Assembly: GCA_964402975.1 (NCBI GenBank)
Contig: CAYOEM010000012.1
Location: forward strand, 1,293 to 65,292
Length of the DNA stretch: 64,000 bases
Reading direction: 5' to 3'
Source: an uncultured Polynucleobacter sp.
GTDB lineage: Bacteria; Bdellovibrionota_B; Oligoflexia; Oligoflexales; RGVZ01
The notes under the pieces were generated by a model. It was not told the origin of the DNA. It made no database searches and was given only the letters and a program-made list of their open reading frames with translations. Below, piece by piece: positions 1 through 64,000 of this stretch. The stretch's first letter is position 1, and the number at the start of each line of letters is the position of its first letter. A program made the position numbers and the translations under genes.

Positions 1-10
1 GGGTAGTCTT

Positions 11-1852
11 TTGTCAGACAAGAGCGCACCAAAAAATTCCAGCGACCAGCCACCAGCCTTGGCGACGGATACGATTGAGGATCTGAAGGTGCAAGTGATT
101 AAACCAGCCGTTGCCCAAGATGCTGCTGGCCTTGCCTCGAAACACTCGTCTCATCAGGGAGCAGCCGCATCGCCGGCTACGGCAAATTATAATCAAAAGC
201 CAGCGGGAATGAACCAGTCAGAAAAGCAACCAAAGGTTGATGAATCTGAGGATGAATTAGCTACGTTCTTTCGCTACCGAAGAATTGCAGCCCAGAGGCG
301 CTCTATCCTGGTTTCCATTCTGGCGACACTCGGTAAAAGTATCGTCGTTGGTTTGATGGCTTGCGCAATCTTGGTGCTACTTTGGAATTACGCCACGATG
401 ATGCGTGTCAAATTCCAGTCGCTTGGCATGGACCACATGCATATAAACTTAGCTGAGGTTATCCCCGCATGGACCAAAAAAGCTAAAAAGTTTAAGGAGC
501 TCAACACCACGGAGCTCGCACAGTTTAATTCGCGAGGAGGACGAACGAACGATCCTGTTGGACAATTCAATGGTGATCCATTTGTGTCGGCTGTATTGCG
601 GGGCTACTGGGTGCGAGTTGAAAGGACAGCTTTAGGGGGGTGTAAAAAATGGGATATCTCCGTAGATTGTAGCCGAAAGGCTTGGTACCTGGCGTACAAA
701 GGAATTCGTGCAAGTCTTAAGCCGATCTCAAATTTTGATATCGCCAAAGTCCAGAAGTTGCCAATGATGGAACAAGTGTTCCTTCTGTTTGCGATGTCAC
801 AGTCTGTTGTGGGGCAAAGATCGGACGAGTTGTTTGATCAGGCCATGAAAGTAGCAGCTCCAGAAAAAACTCTTCAGATAGCTATTCTCGATGCTCGGTT
901 AAAAGGGATTGTTCGGGATAACCAACAAATTTTACTTGCGCGCACGATGTCGCAGGCCGACCAACTTCAAGTTGAATCGACGACGATGTTAAAGTGGAAA
1001 GTTCTTCAGTACGTCGTTAAATATGAATCACAAAAAGTCAGGATTAGTGCCAGCGCGGATTCGAGTGTTCGTAAGGGTTGCGCCGATTTAATCCGTTCCG
1101 GCGCTCTAAAGTCTGACCCCGTGGCGTTGGTGCTCGTAGCGAATACCTTTATAAGGCTTGGGATGGCCAAAGAGCTGGCGCCATTGACGGAAGCTGTAGC
1201 GTCACAGGAAAGCCCTAAAGAGTTTGATCCAAATCTTTACCGAGAAATTTCGATCGCCTCCATCAGGGCCAATATGCTTCGTGGACAGTTGAGTGACGCT
1301 ATGAAACGTGCATCTACTTTGCAGTTACAACTGGGACAGGATGCGACCAGTAGCCATCTGCTAGGATCATCTCTTCTGGCAACAAAAAACCAGTCCAGCG
1401 CATCTCAGGCGGTCGGGCCCTTTCAATTGGCCGTAAGGGGTCAAAATCTATGGCAGTCACATTTAGGCCATTTTATAGCTTTGACGCGTGCAGGGAAGCT
1501 TTCGGATGCTGCGCATAAAATCCCCACGCTTCAGCGATTAAGTAATCCAGTGAGCTCGGTCTGGATAAAACTGGCGATAGCTGAGTACACGTTGGCTAGG
1601 GCTAAGATGGGCGGTCAGGCACCACAAGCAACGTTTAAAGTCATTGCAAAAGAGCTAGCACCCATTTACGCCAGCCATCCATCATGGCCCACTCTGGCCG
1701 AAATTTATTCGGATGCCCTCCTGCGGTCTGGTCAAGTGGATCTATCACAAAAAGTAAGAACAGCTGCCGATCAGCTGGCGGATCGTGTTCGCTATGTTGC
1801 ATCGGAAGAATTTTTGGTATCACCTCTTGGCCCCTATGCCCTCATGCGTTAA
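11..1852 (+). CDS. hypothetical membrane-anchored protein; 5' end uncertain
   Basis: Long uninterrupted ORF. The first codon in the track is TTG and the frame has no stop back to base 2, so the gene may start upstream of the window. One hydrophobic helix (SILVSILATLGKSIVVGLMACAILVLLW). No family recognised. Confidence 0.55.
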   Translation: MSDKSAPKNSSDQPPALATDTIEDLKVQVIKPAVAQDAAGLASKHSSHQGAAASPATANYNQKPAGMNQSEKQPKVDESEDELATFFRYRRIAAQRRSILVSILATLGKSIVVGLMACAILVLLWNYATMMRVKFQSLGMDHMHINLAEVIPAWTKKAKKFKELNTTELAQFNSRGGRTNDPVGQFNGDPFVSAVLRGYWVRVERTALGGCKKWDISVDCSRKAWYLAYKGIRASLKPISNFDIAKVQKLPMMEQVFLLFAMSQSVVGQRSDELFDQAMKVAAPEKTLQIAILDARLKGIVRDNQQILLARTMSQADQLQVESTTMLKWKVLQYVVKYESQKVRISASADSSVRKGCADLIRSGALKSDPVALVLVANTFIRLGMAKELAPLTEAVASQESPKEFDPNLYREISIASIRANMLRGQLSDAMKRASTLQLQLGQDATSSHLLGSSLLATKNQSSASQAVGPFQLAVRGQNLWQSHLGHFIALTRAGKLSDAAHKIPTLQRLSNPVSSVWIKLAIAEYTLARAKMGGQAPQATFKVIAKELAPIYASHPSWPTLAEIYSDALLRSGQVDLSQKVRTAADQLADRVRYVASEEFLVSPLGPYALMR

Positions 1853-1864
1853 GAAGATGCGAGT

Positions 1865-2842
1865 ATGAGCTATCCCAAAACTACATTTGAGCTTCGCGTT
1901 GCATTTGATCCAAGTCAAAAAGCGGCGGCCGCGACAAAGAGGCGTTTCATGGAATGGCTTGCTGCCCACGGAGTTGATGAATTTGTCGAAGGCGTCATGG
2001 ATGGTCTTGATATTGACCACGAGTATACTGGACCTAGCGATCGCGATTTTTATGCAGAACTTGGCGGTGAGTTGCTTCCCGTCTCAGTTTACAAGTATAG
2101 CCGCGAGCTCTTGGAGGATTTGAAGTTAAAAATCGAGCGAGATTTTCCTCAGGGTGTAGTCGTAGAGATTCTTGCTATGGAAACAAGTGAGTGGCTTGAA
2201 GGTTGGAAAGAAAGCTTTAAGCCAATTGAGACAAGTCGATTTTATATTTTTCCACCATGGGATTCCGAGAAAAAAATAAAAAACAAAATACCCATCGTCA
2301 TCGAGCCAGGCATGGCGTTTGGAACGGGACAGCATGCTACGACACAAGTAGTCATCCACGCGTTGGAGACGCTGATTTCCAAAAATAATGACTTTCGCAA
2401 TTGGCGATGTATGGACGTTGGCACAGGAACCGGCATCCTCGCACTGGCCGCGTTAAAAATGGGCTTTAAAACCGTTGCCGGTAGTGACATTGATCCGGAT
2501 GCGGTCACGGCAGCCATCAATAATGCAAGGCTTAATCACATTGAGCTACCGGTTTGGCAGGGCAGTTGTCCGGTGAACGGGGTCCGAGGTCGCCCCGAGT
2601 TTGAGCCCCCATTTGATCTGGTCATTGCAAACATATTGTTTGTCGTTCTTAAAAAAATAATTCCAGATCTCGCGAGGATTACCAAGGCCGGCGGTCTATT
2701 GATTCTTTCTGGTCTTTTGATCGAAGACTCGGCTGAAATGAAATCTCTCGCAGAGGGGCATGGACTAAGTTTCATCGGTCAAAGTGAGCTTGAGGGTTGG
2801 AGTTGTATGACCTTTTTAAAGACGCCGACGTCTCGAGGATAA
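1865..2842 (+). CDS. prmA: ribosomal protein L11 methyltransferase
   Basis: PrmA signature GMAFGTGQHATTQ and SAM-binding motif DVGTGTGILALAA. Length 325 aa. Followed directly by rsmE. Confidence 0.9.
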   Translation: MSYPKTTFELRVAFDPSQKAAAATKRRFMEWLAAHGVDEFVEGVMDGLDIDHEYTGPSDRDFYAELGGELLPVSVYKYSRELLEDLKLKIERDFPQGVVVEILAMETSEWLEGWKESFKPIETSRFYIFPPWDSEKKIKNKIPIVIEPGMAFGTGQHATTQVVIHALETLISKNNDFRNWRCMDVGTGTGILALAALKMGFKTVAGSDIDPDAVTAAINNARLNHIELPVWQGSCPVNGVRGRPEFEPPFDLVIANILFVVLKKIIPDLARITKAGGLLILSGLLIEDSAEMKSLAEGHGLSFIGQSELEGWSCMTFLKTPTSRG

Positions 2843-3565
2843 ATGGCACACGTTTATAGATTTTTCGGCCAAAAAGATTCGTCGGGGGTTTGGAGACTCG
2901 AAGATGATGAGGCTCATCACGCCATAAAGGTGCTTCGGCTTTCTGGTGGCGAGGTGGTTGAGCTAGTTGATGGTAAAGGCACCGTGGTTACAGGCCGTCT
3001 AGTTTTGGAGTCTAAATCCAAAGCGGTACTTACCGAAGCTTCGGAGCTCTTCACACAAAAAGATCCTTTTTGTCGGTGTATCGTGCTTGGGGCGTTGAAG
3101 CCTGGAGATGTGGATGATCTGATTGCCCCGCTAGTTGAGCTAGGCGCAGATAAGATAATCATTTTTCATCAGTCCGATACCGCGCAGTACAGGACGTCTG
3201 ATTCAGCGCTAGACCGCTGGCAACGACTGGCAAGGTCAGCCGTTAAGCAGTCAAAACGCCCTTGGGGCGTTGAGATGACCTCGGCTGGCAGCCTAACCGC
3301 AGCCCTTGATTTGACCAAGGACGTATCTCACCACTGGATTCTTTTGCCCGGGGCCAAGGACGATCTCATAAGCTTGCTGCCAAGTGCTTCATCGGGACGA
3401 GGAGTCTCTATGCTCATCGGAGGTGAAAAAGGTTTCACCCTGGCCGAGCAGGATCAGGCTTTAGCCTCAGGCTATAAGCCAGTGCGGCTTGGTCCCCATG
3501 TGCTGCGGGCCAGAACTGCTGCCCAAGCGGCCGCTGTTTTTTTAGGCATGATGCCGCGTCGCTAG
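2843..3565 (+). CDS. rsmE: 16S rRNA (uracil1498-N3)-methyltransferase
   Basis: 240 aa. C-terminal RsmE-like motifs LIGGEKGFT and LGPHVLRARTAAQAA. The start abuts the prmA stop codon. Confidence 0.85.
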   Translation: MAHVYRFFGQKDSSGVWRLEDDEAHHAIKVLRLSGGEVVELVDGKGTVVTGRLVLESKSKAVLTEASELFTQKDPFCRCIVLGALKPGDVDDLIAPLVELGADKIIIFHQSDTAQYRTSDSALDRWQRLARSAVKQSKRPWGVEMTSAGSLTAALDLTKDVSHHWILLPGAKDDLISLLPSASSGRGVSMLIGGEKGFTLAEQDQALASGYKPVRLGPHVLRARTAAQAAAVFLGMMPRR

Positions 3566-3676
3566 GTTTGCCTGCTAATCATCTATAAATCCTTATGATT
3601 CTCTTTTTAATCTTGGCATAGCCTGCTACAATTTCAAGCAATAGACCCTCAAACTAACTGCAGGTAATTAAAGACC

Positions 3677-4129
3677 ATGGGATCGATCAAAGGCCGTCGC
3701 GGTGGTGTGCGTTCAAAACTGGTGGAGCCCTACTTTCAAATTAAGTTGGGACTGATGTTCATCATCGTCAACCTGTTGTTTTCGGTCCTGTTTGCAGGTG
3801 TCGTTTGGTGGGTTCTCTCGGATGTATTTGAGTCAGTGAAGACTTATTTTGAGTTAACAGGAAGTGATGCCACCTTAACGATGGGTAAATTATCGACTCC
3901 GCTAATCTTAGTTGGAGTTCTAGTGCTTGCGTTTGTGGCTACGACTTTCTATGTAGCCGTTCACTACACCCATAAAATCTATGGTCCCCTTGTATCCATA
4001 AACCGTTTCATCGATGAGATGGTTGAGGGTCGTAGCCCGTCAAAACTCGCTCTTCGAGACGGGGACGAGCTACAGGACCTGGTGCTTAAGCTCAATATCC
4101 TTGCAGATAAGTACAAGGCCTCTAAGTAA
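3677..4129 (+). CDS. small two-TM membrane protein with a HAMP-like C-terminal segment
   Basis: Two hydrophobic helices followed by IYGPLVSINRFIDEMVEGR...DGDELQDLVLKLNILADK, which matches the HAMP pattern (P-L ... DELG-L ... N-M). Confidence 0.6.
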   Translation: MGSIKGRRGGVRSKLVEPYFQIKLGLMFIIVNLLFSVLFAGVVWWVLSDVFESVKTYFELTGSDATLTMGKLSTPLILVGVLVLAFVATTFYVAVHYTHKIYGPLVSINRFIDEMVEGRSPSKLALRDGDELQDLVLKLNILADKYKASK

Positions 4130-4301
4130 GTCGGCCTGCTGCAAATAATTCGAAAGTCCCGAAACGATCGTTCTAAGATCCCAAATCCGTTAATGGATTT
4201 GAAGCTATTTATTGACCGTAAAACCTCGGCAACCCTTGAACTTTCTGGGGTTTATGGCAATCTGTTGGGTGACGAAACGAGAGAAAGGATGGCCTAGCCC
4301 C

Positions 4302-6689
4302 ATGACAACAAAGCTCCACAAAAAAGCCAAAAAAGTCGCAAAGAAGTCTCCTGCAAAAAAATCTAACGCCAAAAAAAGCGCGCCGAAAAAATCTGCCAAG
4401 AAATCATCCGGCAAATCAAAAGTCAGCGTATGTGCCACACGACCAGACGTCGTGGCAAAACACTACGAAAGTCTTGGCAGTAAATTTGACCGATACCGCA
4501 AAGCCCTCGGTCGCGGATTAACCCTTGGTGAGAAGATTCTTTTCTCCCACTTGGATAACGACGCTGATCTTAAATCTTACGTTCGCGGTAAGAGCTTTAT
4601 TATGCTTCGCCCTGACCGCGTGGCTATGCAAGATGCAACCGCGCAAATGGCTATTTTGCAATTTATTCAGTCAGGCAAAAAACAAGTGGCCGTTCCGTCC
4701 ACCGTGCACTGTGATCACTTGATCGTGGCTCGCAAAGGTGTCGCGAAAGATATGAAAGTCGCTAATCACGACAACGAAGAAGTTTTTGATTTTCTCGCAT
4801 CAGCTAGTAAAAAATACGGCATTGGTTTTTGGAAACCAGGCTCAGGCATCATTCACCAAGTGGTTCTTGAAAATTACGCCTTCCCAGGCGGTCTTATGAT
4901 TGGCACTGACTCGCACACGCCAAACGCCGGTGGCCTTGGCATGTGTGCTATTGGTGTGGGTGGTGCTGATGCTGTAGACGTCATGGCTGGAATGCCATGG
5001 GAACTCTTAAATCCTAAGTTCATTGGCGTAAAACTCACCGGCTCTCTTTCAAGCTGGACGTCCCCTAAAGACGTCATCTTGGCTCTTTGCGGTAAGCTTA
5101 CAGTTAAGGGTGGAACCAACAAAATCGTTGAGTACTTTGGCCCTGGCGTTAAATCTATTTCTTGTACCGGCAAAGCGACCATCACCAATATGGGCGCAGA
5201 ACTCGGCGCAACGTGTTCTGTATTTCCGTATGATGAGCGTATGGGTACGTACCTTCGTACTACGGAACGCTCTGCTCTGGCAGATCTGGCCGACCAATAC
5301 GCGGCACACCTAAGAGCAGACGAAGAGTGCGAGCGTAATCCTGAGAAATACTACGATGAAGTGGTTGAGATTAACCTCTCAGAACTTGAGCCGCAGATTG
5401 TTGGTCCGCACACGCCAGACCTTGCCCGCCCAGTGTCAAAGTTGGCTGCCGAGGTAAAAGAGAAGGGCTATCACGACCGCATTTCTGCTTGTTTGATCGG
5501 TAGCTGTACGAATAGTTCCTATGAGGACATCTCGCGTGCTGCCAGTGTCGTCAAATACGCGATGGAGCAGGGTCTTAAAGCTAAGACTCAGTTTCTGGTC
5601 TCTCCAGGGTCCGATCAAATCTACAACACCATGAAGCGTGATGGACTTCTTAAAGTCTTTGAAGACTTTGGAGCTATTGTTATGGCCAATGCGTGCGGTC
5701 CTTGCATTGGACAATGGAAGCGTGACGATATGAAAGACGGCACTCCAAACTCAATCGTCACAAGCTTTAACCGTAACTTCCGCGCTCGTAACGACGGTAA
5801 CACCGAGACACTGGGTTTCATTGGATCCCCAGAAATGGTTGTGGCCTACGCTATCTCTGGAAGTCTTAGCTTTAATCCCGCCACGGATTACCTAACCAAT
5901 AAAGCGGGCCAGAAAATTCGCCTGCGTGCGCCGATGGGAGCTGAACTTCCCATGACAGGTTTTGCGAAGGGCCTGGCCGGTTTTGCAGAACCTGCCACTG
6001 ACGGCAGCAAACTAAAAGTCACGGTAAGCCCTAAGAGCCCAAGGCTACAGCTACTTGCGCCGTTTACCGCTTGGGATGGTCAAGACTTTGTAGAGCATCA
6101 ATTGCTTCTTAAAACCAAAGGCAAAACCACCACCGATCACATCTCGCCAGCGGGTAAGTGGTTATCCTTTCGCGGTCACTTGGATAAAATCTCTGACAAT
6201 ATGTTCCTTGGCGCCACCAATGCCTTCATGGAAAAAGAGATCGGTAAAACCAAAAATGCTGTCACTGGCGAAGTTAAAACCGTCGCTGAAGTAGCGCGCG
6301 ACTACAAAAAGCGCGGTATGCGCTGGATCGTGGTTGGTGATGAGAACTACGGCGAGGGATCAAGTCGTGAGCATGCGGCAATGTCTCCAAGATTCTTAGG
6401 CGTGAGTGCGGTCATCGTAAAAAGCTTTGCTCGTATCCACGAGACAAACCTCAAAAAGCAGGGCGTTCTTGCCCTTACATTTGCTAATGTCTCCGACTAC
6501 GAGAAGGTTCGTGAGGGTGATAAGCTCTCTGTGCGCGGCCTTTCAAGCTTTGCCCCTGGTAAGAACCTATCCGTAGAAATCACCCACAGTGATGGATCAA
6601 AAGACAAGTTTGACGCCAAGCATAGTTATAATGCCGAGCAGATTCAGTGGTTTAAGGCGGGCTCTGCTCTCAATCTGATGAAGGACTAA
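4302..6689 (+). CDS. acn: aconitate hydratase, mitochondrial-type (~750-aa class), with a Lys/Ala/Ser-rich N-terminal tail
   Basis: Motifs [61 protein letters not shown] and [14 protein letters not shown] prefer the ATG at 4302, which has GAGAAAGGA about 12 nt upstream, over the track start at 4212. Confidence 0.92.
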
Positions 6690-6712
6690 AATCGGTTCAA
6701 GAAAGACAAAAT

Positions 6713-7858
6713 TTAAACGTCTTTTAACAGACCCGAGAGTTCTTGTACGCCGCACAGTGTGATTTCATGCCCGTCTATGATCCTTGTCTCTGGTTCTGAG
6801 CGGTCTAGAGTTACGAGTATGTTTTTGCCGTCTGGGTAGCGACTGCGGAAAGACCTTAGGCCCCGTGATGCGTCAAAATTTGATGATTTGCTTTTACATT
6901 CAATGGCTACAAACTTTTTACCACGGCTTTTTTTGACCACAAAATCTACTTCGTGGCGCTGCTTGTCTTTCCAGTAGTAAATTTCATTTCGTAAAAATAT
7001 AGCTTGAAGTTCTCCCAGTACAAGGTGCTCAAGCAGGTTACCTCGATCTTCATGGTCAATGGCGGAGTTGCCTCTAAAAAAACTGACAAACCCAGTATCA
7101 AAGCCGTAGATCTTTGGTTGAGCCTTAATTTCACCACTTCCGCCGTCTGAAAACGGGCGAATCACCGAGGCAAGTAGCGTCGTTTCTAGAATTTCAAGAT
7201 AATTGAAGACGGTCTGCCGGCTTATCTCACAGGGTACGGCAAACCCCTGAGCTTCGAACAAATTCCCACTTTGCCGAAAAAGAAGCTCAATAAAACGCAT
7301 AAAACTGGCGCGTTTCTCAACAACAAAGAGCTCCTGCACGTCTTTCGCCCAATAACTTTCCATCCATTCTACGTAGTCAACATCGTTAATCTTAGGGGCT
7401 AGCAAAAATGGTGGCAGCCCTCCGCGGATCATTCGCATGTCAACATCAATCGAGGTTAGTGATTTCATATCGCTGTAGATTGCTGGCAACAGCCACAATT
7501 CTCGTTTGCGACCTGTGAGAGTATCCTTGAACTTTGATTTGGCTGCGAGCGTGGAAGATCCGGTTGCAATGACTTTCAAATGAGGAAAATGATCGGCGGC
7601 AATTTTCAAAATTTCCGAAGGATTTATAAGTCGGTGAATTTCATCCAAGACAATGGTTTTTTTGCCCATACGTTTTAGAAAACGCTCTGGTTCATCTAAA
7701 GTCTGCCTCACGCTGGGGAGTTCGCAGTCGAAATACTCTACGTTGGGCAGGCTTTTCACCAAAGTGGTTTTACCGACTCGGCGCACACCGCTGAGCCAGA
7801 GAACATTTCTGTCCTTCAGGAGTTCTATGATTCGATTTTTCCAGTAAGTTCGGTCCAT
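6713..7858 (-). CDS. AAA+ ATPase of the AAA_14/DUF4143 type
   Basis: Walker A GVRRVGKTT, Walker B VLDEIH, and a C-terminal region typical of DUF4143 ATP-binding proteins. Confidence 0.75.
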   Translation of the reverse strand: MDRTYWKNRIIELLKDRNVLWLSGVRRVGKTTLVKSLPNVEYFDCELPSVRQTLDEPERFLKRMGKKTIVLDEIHRLINPSEILKIAADHFPHLKVIATGSSTLAAKSKFKDTLTGRKRELWLLPAIYSDMKSLTSIDVDMRMIRGGLPPFLLAPKINDVDYVEWMESYWAKDVQELFVVEKRASFMRFIELLFRQSGNLFEAQGFAVPCEISRQTVFNYLEILETTLLASVIRPFSDGGSGEIKAQPKIYGFDTGFVSFFRGNSAIDHEDRGNLLEHLVLGELQAIFLRNEIYYWKDKQRHEVDFVVKKSRGKKFVAIECKSKSSNFDASRGLRSFRSRYPDGKNILVTLDRSEPETRIIDGHEITLCGVQELSGLLKDV

Positions 7859-8038
7859 GCAACTATATTAGCGTTTAGTGCGACTAAACGCAAATTGACT
7901 TATAATCGCTCGAAGCGCAGTTTAATCGCAGCCTTACCCCGCCTCTGCGAGAACGCTATCGGGAGGTGAATGCGCCGGCTAAGGGGGGGGGCATTGAGGA
8001 TTCCCTAAGTCATCTAAAACCTTATGGGTTTTCTTTCA

Positions 8039-8067
8039 TTGACACTTCAGGCCTAGCAGCCTATAAC
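8039..8067 (+). promoter_or_regulatory. sigma-70-type promoter for the tRNA-fMet gene
   Basis: TTGACA at 8039-8044, a 17-nt spacer, and TATAAC at 8062-8067. The tRNA starts 16 nt downstream. Confidence 0.6.
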
Positions 8068-8082
8068 TTGCCATCCAATTGC

Positions 8083-8158
8083 CGCGGGGTGGAGAAGTTG
8101 GTATCTCGTCGGGCTCATAACCCGAAGACCGTAGGTTCAAGTCCTACCCCCGCTACCA
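8083..8158 (+). tRNA. initiator tRNA-Met (CAT anticodon)
   Basis: 76 nt. Nearly collinear with E. coli tRNA-fMet: CGCGGGG acceptor, three G-C pairs closing the anticodon stem (TCGGG CTCATAA CCCGA), T arm GTAGG TTCAAGT CCTAC, encoded CCA. Position 1:72 is an unpaired C:U, compared with C:A in E. coli. Confidence 0.9.
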
Positions 8159-8262
8159 ACATAAGTCACGGCTCTGATTGAATAAATCAGGGCCGTTAAT
8201 TTTTTGGGCTGGGGCAAAACAGGCTCCGATGGCAAACAAATGGCAAACATGAAAACGAAATC
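8109..8262. repeat. left copy of the 154-bp direct repeat (attL-like)
   Basis: Identical to 22701-22854 except T8210 versus A22802. Covers the 3' 50 nt of the tRNA, its terminator and about 100 nt downstream. Confidence 0.9.
8170..8205 (+). terminator. rho-independent terminator of the tRNA gene
   Basis: 10-bp stem GGCTCTGATT / AATCAGGGCC with one G-U pair, followed by GTTAATTTTTT. It lies inside the 154-bp repeat, so a second copy sits at about 22762-22797. Confidence 0.6.
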
Positions 8263-8270
8263 CACCGAAA

Positions 8271-9428
8271 TCACCTCACAACTGAGAGCATTGGTCGCTC
8301 AGAAACTTGGCTCTGAAATGACCTTGGACCAACGCTAAACATCGCTGCGGTGTCGGCGATCTTGTTGGGTAACAGATGAAGATAGATCATGGTCGTCTTC
8401 ATCTCCTTGTGACCCAAAATCTTACTGACAGTCACCAGATCAACGCCTCTGTCGATCATCAAGGTTGCCGCAGTATGACGTAGATCATGAAATCTTAACT
8501 CTCTAACACCTGAGGCTTCCAAATCTTTCTTAAAGTATCTTCTGATGAAGACCTCGTGACAGATGGGTGCGCCAGTCTCTTGGTGGTAGAAAAGCGTCGA
8601 AGCTGTGCTTGGTCGGTCCGTGCGGTAAAGTAGATCTTTGATCTCCGTTGCCAGGATTGAACTGCAAGGTACATTCCTAGCAGCTTTGCCCTTTGTCGGA
8701 CCCATTGCTTGTATGGATCTATCAAACTGGCGATCAACTCTAATCACATCGCCGACGGCCTTAGCATTGGGGAATTTCAGTCCCCAGATTTCACCTGAAC
8801 GCATCCCTGTGTTTAGCGCGGTTAAGTACACCACATAAACCCATCTCTCAGCACTTCCCGGTGGATACTTCGCGTTAGCAAAGGCCAAGAACTCCTCAGA
8901 CTCGTCACGATCCCAAAAGTCGATGTCTTTGCCGTCAGCCTTGAGCATCTTAAAACCCGCAGCGGCATTGAAGGGAATCCTCTTACAATCAAATGAGTGC
9001 TTAAGGATGGCTTTGATCACCTGGATCTTGTGATTCACAGTTTGGTTAGCCAGCCCCTCTCGGAGCTGGCGTGCCTGAAACTCTGTCAAAAAACCGTGAT
9101 GAAATCTGTCCGTCTTAAGCTTTCCTAGGCTAGGAAGGGTCTCGCGTAGAATCCCGTTCACTTTGATGGTGTGGGATTTGCTAAAAGATCTCCCGCGCGT
9201 CTCTAGCCAAAATTTGGCCTCATCGGCAAACGTCGTATGTTCCAGGTAAGACGCACCTTTTAGAGCTTTGTCAGCATCGAGTCGCTTCATAATGAACGAT
9301 TGTGCCTGCTCCCGAGTCTCAAACCTGAGGTTACGATGTCTACTGCCTCGTCCATTTTCCAAGAATCTAACTTGGAATTTTTGCTCTCCAGACCTTGTTT
9401 TTAACTTCTTTATTTTTGGAATTCTCAT
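8271..9428 (-). CDS. int: tyrosine-type site-specific integrase
   Basis: C-terminal catalytic motifs RFHDLRHTAATL, LGH and MIYLHL (R-HxxR-Y). Adjacent to the tRNA and att repeat. Confidence 0.9.
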   Translation of the reverse strand: MRIPKIKKLKTRSGEQKFQVRFLENGRGSRHRNLRFETREQAQSFIMKRLDADKALKGASYLEHTTFADEAKFWLETRGRSFSKSHTIKVNGILRETLPSLGKLKTDRFHHGFLTEFQARQLREGLANQTVNHKIQVIKAILKHSFDCKRIPFNAAAGFKMLKADGKDIDFWDRDESEEFLAFANAKYPPGSAERWVYVVYLTALNTGMRSGEIWGLKFPNAKAVGDVIRVDRQFDRSIQAMGPTKGKAARNVPCSSILATEIKDLLYRTDRPSTASTLFYHQETGAPICHEVFIRRYFKKDLEASGVRELRFHDLRHTAATLMIDRGVDLVTVSKILGHKEMKTTMIYLHLLPNKIADTAAMFSVGPRSFQSQVSERPMLSVVR

Positions 9429-9751
9429 AGTGCCTCACTGTCTACCCCATCTAAATTGGGGTTTTGAGAGGCAAACCAAGCCAAAAATATGTCGGTTCTA
9501 ATATAGAGCCTTCGATTAAGCGTTAGGAATAGCCTACTGGGGACACCTCTCATGGCTCCTCGATAGCGCCAATCATAGATGGTCGCTTTAGAGTAGCCGA
9601 AGTGTTCAGCAAACTGTTCTGTCCGCATAAGCTTTGGCAGGCTGTCAAAGAGCTGACCTGGCAGCATGAATTCGCTGCCAGTCAGTGTACTGGATACAAT
9701 GGTTTCTGGACCAAGGCCACTTTTATGTTCTTTTTTAAAAGCTTTAGTCAT
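9425..9751 (-). CDS. AlpA/excisionase-like helix-turn-helix DNA-binding protein
   Basis: HTH segment TEQFAEHFGYSKATIYDWRYRG. 4-bp overlaps with both the integrase and the upstream gene. Confidence 0.6.
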   Translation of the reverse strand: MTKAFKKEHKSGLGPETIVSSTLTGSEFMLPGQLFDSLPKLMRTEQFAEHFGYSKATIYDWRYRGAMRGVPSRLFLTLNRRLYIRTDIFLAWFASQNPNLDGVDSEAL

Positions 9752-11097
9752 TGTAGACCGCCCTTTCTACCGCTAGAGAGGTCGTAGGTCGTAGGGTCGT
9801 AGGCATCAATGCAATTTGGCTTAATTGTGGCCTTCCAGCGTGGCGAGCTACCTGATATATCCTCAAAGATCTTTCCCTCAGCCAAAAGATTTTGGATCAT
9901 TTCAGTAATCTCATTAGCAGGCTTATTTTTGTGAAAGACCACCTTTAAGATCTCGGTTCGCGTTAGGCCTTCTTCGGAAGCCTTGAGAGCCGCTAGCAAT
10001 TTTGCCTCGCCGTGGGAATTGGTTCTACGGACGTTGTTCAGAAAAAAGCTTGCACAGACATCCCGTGAATGATCCGTGATAATCTTTGCCGCCTTTAAGT
10101 GTTGGACATCTACTTGATTTTGGCAGTCAAACAGGGCGAAAGAGCAGGCAAGTCGCCGTAATATCGGAATATTTCGTGCTGTAAGATCTGTCATGACGGA
10201 TTCATCGTCAGAGAAGGACTCCGAATATATTTCCGTCCAAAGGTTTTTGGCATTATCTGTGAATGTTATCTCCCTTACGGTCTTGGCGTGTTTTATTACA
10301 TTTTTAATCTCTTTCGTAACTTCCAGGAGTTTCTCTTTGGGGATTGTGCCCCCTAGTGGAAGTAACTTTGACTTAGAGCATTGTATAAAAATAAACCGGT
10401 TCAAGACGCCGTTGTGGAAGTCCACCTCATCTACATATTTGTCAAATTCACGTTGTGTTATATGTGCGATCAAGGAGCCGAATGTATTATGGGCCACCGC
10501 AGGATTATGTTTAACCAAGGTTTGCAAGGTGTCAGCATCCCAGAGGCTGCGCAGGTTTCCGGAAAGGGTGTTTCCTTCGCGCTTTGTAACCTTCAGTACA
10601 TTTACAAACTCCTCTTCGATGATAATACAACTTAGGCTTTCACCTTTTACATTATCAGTAGTTTTCCCTGTCTGACCCGGATCTTTGGCCTTGAGATGGT
10701 GTATTAGGCCTTCACCAGAGCTCAAACCGCGCAAAATTTGAGCCTGGCAGAAGCGCTCGTCAATTTCTTGGAAAATACTTTTAACTAACGCAGTGCTCGT
10801 ACCTTTTCTGCCCGTCGAAGTCGGTCCAATAAGCAGCACAAACTGATTAAGGAAGTGTTTGGAACCCCCTGCACACCAGAACGACCTACGACCTACGACG
10901 TGAGCAGTGAATAAAAGAATCTGGATAAGAATAGGCAACGCAGCCGCTTCCGTGAACGGCATCACCTGTTCGACTATCTTTCCGGCACGACCAAAGTCAC
11001 TCATATTTGGTAGCCAACTAGACTTAGTTTCAGTTTTATTGTCAATAATTTCAGCTGAATAACATTCAGTCGGGTGGTTGATTTTTGAATCACTCAT
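9748..11097 (-). CDS. P-loop NTPase-like island replication or helicase-type protein (DUF3987-like)
   Basis: Walker A-like LLIGPTSTGRKGTST, Walker B-like SCIIIEEEF, and a C-terminal winged-helix-like segment. Its position between alpA-like and small genes resembles P4/PICI-type elements. The family assignment is from memory only. Confidence 0.45.
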   Translation of the reverse strand: MSDSKINHPTECYSAEIIDNKTETKSSWLPNMSDFGRAGKIVEQVMPFTEAAALPILIQILLFTAHVVGRRSFWCAGGSKHFLNQFVLLIGPTSTGRKGTSTALVKSIFQEIDERFCQAQILRGLSSGEGLIHHLKAKDPGQTGKTTDNVKGESLSCIIIEEEFVNVLKVTKREGNTLSGNLRSLWDADTLQTLVKHNPAVAHNTFGSLIAHITQREFDKYVDEVDFHNGVLNRFIFIQCSKSKLLPLGGTIPKEKLLEVTKEIKNVIKHAKTVREITFTDNAKNLWTEIYSESFSDDESVMTDLTARNIPILRRLACSFALFDCQNQVDVQHLKAAKIITDHSRDVCASFFLNNVRRTNSHGEAKLLAALKASEEGLTRTEILKVVFHKNKPANEITEMIQNLLAEGKIFEDISGSSPRWKATIKPNCIDAYDPTTYDLSSGRKGGLQ

Positions 11098-11315
11098 TTC
11101 TCACTCCCCTCGGAATCGACATATTTATCTAGTTCGGCGAGAATTTTACCGCCTAGCCCTCTATCTCCCAGGGCTTTCAAGAGCCGGCTGCGCAAAAAAA
11201 GCCACTGGCGGCTCTCTCCGATTTCCTGCTCGACGGCGTCAAGAATGACACCACGATAGAAGTCCATTATTTCTTGGATGCGAGTCTGAATTTCACTGTT
11301 AGGACAATATTTCAT
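11094..11315 (-). CDS. small hypothetical protein, first gene of the int operon
   Basis: 73-aa ORF with a 4-bp overlap onto the downstream gene. Confidence 0.45.
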   Translation of the reverse strand: MKYCPNSEIQTRIQEIMDFYRGVILDAVEQEIGESRQWLFLRSRLLKALGDRGLGGKILAELDKYVDSEGSEK

Positions 11316-11421
11316 TGTACCCCCCTTGTGGTAGTGTCCGAGAGGGTATGAAGAGACTACCCATCCATTCGCTCCCGGCCGTGTTATAGGGGCAACGCTA
11401 TCGAAGCAGAAAAAGACGGAA

Positions 11422-12315
11422 CTAGTTCCTCAGGCGGATTTCTTTCTTTTTTCTCGTTATATGATCTTTAAACCAGCGAATACTCGGGATGGCATCCGCA
11501 GGTTCAGTCTCTAAGGCGCGATTTTTGCACCGTTTAGCCAGTTTTTCGTTTTGTTCGCCAGGGTCTGCCTCTACCACCTCGGACACGAGATTCCAGAACA
11601 TATCAAAAAATATGGCTTTTTCTCCTGCTTGGCCACCAATTGACTGCGCCACTGGGTCACGATCGTAAAGCAGATAATGAAGTTCAGCGTATCCGCCGAG
11701 TAGTTGAGCCAATTGAAAGTCATCAAATTTACCTGTTTTGACCTGAATGGATGCTTTCTTGATAGACGACCATACAAGACCCACCATATAGAGCGTCGCC
11801 GCAGCTCTTGTTTCAGTTTCATTTAGTTGACTCGGACCAAATTTAAATTTTTTTGCCTTTGCAGGGTTGCTAGTCGCTTGCTTGGAAAATAACGCTACAG
11901 GTTTTTTTGAGCTTAACTTAGGTTTTTTTTGTTTATGGTTGGAGTTGCTCTTCTTTGGGCTATTTAACAATCGCTCAATTTCCTGAAACCTAGATAAGTA
12001 TAAGTGCTTCGAAAACGTTGTTTGTTCAAAAGGATTGCTAAAAAATGCATGCTGTTGCAGGTGGCTAGGGGTCTTGGCGCCTCTTGGATTGCTGTTTTTT
12101 TGGATTAGGTCAAGTAGCTCTATTATTAGTTTATTGATCAATTTGAGAGAGGCCGCTGAAAAAAAACCACCGTCATATCCTTGTTTTGAATCCGCCCCCA
12201 ATCTTCGAGCCAATATATATTTGCTATGATTTACGAAATTCTCAAGGTTTGCGGCGCCAAAAACCTGAAGCTCCTCAGGACTTAGTTCGTTGTAGTTTAT
12301 AAAATTTAAAGTCAT
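11422..12315 (-). CDS. hypothetical protein with a Lys-rich linker
   Basis: 297-aa ORF with a central KKSNSNHKQKKPKLSSKKP...AKAKKFKF segment. No family recognised. Confidence 0.5.
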   Translation of the reverse strand: MTLNFINYNELSPEELQVFGAANLENFVNHSKYILARRLGADSKQGYDGGFFSAASLKLINKLIIELLDLIQKNSNPRGAKTPSHLQQHAFFSNPFEQTTFSKHLYLSRFQEIERLLNSPKKSNSNHKQKKPKLSSKKPVALFSKQATSNPAKAKKFKFGPSQLNETETRAAATLYMVGLVWSSIKKASIQVKTGKFDDFQLAQLLGGYAELHYLLYDRDPVAQSIGGQAGEKAIFFDMFWNLVSEVVEADPGEQNEKLAKRCKNRALETEPADAIPSIRWFKDHITRKKKEIRLRN

Positions 12316-12421
12316 GTCTCAGTCCCATTTTCGGTTATTAAATTGCACCACCCAATACAGAAACATTTCGCTTCTTGCAGAATGCGGGCTTAATTGGTCA
12401 ACAGACCGGTATCTGTACAAT

Positions 12422-12435
12422 AAATCTCGAGATTT
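12422..12435. promoter_or_regulatory. perfect 14-bp palindrome in a divergent promoter region (candidate operator)
   Basis: AAATCTCGAGATTT lies immediately upstream of TATAAT (12437-12442), with a weak -35 TGTACA at 12414-12419. Confidence 0.35.
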
Positions 12436-12487
12436 GTATAATGTCGATCAGGATTACTACAATCGGGTTATATCTAAGGTAGAAAAA

Positions 12488-12796
12488 ATGGGACAACGAA
12501 TAGGATGTAAAAAACCCGTGGGAAGTGGACGCTCGAAAGGTACCCCCAACAAAAGGACTGCCTTCAATAGCGTATCATCACGGCTCGGAGAGCTTGGCTA
12601 TGACCTTGTCGGGGAGATTTTGCAAGATTTAGCATTGATTTCGGACCCCTACGACCGGGTCAAGCTTCACCTACAGCTACTTGAATATTGCGATGCGAGA
12701 AGAAAAGCTGTTGAGATAGCCGGTGATCAACTGAATGGATCAGTAACCGTCCCGCAGGTAATATTTACTATCGAAGGCGAAAGCAAAGATCGTTAG
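12488..12796 (+). CDS. small basic phage-like protein (possibly small-terminase/DUF5681-like)
   Basis: The ATG at 12488 has AAGG upstream. N-terminal KKPVGSGRSKGTPNKRT resembles the GRPKG-NK motif of phage small DNA-binding or packaging proteins. Weak call from memory. Confidence 0.35.
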   Translation: MGQRIGCKKPVGSGRSKGTPNKRTAFNSVSSRLGELGYDLVGEILQDLALISDPYDRVKLHLQLLEYCDARRKAVEIAGDQLNGSVTVPQVIFTIEGESKDR

Positions 12797-12916
12797 AGCG
12801 TGTTTGGCGGCCGAGTAATTTCAATCTAGTCGCTTGCTCACAAGTTTGACTCTCGGATGAAACCTGCTCTTTTTACAGGATCGTTACTATGCTGACAATC
12901 TGGTCAATTTTAAGAT

Positions 12917-13561
12917 TTATTGTCGTCCTAGGTATCTTATTTCTTTGACCTTAGTATTAAAAATTTCCTCAGCGCGCCTTTTTGCTTCGGCTCGATCGTC
13001 CTCACTTGGACGTATGAACCAGCAATATCCACCGTAAAATAATCCCGTTAAGTAGCAGAACATTTTTTCATGTTGACTAGCCTCAGTGGTGAACTCATTC
13101 GATGGCTCGCCGGATATGATGGCGTATTCCATCGGCTTATCCGCTAATTTCATCGCGATTCGGAATTTAACGTCCCTAAGCGTCCCACGAACGATTTTTT
13201 GTGACTTGTCCGAGTCTTCTGAATAGAGCGAAATCTCACTTGCTGTTCTCGGTGCTATTACAATATCTGGTGAATCCCGATCGGTGTTGATTCCCCGCGT
13301 TTCGCCGGAAATCGCGCGAAGGGAAGAATCACCCACTTGGATTACAGACTGCCTGTAGCTGACAGTCACCATGTCGTCAGTTAAATTTGTTACTTTAAAA
13401 TGATTTCGGCGTGCAGTTGAATCGATTTTAACAAATTTAGGAACTTTTCTTGCGGCGTCGACAACCTCTGGAAGCTCTGCCTGCCAGCGATAGGTTGTGC
13501 AAGAAAAAGATGTTAGTAAAACAAGGACGGACAAAAATAATGGGACTGTTCTTTGGGGCAT
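12917..13561 (-). CDS. secreted protein or lipoprotein, unknown function
   Basis: Signal peptide ending LLTSFSC. Confidence 0.5.
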   Translation of the reverse strand: MPQRTVPLFLSVLVLLTSFSCTTYRWQAELPEVVDAARKVPKFVKIDSTARRNHFKVTNLTDDMVTVSYRQSVIQVGDSSLRAISGETRGINTDRDSPDIVIAPRTASEISLYSEDSDKSQKIVRGTLRDVKFRIAMKLADKPMEYAIISGEPSNEFTTEASQHEKMFCYLTGLFYGGYCWFIRPSEDDRAEAKRRAEEIFNTKVKEIRYLGRQ

Positions 13562-13782
13562 TGTTAACCTCTTAATAGCAAAATAACTTCCGGGTTTACG
13601 GCGATCTTGTGCCGCAGTCTTGGCGAACCTTTAACATGCGTCGAAACTAGCAAATCTAACATCGATAGTGTGCCCTAATAAAAAGGGAATAGTCAATTTC
13701 ACTTTGATTAGAAGGAAGAGTCAAGCCGGTGGCTTCGCTAGCTATTATGTCCAATTCAATCCCCAATAATTTTTTAGACAAA

Positions 13783-14292
13783 TCACTCCATGCGACAATT
13801 TGTTTCAGCGCTAATACCTTCTCCGCTAGTGTAACTTGCTTTTCCTTTGACTAAATCGATAGACAACGATTGTCCGCCCCAGGTGGCAATGACACTTCCG
13901 CCGCGCTGTTCACATCGAAGATAAATTTGATCCAAAGTATCAATCTTCAAAGACGTATCAGCACCATTTTCCTGCCCCAAGATTGGGCTGAGAAGAGTAA
14001 CTTTGGCCAGCCTGTGATTAGTTGCTTTTTCCCCGGCCTTTAGGTCGCACAGGCCTTCTATGACGGTTACCCAGTCGCCCTTCGCAAGTTTTGATGGATG
14101 CGGATATTCAAATTTGAGTCTAAATGTTAAAAGCTCTCCACCGTATGGTTTTGTCAGACATGTCTCGTCCACCCATATCCCATAAACTTTCTTGTTAGAG
14201 GGCGCATTTCCTTTAAGGATACTTTTGACTTGGCCACCCTGAGTACATCCCGCAATTATCGAAATTGAAAATAAGAGTGCGATGCTTCGCAT
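13783..14292 (-). CDS. lipoprotein, unknown function
   Basis: Signal peptide with lipobox SIIAGC. Confidence 0.55.
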   Translation of the reverse strand: MRSIALLFSISIIAGCTQGGQVKSILKGNAPSNKKVYGIWVDETCLTKPYGGELLTFRLKFEYPHPSKLAKGDWVTVIEGLCDLKAGEKATNHRLAKVTLLSPILGQENGADTSLKIDTLDQIYLRCEQRGGSVIATWGGQSLSIDLVKGKASYTSGEGISAETNCRME

Positions 14293-14373
14293 ATTAGGTA
14301 CTCCCTCTAAAATTCTGCAGCATACTAATGGCTACCAATCTGATTACCAGATTCACGCCCTTAGAAGCTCCTT

Positions 14374-15213
14374 TCAAGCGCTCTTCTTGGTGTCTTCAAC
14401 CGTGATAGGTTCGTTTGTGGGGTTGCTTGGGCCAACGCTCGGATTTGCTGCATGGGGTGCGGGGGCAGCTGCCGCCGATTTTTGCCTTCTTTTTCGACGC
14501 TTTTTCTTCGAAAGTCCAATTTCTCCGGCATCCATTAACGACTCTTTTGTGACAATGGCTTTTAGAGACTCAAACACATCTTCCATGTCTAGTCTCGCGT
14601 CAGCTTGTCGATTTAACTCTCTTCTGAGTACATTCAGCACATCCTGAGAGAATAAGACCTTTACCACTACGCTTGGCTTTAGTGCCTTTTTCTGCCCCCA
14701 GAACTCGTCTAACAGCTCGTTAGTCATGGATTTTTTACAAAGCATGGAAACCATGCCCCAGAAGGATTCGAGATTTGATTCCAAGAAGTCAGTTTCAAAA
14801 GCTAAATCACTTTTAATGCCCTCATTTTCAGCAAATGAAACGTGGTAGAGCTGCCAATGGCAACCGTTAGTTAGAAGCACCCATGGCAGGCCTGATCGCG
14901 AGGCATAATTCTCAGCTTGCTCAATGTGCTTAGCAGATAATGATTTAACGCCTGCGGCTTTTGCTTCTACCAGAAGTTCAATTTCACCATCGATTTTCAG
15001 TGCGATGTCACAGTAGCGGTCTTTGATGGCGAGTTCTTTTGAAATTTCTCCCTTGAGGCTGTCATATTCCAAAGCCTCTTCAAAAAATTTGGTTAGATAC
15101 ATTACGGTGTCCGATTCATTCGCATCACGCTCTCGGGCTTCCTTGAACACCTGGGCATATTTTTTGAGAGTCGCCGCGAGTTTTTTATCGAGTGCCATAA
15201 GAATCCTTTCCAA
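14374..15213 (-). CDS. stand-alone type I restriction enzyme HsdR N-terminal-domain (PD-(D/E)xK fold) protein with a basic tail
   Basis: DIALKIDGEIELLVEAKAAG...QAENYASRSGLPWVLLTNGCHWQLY matches the HSDR_N_2 pattern (D...ExK...Q..Y...TNG..W). C-terminal KKKRRKRRQK tail. Confidence 0.65.
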   Translation of the reverse strand: MERILMALDKKLAATLKKYAQVFKEARERDANESDTVMYLTKFFEEALEYDSLKGEISKELAIKDRYCDIALKIDGEIELLVEAKAAGVKSLSAKHIEQAENYASRSGLPWVLLTNGCHWQLYHVSFAENEGIKSDLAFETDFLESNLESFWGMVSMLCKKSMTNELLDEFWGQKKALKPSVVVKVLFSQDVLNVLRRELNRQADARLDMEDVFESLKAIVTKESLMDAGEIGLSKKKRRKRRQKSAAAAPAPHAANPSVGPSNPTNEPITVEDTKKSA

Positions 15214-15788
15214 ATTTTCTAGAATGAAATATCGCCTCGCTGTTACGAAGGCACTAGCTCTTCGGCTAGAAGCCGATTCACATTAGGAAAATTACCGCGA
15301 TTTTCCTAAAACGTAGTTTTTTGAGATAGTTAAATTGTATTTGGAACTAACGTGTGAGAGAGGTAGAACATTAAGTAGCTGATAGCCCGAACATCAGGAA
15401 TATCTGAATCGGATAATATAATAATGCTAATTAAGGATTAAGGTGTAAATATTATTCCAATGATCGTCTAGATAGTAAAAGAGCCTGCCAAGATATCCTG
15501 ACGGTTTCTGAATGGCGTTGTTATTTCCTCAAATCAGGTAGAGATCAGAGCCGCCATTGCGCGCCCCACCGCTTCCGCCAAACGCTTCGCACCAACGTCG
15601 CGCCCATCCGCATTTAAAGCTAGCCATTCATTACCCCGCGGTTGGTTGTCTTAGGCATTTTAAAAGACATCTTAACAAGCCAACATTAGGGGATTATTCG
15701 GGTGACTTCAAGCTGTGCGGTCCCGCAGCCGCTAGATCCTAAAAGTGGCAGAAGTAATTTCAGAGTAGTTAGTCTGAAGGAGAAAGAT

Positions 15789-16001
15789 ATGAAGTATTTT
15801 CTTGTGATTATAGCGCTTAGTTTCAGCTCTTTAGCGTCCGCCAGCGAGTTTTGTGCCGGATTCGAGGAAGGGTGGAAGACGGTCAAAGGGGAGATGTCGC
15901 TTGTTCCGATGTGCCCACTGGAGCCGCTAACACCTCTGGGTTCAACCCCTTATCGTGAAGGATTAAAGGCCGGGATGAGGGCTGCCCAGCGTGGCTTCTA
16001 G
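15789..16001 (+). CDS. small secreted protein
   Basis: The ATG at 15789 is preceded by GAAGGAG. Signal peptide MKYFLVIIALSFSSLASA. Confidence 0.45.
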   Translation: MKYFLVIIALSFSSLASASEFCAGFEEGWKTVKGEMSLVPMCPLEPLTPLGSTPYREGLKAGMRAAQRGF

Positions 16002-16095
16002 GACTATTTCGGAGTTCCCTAAACCAGTTATCTAGATGGGCAATACCCTGGGAGCTACATTGTAAAAATCTCGAAAAAGATGGAGATGAAACCAC

Positions 16096-16281
16096 ATGAA
16101 AAATTTTTTAGGTATAGTCTCCGTTGGAGCAGCTATAAACTTATTTGGAGACTGTTTTGTGAAGGAGTTAAGTCAGAATCAGGTAATTTCGATCGCCGGT
16201 ATAGGCGTCATCACAAGTATCTGGTATTTTTGTATGCAAGTTGAAGCAATAGTTAGTCATTATTTTAAAACAAAATCATAG
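16096..16281 (+). CDS. small hydrophobic protein
   Basis: 61-aa ORF with GGAG about 10 nt upstream and two hydrophobic stretches. Confidence 0.3.
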   Translation: MKNFLGIVSVGAAINLFGDCFVKELSQNQVISIAGIGVITSIWYFCMQVEAIVSHYFKTKS

Positions 16282-16446
16282 TCGTTTAGTTCAGGAACTG
16301 GGAAGGCTGGGACTTCATTATTTGCGAACGAGTTTTATTCGCCGATAATATGATGATTTCCTGTATTCGCGTCTATCAAAAGACCTGTGAAAGCAATCAT
16401 TTTAGCTTAATGGTAATTAGTAAACCGCGACAGTCTTGGTTAGGTT

Positions 16447-16995
16447 TTATAATCTATACTTGAAATCGACTCCAAAAAATAAAAACAGACAGCCTAGCTG
16501 AGACGTCGGCGAAAGCATGCGATTTTCCTGTTTATAGACCTTAGTGCCGAGATCATTTTCACACGACTCAAGCCCTTTTTCGGCCGCGCCGATCTTCGTT
16601 GCCCCTCTGTTGAAAGCCCATTTGGAATCAGTTTTTTCGAAACTCATAAATGATAATATGTGTTTACAAAGTGAACCAGCTTGCTGATTGACCCAAATCC
16701 TGCCGTCCGTGCTAGTAAATGTAGTCCACGCGCTACGCCCTTCGGAATATATACTGCAGGTTAGCCATCCCTGCTTCTTGACTACTACCTCGCGCCAGAG
16801 GCAGTCAATCTCCGTGGCATAGGCCAAATTTGGTGACGCTGTCTTCGTCGTGCAAGTCGGCTCGATCCAAGCAACCCCGTCGTCGGTTTTCAGAAAAAAT
16901 CCCCCAGCTGGCAGATCCGACGACAAACAAGTTGTCGCCCATAACAGCGCACATGAGGAGATCCATAAACCGATATTTAGCGAGCTCGTTCTCAT
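16447..16995 (-). CDS. secreted Cys-containing protein, unknown function
   Basis: 182-aa ORF with an N-terminal hydrophobic signal-like segment. Confidence 0.45.
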   Translation of the reverse strand: MRTSSLNIGLWISSCALLWATTCLSSDLPAGGFFLKTDDGVAWIEPTCTTKTASPNLAYATEIDCLWREVVVKKQGWLTCSIYSEGRSAWTTFTSTDGRIWVNQQAGSLCKHILSFMSFEKTDSKWAFNRGATKIGAAEKGLESCENDLGTKVYKQENRMLSPTSQLGCLFLFFGVDFKYRL

Positions 16996-17078
16996 TTAGT
17001 TCCCCCATGATTAAATCTAGACTTCGCCCTGATTTGCAATTAGTCAGCAAAACCACTGGGGCTGATTTTAGACCGAGA

Positions 17079-17597
17079 TTACTGCTCCGTAAGTGGAAAT
17101 TCTGTGTCGGACGCCGTTACACCACTAACGGGACCACCAGCTACCTTAAGAGTAGGCGTAGACAGTGAAATATTCACGGTAAAGCGGAGCAAAACATTAT
17201 TACCCGCCCTACAAAAATTCTGCTGCTCGGTGTTAACGGCTTTAAGGTTGAACGTACAGCTGCTCAAATATCCGCCAGCATAATAAACTTGAGTCCAAAG
17301 GAGTCCTGTACCATCCGAATTCTTCGTCAATTGGGCTGCTGCCAGGGCACAGCTGAACGAATGTTCACAACCCTGGACATTATTAACCCCATTTAAATCC
17401 CCAGTTGCTGCATACGACCATCGCCGCTCCAATCCAATACTTAATATTTCCGAACTTCCATCGGGACACATCACGGTAGTTACTTCACTTTGGCGGGCAA
17501 CTGTACACTTGGTCTTGTCATCCTTCTCTTTTGAGCAGGACAAGGATAGAGTCACAAGCCCGAAGGATAGCAAAAACTTGTCAAAAGTGATTGTCAT
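17079..17597 (-). CDS. lipoprotein, unknown function
   Basis: Signal peptide with lipobox LSLSC. Multiple Cys residues. Confidence 0.5.
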   Translation of the reverse strand: MTITFDKFLLSFGLVTLSLSCSKEKDDKTKCTVARQSEVTTVMCPDGSSEILSIGLERRWSYAATGDLNGVNNVQGCEHSFSCALAAAQLTKNSDGTGLLWTQVYYAGGYLSSCTFNLKAVNTEQQNFCRAGNNVLLRFTVNISLSTPTLKVAGGPVSGVTASDTEFPLTEQ

Positions 17598-17782
17598 AGT
17601 AAAAATTTCCCAAATTTCATCTAGAGAGATAATGGTAAATCGGCTCGAATGGAGTCTATCAGTCAGGCGTACATAATCAATGCTATTAGGTTCAAGCCAA
17701 ATTTCTCGAAAAGAACACGGTTTAGGTGTTTAGCCCACAAGGCAGAGTGGCTCGCGCTAACTTAAGCAGACGGATATTTCGA

Positions 17783-17818
17783 ATAGCAAACCGTTAGCAA
17801 ACATCCCGCCAAAACCAA
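17783..17818. repeat. 36-bp direct repeat, copy A (att-arm-like)
   Basis: ATAGCAAACCGTTAGCAAACATCCCGCCAAAACCAA is identical to 22566-22601. It contains the tandem AGCAAAC-N4-AGCAAACAT, like GGCAAAC-N4-GGCAAACAT in the 154-bp repeats. Confidence 0.8.
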
Positions 17819-17944
17819 GCGACCCACTGATAAATACCCCGCCACCAAAACCTTATAATGCGGTATTTATTGACGAATTTTTCCCCTCACTTTTTTACTA
17901 ATCAGCTTCAACAACTCGACCGATTTGCGCTACTGGGGGGAGCG

Positions 17945-18175
17945 ATGAAACTTGGTGTGATTCTGATGACGTCTCTGCTTTTAGCTGGTGTTGGTTATGT
18001 TTATCAATCCGTCCAGGGCGAGGTCGATAGCACGGACAGGATCGTCGCAAACGGGTCGGAAACGCTCTATGGGAGAGGCTGCTGTAGCCACCACGGTGGG
18101 CAGGACTATTGCAGAAGTGATGGCAGGTGGGTGTGTCGAGACGGGACAGTATCGCCCAGTTGCAGGTGCTACTAA
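17945..18175 (+). CDS. small secreted Cys-rich protein
   Basis: Signal or TM segment MKLGVILMTSLLLAG. C-terminal GRGCCSHHGGQDYCRSDGRWVCRDGTVSPSCRCY. Confidence 0.45.
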   Translation: MKLGVILMTSLLLAGVGYVYQSVQGEVDSTDRIVANGSETLYGRGCCSHHGGQDYCRSDGRWVCRDGTVSPSCRCY

Positions 18176-18229
18176 CTTTGACCAATAGGGCCATCACGGG
18201 CCAAATTGTTAAAAAGAGAAAGGCTTGCC

Positions 18230-18436
18230 ATGATAAAAGTCATATCTTTTGTTCTTCTTTCCAACATCGTACTTACTAGCTGCGAGACAACCACAGATTG
18301 GTCAAAAGTTGATTTAAGCCCTCTACAAGCTCTTACGAATACTTGGGCGCCGCCAAGAGTTTCTGAGGGCGAGTGCAGAACATATACGAAGCTAGATGAA
18401 TGGGGCACGCCCGTGCAGGTGACCCGATGCAAATAA
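18230..18436 (+). CDS. small lipoprotein
   Basis: The ATG at 18230 has AGAAAGG upstream. Lipobox VLTSC. Confidence 0.45.
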   Translation: MIKVISFVLLSNIVLTSCETTTDWSKVDLSPLQALTNTWAPPRVSEGECRTYTKLDEWGTPVQVTRCK

Positions 18437-19269
18437 GAAGATTTAAATTTAATGCGTTCATTATAGCATTTGTTTTAAACGCCATCCTATTACTTAACGG
18501 CTGCAAAGCAGCTTATACCTACGAGCTATACAAATACAGTGCCACCAAGGAAAACTTGATTGCTACATTTCCGGGCGAATCAGAATTTCAAGCTGAGCAT
18601 AATTGCAAAATTTTCTCTGAAATGCATGACAAGGAATATGGCACAAGGTTAATGTGTTTGAAGGGTGGCAGCTCTGCAGACGGAACGCCCGGTGGCGGCA
18701 ATACAGGAATGCTAATATTCATTTTGATTGGAATGGCCGCAGGGATGTTACTTGTTAAGTTCTATAAAACAATGACCGTAAATATAGCGGCGTGCATAAA
18801 ATGTCGTAATCCAATAGCAGAAATCGATTTGCGCTGCTCCAAGTGTGAAGAACCGGTAATCTCTCAACGCTCATCTAACAGCTCAACAACGGCCGAGCGC
18901 TGGCATAAGCATTGTGATGATTATGAGATAGACCCTCAACATCGCGAGATTCTTTGGCAGAAGGGTAGAAAACTGGATAAATCTGCTGTTATTGGCTGGA
19001 GTGTCCTATCTATACTCGTCGGAGCTGTCTATTACGCTTGTTTGAATACGAATTCAGGTGAGAGTAATCAGAGAGGTCATGTATGGCTGATTTTTCTACT
19101 GGCTAGCCTCGTGTTTGCCTCATTGGTGGCTCTGAATGGACAAATGTTTTCCTGGATCAAGGAAGCGTTCGGTGCTGACAAGGAGAGGTATGAACAGTCA
19201 ACTATACTATTTGGTTTTTTTATTTGGATGGTCTGGGCTTTTTCGTTTTGGAGTAAAGTTTCTATTTGA
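18427..19269 (+). CDS. lipoprotein or membrane protein with a zinc-ribbon motif
   Basis: Lipobox LLNGC. CIKCRNPIAEIDLRCSKCEEP. Several TM segments. Confidence 0.5.
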   Translation: MQIRRFKFNAFIIAFVLNAILLLNGCKAAYTYELYKYSATKENLIATFPGESEFQAEHNCKIFSEMHDKEYGTRLMCLKGGSSADGTPGGGNTGMLIFILIGMAAGMLLVKFYKTMTVNIAACIKCRNPIAEIDLRCSKCEEPVISQRSSNSSTTAERWHKHCDDYEIDPQHREILWQKGRKLDKSAVIGWSVLSILVGAVYYACLNTNSGESNQRGHVWLIFLLASLVFASLVALNGQMFSWIKEAFGADKERYEQSTILFGFFIWMVWAFSFWSKVSI

Positions 19270-19389
19270 ATTTACTCGATTAATTTATTGAGAGCAGAAA
19301 TCGAAATTTATGAGATTGCTCACTCAGAAAGTTTGAAGTCGTGAGGTTTTAAAAATCTTTAATAATATTAATGCTAACTACCGTCTCAT

Positions 19390-19632
19390 GTGAGACGTGT
19401 CCGGCTTGCTAGTAAGCTAGAGTGGGGTTATAGCGTCTACGAGAAGGGACCTAATCAGTGCTACGAGTATAGAAGCTTTTTCTTTACCAAAGAGGATTGT
19501 GACTGGTATTCAGAAAAAATGGCACTGAGATGCCTGGGTGGTGAATATCTCCAAGAGCTTGAAATGCAGCAACCCGCTTGTTGGAAGACGGAAGGGATCG
19601 CTGCTAGAGGGGAGTGTAATCGCCTGGACTAA
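19390..19632 (+). CDS. hypothetical small protein
   Basis: 80-aa ORF with a GTG start and no recognised features. Confidence 0.25.
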   Translation: MRRVRLASKLEWGYSVYEKGPNQCYEYRSFFFTKEDCDWYSEKMALRCLGGEYLQELEMQQPACWKTEGIAARGECNRLD

Positions 19633-19698
19633 GCAGCATTCTTAAAGAAGTATTAAATTATATAAATCCGATTCCTAAAGTGGTTTGCTAATCACGTT

Positions 19699-21519
19699 TC
19701 ATGTGCAATTTGGACATTTATAATTCGAAGTCTTCTTTGCTAGGGAAAACGTGATTCCTTTCGAATTTTTTTTGTTTAGTATTTTATGAATCTGCTGTGG
19801 CGCAAGTTTAAAATTCTTGCTGCATAAACAGCACCGTTTATTTTTGCAACTCTGGCAGTACAAACCCCTGGCGCATCTAGCTGTAAATATTTTCTCACAA
19901 ATAGAACATGTGGTAGTGTAGCGTTCTCTTTCGGATTTATAGAGACCTCGGCATTTAATTGAACAAAAAATGTTCTTCCCCTTTTTCTTAGCCCTGCGAT
20001 GGTGGCGTCCATATGGGAACATCGAATTACAGTAATCACAAACCGAGGTATCTTTGCTGCAGGACGCACAAATTCTTTTGCGGGAGACTGCGTCCATCAC
20101 AGCACCGCAATCGACACACGACTTGGGCTCTAACCCGGCCTTTGATCTGATACACTTAGAGCAGTAGTGACCACCATTTTTTGGGAATTGTTCAATTGGA
20201 AGAGCTGGTCGACCTTCACAGCCTCTGCAAATTCGTTGGCCTGATGTTTTCTCTAGCTCGTCACTTGTTCCGCAATTTAGACCGTGCTCCCCGCAATAGG
20301 CATTTATAGCTTCTGGTTTTTTGGTGAACTTTTTTTTGCCGCAAACGCAACAATCCCTTTCGAAGTACTCATTGCCGTCCTCGAGACCAATGAATTTTCC
20401 AACTCTCAAATCATGCATGGCTGTAATGTGACCATGAGATATAATTTTAAGATTCGTTTGAGTCTCTGTGTGGTATTTAAGCGCGCATTGATAGTATTTT
20501 GAAGTTCTTTGAATGGGTTTTTCCCCTGCCCATAGCCATACGAATTTGATTTTCGCTTTGGCACAATATTGCTTTAGGGCCTGGTTCTTTTTTGCTGAGC
20601 GTTCTTGTTGTCTCCCCTTGCATTCGGCGAGCCCCACGTCTTTGCCTTGCCTGATGATGGCGAAGTCAGGGCAAAAGTACCACCGCCCGATTTTAATTGA
20701 ATGTCTGTTATTTTTTGGGACTTTAGATAATTTTTCAATAACGTCCCCAGTGGGAAAATGATCAAAGAGAAAAAATAAAGTGGCAAGTTCGCTAAGACTA
20801 TCGTACCTCATAAGCGTTTTCGTTCTATTTGTATGGATAAATCCAGAATATGAAGATTCAAGTGTTATAAGTTTTGCCTCGGAAAGTGCGTGCTTGAACG
20901 AATCCATACTTGTTTCTGGATGCACGGCTTGTCGGTGTCGATACCATGGTCGAATATCACCGATGGCACCAAAGGTGCTGGCTTTGCATATGGGGCATTC
21001 TAGTTTTTCGAGCTTTGATTTGACTGTCCTGATGTTTGCACCTACAGATCGGCAATGGTCGCAAATCAGGTCTAAGTAGTGCTTGAGGTTTCCCCAGTTA
21101 GGATCGACCTTGATGGGATTTATCCTAGAAGTACATCCATTTATCATACAAGTGATCTCGATAGGCAGTTTCGGGTCGAGCGCAGGGTCGACAGCGAGGC
21201 GGTCCTCTATCAAAGCGATGTGGTTGTGAAGGTGTGCGAGTTCGGGCAGTTTAAAGATTTCTAGTCCTAAAAGAAAGTCTTCGGTCTTATCCTTTTGCTT
21301 TAGTTGTCTTTTTTTGAAGTGTTCACTATAGTCCAGATGCTTTACCAATCTTAAGTCACTTCGTCTTGTAGTAATTCCTAAAGCGGAACGATCAAGCGCT
21401 TTAGCGATATCGGCATCGGTGCGACCTGAACGCCACATGTGCTCTATGGTGTGATCTTCCTCTCTCGAATAGTTTTTTCGTTTCATATCGTATCCCCACA
21501 AAAACCAAGGCTCGGACAT
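19699..21519 (-). CDS. multidomain protein: Myb/GcrA-like HTH, then TnsA-N-like PD-(D/E)xK nuclease, then multiple zinc ribbons
   Basis: N-terminus YSREEDHTIEHMWRSGRTDADIAKAL. Core DSLSELATLFFLFDH...WYFCPDFAIIRQGKDVGLAECKG matches the TnsA endonuclease N-terminal pattern (S-LE ... PDF ... ExK). The C-terminal ~230 aa holds at least 6 CxxC...CxxC pairs. The likely start is M12 at 21486, which has GGGGA upstream. Confidence 0.6.
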   Translation of the reverse strand: MSEPWFLWGYDMKRKNYSREEDHTIEHMWRSGRTDADIAKALDRSALGITTRRSDLRLVKHLDYSEHFKKRQLKQKDKTEDFLLGLEIFKLPELAHLHNHIALIEDRLAVDPALDPKLPIEITCMINGCTSRINPIKVDPNWGNLKHYLDLICDHCRSVGANIRTVKSKLEKLECPICKASTFGAIGDIRPWYRHRQAVHPETSMDSFKHALSEAKLITLESSYSGFIHTNRTKTLMRYDSLSELATLFFLFDHFPTGDVIEKLSKVPKNNRHSIKIGRWYFCPDFAIIRQGKDVGLAECKGRQQERSAKKNQALKQYCAKAKIKFVWLWAGEKPIQRTSKYYQCALKYHTETQTNLKIISHGHITAMHDLRVGKFIGLEDGNEYFERDCCVCGKKKFTKKPEAINAYCGEHGLNCGTSDELEKTSGQRICRGCEGRPALPIEQFPKNGGHYCSKCIRSKAGLEPKSCVDCGAVMDAVSRKRICASCSKDTSVCDYCNSMFPYGRHHRRAKKKGKNIFCSIKCRGLYKSERERYTTTCSICEKIFTARCARGLYCQSCKNKRCCLCSKNFKLAPQQIHKILNKKNSKGITFSLAKKTSNYKCPNCT

Positions 21520-21678
21520 TATTAGCGAGGGTTTCTCCAGTAGCTCAAAGTCCTAGAAAATTACTGAAAAAAACTGGGCTACCACCTGAAAAGCGTTTAC
21601 ACGGCTTAGGCTTGATAGCTCTTGTTTTTCTTTCATTTTGACCCAACCTTAACGGGAGTCGTCTTTTTTCTTGGTGTA

Positions 21679-22458
21679 TCAATAATCTTCATACTCCAAG
21701 TCTTGAAGTATGGTAATCATCGCCACATCATCTACGCGGAAGAAAGCATCTTCCCCATCGTCATCCTCAAACTCGATGAATTCACTGCAATTTGGGTCCA
21801 CGTCGAGACGATTTATCAGATCTGAAAATTGGCCTTCAATTGAATCAAAGTCATTGTCATATGTATTGTCTGGTTCGATTTTGAATGCCAATGGTTGTGG
21901 TGCATTGGCAAGAGTCACGCAAAGATGGTTAATGGGATGTTTGCCCTGTTTAGGTTCGATGTCGGTTATGTCTGGGTCCCAAAGTGTATGGAAATGTATA
22001 ACGTGCTTTAAATTGATAGCCACCTCTAAATTTTCTGAATCAAAGCAGAAGAACTCCAGTGGTCTTCGATCAATTACTTTTCTTAATCTTTGGATTGTTC
22101 CGGCAGAGACAGGGAAATAGTGCTTTGAGCCACCCCTTAGAAGTAAAACAAGAGTCCAGCGTAGGGGATCTGCATCGATTCCTGTTTCTTGCTCTGCTTC
22201 GAGAATCTTGTCGGGATCTGAAAAATCTTTTCTAGGCTGAAGTTTTTTGAGCTTTTTCTCGTGGCCTTTTGTTGCAGGAAACGCGTCACCCAATTCACAG
22301 TTGAGTGCGTCGCAGATTCTCGCGGCCATATGCATCTTTACCGCTTGTCTGGCATTTTCAATCCGCTGAATCTGTTGTTGACTTGTTCCAACTGCTTTAG
22401 CGAGGTCTCGTTGAGACATCCCACGAGCGTTTCTGAATTCTTTGATTTTGTTTTTCAT
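21679..22458 (-). CDS. XRE-family HTH regulator fused to an unknown acidic C-terminal domain
   Basis: N-terminus KEFRNARGMSQRDLAKAVGTSQQQIQRIENARQ. About 190 aa of unrecognised C-terminal sequence ending in an acidic tail. Located upstream of the 606-aa gene and in the same orientation. Confidence 0.7.
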   Translation of the reverse strand: MKNKIKEFRNARGMSQRDLAKAVGTSQQQIQRIENARQAVKMHMAARICDALNCELGDAFPATKGHEKKLKKLQPRKDFSDPDKILEAEQETGIDADPLRWTLVLLLRGGSKHYFPVSAGTIQRLRKVIDRRPLEFFCFDSENLEVAINLKHVIHFHTLWDPDITDIEPKQGKHPINHLCVTLANAPQPLAFKIEPDNTYDNDFDSIEGQFSDLINRLDVDPNCSEFIEFEDDDGEDAFFRVDDVAMITILQDLEYEDY

Positions 22459-22565
22459 TTAGAAACTCTAAATTTGCTCTATAAACAAAATGTGTCTATC
22501 GTGACACGCACAGCGTGTCAAGGCGGATTCTCGAAGAAATCTGTTTGTTGGCATAAAGCTGGTCG

Positions 22566-22601
22566 ATAGCAAACCGTTAGCAAACATCCCGCCAAAACCA
22601 A
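22566..22601. repeat. 36-bp direct repeat, copy B
   Basis: Identical to 17783-17818. The following ~45 nt align by eye at roughly two-thirds identity with 8231-8277, the arm next to attL. Confidence 0.8.
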
Positions 22602-22700
22602 CCGAAATGACCCGTACTAGACCGAACATATTTTGTGACTTAACTTGCCGTAGTTATTGAAAAAAACTAACAATTACGCTGCGTTAAAAAGAGCGTCTTC

Positions 22701-22854
22701 TCGGGCTCATAACCCGAAGACCGTAGGTTCAAGTCCTACCCCCGCTACCAACATAAGTCACGGCTCTGATTGAATAAATCAGGGCCGTTAATTTTTTGGG
22801 CAGGGGCAAAACAGGCTCCGATGGCAAACAAATGGCAAACATGAAAACGAAATC
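22701..22854. repeat. right copy of the 154-bp direct repeat (attR-like) with a partial tRNA-fMet 3' half
   Basis: See 8109-8262. It lacks the tRNA 5' half, so it is not a functional tRNA gene. Confidence 0.9.
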
Positions 22855-22952
22855 ACAGGTGACCGCAAATGGGCGCTTTTCCGTCAGAAACTTTCGGGAT
22901 TGGTAGTGAGAAAGCAATAGTATATACTGGTATATACCGGAGGGTATAGTCG

Positions 22953-23420
22953 ATGTCCCTGCTAGAACGAGTCGTTAACGCTTTAAATAAAAGTAAAATC
23001 CCATACGCGATCGTTGGCGGTGTTGCCGTTGCGCTTCATGGTGCTCCCAGAGGTACGATCGATATAGATCTTGTGATTAGCCACAAATTGCATTTTTTTA
23101 CGTCACTTGAAAAATGCCTGAAAGATTTGGGTTTCCTGCCGCGCCTTCCTGTTACTGCAAGTGAGGTTTTTAATTTCAAAGATGAGTATATCTCGCGGCG
23201 AAATCTCGTCGCCTGGAGTTTTTTTAACCCTGCCAACCCACTCGAAGTGATTGACATAATCTTGACTCATGATCTTGATGATTTGAGAACAGTGAACAAA
23301 AAAATGGGACTTTCTACACTCAAGGTTCTTGCGGTTGAGGATTTGATTCAGATGAAGAAAAAGTCGGGTCGCCCACAGGATCTCGAGGACGTGAGGGTTT
23401 TGAAAGAGCTCAAAAAATGA
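22953..23420 (+). CDS. small nucleotidyltransferase-fold protein
   Basis: YAIVGGVAVALHGAPRGTIDIDLVI (GG...HG..R.T.DID) plus C-terminal EDLIQMKKKSGRPQDLEDV, typical of minimal NTase proteins in toxin-antitoxin-like pairs. Confidence 0.55.
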   Translation: MSLLERVVNALNKSKIPYAIVGGVAVALHGAPRGTIDIDLVISHKLHFFTSLEKCLKDLGFLPRLPVTASEVFNFKDEYISRRNLVAWSFFNPANPLEVIDIILTHDLDDLRTVNKKMGLSTLKVLAVEDLIQMKKKSGRPQDLEDVRVLKELKK

Positions 23421-23734
23421 AAAAATCAAAAGAAAAGCGAAGTAAAAAGTTGAAAGACAGCAAGCAGGCCGACCTTTCCAAAAGGCCCACTCAGCTAGCG
23501 AGTAAATCTCAAATGCTTGATCAAGATTTGGAGGACGTGACTCCAATTGTTCAATTTCTAGAAGACTTCCGCGCAATGACGGATCCCAGAGCGCAGCAAA
23601 AAAGCAAACTAATCAGTATCAAGATACCTGAGCCAATGCTTGCGGCATTTAAATATAAATCTGCTCGGGCAAATACCCCATATCAGACCAAGATCAAACA
23701 ACTGATGGCCGAGTGGCTAGCCAGACCTAGTTAA
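23417..23734 (+). CDS. BrnA-like (CopG/RHH-type) antitoxin-family protein
   Basis: C-terminal KLISIKIPEPMLAAFKYKSARANTPYQTKIKQLMAEWL matches the BrnA pattern (isirl...l..fK...g..YQT.IN). 4-bp ATGA overlap with the upstream gene. Confidence 0.5.
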   Translation: MKKSKEKRSKKLKDSKQADLSKRPTQLASKSQMLDQDLEDVTPIVQFLEDFRAMTDPRAQQKSKLISIKIPEPMLAAFKYKSARANTPYQTKIKQLMAEWLARPS

Positions 23735-23760
23735 TTTGACTGTATGCATAGGATTACCAG

Positions 23761-24519
23761 TCACCACCTCACGCCCAGTGTTCCACCGAGCGCTAAGCGT
23801 CGCGCCGTGTTTTTACCCTCGAGGCTAGCTATCGTATAGCCGGTTTCAAACATGAGATAGGCTTGATTGGAATAACCTTGCCATCCAAGAAGTAGCGATG
23901 TCTCACGTGCTGTTTTTTTTGAGGCTTTCAGCGTCGTCGACGTCAGAGCGCCGGTGCTGCTCGTTGAATCTTTTGTGATAGAGCCATTAGCGATGAAGTT
24001 TGAATGGGTGAGATTGCCATAAATTAACTGGTTATCCTGCACGCGGTATCCGGCAAGAAGCATCGAGTCAATTCCTGTGTACTCTGCTCTAGTTTTTATA
24101 CCGTATGTGGAGCTCTCGTTGGAGCCACGATCTGCAGCTAAGCCCAAGGATAGTGAAAAGCTTCCTTGCTTCGCTTCAGATGCTGGAGCGCCGATTGCTT
24201 GGAGTTTCAGTCCAGCAGCGCCGTTGTAGAACATGAAATCCACCTTCCGATGTAATCCAAGGGCGGTTTGTAGGAAAATACCCTCGCTAGATTTGACCAT
24301 CGCGGAATCCAGTATGGCCTGATCAGTCGGCAATGCCCCATTCGCGACGATTACCGTGGTCTTGCTACCATGTCCGGCAGCTATGAAGCCGTTACCAAGA
24401 CCGCCACTTGTTTCTGGCGACTGAAATCTATTGTTCGGGATCTGAAAGCTAGCGCTTGCACAGGCTGTAAAACTATAGATGTACAGGGCCGAAAATAATG
24501 TTAAAGCAATTTTCATCAT
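23761..24519 (-). CDS. outer-membrane beta-barrel protein
   Basis: Signal peptide, alternating beta-strand-like pattern, and a C-terminal aromatic residue (LGVRW). Confidence 0.6.
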   Translation of the reverse strand: MMKIALTLFSALYIYSFTACASASFQIPNNRFQSPETSGGLGNGFIAAGHGSKTTVIVANGALPTDQAILDSAMVKSSEGIFLQTALGLHRKVDFMFYNGAAGLKLQAIGAPASEAKQGSFSLSLGLAADRGSNESSTYGIKTRAEYTGIDSMLLAGYRVQDNQLIYGNLTHSNFIANGSITKDSTSSTGALTSTTLKASKKTARETSLLLGWQGYSNQAYLMFETGYTIASLEGKNTARRLALGGTLGVRW

Positions 24520-24802
24520 GGGTTCGCCTCACAGCAAAAAAGTTCCTTGTGAGTATAACGCCCTCTTGAAATCTGAAGCAATCATCCCAACAGTTATCTT
24601 GTACTTGATGATGTCTCGGGGCGTGATGGTTTCGTGATGCGTTTTTTAAATCAAGCCGGCCGTTCCAACGGCGATGTAACAATCCGTAAATACTAACAAA
24701 AACAAGACATTCTGCATTTTTGTTGTCTCGAGAGCGTCCAGACTCTCAGGGTGCGAACGCCTCAGTGATCAACTTTACTCTGCGGCTACCGATACTCAAA
24801 CT

Positions 24803-27550
24803 ATGAAAAAACATATCTGCACTCATTACATATTGGCTATGGGCTTAGTCGTCACAGGTGGTTTTCTTGGCTGCAAGCAAAGGAACACTGATTCAAAGAC
24901 GACCAAAAGCAATTTTAAACTAGACCGCCCGTCAGAAGCACTTGTCAGTGCATTAACGTCCGGAAAAGAGCGGCGACTCTTGGTGGTGGTTCGACATGAT
25001 CCTCAAACTCTTGGCCTGAGCAACCTCCTGCAGACGTCGACTTCTGACGAGGCGATCACGGCGAGAGCTGCGAAATTTCGCAGTCTTAAACAAGTAGTAG
25101 TGGACTCTGCGCTTAGTAAAAAAATTAAGATAGAAGACTCTTATAGTCATCTTCCTGTCCTGAAAGTCATTGCAACGGGTATGAGTGATCTTGTAGCACT
25201 CGCCAACGACTCTAACGTCGTCAGCATCTCTGAGGACGTAAAATTCAAGTTCAATTCAACAGCAAATCTTAATCTTATAAAACAGCCAGAAGCTGCATCC
25301 AAAGGGTTCTTGGGCGCAGGCACATCGGTAGCCGTCCTCGATACAGGCCTTGACTATAAGAGAGCTGCCTTTGGATCGTGTACAGCGCCTAATACCCCGG
25401 CTAGCACATGCCGTGTGGCGCACGTCCAAGACTTCGCTCCCCAGGATAATACCTTGGACGACTCAGTTCTTCATGGGACTAATGTTGCAGGAATCGTCGC
25501 TGCAGTTGCTCCGGGAGCTAAATTAATTGGTCTTGATGTATTTGACGGCGACGGTGCTTATGGCTCGGATATCATCAGTGCCATCAATTGGGTCATAGCT
25601 AATAAGGCGAAATATAACATTGCGTCGATGAATATGAGTTTTGGTAGCTACGGCTTTTCTGACTGTATTGGCGGTAGTCTTCCTGTTGCTATTACGGCTG
25701 CAAGAAATGCTGGCGTGCTATCAGCTGCGGCTGCAGGTAACGTCGGATCTATATATCTAGATTATCCCGCCTGTTCCCCAAATGCGATTTCAGTCGGCGC
25801 TGTTTTTGACAGTGACATTGGTACAGTTGATTTTGGCTGCACCGAAAAACAGATATCAGCGTCTGATAAAATCGCCTGTTTTTCAAGTCTCTCTTCAGAT
25901 CTTAAAATTTTTGCCCCCGGAGTTCGTATCACCGCCGCCGATGTCACTATGTCTGGAACAAGTCAGGCAACCCCGCACGTTGCGGCCGCCCTTGCGGTTT
26001 TGAAGTCGGCGTTTCCCTCGGAAACGCCTGATCAGCTACAAGATCGCCTGACTGGTACTGGTAAAATCATCATACCCCCAGAGTACCCTGGTCTACGGCT
26101 ACCCAGGCTTGACTTGGCCGCTGCTGTTGGTCCAAGGTGCCAGTTTATAATGCCACCGGAAATCAAAACGCTTGAGGCCTCACTTGAAGTGCCCATTAAC
26201 ACGGGAGTTTCATGCAAGTGGACGGTTACATCTAATGTGAGCTGGATGACGGTTGCGGGAGCAAGTGGTACAGGTCGGGGAAACTTTTTGCTAAATCTAG
26301 AAAAGCCATTGACGACGGAGCGCTCTGGCACTTTGACTATGACCGGCGACGGCGCCAATGTGGCGGTAAAAGTTGTTCAGCCGCCTGACACAGAAGGCCC
26401 AATAGGATCGTTTGTTATAAATGGTCACGGCGGTAACCAATACACGTCTGAACGCAGGGTCACGCTTGTCTTTAATGTTACAGACATCAGCGGCATTGAT
26501 GCCATGTGCGTATCAGACACGTCATCTTGTAATAGTTTTGTGCCATTTTCCCAGTTTTATCAGTTTGATTTAAGTGCCGGCGATGGTGTCAAGACGGTTT
26601 ATGTATTGCTTCGAGATAAGTTAGGCAACACAACGAAGCCAGATCAGGCAATTAGAAGTACCATTATCCTAGATACCACGCCGCCAACAGGTGGCCGTCT
26701 TCTGGCAAAAAAGGCATCTTTAGATATGCATATTGATCTGGAGTGGGACAGTTTTACAGACGGTGAAACTGAAATTAAAAACTATACGCTGGTGTACTCG
26801 GCCGTGAAAATGCCTGGATCATGCCTGGAAGGTGATGTGCTTTATAACAGTTATGGTCGGGGTCGAGTCCATGGCCCGCTGAGCCCTGGAACTTATTACT
26901 ACCGAGTCTGTGCGCGAAACGCGGTTGGCTTAACGTCAAGTGGTGTTACAGCGACGTTTACACTTGCTCCAATCGATGTGACACCCCCGGTTGGGTCTGT
27001 AAAGATCAATGCCGATGCGTCGTTTACGCGCTCCGCGGCGGCCACACTTGCGCTTCAGGCAACGGATCCAAGCGGTGTTGTGAGGATGTGTGTCAGCACA
27101 TCAGCTAGCTGTTCAAGTTGGGAGAAGTTTGTCGTAACAAAAGCCATCACCCTGCCAAAAGGGGAGGGGCGGAAAGCAGTGAACGCATGGTTTGAAGACG
27201 GGCGCGGCAATCGAAACATAAACCCCGTGGGCGATACCATTATTTTGGACTCAGTCGCGCCGTCAACTGGTCGGCTCTCAGCGCGTGCGCAAGGCAGAAA
27301 TGCTATTTTATCTTGGGGTGCTGGATCAGACGCTAATGGTGTATCTGGCTATCGACTAGTTTATAGAGGAAGTAGTGCGACGCCTCGCTCGTCTTGTTCA
27401 GACGGCACGCCGGTTCAATTAACACCTGGCGCGTTGTCGGTCACAGTGCCTAATCTTGCTCCGAGAACGACGTATGTATTCCGCGTTTGTGCGGTAGATA
27501 ACGCGGGTAATATCGGATCGGGCTCTACGGCTTCGGTGCGGATACCGTAA
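24803..27550 (+). CDS. secreted subtilisin-like (S8) serine protease with duplicated C-terminal Ig-like/FN3-like modules
   Basis: Catalytic triad motifs VAVLDTGLD, HGTNVAGIVAA and SGTSQATPHVAAA. The signal peptide has a Cys. The C-terminal half contains two copies of a ~190-aa module. Confidence 0.9.
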   Translation: MKKHICTHYILAMGLVVTGGFLGCKQRNTDSKTTKSNFKLDRPSEALVSALTSGKERRLLVVVRHDPQTLGLSNLLQTSTSDEAITARAAKFRSLKQVVVDSALSKKIKIEDSYSHLPVLKVIATGMSDLVALANDSNVVSISEDVKFKFNSTANLNLIKQPEAASKGFLGAGTSVAVLDTGLDYKRAAFGSCTAPNTPASTCRVAHVQDFAPQDNTLDDSVLHGTNVAGIVAAVAPGAKLIGLDVFDGDGAYGSDIISAINWVIANKAKYNIASMNMSFGSYGFSDCIGGSLPVAITAARNAGVLSAAAAGNVGSIYLDYPACSPNAISVGAVFDSDIGTVDFGCTEKQISASDKIACFSSLSSDLKIFAPGVRITAADVTMSGTSQATPHVAAALAVLKSAFPSETPDQLQDRLTGTGKIIIPPEYPGLRLPRLDLAAAVGPRCQFIMPPEIKTLEASLEVPINTGVSCKWTVTSNVSWMTVAGASGTGRGNFLLNLEKPLTTERSGTLTMTGDGANVAVKVVQPPDTEGPIGSFVINGHGGNQYTSERRVTLVFNVTDISGIDAMCVSDTSSCNSFVPFSQFYQFDLSAGDGVKTVYVLLRDKLGNTTKPDQAIRSTIILDTTPPTGGRLLAKKASLDMHIDLEWDSFTDGETEIKNYTLVYSAVKMPGSCLEGDVLYNSYGRGRVHGPLSPGTYYYRVCARNAVGLTSSGVTATFTLAPIDVTPPVGSVKINADASFTRSAAATLALQATDPSGVVRMCVSTSASCSSWEKFVVTKAITLPKGEGRKAVNAWFEDGRGNRNINPVGDTIILDSVAPSTGRLSARAQGRNAILSWGAGSDANGVSGYRLVYRGSSATPRSSCSDGTPVQLTPGALSVTVPNLAPRTTYVFRVCAVDNAGNIGSGSTASVRIP

Positions 27551-27571
27551 CTAAGTCTCAGTTCAAAAACC

Positions 27572-28198
27572 TTAAAATACAAACCCCAGAGTGCCGTACG
27601 CCGATATGGACGTGGAATCGGAGACACTCTCGCTAAAATAGACGGGAACTTGGATCTCACCGCCAAGAGTTAGGCCAGAGAAGTTTTTCTCAAAAGCAGC
27701 GCGAAGTTCTGCATAAAGACCAGATTTAGTCTCGCTTGATTTGTAGCCATTACCGATCCCAAATAGTGGAGGGATAGTGACACTGGTCGAGACGCGACCC
27801 ACACCCACACGGCCACCTAGTCGAATGACCGATTCAGAACCTGCATAAGCCGCGTAGCCAGCGCCCCCCGCCATTCTGAAAAACGTCGCGGAAAATAGCT
27901 CCCCGCCCCATTTCACATAATCGACGCCTCCATCAAAGGCGACTTTCTCACTTAGAGGAATAGTCGTGGCAGCGCCTGTAATGAATGCGGAATCGTCATT
28001 GAGAAAAATACCTAGTAAAGCCCTTGCAGTTCTTTTTGAGGCCATTCCAGAACCCAAGCTCGCCTCAGTTTGCTGGGCTAAAGATATTTGAGAGGTGCAA
28101 GTTAGGATGGCTAGAGTGACGGCTATAAATTGGAAGCGGACGGGACGGATTTTTTTTTGTCTAAAAATATAAATCATGAGCTTTTCCTGAAGTTCCAA
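27572..28198 (-). CDS. small outer-membrane beta-barrel protein
   Basis: Signal peptide, Gly/aromatic-rich strands, C-terminus GTLGFVF. Confidence 0.6.
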   Translation of the reverse strand: MELQEKLMIYIFRQKKIRPVRFQFIAVTLAILTCTSQISLAQQTEASLGSGMASKRTARALLGIFLNDDSAFITGAATTIPLSEKVAFDGGVDYVKWGGELFSATFFRMAGGAGYAAYAGSESVIRLGGRVGVGRVSTSVTIPPLFGIGNGYKSSETKSGLYAELRAAFEKNFSGLTLGGEIQVPVYFSESVSDSTSISAYGTLGFVF

Positions 28199-28226
28199 GA
28201 GAGCTCATTCTAGCATGGGTCGAGAT

Positions 28227-28520
28227 TTACTTCTTTTGCAAAATGCGAATGAGTGCACCGACGGTGTGCTGCTTTTCAAGATGGTGTCTCAGGGGCCTAT
28301 TCAAATCGACCGTATAGTGGTTGACGCGGCCCACTCGCTCCCTAATCAAATAGCCGGCGTCTTCGAGTTCCATGACGATCTTTTGAACCGCTCGCTCGGT
28401 GATGCCAACCAAATTGGCGACCTCTCTTAAAACGATCTCACCCCGGGAGGCAATAACAAGTAGGACGTGAAGGTGGTTGGTCAGGAATGTCCATTCCCGG
28501 GTATTTTCTGTTTCGCTCAT
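28227..28520 (-). CDS. ArsR/MarR-like winged-helix transcriptional regulator
   Basis: LREVANLVGITERAVQKIVMELEDAGYLIRERVGRVNHYTV. Divergent from dabB. Confidence 0.65.
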   Translation of the reverse strand: MSETENTREWTFLTNHLHVLLVIASRGEIVLREVANLVGITERAVQKIVMELEDAGYLIRERVGRVNHYTVDLNRPLRHHLEKQHTVGALIRILQKK

Positions 28521-28606
28521 AAAAGCCCCCTTTCCATGGAAATATTAGCATCTTACGATAACTAAGTCAAGAAACGTAAGTAGCGAATATTAAATACCGA
28601 ATTAAA

Positions 28607-28630
28607 ATATACGATATATATTGCGTATAT
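28607..28630. promoter_or_regulatory. AT-rich dyad (candidate operator) between the wHTH regulator gene and dabB
   Basis: ATATACG-N10-CGTATAT in the divergent intergenic region. Confidence 0.3.
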
Positions 28631-28692
28631 TGAAATTTGCTGGTAGTGTTTTTCCAGGCAGAGAAGCCACCTATCTGAGGAGGGTAACCAAA

Positions 28693-30195
28693 ATGAATCG
28701 ACAGGGGTTAGGCGTAAGATTAGTCCATTGGACGCTGGTCGCGCAGGCTGTATTAGCCGTGGCCTTGTTTGCTTGGGAGGCGATGAACGGAGCCGGAACC
28801 TTTACGGTTCTAAGAGGCATGATCGCTGGTTTTGATTTGAACTTGTCGTTTAGAGTGGATGCATTATCGACAGTTCTATTTGCCATGATTTCAGTTCTTG
28901 GTGCCGTTATTAGTCAGTACTCGCTTCGCTATCTTGACGGCGAGGAACGCCAGTCCTACTTTTACAAAAATCTATTGTTTACAGTGACAGCGGTCTCGTT
29001 GCTGGTACTTTCCAGTAACTTGATCATGTTCTTTCTTGCCTGGTGTCTTTCAAGCATTGGTCTGCACCGGCTCTTGTTGTTCTATCCACAACGACCGCTT
29101 GCTGTTGCGGCAGCGCGCAAGAAGTTTTTAATCAGTCGACTGGGAGACCTTTTCCTGTTGGCAGGTTTTGGTATCTGCTACAGCGTCTTCAAGTCATTTG
29201 AATTCGAGCGTATTTTTGCCCTCGCGGCGGACCAAACATTTGCCTTGGCCAATGGCACTATGATCGCGGCGTCTGGTGTTTTCTTGGCTCTGGGGGCTAT
29301 GACCAAATCCGCCCAGTTCCCTCTTCATTTCTGGCTTCCTGAAACCATGGAAACTCCAACGCCGGTGTCGGCACTGATGCACGCTGGAATCATCAACGCT
29401 GGAGGCTTTTTAATTATTCGGTTAAGTCCACTTCTAACCCATGTTGAGCTCCCACACTTGATCCTGACGTTTGCCGGTGCAGCTACTGCCGTATATGGCG
29501 CACTCGTTATGATCACCCAAAACGATATTAAAAAGAAGCTTGCGTATTCGACGATCAGTCAGATGGGCCTCATGATTTTTGCTTGCGGCTTGGGCGCGTA
29601 TTCTATCGCTCTGTTCCACATTATCGCCCATAGCTTCTATAAAGCGTACGCATTTCTTTCCACGGGTGATTTGATTGTGGAGTCCAAGAAATCGGCACTC
29701 CAACTTGCACCTTTCGGCGCATTGTACAGTGCTACTGCAACTGTTGCTGGTTTAGCTGTGCTGTATTACGGGGTCGTCTACCAGAACGGTACTCACTTCT
29801 CTTATTTTGCATACGCAGGTCTACTGATCATTGCTTTGATGCAATGTGTTGTGGCTTTGCCAAAGAGTGACTTTTCGCGTCCTCGATATTTCGCATCGAT
29901 TGCAGGCATGATGTTTTTAGCTGTCGCAATTTATGCCGGCATTGAAATCTACGTTAACACGAGAATGGAAGGCCTTGTCGCCGATACACTTGATGTGGTG
30001 ACACTCAGCTCGCCGATATTTGCAGTGTCTGCATTATCACTTGTGATTTTTGGCGTTGGGTTTCACCTGGCCGGCAAGCTTTATCGACCTGCTGATGCGT
30101 TTTCAAAACGTCTCTATGTTCGCCTGTGGAATGGCCATTATTTTGGTCAAAAATCCTCAAAAGTGCTTTCTGCCGTATGGCCAGTACAGAGTTAA
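28693..30195 (+). CDS. dabB: DabB, the NuoL/ND5-like proton-conducting membrane subunit of a DAB inorganic-carbon pump
   Basis: Multi-TM protein with NuoL/MrpA-type motifs (KSAQFPLHFWLPETMETPTPVSALMHAG). Sits directly upstream of a DUF2309 gene. I prefer the ATG at 28693, which has GAGGAGGG 9 nt upstream. Confidence 0.85.
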   Translation: MNRQGLGVRLVHWTLVAQAVLAVALFAWEAMNGAGTFTVLRGMIAGFDLNLSFRVDALSTVLFAMISVLGAVISQYSLRYLDGEERQSYFYKNLLFTVTAVSLLVLSSNLIMFFLAWCLSSIGLHRLLLFYPQRPLAVAAARKKFLISRLGDLFLLAGFGICYSVFKSFEFERIFALAADQTFALANGTMIAASGVFLALGAMTKSAQFPLHFWLPETMETPTPVSALMHAGIINAGGFLIIRLSPLLTHVELPHLILTFAGAATAVYGALVMITQNDIKKKLAYSTISQMGLMIFACGLGAYSIALFHIIAHSFYKAYAFLSTGDLIVESKKSALQLAPFGALYSATATVAGLAVLYYGVVYQNGTHFSYFAYAGLLIIALMQCVVALPKSDFSRPRYFASIAGMMFLAVAIYAGIEIYVNTRMEGLVADTLDVVTLSSPIFAVSALSLVIFGVGFHLAGKLYRPADAFSKRLYVRLWNGHYFGQKSSKVLSAVWPVQS

Positions 30196-30228
30196 TCAAT
30201 TTAACTTACGGAAGAGGGAGTCTTAATT

Positions 30229-32724
30229 ATGTTTGATGTCAAAGCGGAAAAAAATAACGTGAAATCAAAAACAAAACAACAATCCTGGAAGCCTATTAAA
30301 ACCACGCTAGATGAGGCGCTGACGGTGTCCACACCATCGTGGCCCCTGCAGAACACGGTCGCAGTGAATCCGTTTTGGTTTCGCCGCGGGCAGAAGTTCG
30401 AGGATGTCATTGGTGATCTTTATAAAGTGATCCACAAGGGTCTTTATATGCCTGTGGAATATTATCTTGAGCGCTATGCTAATGGTGAAATCTCTCAGGC
30501 TGGCCTTCAATCGTCATTGACGAGGCTCAGTAAAAAGTGGGCCGGCGTACCTAGTCAGATTGGGGAGTTTCTCAAGATCAGTCAGACTGAGCGTCTAGCG
30601 AGGCAGAAATTCAAATCCCTCGGTGACTACCTGGATGAAAAATTTGGAGTGGGCGTGTCCAAGCTACTTTCAGCCGAGACGTCTCGTTACGCCGCCGCGT
30701 ACTTGGATAGCCGCCAGGCGTTGGCAGCTTATCCATGGCGTGATCAGGATTTTTTAAGCGGCTGGCTGGAGGCCAGTCAGTATGATCAGAGTCTTGAGTC
30801 TCAAGGTCTCTGCCGTCTATCTGCCGTCACAGCCAAAATCAAATCAAAGAAAGCTCCAGAAGTTATTGGCGAGGTTTTTGAACTGCTTGGCATCAGTGAC
30901 TCGCAATGTCAACGCCACATTCTGGAAAGAATGGCTGTGAGTGTATTGGGTTGGATGAGTCAATTTAAGTATGTTGAGTGGCAAAAAAGTTTGGGCTACG
31001 CTATGGAGTCACGAGCCGAAGCTGCCGATCTTTTGGCAGTAAGGTTAATCTATGAGCTTGTGGCCTTTGAATCCTATAAAACAAAATATCCAAGTGCCAT
31101 GGATGCGTGGCGTACACAAGTCATTGAATTCGAGGAACGTGTATCGGATTCGGCTCATCGTACTCCTGTTGAGCTGGTCTGGCAGGCTGCATTCGAGGAA
31201 AGTTATCAAAAGCATGTGGCGTCTGATCTATACACAGGCCCCCTAACCACCCAAGATGCTTCGACAGGTGTTGATGCTCAAATCGCATTTTGTATCGACG
31301 TGCGCTCAGAGATGATTCGCAGGCATATCGAAGCAACGGATGGGCGCTTGTCGACGATTGGCTTTGCTGGGTTTTTCGGTGTTGCCATGGACTACAAGAA
31401 AATCGACGAGAAGGAAGTCGGTCACCGCTGCCCGGTTCTTTTGACTCCGGCCGTGACGGTTAAAGAAACCTCAAAAGATCAGGGACATAAGGATGTCTCC
31501 CGGAAAATCACGAGAAAACTCACGTTGTCCTACTTTAAGGCTCTGCGAAAGGCGCCGCTGTCGTCTTTTGCGTACGTGGAAATGCTGGGAATTCTCGCGC
31601 TAAAACCTATGCTCACGAGAACGTTACGATCCATGGCGGGTCAGCGAAAAGTCGATAAAGTGCCAGGGAGGTTTAACTCCGTTAAATACACGCCAGACAT
31701 GACTAGTTGTTCTCCGATGGCGGGCGGAACACTAAGTGTGGATGATCTAGCCGGACGAGCTGCCGGTATTCTCAAGCATATGGGTCTTCGCTCGGGATTT
31801 GCCCCACTTGTTATCGTTGCTGGTCACGGTAGCCACACGACCAATAATGCCTTTGGTTCAGCTCTTGATTGCGGTGCCTGTGGTGGGCATGCCGGTGATG
31901 TTAACGCTAGAGTCCTGGTGGCGCTTTTAAACGATCCAAAGGTGAGAGACGGCTTGCCGAAGCACGGTATTAATTTGCCGAAGGAAACCCACTTCGTTGC
32001 TGCCGTCCATGAAACAGTAACTGATGACGTCTACCTACTTGACGAGGAGGCAATTCCTGCTGCGCACCGCAAATCCGCAGAACGAATCAAGCAGTCATTG
32101 GCTTTAGCTGCATCAAGAGCCAGGGTTGAAAGACAGGGAGCTCGGTCTCAGTTTATGGCAGATCCGGCAGCTAGAAGAGCGATCAACTGGTCAGAAGTTA
32201 GACCTGAATGGGCTCTGGCTGGCAACGCGTGCTTTATCGTTGCGCCACGAGTTCGTAGTAAAGGCATGAACCTCGGTAGCCGCTCGTTTCTTCATGACTA
32301 CGAGTATACGAAAGACGAAGGCTATGGGACTTTAGAGCTGATTATGACAGCGCCGATGGTCGTAACAAACTGGATCAATCTGCAGTACTTTGCTTCCACG
32401 GTGGCTCCAGATGTGTACGGAGCAGGTAATAAAGTTCTTCACAACGTTGTAAACGAATGCGGTGTTATAGAGGGTAATGGCGGGGATCTGAGAGTTGGTC
32501 TTCCACTCCAATCTGTTCACGATGGATCAAAGTTCGTTCACGACCCGTTAAGACTTAGTGTCTTCATCGAAGCCCCTAGAGACGCCATGGAGGCTATTAT
32601 ATCCAAGCATCAAGTCGTTCGAGACCTCGTGGATAATGAGTGGCTGTATCTTCTGCAAATCAACAGAGAGGATGGTTTGGTTTACGTAAGACGGCCTGGA
32701 GGCGTCTATGAGTGTGTGAGCTGA
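30229..32724 (+). CDS. dabA: DabA (DUF2309/UPF0753), the putative carbonic-anhydrase-like subunit of the DAB pump
   Basis: 831 aa. Motifs FCIDVRSE and AGHGSHTTNNAFGSALDCGACGG supply the Cys/Asp/His/Cys zinc-site residues known for DabA. Confidence 0.88.
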   Translation: MFDVKAEKNNVKSKTKQQSWKPIKTTLDEALTVSTPSWPLQNTVAVNPFWFRRGQKFEDVIGDLYKVIHKGLYMPVEYYLERYANGEISQAGLQSSLTRLSKKWAGVPSQIGEFLKISQTERLARQKFKSLGDYLDEKFGVGVSKLLSAETSRYAAAYLDSRQALAAYPWRDQDFLSGWLEASQYDQSLESQGLCRLSAVTAKIKSKKAPEVIGEVFELLGISDSQCQRHILERMAVSVLGWMSQFKYVEWQKSLGYAMESRAEAADLLAVRLIYELVAFESYKTKYPSAMDAWRTQVIEFEERVSDSAHRTPVELVWQAAFEESYQKHVASDLYTGPLTTQDASTGVDAQIAFCIDVRSEMIRRHIEATDGRLSTIGFAGFFGVAMDYKKIDEKEVGHRCPVLLTPAVTVKETSKDQGHKDVSRKITRKLTLSYFKALRKAPLSSFAYVEMLGILALKPMLTRTLRSMAGQRKVDKVPGRFNSVKYTPDMTSCSPMAGGTLSVDDLAGRAAGILKHMGLRSGFAPLVIVAGHGSHTTNNAFGSALDCGACGGHAGDVNARVLVALLNDPKVRDGLPKHGINLPKETHFVAAVHETVTDDVYLLDEEAIPAAHRKSAERIKQSLALAASRARVERQGARSQFMADPAARRAINWSEVRPEWALAGNACFIVAPRVRSKGMNLGSRSFLHDYEYTKDEGYGTLELIMTAPMVVTNWINLQYFASTVAPDVYGAGNKVLHNVVNECGVIEGNGGDLRVGLPLQSVHDGSKFVHDPLRLSVFIEAPRDAMEAIISKHQVVRDLVDNEWLYLLQINREDGLVYVRRPGGVYECVS

Positions 32725-32763
32725 CGCCTCGCGCGGTAAATAACTAACTTGTTTCGAAATCGC

Positions 32764-32807
32764 GCTCCTCGGGTGGTGCCAAATCACCTGAGGAGCTTTT
32801 TGTTTTT
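32764..32807 (+). terminator. rho-independent terminator after dabA
   Basis: 12-bp stem GCTCCTCGGGTG / CACCTGAGGAGC with one G-U pair, followed by TTTTTGTTTTT. Confidence 0.7.
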
Positions 32808-32918
32808 AGAAACTTGGACAAAGAATTGTCCAATTTTTTTTGCTAGGCGCTTGACGCCAAATAAATGATGATTATTTTTCGTTCGCTCATTCAACTAGAG
32901 AAGACCATCAGGGGGTGA

Positions 32919-33380
32919 ATGATGAATGACTTTATCATGACGTGCTTGATTGGGATTGCAGCAACGAGTCTTATGACGTTAACACTGTATTTTTTTCATT
33001 GGCGGGGTTTTGCTAATGGAGACATGGTCAGAGCGCTTGGGAGTCTTATCACACGGAAGTATGAAAATTCCCTAAAGCCTGGACTGGCTATTCACCTTGT
33101 AAGCGGTGTTGTATTTGCTTTGATTTACGTTTTTGTTTGGAGCATGTTCCCCGATATCTCAAGTGCTAGTGTTGCGCGGCATATCCAACTTGGTGCGTTT
33201 TGCGGATTTGCTCAAGGTCTAGTGACGTCTATATCGCTTGTAGTCTTCGTAGCAGAGCATCATCCATTGGAGCAGTTTAGGGTTACGGGCATTAACGTCG
33301 CTGTAGTGCATTTGTTTGCTCACGTCGTTTACGGCGCGACAGTGGGCGGTTTGGCTGGAGCTTTACACTTGGCGTTCTAG
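32919..33380 (+). CDS. four-TM membrane protein, unknown function
   Basis: 153-aa hydrophobic ORF between dabA and the LysR gene. Confidence 0.55.
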   Translation: MMNDFIMTCLIGIAATSLMTLTLYFFHWRGFANGDMVRALGSLITRKYENSLKPGLAIHLVSGVVFALIYVFVWSMFPDISSASVARHIQLGAFCGFAQGLVTSISLVVFVAEHHPLEQFRVTGINVAVVHLFAHVVYGATVGGLAGALHLAF

Positions 33381-33402
33381 ACAGAGCTCTTAGGAGTTAA
33401 CG

Positions 33403-34284
33403 ATGCGTAACTGGATGAACTATCATCATCTACTATATTTTAAGACGATTGCCGAGCACGGCAGCGTGTCGAGAGCTGCATCATTGCTGAGGCTTGGACA
33501 GCCAACTCTTAGCGCCCAACTAAAGCAGTTTGAAGATACCATGGGCGTGCAGCTTTTTCACAGGGATGGCAAAAGGCTCGTCTTATCAGAGCAGGGCAAG
33601 GTGGCACTTGAGTACGCTAAAGATATATTCTCCAAGGGTGGAGAGTTGTATCAGGTCTTGCAGAGCTCAACCGTTGCAAAAAAAACGGTATTTAGAGTGG
33701 GTTCTATTGATGGTATTGCCAAGCAAATTCTTCTTAGCTTAACTCAGCAGGCCAGAAGTTTTGAAAACTGTTGTGTTATAGTCACTGAAAGTAAACCAAT
33801 CGATCTCATGAGAGAGTTGGAGAGCGGCAAGATTGACATCGCCGTAACGAATTTCATTCCCGAAGGCCTTGACCGCAAAATAATTGCTCACAAAATTCTC
33901 TCGAAAAAGCCGGTCTCCATGTATGCAGCACCCTCTTTGAAGCACCTGCGAGATGATTTTCCAAAATCCATCTCCGGAAAGCCAATAATCCTTCCGACTT
34001 ATGACAGTAAGCTTAGATACGATGTTGAGCATTGGGGGAGAGTTAAGCGCGTCATGTTTGATGTGATAGCTGAAAGCCAGGATATTGGTCTTAAAAAGTT
34101 TATGGCTATTGATGGCATGGGTCTAATACCTGCGGCAAGTCATACGGTGATGCGCCAGATTCTTGATGGTCAGCTGGTTGAAATCGGTAAGCTAGAAGGC
34201 GTGACCGAGCAGGTGATGATGTTATACCGAAGTGCCGCTAAAAACAAAATTCTCGAGCATCTAATCAAAGATGCCGAGTTATAG
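33403..34284 (+). CDS. LysR-family transcriptional regulator (NhaR-like N-terminus)
   Basis: MNYHHLLYFKTIAEHGSVSRAASLLRLGQPTLSAQLKQFEDTMGVQLFHR. 293 aa. Confidence 0.85.
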   Translation: MRNWMNYHHLLYFKTIAEHGSVSRAASLLRLGQPTLSAQLKQFEDTMGVQLFHRDGKRLVLSEQGKVALEYAKDIFSKGGELYQVLQSSTVAKKTVFRVGSIDGIAKQILLSLTQQARSFENCCVIVTESKPIDLMRELESGKIDIAVTNFIPEGLDRKIIAHKILSKKPVSMYAAPSLKHLRDDFPKSISGKPIILPTYDSKLRYDVEHWGRVKRVMFDVIAESQDIGLKKFMAIDGMGLIPAASHTVMRQILDGQLVEIGKLEGVTEQVMMLYRSAAKNKILEHLIKDAEL

Positions 34285-34406
34285 AAATAATCGATAACAG
34301 ATTTTCAAATTATCTATTTTTAGCCAGTAAAACCGTCCATTATACAGCACGGGAAAGGGCTTTAAGTCCGGAAAAGTCCTGATATTGTTTCGGTGGGAGG
34401 TGGCCG

Positions 34407-34703
34407 ATGGAGATCATAAATTTCCAAAATCTAGAATCTTCCAAGCTTGCATCGGATATGGTTTTAAACCCGATTAGAAGGGTGACCGAAGGCGCTTTCG
34501 CGTGGCAAAATCTCAAACCTCATCTAAGTCTCACCGTCGCGAAGCATGATTCTAAATCGTCCGCGTCAGCGGATTTTTTTGCTGTAAAGCTCATCTTGCG
34601 CCTACCGGATGGGCGCTGTTTTGATTGCGAGAAAAAAGCAGAGACCCTAGCGTGCGCAGCAGATAGTGTGTCGCTTGCTTTGCGTAAGTTTTTAAATCGC
34701 TGA
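34407..34703 (+). CDS. small protein with an HPF/RaiA-like (S30EA) pattern
   Basis: GGGAGG RBS. The predicted beta-alpha-beta-beta-beta-alpha order and the C-terminal helix AADSVSLALRKFLNR resemble ribosome hibernation factors. Judged by eye only. Confidence 0.3.
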   Translation: MEIINFQNLESSKLASDMVLNPIRRVTEGAFAWQNLKPHLSLTVAKHDSKSSASADFFAVKLILRLPDGRCFDCEKKAETLACAADSVSLALRKFLNR

Positions 34704-34745
34704 AGCGAGAAAAATCGTCTTAAAAAGTTTTTTACACGTCTAGAA

Positions 34746-34766
34746 GCCCGCCACCTGGCGGGTTTT
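34746..34766 (+). terminator. rho-independent terminator
   Basis: CCCGCC-ACCT-GGCGGG followed by TTTT. Confidence 0.6.
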
Positions 34767-34899
34767 GGCATCTTTATCGAAATAACCGATAACGAAATTG
34801 AAATTTATCGATTTTTATGCCCGAGATTTTTTAGCGTAACGTTTTTTACGTGAGCAAAAGTCAACGAATCGCAAAAAAGCGAGAGAAATGGAGGCCAAC

Positions 34900-36036
34900 A
34901 TGAAGTGTCTGACGCTAAGTGATTTGAAGGGTATGGTTGGAAGTAGCGAGCCATGTTTGTCAAGTTACATTTCGCTGGTTGGATCAAAAGAGATCGACCG
35001 CGAAAAGTTAGAGAACAACTTGGCTAGCGCTGTCGTGCAAGCAAGGGCGATGTTTCCCCAGGTGGCAGGTGTTTTCACAGATGTAGACGTTCCTGGTCTA
35101 CTGTCTAGGCTTTGTGTATTGCCGGCGGGACAAAAGACGGAGGTCCAGCCTTGGAAGTCGGTTGTATATTTTAAGAGCCCATCTCTTGAGGGGTATTATC
35201 CATCAGCAGAACTTGAGGAGGACCTCGTGGTTCTGGCCAACAGTTTTCACTTAAAGCCTTTATTTAGCCTTATACAAGTCAGACCACGGTACGCAATGAT
35301 TCGTGTGGATGATAATAAAGTCGTATTACAAACCGGAACAACTCTCGGGATTTCGCCTCCGCGCGTTTTCGAAAGAAGAGCCGAGTCGCTCATCTCTACG
35401 GGGCCGGAATACTTGATTTCGCCAATTAAAAAACGCCTTGCGAGTATCGAGCGAAGTCGGTTGGAGAAGAAGAATCTCGTTCGATTTTTTCGCGACACAG
35501 ATGCGAAAATTCGCAAACTCGTGAACTTGGACGATATTCCTGCGATCGTGATCGGACCATCTCGGTCCATCAAGTCGCTAATTGTTGCCAATAGATTTCG
35601 CACATCTTTTGTGAGGACGATTGATACGGACCGGTTCAAAATAGTTGATGATATGGATTATCTCCATCAGTTAGCGCTGGAGTCTCTTGCAATGCACGAT
35701 AAAAGTAGAGCTCTCAAAGGCGTCTTCGAGTTTAGACATCTTCGCCGTTTTGGATGCGCGGTCGATGCCTTAGGTCAGGTGGCAAAAGCTGCCGACGAAG
35801 GCGTGGTAAAGTCCCTTTTGATCCGGAAAGGTATAAATTTGTGGGGCAAGGTCAGTCCAAAGGCCGGCTCTATACACTTGGAGCATGCAGGGGTCCCCCA
35901 CGCATCCGATGATATTTTAGACGACATTGGTGAGATGGTTCTCTCGCGAGGTGGTGAGGTCCATCTACTTAATGCCAAAGAGATGCCTACGCATTCTCCC
36001 GTTGCGGCTGTCCTAGCTGCAAGTTTATCCGCATAG
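34900..36036 (+). CDS. putative bacterial eRF1/Pelota-like (baeRF family) protein
   Basis: The ATG at 34900 has GGAGG 5 nt upstream. N-terminus LSDLKGMVGSSEPCLSSYISL and C-terminus DDILDDIGEMVLSRGGEVHLL...SPVAAVL resemble baeRF family termini. From memory only. Confidence 0.35.
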   Translation: MKCLTLSDLKGMVGSSEPCLSSYISLVGSKEIDREKLENNLASAVVQARAMFPQVAGVFTDVDVPGLLSRLCVLPAGQKTEVQPWKSVVYFKSPSLEGYYPSAELEEDLVVLANSFHLKPLFSLIQVRPRYAMIRVDDNKVVLQTGTTLGISPPRVFERRAESLISTGPEYLISPIKKRLASIERSRLEKKNLVRFFRDTDAKIRKLVNLDDIPAIVIGPSRSIKSLIVANRFRTSFVRTIDTDRFKIVDDMDYLHQLALESLAMHDKSRALKGVFEFRHLRRFGCAVDALGQVAKAADEGVVKSLLIRKGINLWGKVSPKAGSIHLEHAGVPHASDDILDDIGEMVLSRGGEVHLLNAKEMPTHSPVAAVLAASLSA

Positions 36037-36065
36037 TGTCCCGCCGCTACTACCGCCCTGCCGAA

Positions 36066-36105
36066 GTGGGCGCACTCGCGAGACAGTTTCGAGAGTGCGC
36101 CCCAC
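36066..36105 (+). other. strong GC-rich hairpin without a U-tract
   Basis: GGGCGCACTC (36068-36077) pairs perfectly with GAGTGCGCCC (36093-36102), with a 15-nt loop. It starts 30 nt after the stop codon of the upstream gene. Confidence 0.5.
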
Positions 36106-36155
36106 CTACCGGGCGAGATGGAAGGGACCAAACTAAAACCTTGAGGAGGTCAATT

Positions 36156-36614
36156 ATGAAAGCAAGAAAATGGTTTCGAGCAGTTGGATTGTTCTTCGTA
36201 TTTTTTTCAACCTCAGGCATTTGGACGCTTGCCATGGCCAGTGATGGTGGAGGTGTCCCAAGTGGCAAGATCGTGGAGTCTGCAATGGTGATCCAGCCTG
36301 AGGTGGAGCGCATCAATGGTGGCTTCAACCCAGAATATTTTGGCTACAGAGTTGAGGGGCTTGTGCTGAAGGGGCCTAATGATTGTGCTGCAAGGGGAGC
36401 AAGCGTCGCTATTCAGTCGTACGTGGATAATGGCGTTCTATATCTCGTGCCGGCGCGATTATTGGATTCTGAATTTGACTGGGTATGCCCGAGCGTCAGC
36501 CAACCCATTTTCGAGTTGACTCATGTGGAGGTGCGTTACTCACGTAAAGAGGTGCAGAAAGTGGTGATACGAAATGTTGGTCAAGACCTGGAAGAAATGG
36601 CGTTTATCCCATAG
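36156..36614 (+). CDS. secreted protein, unknown function
   Basis: The ATG at 36156 has GAGGAGG upstream. Signal peptide MKARKWFRAVGLFFVFFSTSGIWTLAMA. Confidence 0.55.
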   Translation: MKARKWFRAVGLFFVFFSTSGIWTLAMASDGGGVPSGKIVESAMVIQPEVERINGGFNPEYFGYRVEGLVLKGPNDCAARGASVAIQSYVDNGVLYLVPARLLDSEFDWVCPSVSQPIFELTHVEVRYSRKEVQKVVIRNVGQDLEEMAFIP

Positions 36615-36658
36615 AGATATCTATAAAACGGGCGATCTCATCATAGGAGGATGACACC

Positions 36659-36838
36659 ATGGATGGATTTCATTCAACGTTGGATTTGATGAGTTACTTT
36701 GACATTGATTTTAGGGATTTGAAGTACGCCGCCATTGGTGAAATGGTGGAGAAAGTTGGGGTTTACCCAGTCGATCACTATATAGAGGGTCTCACGAATT
36801 TCGTGGAGGTTGATTCGGCAATGAGACACCTAGAGTAA
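36659..36838 (+). CDS. 59-aa hypothetical protein, below the ORF-track cutoff
   Basis: AGGAGG lies 8 nt upstream of the ATG. Translation: MDGFHSTLDLMSYFDIDFRDLKYAAIGEMVEKVGVYPVDHYIEGLTNFVEVDSAMRHLE. A canonical terminator follows. Confidence 0.5.
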   Translation: MDGFHSTLDLMSYFDIDFRDLKYAAIGEMVEKVGVYPVDHYIEGLTNFVEVDSAMRHLE

Positions 36839-36869
36839 GGATTTTGAATGTTAAGACTAACTTGGGCCT

Positions 36870-36906
36870 GAGACCCGACGTCATACTTCGGGTCTCTTAT
36901 TTTTTG
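36870..36906 (+). terminator. rho-independent terminator
   Basis: GAGACCCGA-N9-TCGGGTCTC followed by TTATTTTTT. Confidence 0.75.
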
Positions 36907-36990
36907 CGCTTCAAACACTCAGACCTTCCAGTCTTATTTTAATTTTTTGCGTCATTTGATATACTGAAAAAGAAGTCATTTGGAGCGTAA

Positions 36991-37737
36991 ATGCAGATTA
37001 AATCACCTGTTCCCTGGTTCATTTGCCTCATGCTCGCCGGTTGTTCGTCTAAACCAGACGGACCGAGCTTGGCGGACGAGTTGATTGCCGTCCAGGTCTC
37101 TGATAATCAACAGCGGTGTATCGTCAAAGAGTCCGCTCTTATGCGATGCGAATATGAGTCGTGGGGGTCGGAGAAGATCGTAGTTAAAATGGAAGGTAGC
37201 AAAGCCACTTATCATAATGTCAGTTCAAAAGAGCTTGGTGTACAGTTTGAATTGGACGACCGATTTCCTTCTTTGAATTACAAAATCGGGCGCGACAAGG
37301 ATTTACTTTATACGCAGCTCGAGCAGTCCGGATACTGCGCATTTTCCGAAGTTGAGACGGAAAAGAAAGACGATAAGAAATCAAAAAAGTCTCACGGGCT
37401 ACCGCGTACGTTGTTTATTCCTGCGATGGTCACCACTGGTCTGACGGATGACGGCGTCGTGTTCCTGCGCAAGTGGTCCTTAAAGAAATCATCAAAGAAA
37501 AAGCAGCCTGATCAGGGGGAATCTCGTCCGGCGGGATTTGGTCCGGCTCAACAGACTATCTCTCCTCAAGCTAATTCCGAACACGAGCAATTAACGCTTG
37601 ATTGCGTTGTCGCATCGCGCGGTAGCGACGAGCTGGGTCCTGCGCCGGTGGATAAGGATAAAAGCGATGTGAGATCAAAGCCGCACCCATCAGATTCGCC
37701 TTCCGTTGAGGGTGGAAAATCTAAATCTGAAGACTAA
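36991..37737 (+). CDS. lipoprotein with a low-complexity Lys/Ser-rich C-terminal half
   Basis: Lipobox LMLAGC. Confidence 0.55.
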   Translation: MQIKSPVPWFICLMLAGCSSKPDGPSLADELIAVQVSDNQQRCIVKESALMRCEYESWGSEKIVVKMEGSKATYHNVSSKELGVQFELDDRFPSLNYKIGRDKDLLYTQLEQSGYCAFSEVETEKKDDKKSKKSHGLPRTLFIPAMVTTGLTDDGVVFLRKWSLKKSSKKKQPDQGESRPAGFGPAQQTISPQANSEHEQLTLDCVVASRGSDELGPAPVDKDKSDVRSKPHPSDSPSVEGGKSKSED

Positions 37738-37740
37738 TGC

Positions 37741-39168
37741 CTAGTTTAGTTTCAGAATATATTCAGCCACCGCCTTTAGTTTTTCATCGCCAAGGTAAGC
37801 CTGTGGCGGCATCTGCGGAAAACCGCTTCGAACTTTTATGGGAGCCTTGGCGAAATTAACGATGCCATCAGGGTTATCTTTGTACTTGGCTTGAATTTCT
37901 TTTATAGGTGGACCAATCAACTGATAGTTCACTGCATGACAACCTGCACAAATGGCGGCATACGTTTGCTCGCCCAGGTTTTTGGAAGATGTGTATGGTA
38001 GTTTGCTGGAATCGACCAGCATGGTTTTAGGTGGATCTGACAGGGAGGCGTCGGCGCATTTTCCAAAGTGCTCAGTGTCGCGAAGTTTGAGACTTTCCGG
38101 TTGGTATATGCAAAGATCTTTGCCTTCCTTTGTGCCGACCACGTCACCGCCGCGGGGAATGACTCCTTCATCGGCTCCCTCTGGGATTCCTGTGCTAATA
38201 ATCTGCTTGATCAGATAGCGTGTCCAGATGACTAGGTCAGCAAACGACTTGGTACCGTTGCGGTAGAAAAGATTTTTAAGCACTTTTACCCGGTCCGGAT
38301 TTGGCTCAACCTGCGGGTCTTTAGCCATGTGGGGGATGGCACCGTGATGGGCGATGATCAGTCCGGCAAGGCTATTGTCACGAATAATGTTGTTTTCAAA
38401 TATGACGTCGTCAGCAGCAAGTACGATAGCACCAGAGCCAGGCGGTACACTTGCTACAATAGAACCTTTGGCTCCAAAGTTCATGATGTTATTGCCCGAT
38501 ATCAGGTTGTTTCTAACAATGATGTTGCCGCTAGACTTTTTGGGCAGCTCTGGGAGGGTGAACACGAGGATGCCGCTGGTGTTTCTGTAGACATAGTTAT
38601 TTTCAATGAGCACATCGTGAGAATTTTCTGACTCGATGCCGGCCACATTGTCGTAGGCTTCATTGCGCCGAACATCCGTGTACTGACACATGCCGATATA
38701 AATTCCCGCGTCAGCAATTCCAAAGGTCACGCTGTCTTCAACCACAACATTGCGACCAAGGGTTGGGTAGATGCCGTAAATCCCCGTTTTTTCGACAATC
38801 AAGTGACGTATCGTCACATTATCGGCAGCCTGTGTCGTGACGCCGTTGGCTTTGTAGTTCTTAATGTGAAGCCACTCGACCGTAAAACCTGAGCCAGAGG
38901 CGATTATCCCGTCGTTAAGTTTATTTTTGCCGTCCAACACAGGCCACTCACCCGCATTAACGTAGCCTCTTAGGGTGATGTTTGGTTTATCGATGATGAG
39001 ATTTTCATGGTAGACCGCTGGCGGGATTAGAATCGTATCGCCAGGAGTAGCTCGGTTGATCGCCTCTTGAATTTTCTCACCTGGCTTTACATTTAGCTCA
39101 GCGGCTTGCAAGGGAAGATGAAGGAGAAGTGAAATGGTCACTAAGAAGAGTTGTTTCATTGATTTCAT
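37741..39168 (-). CDS. periplasmic right-handed beta-helix (NosD-like) protein fused to a C-terminal mono-haem cytochrome c domain
   Basis: Signal peptide. Repeated beta-helix turns (NxxxxN/G-I patterns: IENNYVYRN, VRNNLISGN, FENNIIRDN). C-terminal CAGCHAV haem motif with a distal QMPPQ. Confidence 0.7.
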   Translation of the reverse strand: MKSMKQLFLVTISLLLHLPLQAAELNVKPGEKIQEAINRATPGDTILIPPAVYHENLIIDKPNITLRGYVNAGEWPVLDGKNKLNDGIIASGSGFTVEWLHIKNYKANGVTTQAADNVTIRHLIVEKTGIYGIYPTLGRNVVVEDSVTFGIADAGIYIGMCQYTDVRRNEAYDNVAGIESENSHDVLIENNYVYRNTSGILVFTLPELPKKSSGNIIVRNNLISGNNIMNFGAKGSIVASVPPGSGAIVLAADDVIFENNIIRDNSLAGLIIAHHGAIPHMAKDPQVEPNPDRVKVLKNLFYRNGTKSFADLVIWTRYLIKQIISTGIPEGADEGVIPRGGDVVGTKEGKDLCIYQPESLKLRDTEHFGKCADASLSDPPKTMLVDSSKLPYTSSKNLGEQTYAAICAGCHAVNYQLIGPPIKEIQAKYKDNPDGIVNFAKAPIKVRSGFPQMPPQAYLGDEKLKAVAEYILKLN

Positions 39169-39192
39169 ATCCTTGTCTCTTATGATGGGCGA

Positions 39193-40266
39193 CTAATCAA
39201 CGGTAACAGGTTTCAGGCCAGAGGGTAGGGACTTTGGTATTTTAACCCGCCAACTGTCATCAGTGAGAGCCCCTAAAAAGTCCACTAACTCCTGCTGTTC
39301 GGCACTTGTTAAGCCGATTGGCCTGACATGCCAGTGGGTGTCTTTTCCTGAAATGCCGATTTTCGAGCGCCCGCCGCCATCATTATAAAACTTTACCACA
39401 TCTCGTAAGGTTTCAAAGGCGCCTCGGTGGGTGTAGGGTCCGGTCTTGGCTATTTGGCGAAGAGTTGGAACTTTAAGCGGGCGGGATTCCCCGGGCGCTC
39501 CGACCGTCAATATCTGATGATTGGTGAATAGCGGTGGTGTATGGCATTCGGCGCATCTGGTCGTAAATGATCTAAAAAGTTTGAGGCCTCTGACTTGGCT
39601 GTCGCTGAGAGCGGCCGAATCCCCAAGAATATATCGGTCATAGGGCGCGGTAAAAGTGATCAGAGATTTCTGAAAGCTGTCCAGCGCAGAGACGAGCTCA
39701 ACCCAGTTGATTGCGTTCTGGGTGCTGCGATCAGAGCGTGTAGCAGCAAAGAGTGATTTGTAAGATTCGTTTTGATTCAGTCGATCTAATACGGATTCAA
39801 GGGACGCGTTACCCATCTCTGCCGGAGATAGCAAGGGCTCTTTAATTTGATCGGAAGCTGTCTCAGCGCGTCCATCCCAAAAAAAACGAGGGTTATATGC
39901 GAGATTAATGAGCCCCGGTGAACTACGTAGGCCATCGCGTGAGCCGGAGAATGCTTTACTGGGCTGATGGCAGCTGGCACATGCCATAGTCCCATCTTTT
40001 GAAAGAATCGGATCGAAAAAAAGGAGGCGACCAAGATCAATTTTTCTAGGATGGAGTTTTATCTCTTTTGGATCGATTTTCCAGAGACCGTGGTAACCAG
40101 CGTTAACCTCCCTGTAAGGCTGCACGGGACGACAGAAACCTTGCGCGTCTTGGTAGAGACCAGTTTGTGGGCATTTCGTGGATAGCTGGTAATCTAATTC
40201 GGCCGCCAACGTCGAGGAGCCAAGTGTGGTAAGGATGATAAGTGCTAAAGAAAGAGTGTGGATCAT
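39193..40266 (-). CDS. di-haem cytochrome c peroxidase (CCP/MauG family)
   Basis: Two CxxCH motifs (CASCHQP, CAECHTPPLFTN). Size and signal peptide are typical. Confidence 0.85.
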   Translation of the reverse strand: MIHTLSLALIILTTLGSSTLAAELDYQLSTKCPQTGLYQDAQGFCRPVQPYREVNAGYHGLWKIDPKEIKLHPRKIDLGRLLFFDPILSKDGTMACASCHQPSKAFSGSRDGLRSSPGLINLAYNPRFFWDGRAETASDQIKEPLLSPAEMGNASLESVLDRLNQNESYKSLFAATRSDRSTQNAINWVELVSALDSFQKSLITFTAPYDRYILGDSAALSDSQVRGLKLFRSFTTRCAECHTPPLFTNHQILTVGAPGESRPLKVPTLRQIAKTGPYTHRGAFETLRDVVKFYNDGGGRSKIGISGKDTHWHVRPIGLTSAEQQELVDFLGALTDDSWRVKIPKSLPSGLKPVTVD

Positions 40267-40361
40267 AGCCTTATGGTGTCGAATACTTGTGAGACAGAGA
40301 CTCTAGACACCACGTTATTTTAGCAAATAAAAAACTACATTGCAGGTCTTGAAAATCGCTA

Positions 40362-41642
40362 TTAGGCCGCCGCGTCTATCGAATCAACCTTTTGCTTACT
40401 AGAGAGTTCTCCGACCAACCAAGCCTCCATAGCGCCTTTGCCTTTGACAGAAATGACACCTACCGGCTTAAGATGAAATCGAGAGCCGAGAAGACTCATC
40501 GTGTCCGCGGTTATCTGGATGCCGCCGATTGGGGCTAAAGACTCCATGCGACTGGCCGTATTCACGGTGTCTCCCCATAAGTCGTACGCATAGCGGCTTT
40601 CGCCGATGACGCCCGCTACGACTGGACCGGAATTTATGCCAATCCTTATTTCTACAGGTCGACCATTTAGATCCAGCGTCTTGACAAATTTTTTGATCGC
40701 TAACGCAAGTTTGACAATTCGCACGGCATGATCGCTAGCTGGCGATGGCACTCCGCAAACGGCCATGTAGGAATCTCCAATGGTCTTTATTTTTTCACAA
40801 CCATGTTCAGCTACTAGTTTATCAATCATAGAAAATGTTTGACTGAGCCACTCAACAAGCGCTTCCGGTGTCATCATTGAAGAGGCCAGCGTAAAATTGG
40901 CAATGTCACAAAAAAGTACGGATACGTTATCAACGCGCCTTGCTGGCGATTCATGATTTGCTTTTAGCTCGTTTGCTATTGGTAAAGGAAATGTGCGTTC
41001 AATAAGTCGCTCTGCACGTTTTTTTTCCTCGTTCAAAAGCTTTTCTTGAAGAAACGATCGGTAGACATAGTTCTCACCAATAATAGCGCCTAATGCTCCC
41101 ATAGCGTAGGCACCACCAAGTGCCATGAGGTAGGTGTACCATGTACCTTGGCTAACGTCTTTAATCGCAAGTAGTCCAAAAAAACCGAGACAGTATACAG
41201 CGCCGATAAACAGTGCATCTTCCTTAAACATGACAAAAAATGACATCATAAACATCAATGTCATTGCGGGGACCGCAGCATCGGCTGGCACGCCCTGGTC
41301 AGAAGCAAAATACCATATCGCTATATAACTATTTAAAACCAAAGACATCGCAGCGATGAAAATTGGTCGAGGGTACTTCTGCAACTGTGGATGATTGATC
41401 TTCAAAAGCATGATGCCGGCAATCGAAATTATGACAACGGTCAAACGTATAGCCCAAGTCATGGGGTAGTTGTTTGGCGCGATATAAAAGTAATCGGCAA
41501 GCCCGGCGAAAAAATATATGCTAATACCTAGCCATGAGTCCCGAATTAGTGAACGCCGAGTTGAGTCGATAAGATAATTATAAAAGCCTTCAGGGCGGGT
41601 AATTTTGTACACAAGAGGTCTCCAACGCAGGTAGGCAAGCAT
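40362..41642 (-). CDS. membrane-bound class III adenylate/guanylate cyclase
   Basis: N-terminal multi-TM region. Cyclase motifs VSVLFCDIANFT, KTIGDSYMAVCG, IGINSGPVVAGVIG and YDLWGDTVNTASRMES. Confidence 0.88.
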   Translation of the reverse strand: MLAYLRWRPLVYKITRPEGFYNYLIDSTRRSLIRDSWLGISIYFFAGLADYFYIAPNNYPMTWAIRLTVVIISIAGIMLLKINHPQLQKYPRPIFIAAMSLVLNSYIAIWYFASDQGVPADAAVPAMTLMFMMSFFVMFKEDALFIGAVYCLGFFGLLAIKDVSQGTWYTYLMALGGAYAMGALGAIIGENYVYRSFLQEKLLNEEKKRAERLIERTFPLPIANELKANHESPARRVDNVSVLFCDIANFTLASSMMTPEALVEWLSQTFSMIDKLVAEHGCEKIKTIGDSYMAVCGVPSPASDHAVRIVKLALAIKKFVKTLDLNGRPVEIRIGINSGPVVAGVIGESRYAYDLWGDTVNTASRMESLAPIGGIQITADTMSLLGSRFHLKPVGVISVKGKGAMEAWLVGELSSKQKVDSIDAAA

Positions 41643-41763
41643 CGGACGTTATTTCTAACGCATTAATCCATCCCGGGATTTAAAGACAAAAAATCCGAGA
41701 AAAATCTTGAATATCAGCAACTAATCCAGAAGGTAATAGACCCCTTTCGGGCGTTCTCATTCT

Positions 41764-43767
41764 CTACCAAATCGTCACCCTCTTATCAGGGTCCAGCCAG
41801 AGTTTATTTCCCGCTTTGCAGCTAAATTCCTCGGCAAACCCAGTTTGATGTTTCATTTGCTCATTAACTCGGGCCTCACCTACAGCATGTGGGTCGGTTT
41901 TTAGACGCATTTCCCGAAACTTTGGACGAATGGTTTCGCACCATAGTCTGGCGTACTGAATATAGAAGCCTCGCTTTAGCTCATGTTTGCCAAATCCCCC
42001 GGGGAACGCCGCATCCCAAGCGAACGTCAAGCCGGACAGGTCGGCCATGTTTTCACCAAGAGTCAGTTTACCGTTGTGACCAATGGCATTGAACTGCTCA
42101 ACAAGTCGATCGCCTCGGCTCATGAATGTCTTAACTTCATCGTCTTTCATCCATTGGCGAAGTTTACCGTATTTGTCGTAGCGAGATCCCTTGTCGTCAA
42201 TCCCATGACCGATCTCATGGCCGAGTACCACGCCAACAGCTCCAAGGTTGATTTCATCAGGCGCATTCACGTCAAAGAATGGATATTGCAAGATTCCAAT
42301 GGGCATTACGAATTTATTGGACGTCGGATTGTAGTAGGCATTCACAGTCAGTGGGCCCATGCCCCAGATGTCCGGGTTTCTAGGCTTTGAAATCCTTTGG
42401 AGCATCTTTTCCCGGCGTTTTGTATTGACCATAAAGCGGTTTGAGAGTGGTTTATCCTTCTGATAAGTGCCGGGTAGATTGAAATCCCACTCTTCGTCAT
42501 TCGAAGGCTTCACAAGTTGAAGTTTCATGACTTTGACCTTCTCAATTCCCTCTTTTCTGGTCTCTGGGCTGAGCCAATTACTTTGCTCCATGCGGGCGAT
42601 GATGGCACTTCGGATTTTTTCACCAAGCCCAACAATTTTTTCTGACGGAAAGTTCGGGAATACAACGTCAATCATCTCAGCATCTAGCTCGCGACCGAAT
42701 CGGTCCATCACAAAATCAGTGCAACGCTCCTTGCGGGGTGATCTCTTTGCAGGGCCGCCTAGGTATTTATGTCGGAAGTCGAACCATTTTTTGAAAAATT
42801 TTGGATTAGAATCATCAAGAAACTTCGACACAGTTGACCATGCCAAGTGGTCTTTCAGCGCGGCCAATTTGGTCTCATCAGACGCAGCACTGGCTAGATA
42901 ATCGGTCAACCACTTCATAGCTGCCGGTGAGAAGTCACGAATTTGAACTGTCTCAGGAACGTCTTTCAGCAGGTATTCAAGGCCTATTCCAGGATACTTT
43001 TTAAGAAGATCTTGCCGCGTAACATATACCCGTTTTGTAAGGAGTTCCCTAAATTCGGCGGGTAGGGGGAATACCTGCGCATAAGACTTTTCGAGTTCAA
43101 ATAACGCTGCCGCCCGCTTTTCTGGTTTATCGAGATTCACGGCCTCAAAGAAATCAGTCATGACGCTCTGAAAATCTTTTACGAGATCTTTGTTGTCATA
43201 GTAGGAACGCTCTGGGAGCGTCATAAAGTCTGGGAGCATGTAAACATCACTCTCCAGGGGCTTGTCCTGATTCGCGATGTCGCCAAAGTCCCAGACGTCG
43301 GCTCGGCCAGCAGCATATTGTTTGGCATTGAAAGCATTATAGTCGGCTGGCGTTTTAATGTTGGCGATTGCAGACAGAGTTTCTTTGATAACTGATTTTT
43401 CTTCCAAGATCGAGGCGGGGACATTCATGCAGGCGTCATAAACGGTCTTCAAGGTTTGTCGACGCTCTGTGAGGGGAGTTTTTGACTTGCTTAGATCTTC
43501 GAGAAATTTTTCTTTTTTCTTGAGGAGCCGCTCACTAGAGTCTGAGAATGAGAATGTATGCTTTGATCGATCATCCCGTAGTTTAAATTCAGAGAGCGCT
43601 TCACTACATGCATAGGCATAAAAATCGTCGCAAGGATTCACTTTGTCATTAACCGGAAACTCTCTGCGCTCAGGGATTTCGCTCGTGGGTGTTTTTTTTG
43701 ATTTCGCAAATGTCGCTGTAGAAACAGCAAGAAATAAAAATATAAAAAAGCGCATGGGTGCCTCCAA
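41764..43767 (-). CDS. M13-family zinc metallopeptidase (neprilysin/PepO-like)
   Basis: VVLGHEIGHGID (HExxH), GENMADLSGL, C-terminal W. Signal peptide. Confidence 0.88.
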   Translation of the reverse strand: MEAPMRFFIFLFLAVSTATFAKSKKTPTSEIPERREFPVNDKVNPCDDFYAYACSEALSEFKLRDDRSKHTFSFSDSSERLLKKKEKFLEDLSKSKTPLTERRQTLKTVYDACMNVPASILEEKSVIKETLSAIANIKTPADYNAFNAKQYAAGRADVWDFGDIANQDKPLESDVYMLPDFMTLPERSYYDNKDLVKDFQSVMTDFFEAVNLDKPEKRAAALFELEKSYAQVFPLPAEFRELLTKRVYVTRQDLLKKYPGIGLEYLLKDVPETVQIRDFSPAAMKWLTDYLASAASDETKLAALKDHLAWSTVSKFLDDSNPKFFKKWFDFRHKYLGGPAKRSPRKERCTDFVMDRFGRELDAEMIDVVFPNFPSEKIVGLGEKIRSAIIARMEQSNWLSPETRKEGIEKVKVMKLQLVKPSNDEEWDFNLPGTYQKDKPLSNRFMVNTKRREKMLQRISKPRNPDIWGMGPLTVNAYYNPTSNKFVMPIGILQYPFFDVNAPDEINLGAVGVVLGHEIGHGIDDKGSRYDKYGKLRQWMKDDEVKTFMSRGDRLVEQFNAIGHNGKLTLGENMADLSGLTFAWDAAFPGGFGKHELKRGFYIQYARLWCETIRPKFREMRLKTDPHAVGEARVNEQMKHQTGFAEEFSCKAGNKLWLDPDKRVTIW

Positions 43768-43951
43768 AGACTAAATGCTAGGTCTGACAAGATAGCCTTT
43801 TTTTGTGCGTTAGCCTAGAGGCTCACCGAGTTAGTCTGCGTAAAAAAAGTGCCAGTATTCTGACCTCGGCTACACTACCTATAAGCTTCTTATAGAATTA
43901 TGTATAATATGAAACCATCGCAATTTCGAAGACAGAATATGGATTTTTCCG

Positions 43952-45481
43952 ATGTGGATTTTGTTTCGTGTCGCCATGTTTTTTGTGGGAATGAGCTACC
44001 GCTTTTTTGCTCTTTCACTTTTTAACGCCCGCTTTACGGCACATCCTATTGGCGTGTCACTCTATGTGAAAAATGAGCAATCCAGACCAAGTCAACAAAG
44101 CTCAAAAGTTTATCTAAAGATAAAATCTCGCCTTTTTTTTCGAATTGTCCCCGAAAGCGCGTCACTGAGCTGGTACAAATCCATGGGGTTTGGGCGAGAA
44201 CTAGAGGTTGGAGAGAAATCGTTTGACGATACGTTTTATGTAGCAGCAGAAAATCCTGGAATCGTCATGAAGCTACGCGGCGATTCTGAGCTCAGAGCGA
44301 CGTTTTTGAAACTATATTCTCTAGGGTTCACCCGGTTTATTTCAGACGGGTTTGGACATTTGCTCATTGAGAATCCCAATGAGATGTTTCAAGAGTCCGA
44401 TGAATACATGCGCGATTTTCTCAAAATCAAAAACGCGCTAGACATAGTCCCTACTTCATCATTTTTGTCCAATCCTAATGTCCTTTCGACCCTGGCGATT
44501 GAGATTGTTGGGTATGGCATGGCTATTTATGCCTACTCGTTTCCATTGTTATCCATATTTGATGGCGTTACTCATCTGAATTCAGCCGACTATATTATTA
44601 AAGGTTTTTTTACGTCTCTTACTTTGATTCTCGCTTGGTTTGTTGTTTTGTTTGGATTCCTTCGGCGCTCTGCCCGAGGTCTGATTTTTTTCTATGATTG
44701 CACCCTTCCTTATTGTCTCGTTGCTCTAGTCTCAGGATTTTATTTGTTCGGTGACTTAAATCAAGCGCTTGATAAGAGTGCCGATTCGTTAAATATTGCC
44801 AAGGTTGAAAACAAATTTTCACGTACTTCGGCGCCCCCCGGCCGGCGAAGGGTTCATTTTTACTTGGTGTTAAATTACACGGCAAACCCAAACCAATTGC
44901 CAAAAGAGTACGCTGTTGATCAGTCAACATATGACAACTTTTCAAAAGGTGATGGCATTGAAATTACGGTACGCAATGGGTTCTTTAATAGTCCTTATGT
45001 AGAGGGTGAGCGTGCTATTCCAAGCCCTGACATCATGAGTGCGTCCACTAATGTGACATATCAACGGGCTCGGGATTTAGCCCGTTGGATTCCAACCCTT
45101 AATCCAAAAGGCGAACTCACTGGAGCAGTCTCGTGGGTGGAGGAAAAGTATCCGAGTGGAAAAATCCGACAGCGGGAGCCTTTCGTGCAAAACACTCGCC
45201 ATGGCACAGCAACCTATTGGCATGAGAATGGAGTAATCTATGCGAATATAAGTTGGCGTAATGGTAAGAAGCATGGACGGGTAAAAATTAGTTTTCCTAG
45301 TGGCAGCATTGAACAGTCCTTAAATTACCGCGAGGGGCAATTACACGGGCTTTGTGCCTGGTATGACCGAGATGGGCGAGTGACTCACATGGCTCTTTAT
45401 GATAACGGAGACGTCATTAGTGCGGATATGAAATTTCTGTCGGAGATTGCAAAAGAGGTGGGTGGAGCTGGACTGCGGTGA
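43952..45481 (+). CDS. multi-TM protein with C-terminal MORN/YwqK-type repeats
   Basis: Repeats GTATYWHENGVIYANISWRNGKKHGRVKISFPSGSIEQSLNYREGQLHGLCAWYDRDGRV. Confidence 0.65.
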   Translation: MWILFRVAMFFVGMSYRFFALSLFNARFTAHPIGVSLYVKNEQSRPSQQSSKVYLKIKSRLFFRIVPESASLSWYKSMGFGRELEVGEKSFDDTFYVAAENPGIVMKLRGDSELRATFLKLYSLGFTRFISDGFGHLLIENPNEMFQESDEYMRDFLKIKNALDIVPTSSFLSNPNVLSTLAIEIVGYGMAIYAYSFPLLSIFDGVTHLNSADYIIKGFFTSLTLILAWFVVLFGFLRRSARGLIFFYDCTLPYCLVALVSGFYLFGDLNQALDKSADSLNIAKVENKFSRTSAPPGRRRVHFYLVLNYTANPNQLPKEYAVDQSTYDNFSKGDGIEITVRNGFFNSPYVEGERAIPSPDIMSASTNVTYQRARDLARWIPTLNPKGELTGAVSWVEEKYPSGKIRQREPFVQNTRHGTATYWHENGVIYANISWRNGKKHGRVKISFPSGSIEQSLNYREGQLHGLCAWYDRDGRVTHMALYDNGDVISADMKFLSEIAKEVGGAGLR

Positions 45482-45534
45482 CCGGCAAAACCAGCTTAAA
45501 TCCATAAACTATATCGGCATATCGACTGTTAGAT

Positions 45535-46047
45535 TTAGTTCCCGTTGGATGATATGTCGATCCTTTTGCAGGTCATCTCAACCTGATCCGATGGAGGGCA
45601 AGGTAAGTGCTGTCTCGTCTGCTCCTCACTCGTACCGTATGTGACAACGTGGCGGTATGGATTCATCTCTGGATCTGAGATGATGTAACAAATGCCCCGG
45701 CATTCCCAAATTTCATCAAATGATGTTACCGCCGTTATTGGCCTACCATTTGGGGTGATGCGTTGCCACTCCTGACGCGGCGGTTGGTTGCAGTTTCTTG
45801 ATTGGATCTCCTTCAATATTCCAACAGATAATTCACCGGTATTCGTTGATTCCATTAGGGTGCTCGTAAATATCTCATTGCACTTGAGCGTGTAATAAAG
45901 CCGTTTGGCACCAAAGTAGCCATCCGTTATATTTGTTATCTCGGCCATTCCGAAAGTGTGCGTGTTGGTGCTTGTATTGGATGAGTTTGCCGCAAATAGA
46001 GCTGTGTTGAGAGTCAACACTAACGCGATGACGTACTTTGCAATCAT
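45535..46047 (-). CDS. secreted hypothetical protein
   Basis: Signal peptide MIAKYVIALVLTLNTALFA. Confidence 0.5.
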   Translation of the reverse strand: MIAKYVIALVLTLNTALFAANSSNTSTNTHTFGMAEITNITDGYFGAKRLYYTLKCNEIFTSTLMESTNTGELSVGILKEIQSRNCNQPPRQEWQRITPNGRPITAVTSFDEIWECRGICYIISDPEMNPYRHVVTYGTSEEQTRQHLPCPPSDQVEMTCKRIDISSNGN

Positions 46048-46104
46048 AATTCGCTCCTTTTGTAATCAGTAACGCACGGTCGTATGATATCGATTGTTTT
46101 GGGA

Positions 46105-46854
46105 TTAGGCGCGGGTCTTCAGCGACCCAAGTCCGCCATCAACTCCTATCACTTGCCCAGTGACCCAGTTGGCTTCATCTGAAAGTAGCCAAAGCATGCT
46201 CGAGACAATATCTGATGGTTTACCAAGACGCCCAAGGGGGTGCATGGATTCAGAGGCTTTTCGGCTGGCTTCGTTTGCGGTAAGTCGAGCCGTCATGGGC
46301 GTTTCCGTGAGGCCGGGCGCTATGCAGTTGACGCGAATATTGCTTCGAGCGTAGGTCGCCGCTGCCGACTTGGTTAGTCCAATGATAGCTCCTTTGGCAG
46401 CAGCTATCGCTTCGTGATTTTGAAGACCAATTTGTGCAGCAGCCGATGAAACCAATACGATAGAGCCTCCTTGATCCATCATGGCTTTTGCTGAAGCTCT
46501 AAGCATTCCAAATGCGCTTGTCACGTTGGCCGCCATAGTGGCGTCAAATTCTTGCTGGGTCGTTGCGTGGGCTGACTTTAAGATCACAGAGCCAGTGCAA
46601 CAAACAGCTCCTGACAATGGGCCATGAGAGGTGGCCTTGGCGAGGGCTTCCTCGTAACTGGCAAAGCTAGCCCCGTCGATAAGTGCTCCGTCGCAGTCTA
46701 ATTCCTGCTTTAGGGCTTCTAACTTTTGGGGATCTCTTGCGCAAAGAAAAACTTTGGCACCAGATTTTGTAAGTTGGCGAGAAAGTTCGGAACCGATACC
46801 TCCGCCGGCACCTGCTACCAAGAAATATTTTCCTGAAAAATCGTACTTGGTCAT
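46105..46854 (-). CDS. SDR-family oxidoreductase with a non-canonical active-site region
   Basis: VAGAGGGIGSEL and IRVNCIAPG. By eye-alignment with FabG the YxxxK Tyr position is Ile (NHEAIAAAKG). The start at 46854 has GGAGG 8 nt upstream. Confidence 0.75.
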   Translation of the reverse strand: MTKYDFSGKYFLVAGAGGGIGSELSRQLTKSGAKVFLCARDPQKLEALKQELDCDGALIDGASFASYEEALAKATSHGPLSGAVCCTGSVILKSAHATTQQEFDATMAANVTSAFGMLRASAKAMMDQGGSIVLVSSAAAQIGLQNHEAIAAAKGAIIGLTKSAAATYARSNIRVNCIAPGLTETPMTARLTANEASRKASESMHPLGRLGKPSDIVSSMLWLLSDEANWVTGQVIGVDGGLGSLKTRA

Positions 46855-46924
46855 GAAATGTGCCTCCAAAGTCCCTGGGGTTCGGACTATAATAAAGTCC
46901 TATTTTGCCGCGCTGGAGGCCGAG

Positions 46925-47938
46925 ATGCAACCTATACAAGAGATTGTCGATGTCTTAATCGTTGGCGCGGGTTTGTGCGGCGTCACGGCTGCCAGAGAAA
47001 TTCACGCTGGAAAACGCCAGTCGTGGAAGCTTATCGATAAGGCCAGATCTGTTGGTGGCAGGATGGCGACCAGGCGAATTGATGATGCAAAATTTGACCA
47101 TGGCGCCCAGTTTTGCACTGTGAGATCTTCCGAGTTTCGTTCACAAGTGGACGAATGGCTCAGACTAGGTGTTTGTAAAGAGTGGGTGAAAGGTTTTGGT
47201 AATGAGCAGGAGGATGGCCACCCGCGTTATGTGTGCGAGTCTGGCATGAATCATATCGTTAAACAGATGGCGGCAGATTTCCCAAAGGAGAATATAGCTC
47301 TAAACGAGAAGATCGTTGAGATTGAGATGATTGACGGGTTTATCTCGCTAGCGTCGGAGACGGGGGCTAAGTTTTTTTCAAAAAAATTAGTAATGACAAC
47401 GCCTTTACCCCAAGCGACCGCGATGCTGTCGAATTTTCCTGCCGATCAACGGCTTACAAAAATTATGAGCACTTTGAGCGACATCCTTTACGATCCGTGT
47501 ATCGCTATCATGGGTTTTTTTCATCCCGAGGAGCTACCTCTAGATAAGTTTCCAGCTAAGTCTTTGCAGTCGCCATTGGCTTTCGTATCCGATAATTATT
47601 CAAAGGGCTTATCAAGTAAGAAAGCTTCGTTGACGGTCCATCTATCCAGTGAGGCTAGTCACGGATTATTTACGGCGCATGATGAGGTGGTGGTTGATTT
47701 TGTTTGTCACGAGCTTCGAAGGCACTATCACCTTAAAAAGGTTACAAGGCCATCAATGGTTGAAGTCCATAGGTGGCGTTTTGCAAGCCCTCAAAAAACT
47801 TTTGCAGAACCTTTTTTGGATTGGTCAGGAGCCAATAGTGTGAAGATCTATTTTGCTGGCGAGGCCTTTGGAGGCCCAAAAATTGAAGGTGCTTATTTGT
47901 CAGGTTTAGCTATTGGTAAAGACTTCGTAGCTGGTTGA
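46925..47938 (+). CDS. FAD/NAD(P)-binding oxidoreductase (renalase/amine-oxidase-like)
   Basis: DVLIVGAGLCGVTAAREI dinucleotide fold. The ATG at 46925 has GGAGG upstream. The longer track ORF overlaps the divergent SDR gene. Confidence 0.75.
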   Translation: MQPIQEIVDVLIVGAGLCGVTAAREIHAGKRQSWKLIDKARSVGGRMATRRIDDAKFDHGAQFCTVRSSEFRSQVDEWLRLGVCKEWVKGFGNEQEDGHPRYVCESGMNHIVKQMAADFPKENIALNEKIVEIEMIDGFISLASETGAKFFSKKLVMTTPLPQATAMLSNFPADQRLTKIMSTLSDILYDPCIAIMGFFHPEELPLDKFPAKSLQSPLAFVSDNYSKGLSSKKASLTVHLSSEASHGLFTAHDEVVVDFVCHELRRHYHLKKVTRPSMVEVHRWRFASPQKTFAEPFLDWSGANSVKIYFAGEAFGGPKIEGAYLSGLAIGKDFVAG

Positions 47939-48531
47939 TTATTTTGGGTGGTGAGCGCTTTTCTAATCGCTGAGAGCATGTCCTCACTTTGTGGGTCCAC
48001 AGATGAGGTAAATCTAGCGATGAGTCGACCATCTTTGCCAACTAAAAACTTCTCGAAATTCCAATCGATCGGACGACGGAAGTCTTTTCCAGAGTCTTCG
48101 GTTAAATATTTAAATAAAGGAGTTTTTTTGTCGCCTGATACGCTGACTTTAGAAAATAGCGGAAACGTGACTTTGTAGTTTAACTCGCAAAAATCCTTGA
48201 TCTCTTTGTTGCTGCCGGGCTCTTGGCGGCCGAAATCATTACTGGGAAATCCTAGGACCAAAAAATTTTGGTCTTTAAATTGCTCGTAGGTTTTCTGTAG
48301 GGCTTTATATTGTGACGTAAAGCCGCAGTAAGAGGCCGTATTAACAATAAGCAGAACCTTGCCGCGGTAGGTTGACATGTCGACGGTCTTGTTTTTGATA
48401 TCTTGAACTTTGAATTGATAAACATCTCCGGATGGGGCGGCTGCGTCAGCTGGACCCGTTAGAGCGAAAAAAACACAAAATGCCAGTGTGAAAAACAGGT
48501 GCTGAAAGCTAGTAATTAATTTCGTTTTCAC
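47893..48531 (-). CDS. gpx: glutathione peroxidase (Cys-type) with a signal peptide
   Basis: NTASYCGFT, FPSNDFGRQEPG, WNFEKFLV. Confidence 0.88.
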   Translation of the reverse strand: MKTKLITSFQHLFFTLAFCVFFALTGPADAAAPSGDVYQFKVQDIKNKTVDMSTYRGKVLLIVNTASYCGFTSQYKALQKTYEQFKDQNFLVLGFPSNDFGRQEPGSNKEIKDFCELNYKVTFPLFSKVSVSGDKKTPLFKYLTEDSGKDFRRPIDWNFEKFLVGKDGRLIARFTSSVDPQSEDMLSAIRKALTTQNNQPATKSLPIAKPDK

Positions 48532-48593
48532 GCTATTTGTCTCCTCTAATGGGTTGTAATTGTGTTAGTCTATCGGCCTATGTGGGGAGCCAT

Positions 48594-49016
48594 ATGCTGA
48601 AACTGATTAATGCCTATTCCGCCGAACAACAAGCTATAGCTATTTATAAGGCCCAAACATTTTGGCGTCCAGGAGCAAGTGGCCGAATCTTTCGTGAAAT
48701 TTTGGCAGAAGAGCTCTCTCATCAGGAAAGTATGGCATCTTTTATGAATAGTCCTGGCCTAGTGCTGCTCATGACGCCGTTTAATTTCATCGCAGGATGG
48801 ATGCTGGGCAGTGTCTTGTCTATGTTGCCAAGACCACTTTGTTACCGAATTCACGTATGGGCTGAGCGCGAAGCAGCAAAGACTTATGAGGTAACCTTGG
48901 CTAGTCTGGGGTCTGGCGACCAAAAATCGCTTCGGGACGCCTTGAGTCATGCGGCTAAGCAAGAGCATGAACACGCTAACCGATTCGAAATATTGCTAAA
49001 AGGTTTAGCGCGATGA
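48594..49016 (+). CDS. COQ7-like/ferritin-like di-iron carboxylate protein
   Basis: Ligand-like pattern E...EELSH...ERE...EHEH with a hydrophobic middle segment. The start is uncertain, with alternatives at 48537 and 48549. Confidence 0.5.
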   Translation: MLKLINAYSAEQQAIAIYKAQTFWRPGASGRIFREILAEELSHQESMASFMNSPGLVLLMTPFNFIAGWMLGSVLSMLPRPLCYRIHVWAEREAAKTYEVTLASLGSGDQKSLRDALSHAAKQEHEHANRFEILLKGLAR

Positions 49017-49762
49017 TTGATTATTTGTTTAAGAATTTAAAAGGGACCGATTGGGAACTATTAACCGATTTTGTTTCACCAGTATTCTTCGAGGTCGTTC
49101 CTACCTTGGGCATGGCGAGGGTGTTTGGATCGATTCTCAAGGATTATGCGAGTGCTAAAGAATTTACGAACGTAAAAGCCGCGGCCTCTCTCACGCTGGA
49201 GACGCGGTTAAAAAATAGCGGTCTCAAGCTGGTGGATCAAGTTACTGCCAAATCAAACATTCGCAATCTTAGTATTGAGGAGAGACAAGATTTTGGATCG
49301 ATGGTCTTGAAAATCTATTTTGCTCAGTTATTTGCTGAACACAAAACTATATTAGATCTCAGAAGCTCGGCATTTAACGGCATGACCGAGTGGGCGCCAA
49401 AGCCTGTTTTTTATGGATGGACAAGTGATTTTAGAGAGGGTCTTCAAAAGCTTTACACTGGCTTTTACAAAGGCGATGACGCAACTCTTAAGGCTGGCCT
49501 TCAAAAGTTAAATCTATCGCACGCGGAATCAGTCATCCAAGGTCACTTCGGCCAAGGAACTCAGGATGCAGTCAGGTTTTCTTTGCAGCACTTTAAGCAG
49601 TCACTTCATGCCGTATTTATGTCCTGCAAGAATAATAAAACCAAGCTACACCCAGATTTTTTTGGGCTGGGGGTTTATCTGTTGTGCCTTTATGAAAACT
49701 TGGAGGGTCTCGATTGTCCGCTGGATGTGAGATCTGCATTTAACGCGGTGGTTTCATTATGA
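49013..49762 (+). CDS. hypothetical protein
   Basis: 249-aa ORF with 4-bp overlaps on both neighbours. Confidence 0.55.
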   Translation: MIDYLFKNLKGTDWELLTDFVSPVFFEVVPTLGMARVFGSILKDYASAKEFTNVKAAASLTLETRLKNSGLKLVDQVTAKSNIRNLSIEERQDFGSMVLKIYFAQLFAEHKTILDLRSSAFNGMTEWAPKPVFYGWTSDFREGLQKLYTGFYKGDDATLKAGLQKLNLSHAESVIQGHFGQGTQDAVRFSLQHFKQSLHAVFMSCKNNKTKLHPDFFGLGVYLLCLYENLEGLDCPLDVRSAFNAVVSL

Positions 49763-51216
49763 ATACGACGACTGAGTCCAAGAAGTTAAAAGTTGCTATT
49801 GCTGGCGCGAGTGGTTTCGTTGGGCGTGCTCTGATTGAAAAACTTAGAGGGCACCATGATCTGATCGCTCTAAGCCGCGGCTCCTCAAGAACAGAAGGCG
49901 GAATTGAGTGGCGACAGTGCGACTTGTTCAACCTAAAGCAAGCTGAGCAAGGGCTAGACGGCGCTGATATCGCAATCTATCTGGTCCACTCCATGCTTCC
50001 CAGCGCAAAGCTTACGCAAGGGAGCTTTGCGGACCTTGATTTATTAATTGCGGATAACTTTGCAAGAGCTGCTCGGAAAGCAAAAGTCCAAAGAATTATC
50101 TACCTGGGAGGAATCATTCCAGATGAGGACCTTTCGCCCCACTTGGCGAGCCGTCTCGAGGTGGAAGCAGCTCTTGAAAGCCACGGTGCTCACTGTGTTG
50201 CGTTGAGGGCGGGCCTGATCATCGGTAAGAACGGCTCTTCCTTTGACATTATGCGTAAGCTCGTTGAAAGGCTTCCCATGATGATCTGCCCAGGCTGGAC
50301 GAGAACAAGAAGTCAGCCGGTGAGTCTTAGGGATGTGGTGGAGACGATTACTAGATTAATTCAACACCCTGAAATTCAAAGTGGCCAGTATGATTTGGGC
50401 AGCAGAGATGTGATGACCTACATTGACATGATGCGTGAGGTGGCAAGACAGATCGGCAAGAAAAGAATTTTTCTTCCGATTTTTTTATTTAGCCCGAACT
50501 TGTCGCGGCTCTGGGTCACGTTAGTCACAGGCGCCCCAAGGGAGCTTATTGGACCGTTAGTACAAAGCTTGAGACATGAAATGGTGGCAAGAGACCTGAC
50601 CCTTATGGAGAAACTTGGCATTGAACCACAAGGATTTAAGGAATGCCTTGCCGAAGCTCTAAGTCCATCGCCAGAGGTTTTGCCAGCCGCCAGCCAGATC
50701 TCCCGCCCCCCGACCGATGTTGCCAAGACGCCAGCAAAATCAATAGTCAATTTAGTGTGCTCAGTGCAGAGACTTCCACTCATCATGGGTTTAACAGCTG
50801 CATGGGTAACAAAAGAATATGCGAATTGGTTGATTCAGTTTTTTAGACCTCTCATATTTGTCCGTCAGGATGTCGACGGCAGCCTTGCATTCATATTTAG
50901 ACCGATTTTTGCAAGGTTTGATGTGCCACTTTTAGAGCTGACCTACGCAAAGGATCGCAGTTCAGAGCATCGACAGATGTTTTATATTTCTGGTGGACTT
51001 CTCTTGAGTTCGAAATTTCACCCAAAAGGTCGATTTGAATTCAGAGAGGTACTTAGAGGAAGGTTTGTGCTGGTCGCTATTTTTGATTTTGTGCCCGCTC
51101 TTCCCTGGTGGATTTATAAAAACACGCAGGCAATTCTACACCTTTTTGTGATGATTATGTTTCGAAGGCATTTAAGGACTCTATATCAGTCTGGCGAAAA
51201 GCTCATAAAAGCATGA
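49759..51216 (+). CDS. atypical SDR/NmrA-like NAD(P)-binding protein with a C-terminal extension (DUF2867-like)
   Basis: VAIAGASGFVGRALIEKL Rossmann motif. 485 aa. Confidence 0.65.
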   Translation: MNTTTESKKLKVAIAGASGFVGRALIEKLRGHHDLIALSRGSSRTEGGIEWRQCDLFNLKQAEQGLDGADIAIYLVHSMLPSAKLTQGSFADLDLLIADNFARAARKAKVQRIIYLGGIIPDEDLSPHLASRLEVEAALESHGAHCVALRAGLIIGKNGSSFDIMRKLVERLPMMICPGWTRTRSQPVSLRDVVETITRLIQHPEIQSGQYDLGSRDVMTYIDMMREVARQIGKKRIFLPIFLFSPNLSRLWVTLVTGAPRELIGPLVQSLRHEMVARDLTLMEKLGIEPQGFKECLAEALSPSPEVLPAASQISRPPTDVAKTPAKSIVNLVCSVQRLPLIMGLTAAWVTKEYANWLIQFFRPLIFVRQDVDGSLAFIFRPIFARFDVPLLELTYAKDRSSEHRQMFYISGGLLLSSKFHPKGRFEFREVLRGRFVLVAIFDFVPALPWWIYKNTQAILHLFVMIMFRRHLRTLYQSGEKLIKA

Positions 51217-51237
51217 GATATCGGAAGGGGTATAGAC

Positions 51238-52020
51238 GTGAAGAGACTCCACCTTATTGAATTAGAAGATCAGGCATGGCTACCTGCGCCCATTCGTGAT
51301 GGACTGACAGACTATTTGAGTTTTATGGCTGAGTTAGCATCGTTGCCATTCGCCGGCTTTGCAGCAAAGATTTCTACTGTCATGAAATCAGTTGGCACAA
51401 AGTCAATCATCGAGATGGGTAGTGGTGGAGGGGGTCCCGCGATATCAATTTGTAGAGAACTCATGAAGCTGGGTCACAAAGATATCGAGCTTACATTAAC
51501 TGACCTACACCCCAATGTCCCAAGACTTCGCTATGCTAAAGAACATAATAAAATTCCTATTAAAGTGATTGAGCATTCAGTTGATGCTACAAGTGTTCCA
51601 GACAGTCTTGATGGACTAAGACTTATGTGTAATGCCTTTCATCATTTGCCGCCCAAGCTTGCTAGAGAAGTTCTTCATGATGCGGTTCGTAAAAATAAAC
51701 CCGTAGCTATTATGGAGCTCGTTAGCCGCTCTCCGCATGGATTTGCGCAACTTTTTGCCGGAATCCCCCTGATGTTTCTCATGATGCTTTTTGTAAGGCC
51801 GTTTCGGATTAGTCGACTTTTATTCACATATGTTATTCCGCTGATCCCGCTGTGTACCCTCTGGGATGGCATTGTTTCGTGTTTGCGGGTTTATTCGCCC
51901 GAGGAAATGAGGGAGCTTGTGGAGTCATTGCCCAAGAATTCCTTCGAGTGGGATATTGGCATTATCAAGGTGCCCATGACCCCGATCCGAGTCACATATT
52001 TAATTGGGACACCCGACTGA
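51238..52020 (+). CDS. class I SAM-dependent methyltransferase-like protein with a hydrophobic C-terminal part
   Basis: IIEMGSGGGGPAISI (motif I). GTG start with GGAAGGGG upstream. Confidence 0.5.
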   Translation: MKRLHLIELEDQAWLPAPIRDGLTDYLSFMAELASLPFAGFAAKISTVMKSVGTKSIIEMGSGGGGPAISICRELMKLGHKDIELTLTDLHPNVPRLRYAKEHNKIPIKVIEHSVDATSVPDSLDGLRLMCNAFHHLPPKLAREVLHDAVRKNKPVAIMELVSRSPHGFAQLFAGIPLMFLMMLFVRPFRISRLLFTYVIPLIPLCTLWDGIVSCLRVYSPEEMRELVESLPKNSFEWDIGIIKVPMTPIRVTYLIGTPD

Positions 52021-52186
52021 TTCAGTATAGGTTTTCTCATCTGCAAAGGAAGCCGCGTCTGGTCATCCATCAAAAGAGTCAATTCAACTCGCTGCCCCTA
52101 AGGATCGGTAACTATTAAAATAAAACAATTCGCTCAAGATCCATTAGGCTTAGGCCGCTAATAAACGAACGGGGGAGGCGACAACT

Positions 52187-52528
52187 ATGTTGCTCAAACG
52201 GATTATGATGAGTGTTAGTTTTTTGCTAGCAAGCAGCGCCTGCTCAAAAGAGTCATCAAACGGTGATGTAGACTTGACCTGCTCCGAAGCCAAGTCACAA
52301 ATCGAAAACTTTATGTCACAGAATAGAGGTTGTAACAGCGATTCAGATTGTAACAGTGAGTACGGTGGTTGTTTGGTGCTTGTTTTCAATAATTCAACGG
52401 ATCGAAATGAACTTTATCGACTTAAAAGTAGTTATGATTCCGCCTGTTCCGGCCAAGGAATCTGCGGGACCCCCCCTGGCACTGCTAAATGTGAGAATCA
52501 GGTTTGCAAATCGGCACCTTGGCCCTGA
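52187..52528 (+). CDS. small Cys-rich lipoprotein
   Basis: Lipobox LLASSAC. Confidence 0.5.
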   Translation: MLLKRIMMSVSFLLASSACSKESSNGDVDLTCSEAKSQIENFMSQNRGCNSDSDCNSEYGGCLVLVFNNSTDRNELYRLKSSYDSACSGQGICGTPPGTAKCENQVCKSAPWP

Positions 52529-52721
52529 TTTATCGGGATTATTTATTGGCCTATTTACTGTGGACGCCCGACTGATTGACTATTGCTAGGTCTTGAGTCT
52601 TGATTGGATCTCCGGAAATAATACTGCGCATAACCAAAGGCATGAAAGGGCTGCCCGCAATAAAAGGCAAAATCTGGATGAGCCTCCTGATTTGACAAAA
52701 GAACTCGTCAAGGACGTTATT

Positions 52722-53557
52722 TTATTCTTCAAACCAAGTATTTTTATGATGCTCATGTCGCCTGCGAGGCAGGACCCACATCTGATAAAGTGAAGTTAGG
52801 ATCATATAGGTCGCGGCCGCATTGTAGCAGGTGGCGCCAATGATCGTTGTATATGCAAAGGCGGGATACCATTTTGTTAACCACCAGGAGAATATGTCTA
52901 CAAGCAGGAATAAAAACGGTGTTCCGATGGCGACAGCTTTTAAAATGGGGTTGATTCCGCTTGCAAGGCTAAATATCAGGCATATAAAGAAAATATAAAT
53001 GAAATGCCAAAAAGGTGAATATGCGACACCCTTGCCAAGTCATTAATCGAAGCGCCTTCGTCAATTTTGGCCACTGTTTTGATGCCTTCATAGGTAGTAA
53101 AATCGGGCAGTCCTGCAATGCCTCCATGGCATCTGGCGCATTTTTCCGTGACGATTGGTTGAATTTTTTGTGCCCATATATCTTCGGGAGATCCGGTTCT
53201 GACCCAGCGAATGATTTCAGCGCGTTCGTGCACGTCCGCTTTATCTTTCATTGATCCATTAAGCTTGACTTCTAGTTTGCTATTTTCACGGTTACCGTAA
53301 TAGCTATAGACGACATCATCAACCGATAAACCAAACTGCCCGTCAGCCATGCCGTGTGTTAAGAGCAGCTGAAGTCCCGCTGATAAGAGTCCAACTGAAG
53401 TTACAAGTAAATAACCAGTGAATAATATGCGAAGCGATAGCCCCAGGTTAGGTAGGTTTAATTTCGATATTTTTTGGTCCGGACCATGTTGAGTCATTGC
53501 TCTCCATTTTACCTCAATAATGACAGAAGCGTAGAACGTCTCTTGATGTTTAAGCAA
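52722..53557 (-). pseudogene. membrane protein with a CxxCH haem motif, apparently frameshifted
   Basis: The 193-aa ORF (52976-53557, KCARCHGG) stops inside a TM-like segment. The adjacent frame is open from about 52997 down to a TAA at 52722-52724 and encodes about 90 more hydrophobic residues (...ICLIFSLASGINPILKAVAIGTPFLFLLVDIFSWWLTKWYPAFAYTTIIGATCYNAAATYMILTSLYQMWVLPRRRHEHHKNTWFEE). Confidence 0.45.
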
Positions 53558-53676
53558 AAAACATATTATTACGGGGTCAAATCAGCAGTATAAATTATCT
53601 CACGTGCGCCTCTGCCATCCATAGATCCTGAACTAATTATTCACAATACTCGACCGATAAAGATTTTTGGGGGCTC

Positions 53677-54870
53677 ATGTCTAAAGTTTCGGTAAGAGTT
53701 ATAAATGCGTACAAAAAATCCGAGATCGTCGGCACTGTTGGCGACATTATCCTTGAAATCTCAGTACATGACGCGAGCTTAATCGGGCGTTCAGCTAAAT
53801 TAACAATCGAACGTCGCGTCAAGGTCAAAAAAGATGATCCAATAGACCATTATGACAAAATTGAAAGAAGTTTAGTTCTTCGGCAGAGTCGATGCGAAAT
53901 AACCTTAAGTAGCAAAGACTTAAAGTTATTCTCATACTCTGGGGAGACAATTGATATTTCAGCACATGTCACCTTGAATGTCGACACAGGCCTTCTATTT
54001 GATACAAAAGTTAAGATCCGTGACAAAATGGATTATCTACCGCGACTAAAGGTTGCGAGTAGCGATGCGGAAGTCGTTATTGAGCCCAAAGATCAATTCT
54101 CATTTGTAAAAAACATGAAGGCAATCCCGTCCAGCGCCCAGAGGATGGTTATTTACCTTGGTTTTTTGGCGGCGCTGTTTTTATGCGTCAACACCTTCAT
54201 TGGATTTCATGATCAGTTTGTGTCTGACGCAAAGACTTGGTTGTATTCTCATCGCGATCACGAAGGCGAGAGGGAATTCCCCTTATGGGATGCTATGGGT
54301 TTAAATTGTATAGCAGCGGGTGTTGCCTGGTATTTGATGCGTCGAGAATTGCGACGGTACATGAGCTTTCGACTGACAACTAAACCGAGCATGTTTGCTC
54401 CTGGCGCGAAATTTCAGGTCAAACAGCTGATTTCAGGCGTGCCCAGAGTGCCTCTAGAATCGGCAGAACTTAGAATCGTTGCGTGCAACCTGGAGAAAGG
54501 ATCTTACTGGGTTAAATCTGGCAAGGATAGCAGTAAGCATACGTTCTCACACCCCGTGCGTGCAATCACTTTATATAAAAAGAAGGTTTTCAAGTTGCCA
54601 GCTGGCCAAGAGATCAATGTTCATTTCCCTGAAGTCATCTCCTTTGATGAGATCTATAAAAAGCTCTATCCGTCACACATGCTTAAGGAAACGCACGGTA
54701 TCGACATTTACTGGGAGGTGCAGCTTCTACACGACAGTTACGTCGATCAAGAGTTGATAGGCCCCACAGAACCCTTCAAGTATCATTATTTTTTGGGTGA
54801 AAACGTTCTTAAAGACGACAACTTAGGGGTGATTGATCTAGACCCTAAGGATAAAAAAGATGTTGCTTAG
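53677..54870 (+). CDS. hypothetical protein: two beta-rich halves separated by two TM helices
   Basis: 397-aa ORF with no family recognised. Confidence 0.55.
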   Translation: MSKVSVRVINAYKKSEIVGTVGDIILEISVHDASLIGRSAKLTIERRVKVKKDDPIDHYDKIERSLVLRQSRCEITLSSKDLKLFSYSGETIDISAHVTLNVDTGLLFDTKVKIRDKMDYLPRLKVASSDAEVVIEPKDQFSFVKNMKAIPSSAQRMVIYLGFLAALFLCVNTFIGFHDQFVSDAKTWLYSHRDHEGEREFPLWDAMGLNCIAAGVAWYLMRRELRRYMSFRLTTKPSMFAPGAKFQVKQLISGVPRVPLESAELRIVACNLEKGSYWVKSGKDSSKHTFSHPVRAITLYKKKVFKLPAGQEINVHFPEVISFDEIYKKLYPSHMLKETHGIDIYWEVQLLHDSYVDQELIGPTEPFKYHYFLGENVLKDDNLGVIDLDPKDKKDVA

Positions 54871-55059
54871 GTGGCATTTCATGCTGATCGTCCAACAGTT
54901 TCCTCATACTACAATTTGTTACATTTGTTAAAAACTACGGAACACCCCCCCTTTCTGATGGCTAAACAAATTAAACGAAGGATGTCTTTTTACATTTGCC
55001 TAGACCCCGTTAAAGGTGTCTTCTGAATTCGCGCCTCAGGTCCCGGTTTCGATTTCACA

Positions 55060-55076
55060 AATGAACCCGAAATCGT
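55060..55076. repeat. 17-bp direct repeat flanking the IS, left copy (target-site duplication)
   Basis: AATGAACCCGAAATCGT is identical to 56388-56404. Confidence 0.75.
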
Positions 55077-55077
55077 T

Positions 55078-56387
55078 GAAAATTTTCAGCGATATCGTCC
55101 CCTTAATTTAAAAGGGAAAACGTCTCGTCTTATCGGATCAAGCCCATCTTTTTTGAGGAAGTTTAACCTCCGTAAATGTGATCTCCTGGCCTGCGTAGAA
55201 AACTTTGAAGTTGATATCTTTGTATTCATGAATGGTAATTGTCTTTTTCCTTAGGGTTCTAAAATGCCCAGGATCAAGCTTGTAACGTTTGTTTTCGTAG
55301 CTGAATGTGTGGTCCGCGTTCACAAGCCTTTCGAATTTCATGCATAGAATGTTGTCCAGATTTATCCCTTCTTTTAGCGGCGTATACCTTGATATTTGCT
55401 CTTGTGGCTCGACACTAAAGCGCCTGTTCCACTCGGGCCAATAGGCCTGCTGTAGGTAACGATTAGCGTCTGTCATGCTCGTAATTCGCTTTAATCTCAT
55501 TTCAGGTATAAGGCGGTCTTGTAGGGTCTTGTAGCTTCGTTCGATGCGCCCTTTTGCTTGAGGTGAGTTAGCCCTAATGACCTTAATGCCTAGCTCCTCA
55601 CAGGCCCTTACCACCTGCGAGAAGTTGTGACGCTTGCTAGAGCCTCCGCCAGCCCACCCAGCTTGATCGGTATAGAGAAACTGCGGAATGCCTCTAGTCT
55701 CGAATAGTAGCCTCAGAAGATGCATACAGTTCCACGATGTCTCCCCGTCGTAGAACTGCCCTACAGGGATATTGCTTGTAGCATCGTCAATCACGCTGAT
55801 AAGGCACCAAACGTCTTTACCATTCCACTTATGATGAGACCCGTCCATTTGCAGTAATATACCTTCGTTGGACATCCTTTCCCGGTAGATTCTTGCTTTT
55901 GACGGGCGTCTTCTCTTCTTGTTCCCTATGCCTGCACTCTTGCACCATCCAAGAAGAGTCATATAACTCATCGAAAAGCCATGCTGCTCTATCAGGAGCT
56001 CGTGAGCATGGTGGATATTGAAGTCGAAATAGCTGCTTTTGATAAGCTCTAACGCTTTTATTTTGATCTCATCGGAAAGCTTGTTTGAGGGCTTGCGGAG
56101 ATAGTTACCGTGCTTGATACCAGATAGGCCTCTTAGGCGAAGCTTTCTAGCTCGCCTAGTAACGGCTCTTTCTGTGACACCTAAAAGTAGGGCGGCCTGC
56201 TTGCGAGTTTTAATGCCGCTACGGAAGTCCTCAAGGATCTGGTAAGCCACCTGTTCATTCTTATTCATAAACAATCCGCCTCTCATCTGGCCTCCTACCT
56301 CTAAGTATCGAATTAGAGAAGAGAATGGCATGGGGGGAGACGATATCGCTTGTGAATTAAGGGGGGACGATGTCCCTTTTATTTCTC
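55078..56387 (-). mobile_element. intact insertion sequence (~1.31 kb), IS1202/ISNCY-like
   Basis: Single rve-type DDE transposase. Imperfect ~50-bp terminal inverted repeats (55078-55126 versus 56337-56387, shared core GAyATCGTCCCC(CC)TTAATT...CGTCTC). Perfect 17-bp flanking duplication. Confidence 0.75.
55138..56331 (-). CDS. DDE (rve/integrase-core) transposase with an N-terminal HTH
   Basis: LLGVTERAVTRRARKLR HTH. Core LQMDGSHHKW...YTDQAGW...SPQAKGRIERSYKTLQDRL. The true start may be M16 or M22. Confidence 0.85.
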   Translation of the reverse strand: MPFSSLIRYLEVGGQMRGGLFMNKNEQVAYQILEDFRSGIKTRKQAALLLGVTERAVTRRARKLRLRGLSGIKHGNYLRKPSNKLSDEIKIKALELIKSSYFDFNIHHAHELLIEQHGFSMSYMTLLGWCKSAGIGNKKRRRPSKARIYRERMSNEGILLQMDGSHHKWNGKDVWCLISVIDDATSNIPVGQFYDGETSWNCMHLLRLLFETRGIPQFLYTDQAGWAGGGSSKRHNFSQVVRACEELGIKVIRANSPQAKGRIERSYKTLQDRLIPEMRLKRITSMTDANRYLQQAYWPEWNRRFSVEPQEQISRYTPLKEGINLDNILCMKFERLVNADHTFSYENKRYKLDPGHFRTLRKKTITIHEYKDINFKVFYAGQEITFTEVKLPQKRWA

Positions 56388-56404
56388 AATGAACCCGAAA
56401 TCGT
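56388..56404. repeat. 17-bp direct repeat flanking the IS, right copy
   Basis: See 55060-55076. Confidence 0.75.
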
Positions 56405-56507
56405 CTTTTTTATTTTGGCGATCTAACCCCTTGAAAAGAGGCCATTTTTCAAAGATAGTTAAATAACAGGTTCGCCCGAGCCGATCGCGGGTGTACGGGG
56501 GAACACG

Positions 56508-57713
56508 ATGTCAATCACATCAAAAATGTTTCAGAAATATGGCGTATTCTTAGCGGCTTTATCCACTCTATTTGTAGTTGGTCTGACGACATCATGCGGT
56601 GTCGATACCACTGCGTCTCAGGAGAAATCTCTTAATAACTTTGCAAGAGGTTCTGCTGATTTAACGAGAAACGAATGCCGAGGTGACAACAAGGTCGTTA
56701 AAGGAATCAATCAAGAATGGGATCATGTGGATTTTAGCAGGGTCCCTGCAGAAAAAGTTCCAGCTCTTAAGACGGCCCTGGAAGGGTCTTTGTCAGCGGT
56801 TCCATCCAATCTTCAAGAGGTATTTTTCGGATTAGGTGGCAGAATCGTTTTTGCTGACAATCTTAGTGAGCCAGCCAAATCTTCAACCGATCTTACCTGT
56901 GACCGAGCTGGCGGAAAAGCCAAGTTTGCCGGAGAGGGAACTAACACTATCGAGAGCTGTTGGACGACGGATACCCGTACGGCAGATGTTGTCATTCTCA
57001 TGAATCCTACAGTCGAGAGTGTTCATCATTCGACGGTGAGAATTTTTGGATATATCCTATCTCAAATACTGACCAAAATTTCGGTCAATGATGAAAACGT
57101 CATAGTAGCTCAGCGAGACGAGCAATTTGATGCCTTGATGGCTGATATTAAAGATGCTTTTTTGGCTGACGTAAAGCGCCCTGGTAGTAAATACACATTG
57201 TCCTTAAATGAGTCCCTCGTTCAAACCGAAGATTTTAAGTACTTTGTCTTCGCAGAGTCGTTCGACTCCTACTACTGCAATAGCGCGCTGAGACAAACTA
57301 TGGCTCGCGTGGACGAATTTCCTAAGACCCACAATCTTTTCGTGAACATGGACCGTGAGTTAAAAGCCGTACAGATGGCGCAAAATGCCAGCCAGGCTGC
57401 CGATAGCTTCAGCCTTAATAGCGAAGACGCTTTCAATCTTGGCATCCTCGGCGGATTATTCCGCGGAGTCGGCAGGGTCGGTGGATTTCTGGGTCGTGGC
57501 CTTGTCAGAGGTGTAGGTTTCTTGGGGCGTGGCGTTGCTGGACTGGGCCGTGGCATCTTCCGTGGCGGTGCAGCGCTAGTTCGCGGTGGCGGTCGTCTCT
57601 TGGGTGGTGCAGCTCAAGGCATAGCCGGTCTTCTAGGCGGTGGCGGCGGTGGCGGAATTGGCGGCGGCGGCATTATGAACATCATTCAAGGCTTTCTTGG
57701 CGGTGGTGGTTGA
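56508..57713 (+). CDS. lipoprotein with a C-terminal Gly/Arg-rich repeat tail
   Basis: Lipobox LTTSC. The last ~95 aa are GGLFRGVGRVGGFLGRGLVRGVGFLGRGVAGLGRGIFRGG...GGGGGGGIGGGG. Confidence 0.6.
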   Translation: MSITSKMFQKYGVFLAALSTLFVVGLTTSCGVDTTASQEKSLNNFARGSADLTRNECRGDNKVVKGINQEWDHVDFSRVPAEKVPALKTALEGSLSAVPSNLQEVFFGLGGRIVFADNLSEPAKSSTDLTCDRAGGKAKFAGEGTNTIESCWTTDTRTADVVILMNPTVESVHHSTVRIFGYILSQILTKISVNDENVIVAQRDEQFDALMADIKDAFLADVKRPGSKYTLSLNESLVQTEDFKYFVFAESFDSYYCNSALRQTMARVDEFPKTHNLFVNMDRELKAVQMAQNASQAADSFSLNSEDAFNLGILGGLFRGVGRVGGFLGRGLVRGVGFLGRGVAGLGRGIFRGGAALVRGGGRLLGGAAQGIAGLLGGGGGGGIGGGGIMNIIQGFLGGGG

Positions 57714-57732
57714 GTAGAACGATTGTATAAGC

Positions 57733-57766
57733 AAAAAAGGGGCACTCTTTTAAGTGCCCCTTTCTT
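57733..57766. terminator. bidirectional rho-independent terminator
   Basis: AAAAAAGGGGCACT-CTTTTA-AGTGCCCCTTTCTT lies between convergent genes. Confidence 0.75.
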
Positions 57767-57785
57767 ATTAGCTTGAGTCATCTTA

Positions 57786-59600
57786 CTAAAGTAAAGAACT
57801 CATCGGCTCACGCAGCATCTTCCTAGTCTTGATCTCATCGTGAAGTACAGATTTAAATTCGACGACGGCCATAGTTTCTTGTTTATCAATACCATAGCGT
57901 CTAATGGTAACCTTGTTTTCTTCCACTTCTTTATTACCCACGATCAGAGTTATCGGGTTTTTTCGGACTGTGGAGTTACGAATCTTCTTATTAAAGCTAT
58001 TGTCCGACGTATCGACTTCTGCACGCACGTAGTTCGCATGTAGCTCGTCAGATAATTTGCGGCAGAATGCCTCGCAGTCCTGGTTTACTGGAATGAGATT
58101 CACCTGAACTGGAGACGCCCATGTGGGGAAGGCTCCGCCGTAGTATTCAATCAAGTAACTAATAAAGCGTTCGTGAGTGGAAAGCGGCGCGCGGTGGATA
58201 ATCACCGGCACTCCCTCGCCGCCGCCAGCTTCGGTGTATTTTAGGTCGAAATTCATGGGGCTTAAGAAGTCTACCTGAATGGTAGATACGGTCTCTTCTC
58301 GGCCCATGAGGTTTCTGAACTGGATGTCGACTTTTGGGCCGTAGAACGCAGCTTCGCCTTCGCCCACATAGTAGTCAACTCCGATGTCTTTGAGGACCTT
58401 GGCTAAGAGGGCTTCGCCCTTGTCCCACATCGCAGCGTCACCTTTGAATTTGTGGGCGTTTTCCTTGCCGCGGACTGAAAGTCTAAATCGGTAGGATGAC
58501 AATTTAAAAGTGTCGTAAAACTCCTGATACATCTTCATGAGATTACGGAACTCTTCCTCAAACTGATCATGTCTCAAATAAATATGCGCATCATTCATAG
58601 ACATGCAGCGCACCCGGATCAGACCCGATAGCTCCCCAGATTGTTCGTATCGGTAACAAGTGCCGTATTCGGCTAGCCTTAAAGGTAGATCTCTGTAGCT
58701 TCGCATGCGGCTTGAGTAAATCAAGTGATGATGAGGGCAATTCATGGGCTTTAGGAAAAATCTCGTGGCCTCTGCGCCCTCATCGTCTTTGACGATCATC
58801 GGTGGGAACATGGATTCTTCGTAAGCCGGCAGATGCTGACTTTTCAGGTACAAATCCTGCTTGGCGATATTGGGTGTGGCTACGCGCTTGTAGCCATATT
58901 TAAATTCCATCTCTTCGGCAAATTTCTGGACTTCATTTCTGATGACCGTGCCATTTGGTAGCCAGAGCGGTAGACCCTTGCCAACGAGGTCGTCAAACTC
59001 GAAGAAATCGAGCTCTTTGCCGAGTTTTTTATGATCAAATTCCTCAGCCATCTTGCGGCGCTTTAAAAACTCATCAAGCTCAGGTTGTTTTTCAAAACAA
59101 AGAGCATAGATGCGGGTCAGCATGGGGCGTTTCTCATCGCCTAGCCAATACGCGCCGGCCACGCGGTCTAGTTTAAATGCTGCACTTTGAAGCTCCCGGG
59201 TGTTAGCCACGTGGGGGCCTTCGCAAAGATCAATAAAGTTACCGTTGGTGTAAAAACTAAAGTTCTTCTCACCTCGTGTTGATAGGTTTTTGATGTTTTC
59301 AATCTTGTAGGGCTCGTCTCTGTACTTTTTTATCGTCTCCACGGCCTCGTTTAGTTCGCAGTCCACTCGTTTGAACTCTTGACCTTGCCCGATGATTTTG
59401 CGCATGAGCTTTTCGAGCTCTTTGAGATCCGTTTCTTGGAACTCAGTCCCTGTAAAGTCAAAGTCATAGTAGAACCCGTGTTCAATCGGGGGGCCAAAAC
59501 CAAGTTTCACGGCTGGGTATTTTGTCTGAACGGCCTGCGCAAGCACATGGGCCATTGAGTGGCGAATGCGGTAAAGTTTTGGATTGTCTTTTTCTTCCAT
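57786..59600 (-). CDS. thrS: threonine--tRNA ligase lacking the N-terminal TGS domain
   Basis: Class II motifs and the ThrRS editing-domain start RHSMAHVLAQAV at residue 13 (about residue 70 in E. coli). 604 aa. Confidence 0.9.
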   Translation of the reverse strand: MEEKDNPKLYRIRHSMAHVLAQAVQTKYPAVKLGFGPPIEHGFYYDFDFTGTEFQETDLKELEKLMRKIIGQGQEFKRVDCELNEAVETIKKYRDEPYKIENIKNLSTRGEKNFSFYTNGNFIDLCEGPHVANTRELQSAAFKLDRVAGAYWLGDEKRPMLTRIYALCFEKQPELDEFLKRRKMAEEFDHKKLGKELDFFEFDDLVGKGLPLWLPNGTVIRNEVQKFAEEMEFKYGYKRVATPNIAKQDLYLKSQHLPAYEESMFPPMIVKDDEGAEATRFFLKPMNCPHHHLIYSSRMRSYRDLPLRLAEYGTCYRYEQSGELSGLIRVRCMSMNDAHIYLRHDQFEEEFRNLMKMYQEFYDTFKLSSYRFRLSVRGKENAHKFKGDAAMWDKGEALLAKVLKDIGVDYYVGEGEAAFYGPKVDIQFRNLMGREETVSTIQVDFLSPMNFDLKYTEAGGGEGVPVIIHRAPLSTHERFISYLIEYYGGAFPTWASPVQVNLIPVNQDCEAFCRKLSDELHANYVRAEVDTSDNSFNKKIRNSTVRKNPITLIVGNKEVEENKVTIRRYGIDKQETMAVVEFKSVLHDEIKTRKMLREPMSSLL

Positions 59601-59728
59601 AGGTCACGCCAAGCCTTATTTGTAGGATGTTTTGTCACGAACCTGAGAGGCCAGATCATAGCATACGAATATAGGTGGTAACACTGGGAAATGACCTGCT
59701 AAAATAACTTTCAAAGGACTCAAAAAAA

Positions 59729-60790
59729 ATGACCTTCCGCTTTCTCTCATCTGCAGCCCTCAGAATCCTGATTTTAATCAGGTTTTCCTTATTTTCCATC
59801 GTCGCTGAGGCAGCCAGTGAGGTGGACCTTGATAGGGATTGGGATCAATTCATTGATGCGCCCTGGAAGGCATGCCAGCAGGGTGAATTTTTTGACGAGC
59901 TGACGCCACGCCGCAAGATTGCATATCGACGCTGCGGCCGTGCGAGCCAAGGGCAGCCTGTTTTGGTCATTCCGGGCTACACGGAGCCTGCTATGAAGTA
60001 CATCGAACTGGTCACAGATCTCTCATGGCAAATGCCTGAGATGGGCCCATGGTATCTTTTGGATCTTCCAGGCCAAGGTGCCAGTGAAAGGCTCTTGAAT
60101 AATTCTAGCGTTGATAGTCGTATCGTTCATGTCGACATGCCCGAGCGTTACCCACTAGCGGTTCTTCGAATGATTAATCAGGTGATTAAACCAGAGAATG
60201 CGGAGCAAACTCCGTTGGTGATCGCGCACTCAACGGGCGCATTGATATTCATGTCGGCGGCGCAAAAATTTCCAAGCCTCGCCAAAAAGTCAGTGATGAC
60301 GGCCCCACTGATTTGGCCAAAAACATCCGTGCCACGGTTTTTTATTTCAGCGATAGCGAGACTTTATTGTCATATTGGATTGTGCGAGAAAACAGCTTGG
60401 GGCCGAAGAACTATTCCCATTGAAGAGAAAACCTTCGAGACAAACATAGCAACCAATAGCAGGGCCAGATGGCTTGCATCCCATAAAATCTCGCTTAAAT
60501 ACCCCCAATACTATTCGTCCGGCACGTCTTGGGGCTGGCTTCGTATGGCTATGATGCTTGGCTCGGAAGTCTCGATAGACCAATTCCCGCCGCTGGGTGG
60601 CGTGTTGATGCTTATGGCTGATAATGATGGCTATATTGAGCCAAGCTCGTCACTAGAGGTGTGTCGAAAGTCGTCTAGCTGTGAGGCTGTGACTTTGAAG
60701 AGTAGTCGTCATGAAATTCTTCATGAGGTTGATACGGTCAGGAATCAAGCCATGGAGAAAATTATCAAGCATTTTAGAGGTTCTTTATAA
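59729..60790 (+). CDS. alpha/beta hydrolase (lysophospholipase-like) with a signal peptide
   Basis: Nucleophile elbow VIAHSTGA and a PGYTEP...Y motif region. Confidence 0.65.
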   Translation: MTFRFLSSAALRILILIRFSLFSIVAEAASEVDLDRDWDQFIDAPWKACQQGEFFDELTPRRKIAYRRCGRASQGQPVLVIPGYTEPAMKYIELVTDLSWQMPEMGPWYLLDLPGQGASERLLNNSSVDSRIVHVDMPERYPLAVLRMINQVIKPENAEQTPLVIAHSTGALIFMSAAQKFPSLAKKSVMTAPLIWPKTSVPRFFISAIARLYCHIGLCEKTAWGRRTIPIEEKTFETNIATNSRARWLASHKISLKYPQYYSSGTSWGWLRMAMMLGSEVSIDQFPPLGGVLMLMADNDGYIEPSSSLEVCRKSSSCEAVTLKSSRHEILHEVDTVRNQAMEKIIKHFRGSL

Positions 60791-60801
60791 TCTAATTCTC
60801 T

Positions 60802-61899
60802 TCATTCAAAGAGAGTTAGTCCTAGGCCGGCCCCGGTTGGTCGCACGAGTTTCGCAGAGTTCGCATGCCATGGGCTATCCGTGCACACGAGTTTTTTGAA
60901 GAAAAATGGCGTGTCCAGATCGAAGTGTTGAATTCCGCCAACACCGCAGGCAAGCTGGAGGCTGCAGCCCATGGCAATTTCGCTCTCCAGCATGCCGCCG
61001 ATCATCAGAGCGATTCCCGCCGACCTTGCAATTGAGATAATGCGCATTGTTTCTTCAATCCCGGACTTCATGATTTTGAGGTTAATCATGCTAGCGGTTT
61101 TTTCCCTTACGACCCTGATGGCATCCTCTGGCGTGATGATGGTCTCATCGAGACAGACTGGGATACCGGTTGAGTCTTCGAGTGCTTTTAAACCATCCCA
61201 GTCGTCTGCAGGCAGCGGCTGTTCGAAGAATAGAGGCGTGGTACCAAGGGCCGATAGGCGACTCAATAGAGTTTTAGCATCGTCGAGGCGGTAGCCTTGA
61301 TTTCCATCCAGAGTCACTTGCGTTGAACGCGAGACGATCTTAAACAAGGCTTCAATCATGTCTAGGTCATCTTCGACATGCCCGGATACTTTAATCTTGA
61401 TCACTTCAAAGCCGTGATTTTTGTATATGCCCCAAAAGTCGGGCACTGTCGCAGGCGTCATGATGGGCATGGTGATATCAGTGGTCACACGGTCGAACAT
61501 GCGGCCACCCCAAATGCCTGCTAGTGGCACGCCTAATTGCTTTGCATAGAGGTCCCAAAGTGCCATTTCTACTCCAACGTAGGCGCTTGGTGACGATGTA
61601 AAAGTCTCTTCACGGATTGTTCGCAAATACCGCAAAGCTGCCAGTGGAGTCATTTCTCTAAAGTGGTCTAGAATCTCCTCAGCAACAGGCAAAACGCCAT
61701 TAATATTATCTCCCGTCAGGGTGGGAAACGGGCTCGCTTCACCAAGTCCGGTTAGTCCTTGATCATCTTGGATACTTATCAGGACGAAATTCGCGGTATT
61801 GAGGGTCTCTGACGAAATGGCGAAAGGTACGTGAATGTCACAAGACATTTTCCAGGCGCGCGTGCTGGCAATATTTGTTGTCCAAGTATTCAGACTCAT
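60802..61899 (-). CDS. enolase-superfamily dipeptide epimerase (L-Ala-D/L-Glu epimerase-like)
   Basis: KIKV, TLDGNQGY, FFEQPL, VCLDE, NLKIMKSG. The preferred start is the ATG at 61899, which overlaps the upstream TAA (TAATG). The track start is 61923. Confidence 0.8.
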   Translation of the reverse strand: MSLNTWTTNIASTRAWKMSCDIHVPFAISSETLNTANFVLISIQDDQGLTGLGEASPFPTLTGDNINGVLPVAEEILDHFREMTPLAALRYLRTIREETFTSSPSAYVGVEMALWDLYAKQLGVPLAGIWGGRMFDRVTTDITMPIMTPATVPDFWGIYKNHGFEVIKIKVSGHVEDDLDMIEALFKIVSRSTQVTLDGNQGYRLDDAKTLLSRLSALGTTPLFFEQPLPADDWDGLKALEDSTGIPVCLDETIITPEDAIRVVREKTASMINLKIMKSGIEETMRIISIARSAGIALMIGGMLESEIAMGCSLQLACGVGGIQHFDLDTPFFFKKLVCTDSPWHANSAKLVRPTGAGLGLTLFE

Positions 61900-63899
61900 T
61901 ACCTCACGACTTCGTGAAGCCATCCATCGAGGATGGCTTTATTTTCGCCGTTTGAGATTTCACTTTCTACATCTCTCAGGATTTCTTCGCGGTACCTTGG
62001 GTCTACCTGATATTCACTTTTGATTTCGACTTGGCCGCCAATCGAGGTGCCGTGGTACTCATCACCTCCAGCGCGTCGTCGACGTCCACGACCTTGCTGT
62101 TTTTGACTTCTTGACGCGGCTTGCTGAGCGTCACGAAGAAGCCTGCCAGCAAGATCCGATGCGCTTTCAGCTTGTGCAAATTGAGAGCCTTCACCCGCAG
62201 TCAAAGTTAGTCCCATAGCTTCAATAGCAGCGTTCAAACGTTCGCCTGCATTAGGAGACAGAGCGCGAAGTTTGCCAAGTAGCCCATTGGCTTGACTGAC
62301 ATTGCTGTTTTCAGCCGCACGGGAAGCGGGCCACTTTTGTTGTACGTCCGCCAATCGCTCCGCGGCTCGATCCAGGTCAGTCGATATTTGATCTTGCCGT
62401 TGCTGTAGTTCACGCAAGTCATTCTGGGCATTAGCTATCCCCTGCTGGCGCTGTTTTTCGAGCTTTGCCCGAAGCTGATCTTCCTTGGCTTCAAGCTCCT
62501 CAATCCAGGCTCTGTATTGGCTGGCCAGCGTACTCAGATGTCCTTGCGACTTTTTTGGATCAAGCTCCGCATCGGCAAGAGTTCGGTTAACGTGAGCTTT
62601 AAAGGGCTTTTGCTGATTGATCCGCTCCCAGCTTGACGGCGCATTGCCCGGACCAAGAAACTTAACCCGGACGGCCCATCGCTTGTGACGCTCATCCAAA
62701 AAATTTAGCATGCGTGTCGCCATGTGCTTGGCTTCGAGAACTCTTTCTGATGTTGGCTTGTCGAGAGCTCTAGAGAATGCACGAATCGCTATGAACAAGT
62801 CGCGGTCCCGCTCTCGGTCATCTAGTATCTCGTGTTCCAGTAGAAACTCACCCACCTCATCAGCTATTTCCTGAGTTTTAAACGAAGATTTTGCGCTCAT
62901 GGCTTCCGCCAATTTCTGGGCCATTTGAGCTAGTTGAGAGCGGTCTAGTCCATCAAAAAAAGGTGTGTCTTCACTTTGTTTGAGAACGCTTTGCATGGTT
63001 TCCGTCGCCTTCGGCGGTATGGCCTGGCCACTGCTGCGTGCATCGTCGAGAGATGACTTGAGGGAACGCAAAGTGTCCAAAGCTTGTCGGTATCTGCCGT
63101 AGGCACTGGCTACCTTGACGTGTATGGGCTGACTTTTTCCAGTTAAAGGACTGGGTTCTGCCCGGTCTGTCGCCTCGGCAACGATGTCAAATTCAACAAC
63201 GTCTTCTTCCATCCAAGGCTGGAGATTGAGCTTGTAGACGGTGTCAACGGATGTTGTGTCACCAGAGATATTCAAAACGGATTCCTGGGCGGTTTTCTGT
63301 TTAGTCGTGATTTTTAGGAGAACTTTATCCAAAGGGTGCACTGATGAGACTTTTATTTTTAGAGTTAACAACTCATGGTCTGGCCAGGGATCTCTACCGA
63401 AGGATTCAAAAACCATGTCCACCTTGGGCGTCGGTAGTGGCGTTACCACGATCTTGGCAGCCGTCTTCGAGGATATTGCCGGTATGATCAAATCTGCCGT
63501 CTCAGGCGCGGAAAACTCGGCAGACCATAAAGTTTGCCGAGTGGTGGGTGGTCCAGCCGGGGACATTTGAATTGTCAATGGTGGGGTCGTGCCATCAGGC
63601 TTTAATGTGATCACCGGCGGCATCTGGGCAGACGAGACCTGTATAATAGTCAATCGAAGCATATTCGAAGGAATCAGCTCTATGGTCGGTGGTGAACTGG
63701 TTGAAAGACTTATAGGTTCGTTGATGTTGGTCCCGTTGGATTTCTTCGGGGCGGCACCGTCGAGAATTTCTAGTGTCATGCCCCCTGTTAAGGCGGTCAG
63801 TAATTGTCTGGCATCAGCTGCCGCTGTGGTTAGGTCGATAGGAGATTTCGTCAACATAAACGTCGCAAGCAAACTGGATAAGACAACCGAACCCGCCAT
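61899..63899 (-). CDS. large hypothetical coiled-coil protein; 5' end may lie beyond the window
   Basis: 666-aa ORF. The frame upstream of the first Met stays open to base 64000. TM segment near the N-terminus, followed by a long Gln/Arg/Ala-rich helical region. Confidence 0.6.
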   Translation of the reverse strand: MAGSVVLSSLLATFMLTKSPIDLTTAAADARQLLTALTGGMTLEILDGAAPKKSNGTNINEPISLSTSSPPTIELIPSNMLRLTIIQVSSAQMPPVITLKPDGTTPPLTIQMSPAGPPTTRQTLWSAEFSAPETADLIIPAISSKTAAKIVVTPLPTPKVDMVFESFGRDPWPDHELLTLKIKVSSVHPLDKVLLKITTKQKTAQESVLNISGDTTSVDTVYKLNLQPWMEEDVVEFDIVAEATDRAEPSPLTGKSQPIHVKVASAYGRYRQALDTLRSLKSSLDDARSSGQAIPPKATETMQSVLKQSEDTPFFDGLDRSQLAQMAQKLAEAMSAKSSFKTQEIADEVGEFLLEHEILDDRERDRDLFIAIRAFSRALDKPTSERVLEAKHMATRMLNFLDERHKRWAVRVKFLGPGNAPSSWERINQQKPFKAHVNRTLADAELDPKKSQGHLSTLASQYRAWIEELEAKEDQLRAKLEKQRQQGIANAQNDLRELQQRQDQISTDLDRAAERLADVQQKWPASRAAENSNVSQANGLLGKLRALSPNAGERLNAAIEAMGLTLTAGEGSQFAQAESASDLAGRLLRDAQQAASRSQKQQGRGRRRRAGGDEYHGTSIGGQVEIKSEYQVDPRYREEILRDVESEISNGENKAILDGWLHEVVR

Positions 63900-64000
63900 G
63901 GTGGACAGTCGCTGCGTTTCCCAGGACCTTAACTTTCGCTCTTCAAAAAGAAGCCTAGGCTCCCAATCCTTATGGGATTCTGATTGATCGGCTTCCCAAA

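Follow-up and report, generated by a model that had tools for sequence, protein, structure and literature searches.

A probable 14.4-kb integrase-mediated genomic island in the initiator tRNA-Met gene of an uncultured bacterium

The window analysed here is a 64-kb stretch of DNA from an uncultured, probably Bdellovibrionota-like bacterium. ARAGORN finds a single tRNA gene in it, tRNA-Met(CAT), on the + strand at positions 8083-8158; an Rfam search of positions 7000-24000 recovered the same lone gene (RF00005, 64.4 bits). Bacterial initiator tRNAs are marked by a mismatch at positions 1:72, an A11:U24 pair and a run of three G:C pairs at the base of the anticodon stem. In its sequence, this gene has a C1/U72 mismatch, A11:U24 and the pairs G29-G31:C39-C41 closing the anticodon stem, as expected for an intact gene of the initiator type, which is the target that an earlier note on this DNA had named. 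A promoter-like sequence, TTGACA-17 nt-TATAAC, is located upstream of the gene at 8040-8068 and is kept in L083, one of the metagenome contigs (labelled L083-L096) with which the window was compared.

A repeat search paired positions 8104-8262 with 22696-22854 (159 nt, 98% identity). Direct reading of the two copies gave an unbroken pairing of 8109-8262 with 22701-22854, in which 153 of the 154 positions match and the sole mismatch is T8210 versus A22802, exactly as the earlier note had described. The block reaches 104 nt past the tRNA end. Its right copy begins with tRNA positions 27-76 (22701-22750), in the same orientation as the intact gene, and neither ARAGORN nor Rfam calls a tRNA there, in keeping with the previous description of this end as a 3' tRNA fragment alone. 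The tRNA 3' 25-mer has just two copies in the window at up to three mismatches (0 expected), and low-stringency blastn returned no third copy of the block. The island interior, i.e., the DNA between the two copies, spans 8263-22700 (14,438 nt; Table 1). Independent unitigs from four SRA runs contain both junctions and stop precisely where the repeats begin or end.

Table 1. Features of the element and its attachment sites, in window coordinates
Feature	Position	Strand	Description
attL identity block	8109-8262	+	tRNA positions 27-76, terminator, 66 nt including two tandem octamers
Predicted core site	8109-8125	+	anticodon stem-loop TCGGG-CTCATAA-CCCGA; copy at 22701-22717
tRNA terminator hairpin	8168-8196	+	12-bp stem, then T run; identical copy at 22760-22788
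Integrase-side arm (P')	8230-8250	+	tandem octamers TGGCAAAC-AAA-TGGCAAAC-AT, 11-bp period, +113 from loop centre
Tyrosine integrase, 385 aa	8271-9428	-	Pfam PF00589 5.8e-27; PHROG 1 integrase 5.9e-51
HTH_17 protein, 108 aa	9425-9751	-	Pfam PF12728 4e-7; PHROG 66 'excisionase and transcriptional regulator'
Helicase-like P-loop ATPase (DUF3987), 449 aa	9748-11097	-	PHROG 5311 helicase 1.2e-14; PHROG 3022 5.8e-14
Three ORFs, 73 aa (-), 297 aa (-), 160 aa (+)	11094-12796	mixed	common to sister element L087
Two small ORFs, 214 and 169 aa	12917-14292	-	N-terminal hydrophobic segments, then Cys, e.g., MRSIALLFSISIIAGC
HSDR_N_2 restriction-endonuclease-like protein, 279 aa	14374-15213	-	Pfam PF13588 1.5e-7
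Two ORFs, 182 and 172 aa	16447-17597	-	signal-peptide-like N-termini
Internal arm copy	17783-17822	+	40 nt, one mismatch, start of right-end arm including TAGCAAAC x2
Three cargo ORFs, 105, 289 and 80 aa	17858-19632	+	no family matched
Cys-rich near-orphan protein, 606 aa	19699-21519	-	PDF...ECK (PD-(D/E)xK-like) motif read in translation
XRE-family HTH_3 regulator, 259 aa	21679-22458	-	Pfam PF01381 3.1e-15; PHROG 3 transcriptional repressor 6.6e-14
Right-end arm (P)	22562-22700	+	octamers plus conserved motifs CCAAAACC-N-ACCGAAATGACCC and GTTATTGAAAAA
attR	22701-22854	+	displaced tRNA 3' fragment and the block's chromosomal copy; runs into the flank in unoccupied L083

As the earlier note had stated, a tyrosine integrase gene lies at the left repeat. 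Its stop codon starts 9 nt beyond the block. The integrase is full length, and its catalytic residues are complete (R210, K246/248, H314, R317, H340 and Y349). It has about 1059 homologues, and no GenBank phage integrase exceeds 27% identity to it. Its N-terminal 75 residues are modelled with a topology of three strands plus a helix, for which there was no significant Foldseek match in the PDB and no Pfam arm-binding match. The intact HTH_17 gene shares 4 nt with the start of the integrase gene, to which it is translationally coupled; a gene of this type occupies the same slot in every relative examined, and its product is probably an excisionase or AlpA-like regulator, as predicted from its family. 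The ATPase matches only the helicase (C-terminal) part of primase-helicases and has no primase domain; its match to PHROG 3022, a DNA primase family, covers the C-terminal part, and against Pfam DUF3987 it scores 24.1 bits, under the cut-off of 27. We regard it as a probable, predicted replication module. In the sister element of L087 the same slot holds an unrelated AAA_25 gene, and among relatives in general it varies between DUF3987, AAA_25, Toprim plus AAA_25 and DUF6371. The XRE regulator sits at the element's right end.

Only 5 of the approximately 18 ORFs of the element have a Pfam or PHROG family match, which fits the previous characterization of the interior as full of orphan genes; this description does not extend to the three ORFs at the start of the cargo, which have no match in Pfam, PHROG or PADLOC but are common to L087 (90.5% nucleotide identity with its positions 202-1936). 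The 214- and 169-aa ORFs, likewise without a family match in these three collections, resemble lipoproteins or secreted proteins in their N-termini, and neither the 182- nor the 172-aa ORF matched a Pfam or PHROG family. Hydrophobic segments and CxxC pairs mark the 289-aa ORF. The HSDR_N_2 protein matches PHROG 17239 (2.5e-48), whose function is unknown there, and has a weak PADLOC match to a type IIG REase (1.1e-7). The largest cargo gene encodes the 606-aa protein, which matches nothing in Pfam, PHROG or PADLOC; a word-indexed search returned only the protein itself, and three relatives at 32-33% identity were found among 1.84 billion representatives.

The GC content of the element is 0.442, versus 0.472 for the rest of the window, and lies below that of every same-size window elsewhere (minimum 0.450); the tetranucleotide distance is also highest across the element. 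The compositional shift is small but real, and the interior is AT-richer, as had been noted. The empty site that the earlier note had proposed to look for in relatives was found twice. In L083, the order is aconitase, tRNA-fMet, block and the right flank of the window, at 88% nucleotide identity and without an insert; in L096, whose aconitase is 92% identical at the amino acid level, the tRNA and block are followed by other chromosomal genes without an integrase. These empty sites come from relatives that are 8-20% diverged, and the exact empty-site pattern had no match in JGI metagenomes.

Related elements are present at the same tRNA in five other relatives, with integrases 58-95% identical to that of the window; in L084, L087, L088 and L089 (78-95%) they lie at a tRNA-fMet beside aconitase. 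Tandem arrays and fragments also occur among the relatives, and the cargo of the relatives includes restriction-type genes (Eco57I/MmeI, Mrr, HNH and EVE). The L087 element is 90.5-91% identical to ours at the nucleotide level, whereas its host's aconitase is only 80.6% identical, and L083, from a closer host (88%), is without the element; by this comparison, the element has spread horizontally.

These comparisons establish the insertion and its boundaries, the unoccupied sites, the element family and its horizontal spread, and the segment at 8263-22700 is very probably a 14.4-kb integrase-mediated genomic island inserted in the initiator tRNA-Met gene. The earlier reading of the locus as integration at a tRNA site is supported: the repeats are as first read, the composition shifts and empty alleles exist. 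A prophage would account for the phage-like integrase and repressor-like genes, but the element is just 14.4 kb long and contains no capsid, tail, terminase or lysis gene, with no structural PHROG category matched. An assembly or duplication artefact is contradicted by the junctions recovered in the four SRA runs and by the finding of both occupied and unoccupied states in relatives. We consider both of these explanations extremely improbable.

The predicted core site consists of inverted half-sites around a 7-nt spacer, and this spacer, the anticodon loop at 8114-8120, is the likely overlap (crossover) region. Three independent insertions have their left identity edges at tRNA positions 27 (window), 29 (L088) and 32 (L085), and the L085 direct repeat is confined to tRNA positions 32 to approximately 73, i.e., from the anticodon loop to the acceptor 3' end. 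At the single mismatch of the window repeats, the attR base is the base found in the relative's empty site. An anticodon-centred attP has been reported for about half of the mapped tRNA-gene islands (PMC4383910). Comparing the three insertions, we find it reasonably likely that the crossover took place in or just after the anticodon loop.

The crossover could instead have occurred downstream of the tRNA, close to CATGAAAACGAAATC, where the block ends on the right, in which case the tRNA itself would be unaltered and the tRNA fragment would have been carried on the element's other arm. The chromosomal flanks of the relatives diverge within 10 nt of each other just past the octamers, conservation within the block is highest in a 38-nt segment there, and in L087 the tRNA and terminator part of the block follows the host lineage and not the element lineage, all of which would suit such a position. 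Nevertheless, the L085 repeat is limited to the tRNA and its chromosomal copy is without the downstream block, so the crossover there must lie inside the tRNA. In L088, the arm of the new element and the resident block disagree across 28 nt and in their octamers, so the exchange took place left of this stretch. The left identity edges of the insertions come together at the anticodon loop, and the proportion of anticodon-centred islands given above also argues against a downstream exchange, which we consider very unlikely. With a crossover in the anticodon loop, the present tRNA gene would be chimeric, its promoter and 5' part being chromosomal and the remainder, from about the anticodon loop onward, element-derived; the previous proposal that the element supplies the functional tRNA 3' half depends on this position, which comes from comparison.

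Beyond the core, both arms carry tandem octamers. On the right arm they read TAGCAAAC-CGT-TAGCAAAC-AT at 22567-22587, -142 from the loop centre. The octamer motif occurs four times, versus 0.03 expected, and is confined to the att regions or directly beside them. The 38-nt segment around the P' octamers is shared at 100% identity with L084 (integrase 78% identical), and the L088 element, though unrelated in cargo, has a right end that matches the right-end arm at 82% identity. In the diverged relative L085, the P' side has ATGGT[TG]CAC repeats at the same offset as the window octamers and the right arm has ATGGTGCAC twice at a matching offset; repeats of the ATGGTGCAC type are thus found on both arms at -141 and +114, where the window has GCAAAC at -142 and +113. 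Since the octamers change sequence on both arms together, in a covariation that comprises one switch (GCAAAC to GTGCAC), they are putative arm-type integrase sites, an assignment that we think somewhat more likely than not. The internal 40-nt copy of the right-end arm is possibly a relic of a former right end, left by accretion, or it may be an additional binding site; in L092, the unitigs are interrupted at each of the two copies of this sequence.

The identity between attL and attR is unusually long, as had been pointed out, at 154 nt, but the crossover does not account for its length. A copy of the integrase-side arm of the element family was already present in the chromosomal site, as it is at the unoccupied sites, which makes the repeat much longer than recombination would require. 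We favour, with moderate confidence, the view that the chromosomal copy is a scar left by a previous resident element and that exchange with the element's copy has kept the two nearly the same. In L088, the chromosomal flank runs on, at 86% identity, into the 3' end of an integrase gene (an integrase stub), and in L085 the block is absent from the chromosomal flank altogether. Integration, decay and renewed integration have been described for other islands (PMC5704250). The right flanks of the window and of L083 contain no significant integrase stub, so the scar origin is argued here by analogy with L088 and L085. Alternatively, the block could be native chromosomal DNA captured by the element family. 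Occupied and unoccupied sites alike have the conserved block and its octamers, and the three different flanks that follow begin within 10 nt of one another, which a simple scar model would not lead one to expect.

In the mechanism that we propose, the tyrosine integrase would have recombined the chromosomal tRNA gene with a circular element at a core site that copies the tRNA anticodon stem-loop, most likely within the 7-nt anticodon loop. After integration, the tRNA gene would have retained its own promoter and 5' part and received its 3' part and terminator from the integrase-side arm, while the original 3' part would have been displaced 14.6 kb away. The attachment site appears laid out as for lambda-type integrases, with octamer pairs approximately 140 bp to the left and 113 bp to the right of the core; the octamers, 11 bp apart, are probably bound by the integrase N-terminal domain. 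The HTH_17 protein would steer the reaction towards excision, and the helicase-like ATPase would replicate the excised circle.

We lean towards the island being mobile at present. A real past insertion that is now fixed, immobile, decaying and inherited only vertically is an unlikely alternative state. Neither an excised circle (attP) nor a repaired site (attB) was seen among the same-strain unitigs, which are short and break at repeats, with both junctions present; the arm relic at 17783-17822 suggests a past rearrangement, and decay products exist in relatives, namely the L088 integrase stub and the tandem fragments of L085. Against immobility stand the complete integrase and the intact, coupled HTH_17 gene, the repeats that still match at all but one position, the preservation of both arms with their octamers, and the 91%-identical sister element in a host that differs more in its flanking gene (80.6% identity).

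Within the reading of the locus as an integrated island, the element might be a phage satellite (P4-like or PICI-like), a subtype rather than an alternative to integration, and one that we regard as a tentative possibility. On infection by a helper phage, its integrase, AlpA-like HTH_17 protein and helicase would then excise and copy the island, and its DNA would be packaged in capsids of the helper. The core order of integrase, HTH_17 and primase/helicase-type ATPase, the XRE regulator at the far end and a size within 9-15 kb are as in satellites. A swapped replication slot and restriction-type cargo, both found among the relatives, are typical of satellites and small defence islands. However, PHROG and Pfam recognised no capsid-remodelling, small-terminase, packaging or helper-interference gene (sid/psu/delta, cpm, terS, ppi) in any ORF, this copy has no primase domain, no helper phage is known, and no related element was found in IMG/VR or among GenBank phages (no megablast match to the latter). 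The island might also be an integrative mobilizable element, moved after excision by the machinery of a co-resident conjugative element, although we judge this quite unlikely. In L086, a family member with a 40%-identical integrase adjoins a tRNA-fMet and has a TraG-type coupling protein, and small islands that carry an integrase but no transfer genes are common among mobilizable elements (PMC5704250). Nevertheless, no relaxase, coupling protein or type IV secretion gene (Pfam, PHROG) and no recognisable oriT were found in the element.

Compared with known systems, the island shares with P4-like and PICI satellites an integrase, an AlpA-like HTH protein, a primase/helicase-type replication protein, a size of 9-15 kb and variable cargo, and differs from them in having no recognisable capsid-size, packaging or helper-interference genes and no IMG/VR match. 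The use of an initiator tRNA gene as target recalls the islands at E. coli metV, which encodes tRNA-fMet; the integrase family, host phylum and cargo are unrelated. In E. coli, metV is one of the tRNA-gene hotspots used most often (PMC7545054). In the CIME model of tandem accretion and decay (Pavlovic et al. 2004; Bellanger et al. 2011; reviewed in PMC5704250), which was described for conjugative and mobilizable elements of Firmicutes, an element integrates, the resident decays and a new element integrates at the same att site. Unlike in that model, the putative older element has left behind no second att fragment on its flank in the window; accretion and decay nevertheless explain the L088 integrase stub, the L085 tandem fragments and possibly the arm relic.

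The attachment site resembles those of the lambda-type heterobivalent systems (lambda, HP1, L5) in its core of inverted half-sites around a 7-nt spacer, in the directly repeated short motifs on both arms approximately 110-140 bp from the core, a likeness of sequence pattern only, and in the small HTH protein encoded beside the integrase, whose role in directionality is predicted. HP1 reportedly shares a very long (~180 bp) tRNA-containing identity with its host. In contrast to these systems, the integrase N-terminal domain has no match to a solved arm-binding domain, and the chromosomal flank, too, contains one of the sets of putative arm sites.

Overall, the island is a well-supported but ordinary case of a known kind of element, the tRNA-gene genomic island. 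Islander (Hudson, Lau & Williams 2015, PMC4383910) defines such islands in tRNA and tmRNA genes, including 125 tandem-array cases, and what it looks for is found here: an intact tRNA gene, a displaced 3' fragment, an integrase inside, a length within 2-200 kb and a site unoccupied in relatives. As in its sub-class with anticodon-centred attP (PMC4383910), the intact tRNA lies at one end and a same-orientation 3' fragment at the other, the tyrosine integrase is located inside, beside the intact gene, and the tRNA would be regenerated by island sequence. Unlike those islands, this one belongs to an uncultured host clade, its integrase is remote from all GenBank phage integrases, and its 154-nt identity block extends 104 nt beyond the tRNA into a chromosomal site that holds a copy of the element's own arm.

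The element is inserted in a tRNA-Met(CAT) gene, the single tRNA gene in the window. Initiator tRNAs are distinguished by a 1:72 mismatch, an A11:U24 pair and three G:C pairs closing the anticodon stem, and reading of the sequence revealed the corresponding C1/U72 mismatch, A11:U24 and three G:C pairs (29-31:39-41) at the anticodon-stem end. A repeat search of the window returned a 159-nt pair with 98% identity (8104-8262 and 22696-22854). Direct reading delimited a 154-nt block whose two copies differ at a single position (T8210, A22802), which bears out the bounds and the mismatch given in the earlier note. The 25-mer at the tRNA 3′ end occurs twice in the window with up to three mismatches allowed (0 expected), and low-stringency blastn detected no third copy of the block in the window. 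The GC content of the interior is 0.442 versus 0.472 for the rest, the minimum of same-size windows elsewhere being 0.450, and the tetranucleotide distance is maximal over the interior; the compositional shift is real but small.

Features of the island and its attachment sites (window coordinates)
Feature	Position	Strand	Content or best match
tRNA-Met(CAT) gene	8083-8158	+	ARAGORN; Rfam RF00005, 64.4 bits
Block copies, attL and attR	8109-8262, 22701-22854		tRNA positions 27-76, terminator hairpin and 66 more bases
Terminator hairpin	8168-8196, copy 22760-22788		12-bp stem and T run
Element interior	8263-22700		14,438 nt
Tyrosine integrase, 385 aa	8271-9428	-	PF00589, 5.8e-27; PHROG 1, 5.9e-51
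HTH_17 protein, 108 aa		-	gene overlaps integrase start; PF12728; PHROG 66, "excisionase and transcriptional regulator"
P-loop protein, 449 aa		-	PHROG 5311, 1.2e-14, helicase part of phage primase-helicases
279-aa protein			restriction-endonuclease-like HSDR_N_2 domain; PHROG 17239, 2.5e-48, no assigned function
Largest cargo ORF, 606 aa, Cys-rich	19699-21519	-	many CxxC pairs; PDF...ECK motif, PD-(D/E)xK nuclease-like
XRE-family HTH_3 regulator	21679-22458		far end of element
Octamer pairs in block copies	8230, 22822	+	
Octamer pair in right-end arm	22567	+	142 nt left of attR loop centre
Octamer pair inside element	17784	+	

Two related genomes carry the site without the insert. When JGI metagenomes were searched with a 27-nt piece of the block, a single contig was recovered, L083 (285 kb), in which these 27 nt are conserved by construction, as the block sequence was the query. 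Compared with the window, L083 contains, in order, the aconitase 3′ end (88% identity), the tRNA and block (91.5%), the sequence of 22701-23718 (88%) and a subtilisin gene (78.5%), with nothing matching 8263-22700. The second contig, L096 (241 kb), was found independently of the block through aconitase homologues (92% aa identity); here, aconitase, tRNA-fMet and the block are followed by polyprenyl synthase, carotenoid and rhodopsin genes. Since both lack the insert, the 14.4 kb is an insertion relative to two related genomes. The earlier note had proposed looking for an empty site in relatives and had interpreted the region as an integrated element; the two unoccupied sites, together with the repeats and the integrase lying between them, support that interpretation. 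The exact empty-site pattern of this very strain gave 0 matches in the JGI metagenomes, and a species-representative genome synteny search with aconitase gave, among the matches listed, at most 66% aa identity and no tRNA nearby. An assembly artefact was considered and rejected, since unitigs from SRR6262237-SRR6262240 match the window sequence exactly.

The integrase contains all the catalytic residues (R210, K246/248, H314, R317, H340 and Y349). The P-loop protein scores 24.1 bits against DUF3987, slightly below the Pfam cut-off; a PDB sequence search with it returned armadillo-repeat matches only, which were discarded as spurious. Between these core genes and the XRE regulator lie approximately 13 ORFs, only one of which has a family match, and several small cargo ORFs look like secreted proteins or lipoproteins, as judged by eye from their translations. 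The 606-aa protein matched only itself in a word-indexed search and has three relatives, with 32-33% identity, among 1.84 billion representative proteins. Profile searches of the ORFs recognised no capsid, tail, terminase, lysis, relaxase or type IV secretion gene in the element, and a prophage, which we considered, was rejected on the first four of these. Megablast of the whole element found no DNA-level match in GenBank phages or PLSDB plasmids, IMG/VR gave 0 matches with the att sequence and 0 with the integrase, and the best GenBank phage integrase is at most 27% identical to that of the element.

The integrase has approximately 1059 homologues. Among those with DNA context, that of the sister element L087 is 95% identical at the amino acid level, and those of L084, L088 and L089 are 78% identical; in these four contigs the orientation is the same, approximately 112 nt separate the integrase stop from the tRNA-Met(CAT) 3′ end, and aconitase is adjacent. 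The element in L088 (9.0 kb) is complete and has direct repeats of its own. L085 (integrase 58%) carries a 7.85-kb element with a tRNA fragment at either end, which places it in a tandem array. In the same contig, a group II intron reverse transcriptase (RVT_1+GIIM, 1623-2870) lies just past attR, and a second accessory segment (11300-21158), with AEP-TOTE/DEAD helicase, HTH_37 and ParE-like toxin genes, separates the tRNA fragment on the integrase side from what is presumed to be the intact tRNA. The integrase of L086 (40%) is identical to that of Bdellovibrio sp. NC01 (P0057); it adjoins a canonical C1:A72 initiator tRNA and has a TraG gene upstream. An integrase family consistently aimed at the initiator tRNA gene is thereby defined; as this gene is indispensable, the element must restore it exactly.

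The integrase and HTH_17 pair is kept in all relatives with DNA context, the slot after HTH_17 being filled by DUF3987, AAA_25, Toprim+AAA_25 or DUF6371 genes. The remaining cargo is variable and includes Eco57I/MmeI-type, Mrr, HNH and EVE genes; given these restriction-type genes, the island's unknown cargo is a reasonable place to seek new defence genes. The DNA of L087 is 90.5-91% identical to window segments 8030-9653 and 11062-12799, between which L087 has an AAA_25 gene in which no similarity to the ATPase of the window could be detected. In host aconitase DNA, L087 is only 80.6% identical to the window, whereas L083 is closer (88%) yet has no element. This incongruence between element and host identity indicates that the family has spread horizontally. 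The family is a compact natural experiment in which integrase and excisionase are conserved, replication cassettes are exchanged and cargo varies, most of it unknown.

The relatives also narrow the position of the crossover. On its left side, identity begins at tRNA position 27 for the window, 29 for L088 and 32 for L085, and the L085 repeat ends at the acceptor 3′ end; the repeats of all three share only the anticodon loop and the 3′ part of the tRNA that follows it. Because the L085 repeat spans only that, the crossover needs the tRNA part only. The loop (8114-8120) lies between inverted stem arms, TCGGG-CTCATAA-CCCGA, and so has the form of a tyrosine-recombinase core. We infer that the crossover probably occurs at the anticodon loop; anticodon-centred attP sites have been reported in about half of mapped tRNA-gene islands (2083/3919; PMC4383910). 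At the single attL/attR mismatch, the attR base is that of the unoccupied site in L083, which, at this one site, fits a chromosomal attR and an element-derived attL. The tRNA would be transcribed from a chromosomal promoter-like site (TTGACA-17-TATAAC, 8040-8068), conserved in L083, with its 3′ completion and termination supplied by element sequence. Between host groups, the T-stem of tRNA-fMet (window 8131-8147, compared with L084, L087, L088, L093 and L096) shows two compensatory pair changes, GTAGG/CCTAC versus ACAGG/CCTGT. The attL copy of L087 has the T-stem version of the local host group, though its element is closest to that of the window.

Both arms carry paired octamers. The window has four matches to T[AG]GCAAAC-N3-T[AG]GCAAAC-AT, always on the + strand, versus 0.03 expected; a fifth pair with one mismatch (18047, inside an ORF) was not counted, as 0.51 are expected by chance. 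The window pairs read TGGCAAAC/TAGCAAAC at offsets of -142 and +113 from the core. At -141 and +114, L085 has ATGGTGCAC/ATGGTTCAC pairs in place of GCAAAC, a pattern absent elsewhere in its 21 kb at zero mismatches. In L088, GCAAAC is retained on both arms, and the right-end arm is 82% identical to that of the window, with unrelated cargo; in L084, 38 nt around the octamer pair are 100% conserved and the terminator region has diverged. A constant geometry, with the sequence switched on both arms together, is as expected of arm-type integrase sites, which the octamer pairs probably are. Integrase residues 1-75 are modelled as three strands and a helix (pLDDT 79), with no significant PDB match by Foldseek and no Pfam match. 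Arm motifs that change with the integrase make a direct, testable prediction of integrase specificity and could serve integrase-based genome engineering.

The repeat in the window extends 104 nt beyond the tRNA, through the terminator and octamers, and ends 8 nt short of the stop codon of the integrase. The block adjoins tRNA-fMet in both unoccupied relatives and in three further related contigs (L093-L095), and an arm copy with paired octamers is found in every genome of the clade examined, occupied or not. Alternatively to an origin in the element, the block may be native chromosomal DNA captured by the element family. Three distinct chromosomal flanks start within 10 nt of one another, after CATGAA, CATGAAAA or CATGAAAACGAAATC. 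In L088, the chromosomal copy runs on for approximately 45 nt, at 86% identity, into the 3′-end sequence of the resident element's integrase, a continuation that is the remaining stub of an integrase gene from an older element. Over 28 nt, the arm brought by the new element departs from the chromosomal copy. L085 lacks the block altogether on its chromosomal side. In the right flanks of the window and L083, local alignments to an integrase 3′ stub were no better than shuffles, and no third att remnant bounding an older island was found rightward in the window.

The simplest reading of the long repeat is that the clade's tRNA-fMet locus would keep an arm, the one on the integrase side, from a family member that occupied it earlier, and that new arrivals beside this retained arm would create the long repeat. 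The sequence of integration, decay and re-integration is known from other islands (PMC5704250). The block copy of L083 differs from both window copies at six or seven positions, and the identity of the window copies at 153/154 positions requires recent exchange between them, which we assume to have taken place, for instance by gene conversion or occasional homologous excision. That the arm copy is a maintained "landing pad" rather than a passive scar, or that its octamers belong to the regulation of the host and were co-opted by the family as arm sites, seems improbable; if it were a landing pad, the bare tRNA target would become an attL-like site with arm-type integrase sites, which would promote the repeated acquisition and replacement of this family's islands.

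Inside the element, 17783-17822 is a direct repeat, with one mismatch, of the 40 nt with which the right-end arm begins (22566-22605). It divides the element into a 9.5-kb part with the core genes and a 4.8-kb part, whose five ORFs include those of the 606-aa orphan and the XRE regulator. This arrangement suggests that two tandem elements may have become one through a deletion that began in the arm of the first; the internal copy could also be an extra integrase-binding site in a divergent promoter region. Current mobility is favoured by the intact integrase and HTH_17 gene, the intact arms and the near-identity of the repeats. The unitigs, which cannot span the block, stop 29-30 nt into each repeat, as in a k=31 graph if both junctions exist. 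Cell-to-cell transfer may follow a satellite-like or a mobilizable-element route.

Several neighbouring segments deserve mention in their own right. Between aconitase and the tRNA, a 1.3-kb segment (6690-8002) is found only in this strain; it is missing in L083, L084, L087, L088, L093 and L096, where the gap is approximately 30-400 nt. Its sole gene (6713-7858, - strand) encodes an AAA_14+DUF4143 ATPase that matches the PADLOC candidate defence family PDC-S01 (1.2e-51), and no repeats flanking this gene were found. Directly right of attR, a DUF6036 nucleotidyltransferase and CopG/BrnA-like antitoxin pair (22953-23734) is conserved in the unoccupied L083, and a DUF6036 gene also lies immediately upstream of aconitase in L093-L095; the pair may have belonged to the cargo of an older island that has since decayed. 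To the right of the block in L096 (13192-22412), polyprenyl synthase, phytoene desaturase and synthase, lycopene cyclase, carotenoid oxygenase and bacteriorhodopsin genes form a retinal-rhodopsin cluster in a Bdellovibrionota-like genome. At 28621-32724, as annotated on a unitig identical to the window (L090), the gene for a proton-antiporter-like subunit precedes that for a DabA-family protein; the pair resembles DAB-type inorganic carbon uptake systems.

The flank genes encode PrmA, RsmE and a mitochondrial-type aconitase. The named relatives of this aconitase, with approximately 66% identity, are from Pseudobdellovibrio exovorus and from Oligoflexia, Bdellovibrionota or "Deltaproteobacteria" MAGs; among the matches listed, no species-representative genome is closer than approximately 66%. 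Aconitase also led to approximately 35 further relatives. The integrase cluster names yield only "Pseudomonadota bacterium" as host taxonomy. The host is probably an uncultured Bdellovibrionota lineage, for which aconitase is indicative only.

To a poorly sampled, uncultured, Bdellovibrionota-like clade, this analysis contributes a clearly bounded island whose ends are mapped, together with its unoccupied sites and seven relatives, of which five occupy the same chromosomal site. Its chief interest lies in the covarying arm motifs, the arm copy kept at unoccupied sites, the exchanged replication cassettes and the unknown cargo. The element belongs to a kind already known, genomic islands that carry a tyrosine integrase and are inserted in a tRNA gene, here at an attachment site probably centred on the anticodon, and it leaves the present understanding of how such islands work unchanged. 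In E. coli, metV encodes tRNA-fMet. Targeting of the initiator tRNA has precedent there, metV being among the most used integration hotspots (PMC7545054).

Follow-up and report, generated by a model that had tools for sequence, protein, structure and literature searches.

Background

An emerging theme is the placement of regulators ahead of immune genes that would otherwise be toxic; just three such regulator families have been characterized (PMC13373217). In Cap-type systems (CapW/BrxR, CapH with CapP, and CapK with CapS), a repressor gene immediately precedes immune or nuclease genes that are diverse and potentially toxic (PMC13373217), an arrangement that the locus described here may share. 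Among nucleases, homing endonucleases typically have a small nuclease core to which DNA-binding modules are tethered, and the Vsr-like members are defined by the motif EDxHD (PMC3239194).

The locus lies in a 64-kb stretch of DNA, referred to here as the window. An earlier reading of the letters alone (the sequence-only reading) had described two co-oriented genes of unrecognized architecture, an XRE-type regulator gene and a nuclease-like gene, as a candidate defense or selfish module. The two ORFs were confirmed on the minus strand with exact coordinates, 21679 to 22458 (259 aa) and 19699 to 21519 (606 aa), and no PADLOC, Pfam, NCBIfam or PHROG family covers the two-gene layout. The product of the first gene is called XRE-CTD below.

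The island and its boundaries

The two genes are the final genes, both on the minus strand, before the right end of an island of about 14.6 kb that is delimited by the following features.

8083 to 8158, plus strand: tRNA-Met (CAT), the target of island integration (ARAGORN)
8109 to 8262, plus strand: attL-type direct repeat, comprising the tRNA-Met 3' half and 104 bp downstream
8271 to 9428, minus strand: island tyrosine integrase (Pfam Phage_integrase, E 5.8e-27)
22701 to 22854, plus strand: attR-type direct repeat that bounds the island on the right

The two repeats are 154 bp long and differ at one position. Together with the integrase and the tRNA-Met 3' half, they bear out the earlier placement of the pair at the distal end of an island. 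The scanned island genes encode the integrase, a DUF3987 (primase/helicase-like) protein, an HSDR_N_2 protein and proteins without a family match. The scan covered the ORFs down to about 100 aa and part of the shorter ones; it detected no methyltransferase domain in the scanned ORFs of the 8.1- to 23.7-kb interval and no TnsB, TnsC, rve/DDE or TnsC-type ATPase in the island ORFs, and the reported lack of methyltransferase and TnsB/TnsC partners thus holds for the scanned ORFs. An NTase/CopG-type pair resembling a toxin-antitoxin system is located immediately beyond attR.

The XRE-CTD regulator

The regulator gene has two recognizable parts.

21679 to 22458, minus strand: XRE-CTD regulator gene, 259 aa (ORF)
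22288 to 22446, minus strand: XRE helix-turn-helix (HTH), residues 5 to 57 (Pfam HTH_3, E 3e-15, and alignment)
21691 to 22185, minus strand: conserved C-terminal domain, residues 92 to 256, about 165 aa (model and alignment)

The HTH is canonical, as had been claimed, and its recognition helix, TSQQQIQRIE, is nearly invariant throughout the XRE-CTD family. Foldseek searches with the XRE-CTD model matched C.BclI, C.AhdI, CylR2, ClgR, CapH-N and Stl over the HTH only. Antitoxin-like HTH matches were also obtained (Y4mF/HipB at 2e-11, HigA, PezA and MqsA), and the match to PADLOC capH (9e-8, residues 3 to 53) was likewise confined to the HTH.

The remaining 190 to 200 residues, described earlier as about 190 aa of unrecognized sequence, had no match in Pfam, NCBIfam, PADLOC or PHROGs, and the C-terminal domain within them matched no PDB entry by fold or by sequence profile. 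The domain was modeled as beta-rich, with two beta-beta-alpha-beta-beta-beta units and a pLDDT of mostly 76 to 91, lower in three loops. The acidic tail of the sequence-only reading is not a loose tail; the stretch is a conserved DxDGE...FxR motif in a confidently modeled beta-hairpin. Across 28 sequences, the signature of the domain is W101, R124, F136-x-x-F-D140, A147-x-N149, D232-x-D-G-E236 and F239-x-R241. The dN/dS values of 0.13 (XRE-CTD gene against the orthologous contig L008) and 0.35 are those of purifying selection.

A conserved predicted operator over the regulator promoter

Upstream of the regulator gene and between the two genes, the following elements were delimited.

22492 to 22521, minus strand: promoter/operator TTGACACgctgtgcGTGTCAcgataGACAC, the own promoter of the XRE-CTD gene
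21487 to 21678, minus strand: intergenic spacer of 192 nt between the XRE-CTD and nuclease genes

The promoter has a -35-like TTGACA and, 17 nt after it, a weak -10-like TAGACA. Two overlapping palindromes, TGACACGC-tgt-GCGTGTCA and GTGTC-acgata-GACAC, make up the operator, whose form TTGACAC-N6/7-GTGT (here N7) covers the -35 box. This form occurs at a single site in the window, against 0.04 expected by chance. Eleven loci (L001 to L003 and L006 to L013), whose proteins are 32 to 100% identical, each carry it once, just upstream of the homologous gene, and neither of the two loci that share the HTH only (L004 and L005) has it. A relaxed form was present at 25 of 39 genome loci and in 10 of 2,521 background windows (0.4%). 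From this conservation we infer that the operator is bound by the XRE-CTD protein. The conserved operator over the XRE promoter lends real support to the earlier idea that the nuclease gene is under the control of the XRE regulator.

The 192-nt spacer contains no operator copy, consensus promoter or terminator. It could not be aligned with its counterpart in L008 (about 42% identity). Such a spacer is long for genes of one operon, and it is not conserved; a separate, unrecognized promoter may therefore drive the nuclease gene.

The predicted nuclease gene downstream

The second gene encodes a predicted nuclease with four parts; residue numbers follow the 606-aa numbering.

19699 to 21486, minus strand: predicted nuclease gene, 595 aa when read from M12 (21519 is the start of the maximal, 606-aa ORF)
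21337 to 21480, minus strand: N-terminal three-helix Myb/SANT- or GcrA-N-like HTH, residues 14 to 61 (relatives and model)
20923 to 21150, minus strand: N-terminal Cys-pair module, C124/C129, C153/C156 and C175/C178, with nearby His (alignment)
20500 to 20844, minus strand: PD-(D/E)xK core, residues 226 to 340 (invariant motif and model)
19702 to 20352, minus strand: C-terminal array of 12 conserved Cys pairs, residues 390 to 606 (alignment)

The first ATG of the 606-aa ORF is not conserved: at this place L008 lacks an ATG and carries a stop codon. Both M12 and its GGAG-like ribosome-binding site are conserved, and M12 is also the choice of the gene callers. The product therefore probably starts at M12 (position 21486) and has 595 aa.

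About five relatives of the nuclease were found among 15 billion proteins, and none in 2.9 million viral contigs. P0018 is the sole deep full-length relative, and a full-length relative of 33% identity keeps all motifs. Nucleotide identity is 95% for the nuclease gene and 76% for the adjacent XRE gene, with a breakpoint near 21220, inside the nuclease gene.

The N-terminal HTH was modeled with helices at residues 19 to 30, 35 to 42 and 46 to 55 (pLDDT about 80), and Foldseek matched it to LuxR-type HTHs. The 606-aa protein itself has no Pfam match, but its HMMER relatives in this region, small proteins with two or three repeats, match Myb_DNA-binding (E 6e-5, just under the cutoff) and GcrA (E 3.5e-3). 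The proposed GcrA/Myb-like HTH is thus supported indirectly, by subthreshold matches of relatives, and not by a match of its own. The three N-terminal Cys pairs are kept in the three full-length members, with a model confidence of about 60.

The core contains the motifs SELA (243 to 246), CPDFA (283 to 287) and AECK (298 to 301), and E244, D285, E299 and K301 do not vary in any relative whose sequence spans them, down to 31 to 33% identity. The AlphaFold model of the core (pLDDT 83 to 94) has a helix at 242 to 254, strands within 260 to 302, a helix at 308 to 322 and a strand at 325 to 331. This is the alpha-beta-beta-beta-alpha-beta order that the PD-(D/E)xK superfamily requires, and the layout E244...D285...E299xK301 is that of its catalytic residues, which lie on helix 1, strand 2 and strand 3. 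The nuclease-type core named in the sequence-only reading was therefore recovered in motif, invariance and modeled restriction fold, and we infer that the gene product is a DNA endonuclease. The protein has 37 Cys residues, and the 12 C-terminal pairs recur in every member whose sequence extends over them. They would form about six Cys4 zinc-ribbon or treble-clef sites with predicted metal binding, which agrees at the level of sequence with the at least six zinc ribbons counted before. The array has no significant family or PDB match.

The fold and profile searches that had been suggested as a check gave a divided result: sequence profiles did not link the 606-aa protein to any nuclease family, but restriction-fold nucleases were enriched among the Foldseek matches. 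No Pfam or NCBIfam family matched at E ≤ 1, including TnsA_N and TnsA_C, and a core-domain profile search of the PDB retrieved no TnsA chain. The top Foldseek match of the core in the PDB was TnsA (1t0f_B, probability 0.98, E 0.08, 130 columns), followed by the weaker matches EcoT38I, 3ijm, VRR-NUC and AgeI. In BFVD, phage Vsr-type homing endonucleases were matched at E 1.1e-5 to 5.6e-5 (probability 0.99 to 1.00), over 276 to 366 alignment columns with high rmsd and without placement on particular query residues. The earlier label of TnsA-N type thus stands as a general PD-(D/E)xK resemblance with TnsA as top PDB fold match, but not as a family assignment, given the E value of 0.08, the lack of a TnsA_N or TnsA_C profile match and the lack of TnsB/C.

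Distribution and gene neighborhoods

The XRE-CTD family was examined through 14 metagenomic and 39 genomic full-length relatives. It is widespread, island ends included, from Enterobacterales to Acidobacteriota. Homologues occur in about 90 complete Escherichia coli genomes. In CP4-type islands of E. coli, the gene is the last one, positioned after DUF4942. In L011, the member lies between an integrase and a resolvase gene, and in L009 a resolvase gene is immediately upstream. A ParE-like gene adjoins the member in L002.

The same nuclease gene is located downstream and co-oriented in the contig of P0003, in L008 and in L001, and this pairing is confined to close relatives (XRE identity of 75% or more). 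Other members precede different co-oriented genes, encoding a Mrr_cat+ResIII+Helicase_C+4xHA protein (PADLOC mREase_IV, 2e-18) or, between integrase and resolvase, a MrcB_N+NOV_C (McrB-N+NOV_C) protein. A further downstream partner has 471 aa and is rich in Cys; its putative nuclease motif was recognized by eye alone, and a DrmD-like SNF2 gene (E 1e-51) comes next. One more downstream gene encodes a 220-aa unknown protein, and some members stand alone. In the first 13 contexts (the window, P0003 to P0007, P0011 to P0015, L002 and L003), a nuclease-type gene is downstream and co-oriented in 7, from four unrelated families, one of them assigned by the by-eye motif only. No nuclease gene follows many members, such as the enterobacterial branch at CP4-type island ends and P0013 and P0014, which are in housekeeping contexts. 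The nuclease described here is missing from nearly all islands that carry the regulator. PADLOC recognized neither gene nor any partner as a known defense system, and no partner is an established defense gene.

The neighborhood survey suggested earlier therefore recovered the same nuclease behind the regulator in close relatives, but not in the broader family. The fixed XRE/nuclease pair that had been implied is not obligate, since members precede unrelated nucleases, other genes or nothing. The presence of unrelated, mostly methyltransferase-independent nucleases behind related regulators makes the nuclease slot look like swappable cargo. The invariant residues of the C-terminal domain are the same across phyla and across partners (nuclease, Mrr-helicase, McrB-N+NOV_C, 220-aa unknown protein and none).

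Proposed function and alternatives

Our main reading, to which we assign a probability of about 50%, is that the locus is a cargo module of two genes that regulates itself and occupies the attR end of a tRNA-Met island, in which the regulator gates a swappable solitary nuclease that probably serves defense. The XRE-CTD protein would act as a dimeric XRE-type repressor whose recognition helix binds the ACAC-N6/7-GTGT operator. As the operator overlaps the -35 and the weak -10 of the promoter, XRE-CTD transcription would be held low. Repression would extend to the nuclease gene by cotranscription and keep its transcription low as well, since the spacer lacks a terminator, a second operator and a consensus promoter. 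The C-terminal domain would most likely mediate dimerization and signal sensing, its occupancy relieving repression. In the nuclease, the Myb-like HTH and the zinc-ribbon modules would hold DNA for cutting at the PD-(D/E)xK site, and its most likely role would be an on-demand defense against invading DNA, in a restriction-like or an abortive mode. Other nucleases occupy this position in related islands, which suggests that this is probably a switchable defense or selfish module.

The locus may instead be a toxin-antitoxin or addiction system that stabilizes the island, with the nuclease as toxin and XRE-CTD repressing through its HTH and neutralizing through its C-terminal domain. Resemblance of the HTH to many type II antitoxins, the regulator-first order, autoregulation and location on a mobile element all fit, and toxin-antitoxin-like genes are found nearby (the pair beyond attR and the ParE-like gene in L002). 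A partner-specific neutralizing domain should covary with its partner, however, and this domain keeps its invariant residues whatever the downstream gene and also in stand-alone members, which argues against this explanation. The unconserved 192-nt spacer is atypical of tight toxin-antitoxin coupling, and the two genes differ in their divergence histories. We consider this explanation rather unlikely.

It is unlikely that XRE-CTD is instead the master regulator of the island, governing excision, replication or accessory genes as cI or Stl does, with the nuclease as a life-cycle enzyme (TnsA-like end cleavage, replication or packaging). The recurrence of the family as last island gene, its proximity to integrase and resolvase genes in L011 and L009, the TnsA and Stl fold matches and the DUF3987 gene, of a kind also found in satellites, are consistent with such a role. 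A core life-cycle function is contradicted by the absence of the nuclease from nearly all regulator-bearing islands. The lack of TnsB/TnsC or other Tn7 features among the scanned genes, the lack of a TnsA profile match and the nonmobile housekeeping contexts of some members, also speak against it.

The nuclease gene might also be a selfish, self-moving homing-type endonuclease gene that merely landed downstream of the regulator, which we regard as improbable. The best significant fold matches, to Vsr-type homing endonucleases associated with phage group I introns and to related phage endonucleases (E 1e-5), the tethered DNA-binding layout typical of such enzymes (PMC3239194) and the mosaic divergence of the two genes favor it. 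Against it, the gene is not located in an intron, an intein or a phage, no relative occurs among 2.9 million viral contigs, E...D...ExK replaces EDxHD, the recombination breakpoint lies within the nuclease gene and not at its borders, and the gene occupies the same place behind the same regulator family in three of three independent contigs with context. A catalytically inactive, DNA-binding or regulatory protein that merely retains a nuclease-like fold would suit the many DNA-binding modules and the lack of a profile link to active nucleases, but is very improbable given the invariance of the four canonical catalytic positions, as expected of active enzymes.

Beyond the gated cargo module, a further proposal is tentative and more doubtful than the main reading: XRE-CTD may represent a new class of single-protein sensor-repressors ("controller of adjacent pathway") with an undescribed ligand- or partner-sensing fold, gating swappable solitary nucleases at island ends from Enterobacterales to Acidobacteriota, and the 595-aa protein may be a new inducible antiphage or antiplasmid nuclease. 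XRE-CTD would then be a candidate fourth family of immune-gene regulators in a single polypeptide, whose C-terminal domain, without a known fold relative, may sense a new signal. Since its predicted operator stands out unusually clearly and is shared across phyla, it can be tested at once by EMSA or reporter assay, and the E. coli homologues make genetics easy. The nuclease has an almost orphan architecture, in which a classical active site of the restriction type is joined by exceptionally many predicted zinc-binding modules. Should it prove active and specific, it would count as a new solitary enzyme of restriction or defense and possibly as a modular DNA-recognition scaffold. Even if both genes prove ordinary, a well-delimited tRNA-Met island has been assigned, as has a conserved island-end regulator so far annotated merely as "helix-turn-helix transcriptional regulator."

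Comparison with known systems

With TnsA of Tn7, the nuclease shares the E...PD...ExK residue order and the "PDF" strand. Here, however, there are no transposon ends, and TnsA lacks the Myb-like HTH and the approximately 15 Cys pairs; membership in the TnsA family was ruled out (no TnsA_N/TnsA_C profile match and no TnsB/TnsC partners in the scanned ORFs). Vsr-like (EDxHD) homing endonucleases, such as I-Bth0305I, share the design of tethered DNA-binding modules and a small restriction-fold nuclease domain. The present protein differs in its E/D/ExK residues, larger size, C-terminal poly-Cys array and lack of a NUMOD, and lies behind a regulator in a chromosomal tRNA-Met island and not in an intron, intein or phage context.

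Type II restriction-modification systems with C-proteins (C.AhdI and C.BclI) resemble the locus in the XRE-type HTH, the palindromic operator over its own promoter and the co-oriented downstream nuclease gene. C-proteins have about 75 to 100 aa, whereas XRE-CTD has 259 aa with an extra domain of about 165 aa; the scanned island genes include no methyltransferase, the nuclease is not related to any known type II enzyme, and some members of the XRE-CTD family have no nuclease gene behind them at all. The likeness to C-protein-controlled restriction that had been drawn was rejected on protein size, the large conserved C-terminal domain and the lack of a methyltransferase in the scanned genes. Solitary type IV nucleases (Mrr and McrB-N/NOV_C fusions) are, like this one, single genes without a methyltransferase that are carried as mobile-island cargo, and they fill the same slot behind related regulators. 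The 606-aa protein has no homology to Mrr_cat, NOV_C or known modification-reading domains, and specificity for modified DNA would be pure conjecture.

Repressors of the Stl/cI type (about 250 to 280 aa) combine an N-terminal XRE HTH with a C-terminal partner- or signal-binding domain and, as here, are autoregulated on a small integrative island. XRE-CTD differs in its position at the island end, far from the integrase, in its unrelated C-terminal domain and in the occurrence of some members outside mobile elements. From Cap-type systems, it differs in that no WYL, CapP-type peptidase, kinase or STAS partner is near its gene, the similarity to CapH is confined to the HTH, the C-terminal domain has an uncharacterized fold, and many members are not beside any recognizable immune gene. 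What it may share with Cap-type systems, besides the upstream position, is the operator at its own promoter and the combination of one regulator family with unrelated effectors.

The gene pair and its island

Both co-oriented ORFs described in the sequence-only reading are present on the minus strand. They encode a 259-aa regulator with an XRE helix-turn-helix (HTH) and a nuclease of at most 606 aa. The two genes are the last of an island before its right-hand repeat, and their transcription is directed inward. The features are as follows.

6713-7858, minus strand: AAA_14 + DUF4143 ATPase gene, directly left of the tRNA-Met integration site
8083-8158: tRNA-Met gene
8109-8262 and 22701-22854: 154-bp direct repeats (attL and attR, 1 mismatch), comprising the tRNA-Met 3' half plus 104 bp
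8271-9428: tyrosine integrase, inside the repeats (Phage_integrase, E 6e-27)
9748-11097: DUF3987 primase/helicase-like gene, inside the repeats
14374-15213, minus strand: stand-alone 279-aa protein with an HSDR_N_2/type IIG REase-like N-terminal nuclease domain (Pfam 1.5e-7, PADLOC 1.1e-7)
18400-19269, plus strand: gene convergent with the nuclease gene, encoding a predicted 289-aa membrane protein (internal CxxC...CxxC motif, no family match)
19699-21519, minus strand: nuclease ORF, 606 aa maximal
21679-22458, minus strand: regulator ORF, 259 aa (XRE HTH plus C-terminal domain)
22492-22521: predicted operator, directly upstream of the regulator gene, TTGACACgctgtgcGTGTCAcgataGACAC, with a -35-like TTGACA and overlapping palindromes
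22953-23734: just beyond attR, a 155-aa NTase (DUF6036/AbiEii-like) gene with a 4-nt overlap with a 105-aa CopG/BrnA-antitoxin-like gene

The repeats delimit an integrated element of ~14.6 kb. Several, if not most, of its remaining ORFs have no family match, and the island may represent either a phage satellite or an integrative mobilisable element. A syntenic island in a JGI contig carries genes of 449, 297, 274, 595 and 259 aa; the 274-aa gene is the HSDR_N_2 counterpart of the 279-aa gene, which has no partner genes. The gene for the 289-aa predicted membrane protein also adjoins the pair in Logan contig L001. In the chromosomal flank, the NTase and CopG/BrnA-like genes are a probable toxin-antitoxin-type pair.

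The first ATG of the nuclease ORF is not conserved, as the orthologous Logan contig L008 has a stop codon there and no ATG. The window and L008 share the ATG at M12 and its GGAG-like ribosome-binding site, and M12 is also the start chosen in independent gene calls. This indicates that the nuclease gene most likely spans 19699-21486 (595 aa), 192 nt from the upstream gene. Residue numbers below follow the 606-aa ORF.

The regulator family

Residues 5 to 57 of the regulator form the canonical XRE HTH that had been claimed (HTH_3, E 3e-15), and the remaining ~200 aa had no match in Pfam, NCBIfam, PADLOC or PHROGs. The regulator represents a full-length family, with 14 metagenomic protein clusters at 85 to 32% identity and 39 full-length homologues in species-representative genomes. 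The latter are mostly from Enterobacterales, the others being from Gemmatimonadaceae, Terriglobales, Edaphobacter, Hyphomicrobiaceae and Sphingomonas. Across the family, the recognition helix, TSQQQIQRIE, hardly varies. Over 28 sequences, the C-terminal domain has four invariant residues (F136, F139, N149 and D232) and further nearly invariant ones (G93, D97, W101, R108, R124, D140, A147, D234, G235, E236 and R241). What had been read as an acidic tail is a conserved DxDGE...FxR hairpin within this folded domain.

The AlphaFold model of the regulator, built on a 14-sequence alignment (pLDDT 76, pTM 0.66), shows a predicted beta-rich C-terminal domain of two beta-beta-alpha-beta-beta-beta units. 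An internal duplication of the domain was not supported by the hhalign profile-profile comparison, which was not significant (E 0.027, probability 2%). In Foldseek against the PDB, the HTH alone was matched (C.BclI, CylR2, ClgR, CapH-N, Stl and others), and a 17-sequence profile of the C-terminal domain had no match in the PDB. A scan of viral contigs with the XRE alignment detected no relative.

A conserved predicted operator

The pattern TTGACAC-N6/7-GTGT, taken from the predicted operator, has a single copy in the 64-kb window (expected number, 0.04). It was present once, just 5' of the homologous gene, in all 11 true-family loci first compared (32 to 100% identity), and was absent from both loci that have HTH similarity only. 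It was also detected in the regulator loci L014, L049 and L051. In 25 of 39 genome loci, the relaxed pattern ACAC-N5-8-GTGT lies no more than 200 nt upstream, compared with 10 of 2521 background windows, and most of the remaining genome loci have, by eye, tandem one-mismatch variants (ACTC-N6/7-GTGT). The noncoding palindrome and the invariant recognition helix are thus conserved together across phyla, which is strong comparative evidence that proteins of this family would repress their own promoter.

No second operator copy precedes the nuclease gene in the window, and neither a terminator nor a consensus promoter was found in the 192-nt spacer. The simplest model is therefore that the nuclease gene would be read through from the autoregulated regulator promoter, although the spacer is long and unconserved, which speaks against this model. 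A structured RNA in the spacer was rejected (z = -1.5).

Genes downstream of the regulator

In all three independent contigs whose regulator has 75% identity or more (L008, L001 and the contig of metagenomic protein cluster P0003), the same nuclease comes next. For the JGI contigs of P0003, P0006 and P0013, gene order was read from gene tables. At around 55% identity, some regulators are followed by a single Mrr_cat + SF2 helicase + 4xHA protein (PADLOC mREase_IV, 2e-18), and others by a 471-aa Cys-rich protein and then a DrmD-like SNF2 gene (PADLOC 1e-51). In the 471-aa protein (locus L006, 2677-4092), modules of the pattern hydrophobic...Y...K.K..C..C....C.C recur, alongside a VPD...IDAK motif. 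The protein matched nothing in Pfam, PADLOC or the PDB and is a putative nuclease, judging from the motif seen by eye. Kinship with the 606-aa protein was rejected, there being no sequence relationship. A 33%-identical regulator, between an integrase and a resolvase, has an MrcB_N + NOV_C protein downstream. Two further regulators, from unrelated genomes, share a downstream protein of 220 to 222 aa (L009, 6169-6831; L049, 8929-9597; 36% identity, E 1e-47) with no Pfam or PADLOC family. In L009, the 220-aa gene overlaps the regulator stop codon, and a 236-aa gene comes after it.

Several regulator genes stand alone, some amid housekeeping genes. In Enterobacterales, the regulator gene occupies the final position in CP4-type islands, behind YeeU/CbtA and DUF4942 genes. 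Beyond it lies extra-island DNA: the integrase of the next island, HNH_2, an SF1 helicase-PLD protein or OsmC. The homologues at loci L055 (E. coli UPEC_U013, NZ_CP058596.1, 10001-10798) and L015-L052 are full length, with 29 to 36% identity. A homologue is present in around 90 of 5,426 complete E. coli genomes; all the matches listed are annotated solely as 'helix-turn-helix transcriptional regulator'.

Because the downstream gene changes beyond close relatives, the regulator is the conserved element and the nuclease one among several alternative cargoes. This bears on the rival explanation that the pair is a toxin-antitoxin or addiction module. Because the C-terminal domain stays the same whichever partner follows, a partner-specific antitoxin function is unlikely for it; a role in dimerisation and sensing fits better.

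The nuclease and its relatives

The 606-aa protein had no significant match in Pfam, NCBIfam, PADLOC or PHROGs, and searches of PDB sequences, with the single sequence and with a core-domain profile, gave chance matches only. A word-indexed homology search returned its own cluster only, no relative was found in 185,579 species-representative genomes, and scans of viral contigs with relatives P0018 and P0019 detected none. Among 1.84 billion representatives scanned exhaustively with HMMER, the protein had, apart from its own cluster, a single full-length relative (P0018, 606 aa, 33% identity) and three shorter ones: P0019 (386 aa), P0020 (314 aa, starting inside the core domain) and P0022 (134 aa). 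The nuclease is thus a near-orphan.

Four small proteins in the same scan matched the N-terminal HTH only. These proteins (P0021, P0023, P0024 and P0025; ~160 aa) consist of two or three tandem copies of the Myb/GcrA-like module and suggest an uncharacterised family of DNA-binding repeat proteins. The Myb/GcrA-like assignment of the HTH is supported only indirectly, since the matches, Myb_DNA-binding (E 6e-5) and GcrA (E 3.5e-3), are sub-threshold and belong to these small relatives.

The proposed nuclease motif residues, E244 (SELA), D285 (CPDFA), E299 and K301 (AECK; ESK in P0020), are invariant in the family alignment. The many Cys pairs noted earlier are likewise borne out, all 12 C-terminal pairs being conserved wherever members cover them, and three N-terminal pairs are kept in full-length members. 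In the AlphaFold model (pLDDT 70 overall, 83 to 94 for residues 226-340), residues 226-340 follow the alpha-beta-beta-beta-alpha-beta order expected of a PD-(D/E)xK core. The protein is very probably a DNA-binding PD-(D/E)xK endonuclease of undescribed architecture. The rival reading, an inactive DNA-binding protein, is improbable.

In Foldseek against the PDB, TnsA ranked first without significance (1t0f_B, probability 0.98, E 0.08), followed by EcoT38I, a restriction-fold protein (3ijm), VRR-NUC, AgeI, BsaWI and FAN1, none significant. The earlier assignment to the TnsA-N type fails on two defining features: the protein is not a TnsA family member because it has no profile match and no TnsB/TnsC partners among the island ORFs scanned. 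In Foldseek against predicted viral structures, significant matches (E 1.1e-5 to 5.6e-5 over 276 to 366 alignment columns) were to a Vsr homing endonuclease associated with a group I intron, an endonuclease of a Bacillus phage and two viral proteins that are unnamed or uncharacterised. Ranked below these were Vsr, DUF559, HNH, Mrr and VRR-NUC proteins.

Mosaic history

Compared with its L008 counterpart, the window's regulator gene has 76% nucleotide identity (dS 1.29, dN/dS 0.13) and its nuclease gene 95% (dS 0.10, dN/dS 0.35), and the spacer is unalignable (~42% identity). Over the 20300-22650 region compared, identity climbs to 95 to 100% near 21220, inside the nuclease gene just past the HTH and linker region. 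This sharp difference between adjacent genes, together with the breakpoint, indicates a recent exchange of the nuclease body by recombination. The exchange fits modular cargo swapping. It is also compatible, though weakly, with a nuclease gene that moves by itself, as in the rival reading of a homing-type selfish nuclease.

Interpretation and comparison with known systems

The two genes and their features are real, and the view of them as an undescribed defence or selfish module is borne out in part. The pair, from two uncharacterised protein families, would be a regulator-gated nuclease module. In our main reading, to which we give about an even chance (0.5), an autorepressed sensor-regulator gates a solitary nuclease that targets DNA and travels as cargo of the island. 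Three observations suggest a role in defence: the island-end position, the lack of a methyltransferase gene among the island ORFs scanned, and nucleases of type IV-like kind in the same slot elsewhere. A function in the island life cycle is a rival for which the place of the pair within the integrated element may speak; the solitary regulators among housekeeping genes lie outside such a setting. The regulator family and its predicted operator are a more general and more testable discovery than the nuclease.

The defining features of the Vsr-like homing family are an EDxHD motif and NUMOD modules (PMC3239194). The 606-aa protein has neither and is therefore not a member, resembling these endonucleases in design. 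The analogy with C-protein-controlled restriction-modification fails on three defining features. CapW/BrxR, CapH+CapP and CapK+CapS are 'controller of adjacent pathways' regulators (PMC13373217); with homology to them limited to the HTH, a parallel role is proposed for the regulator described here.
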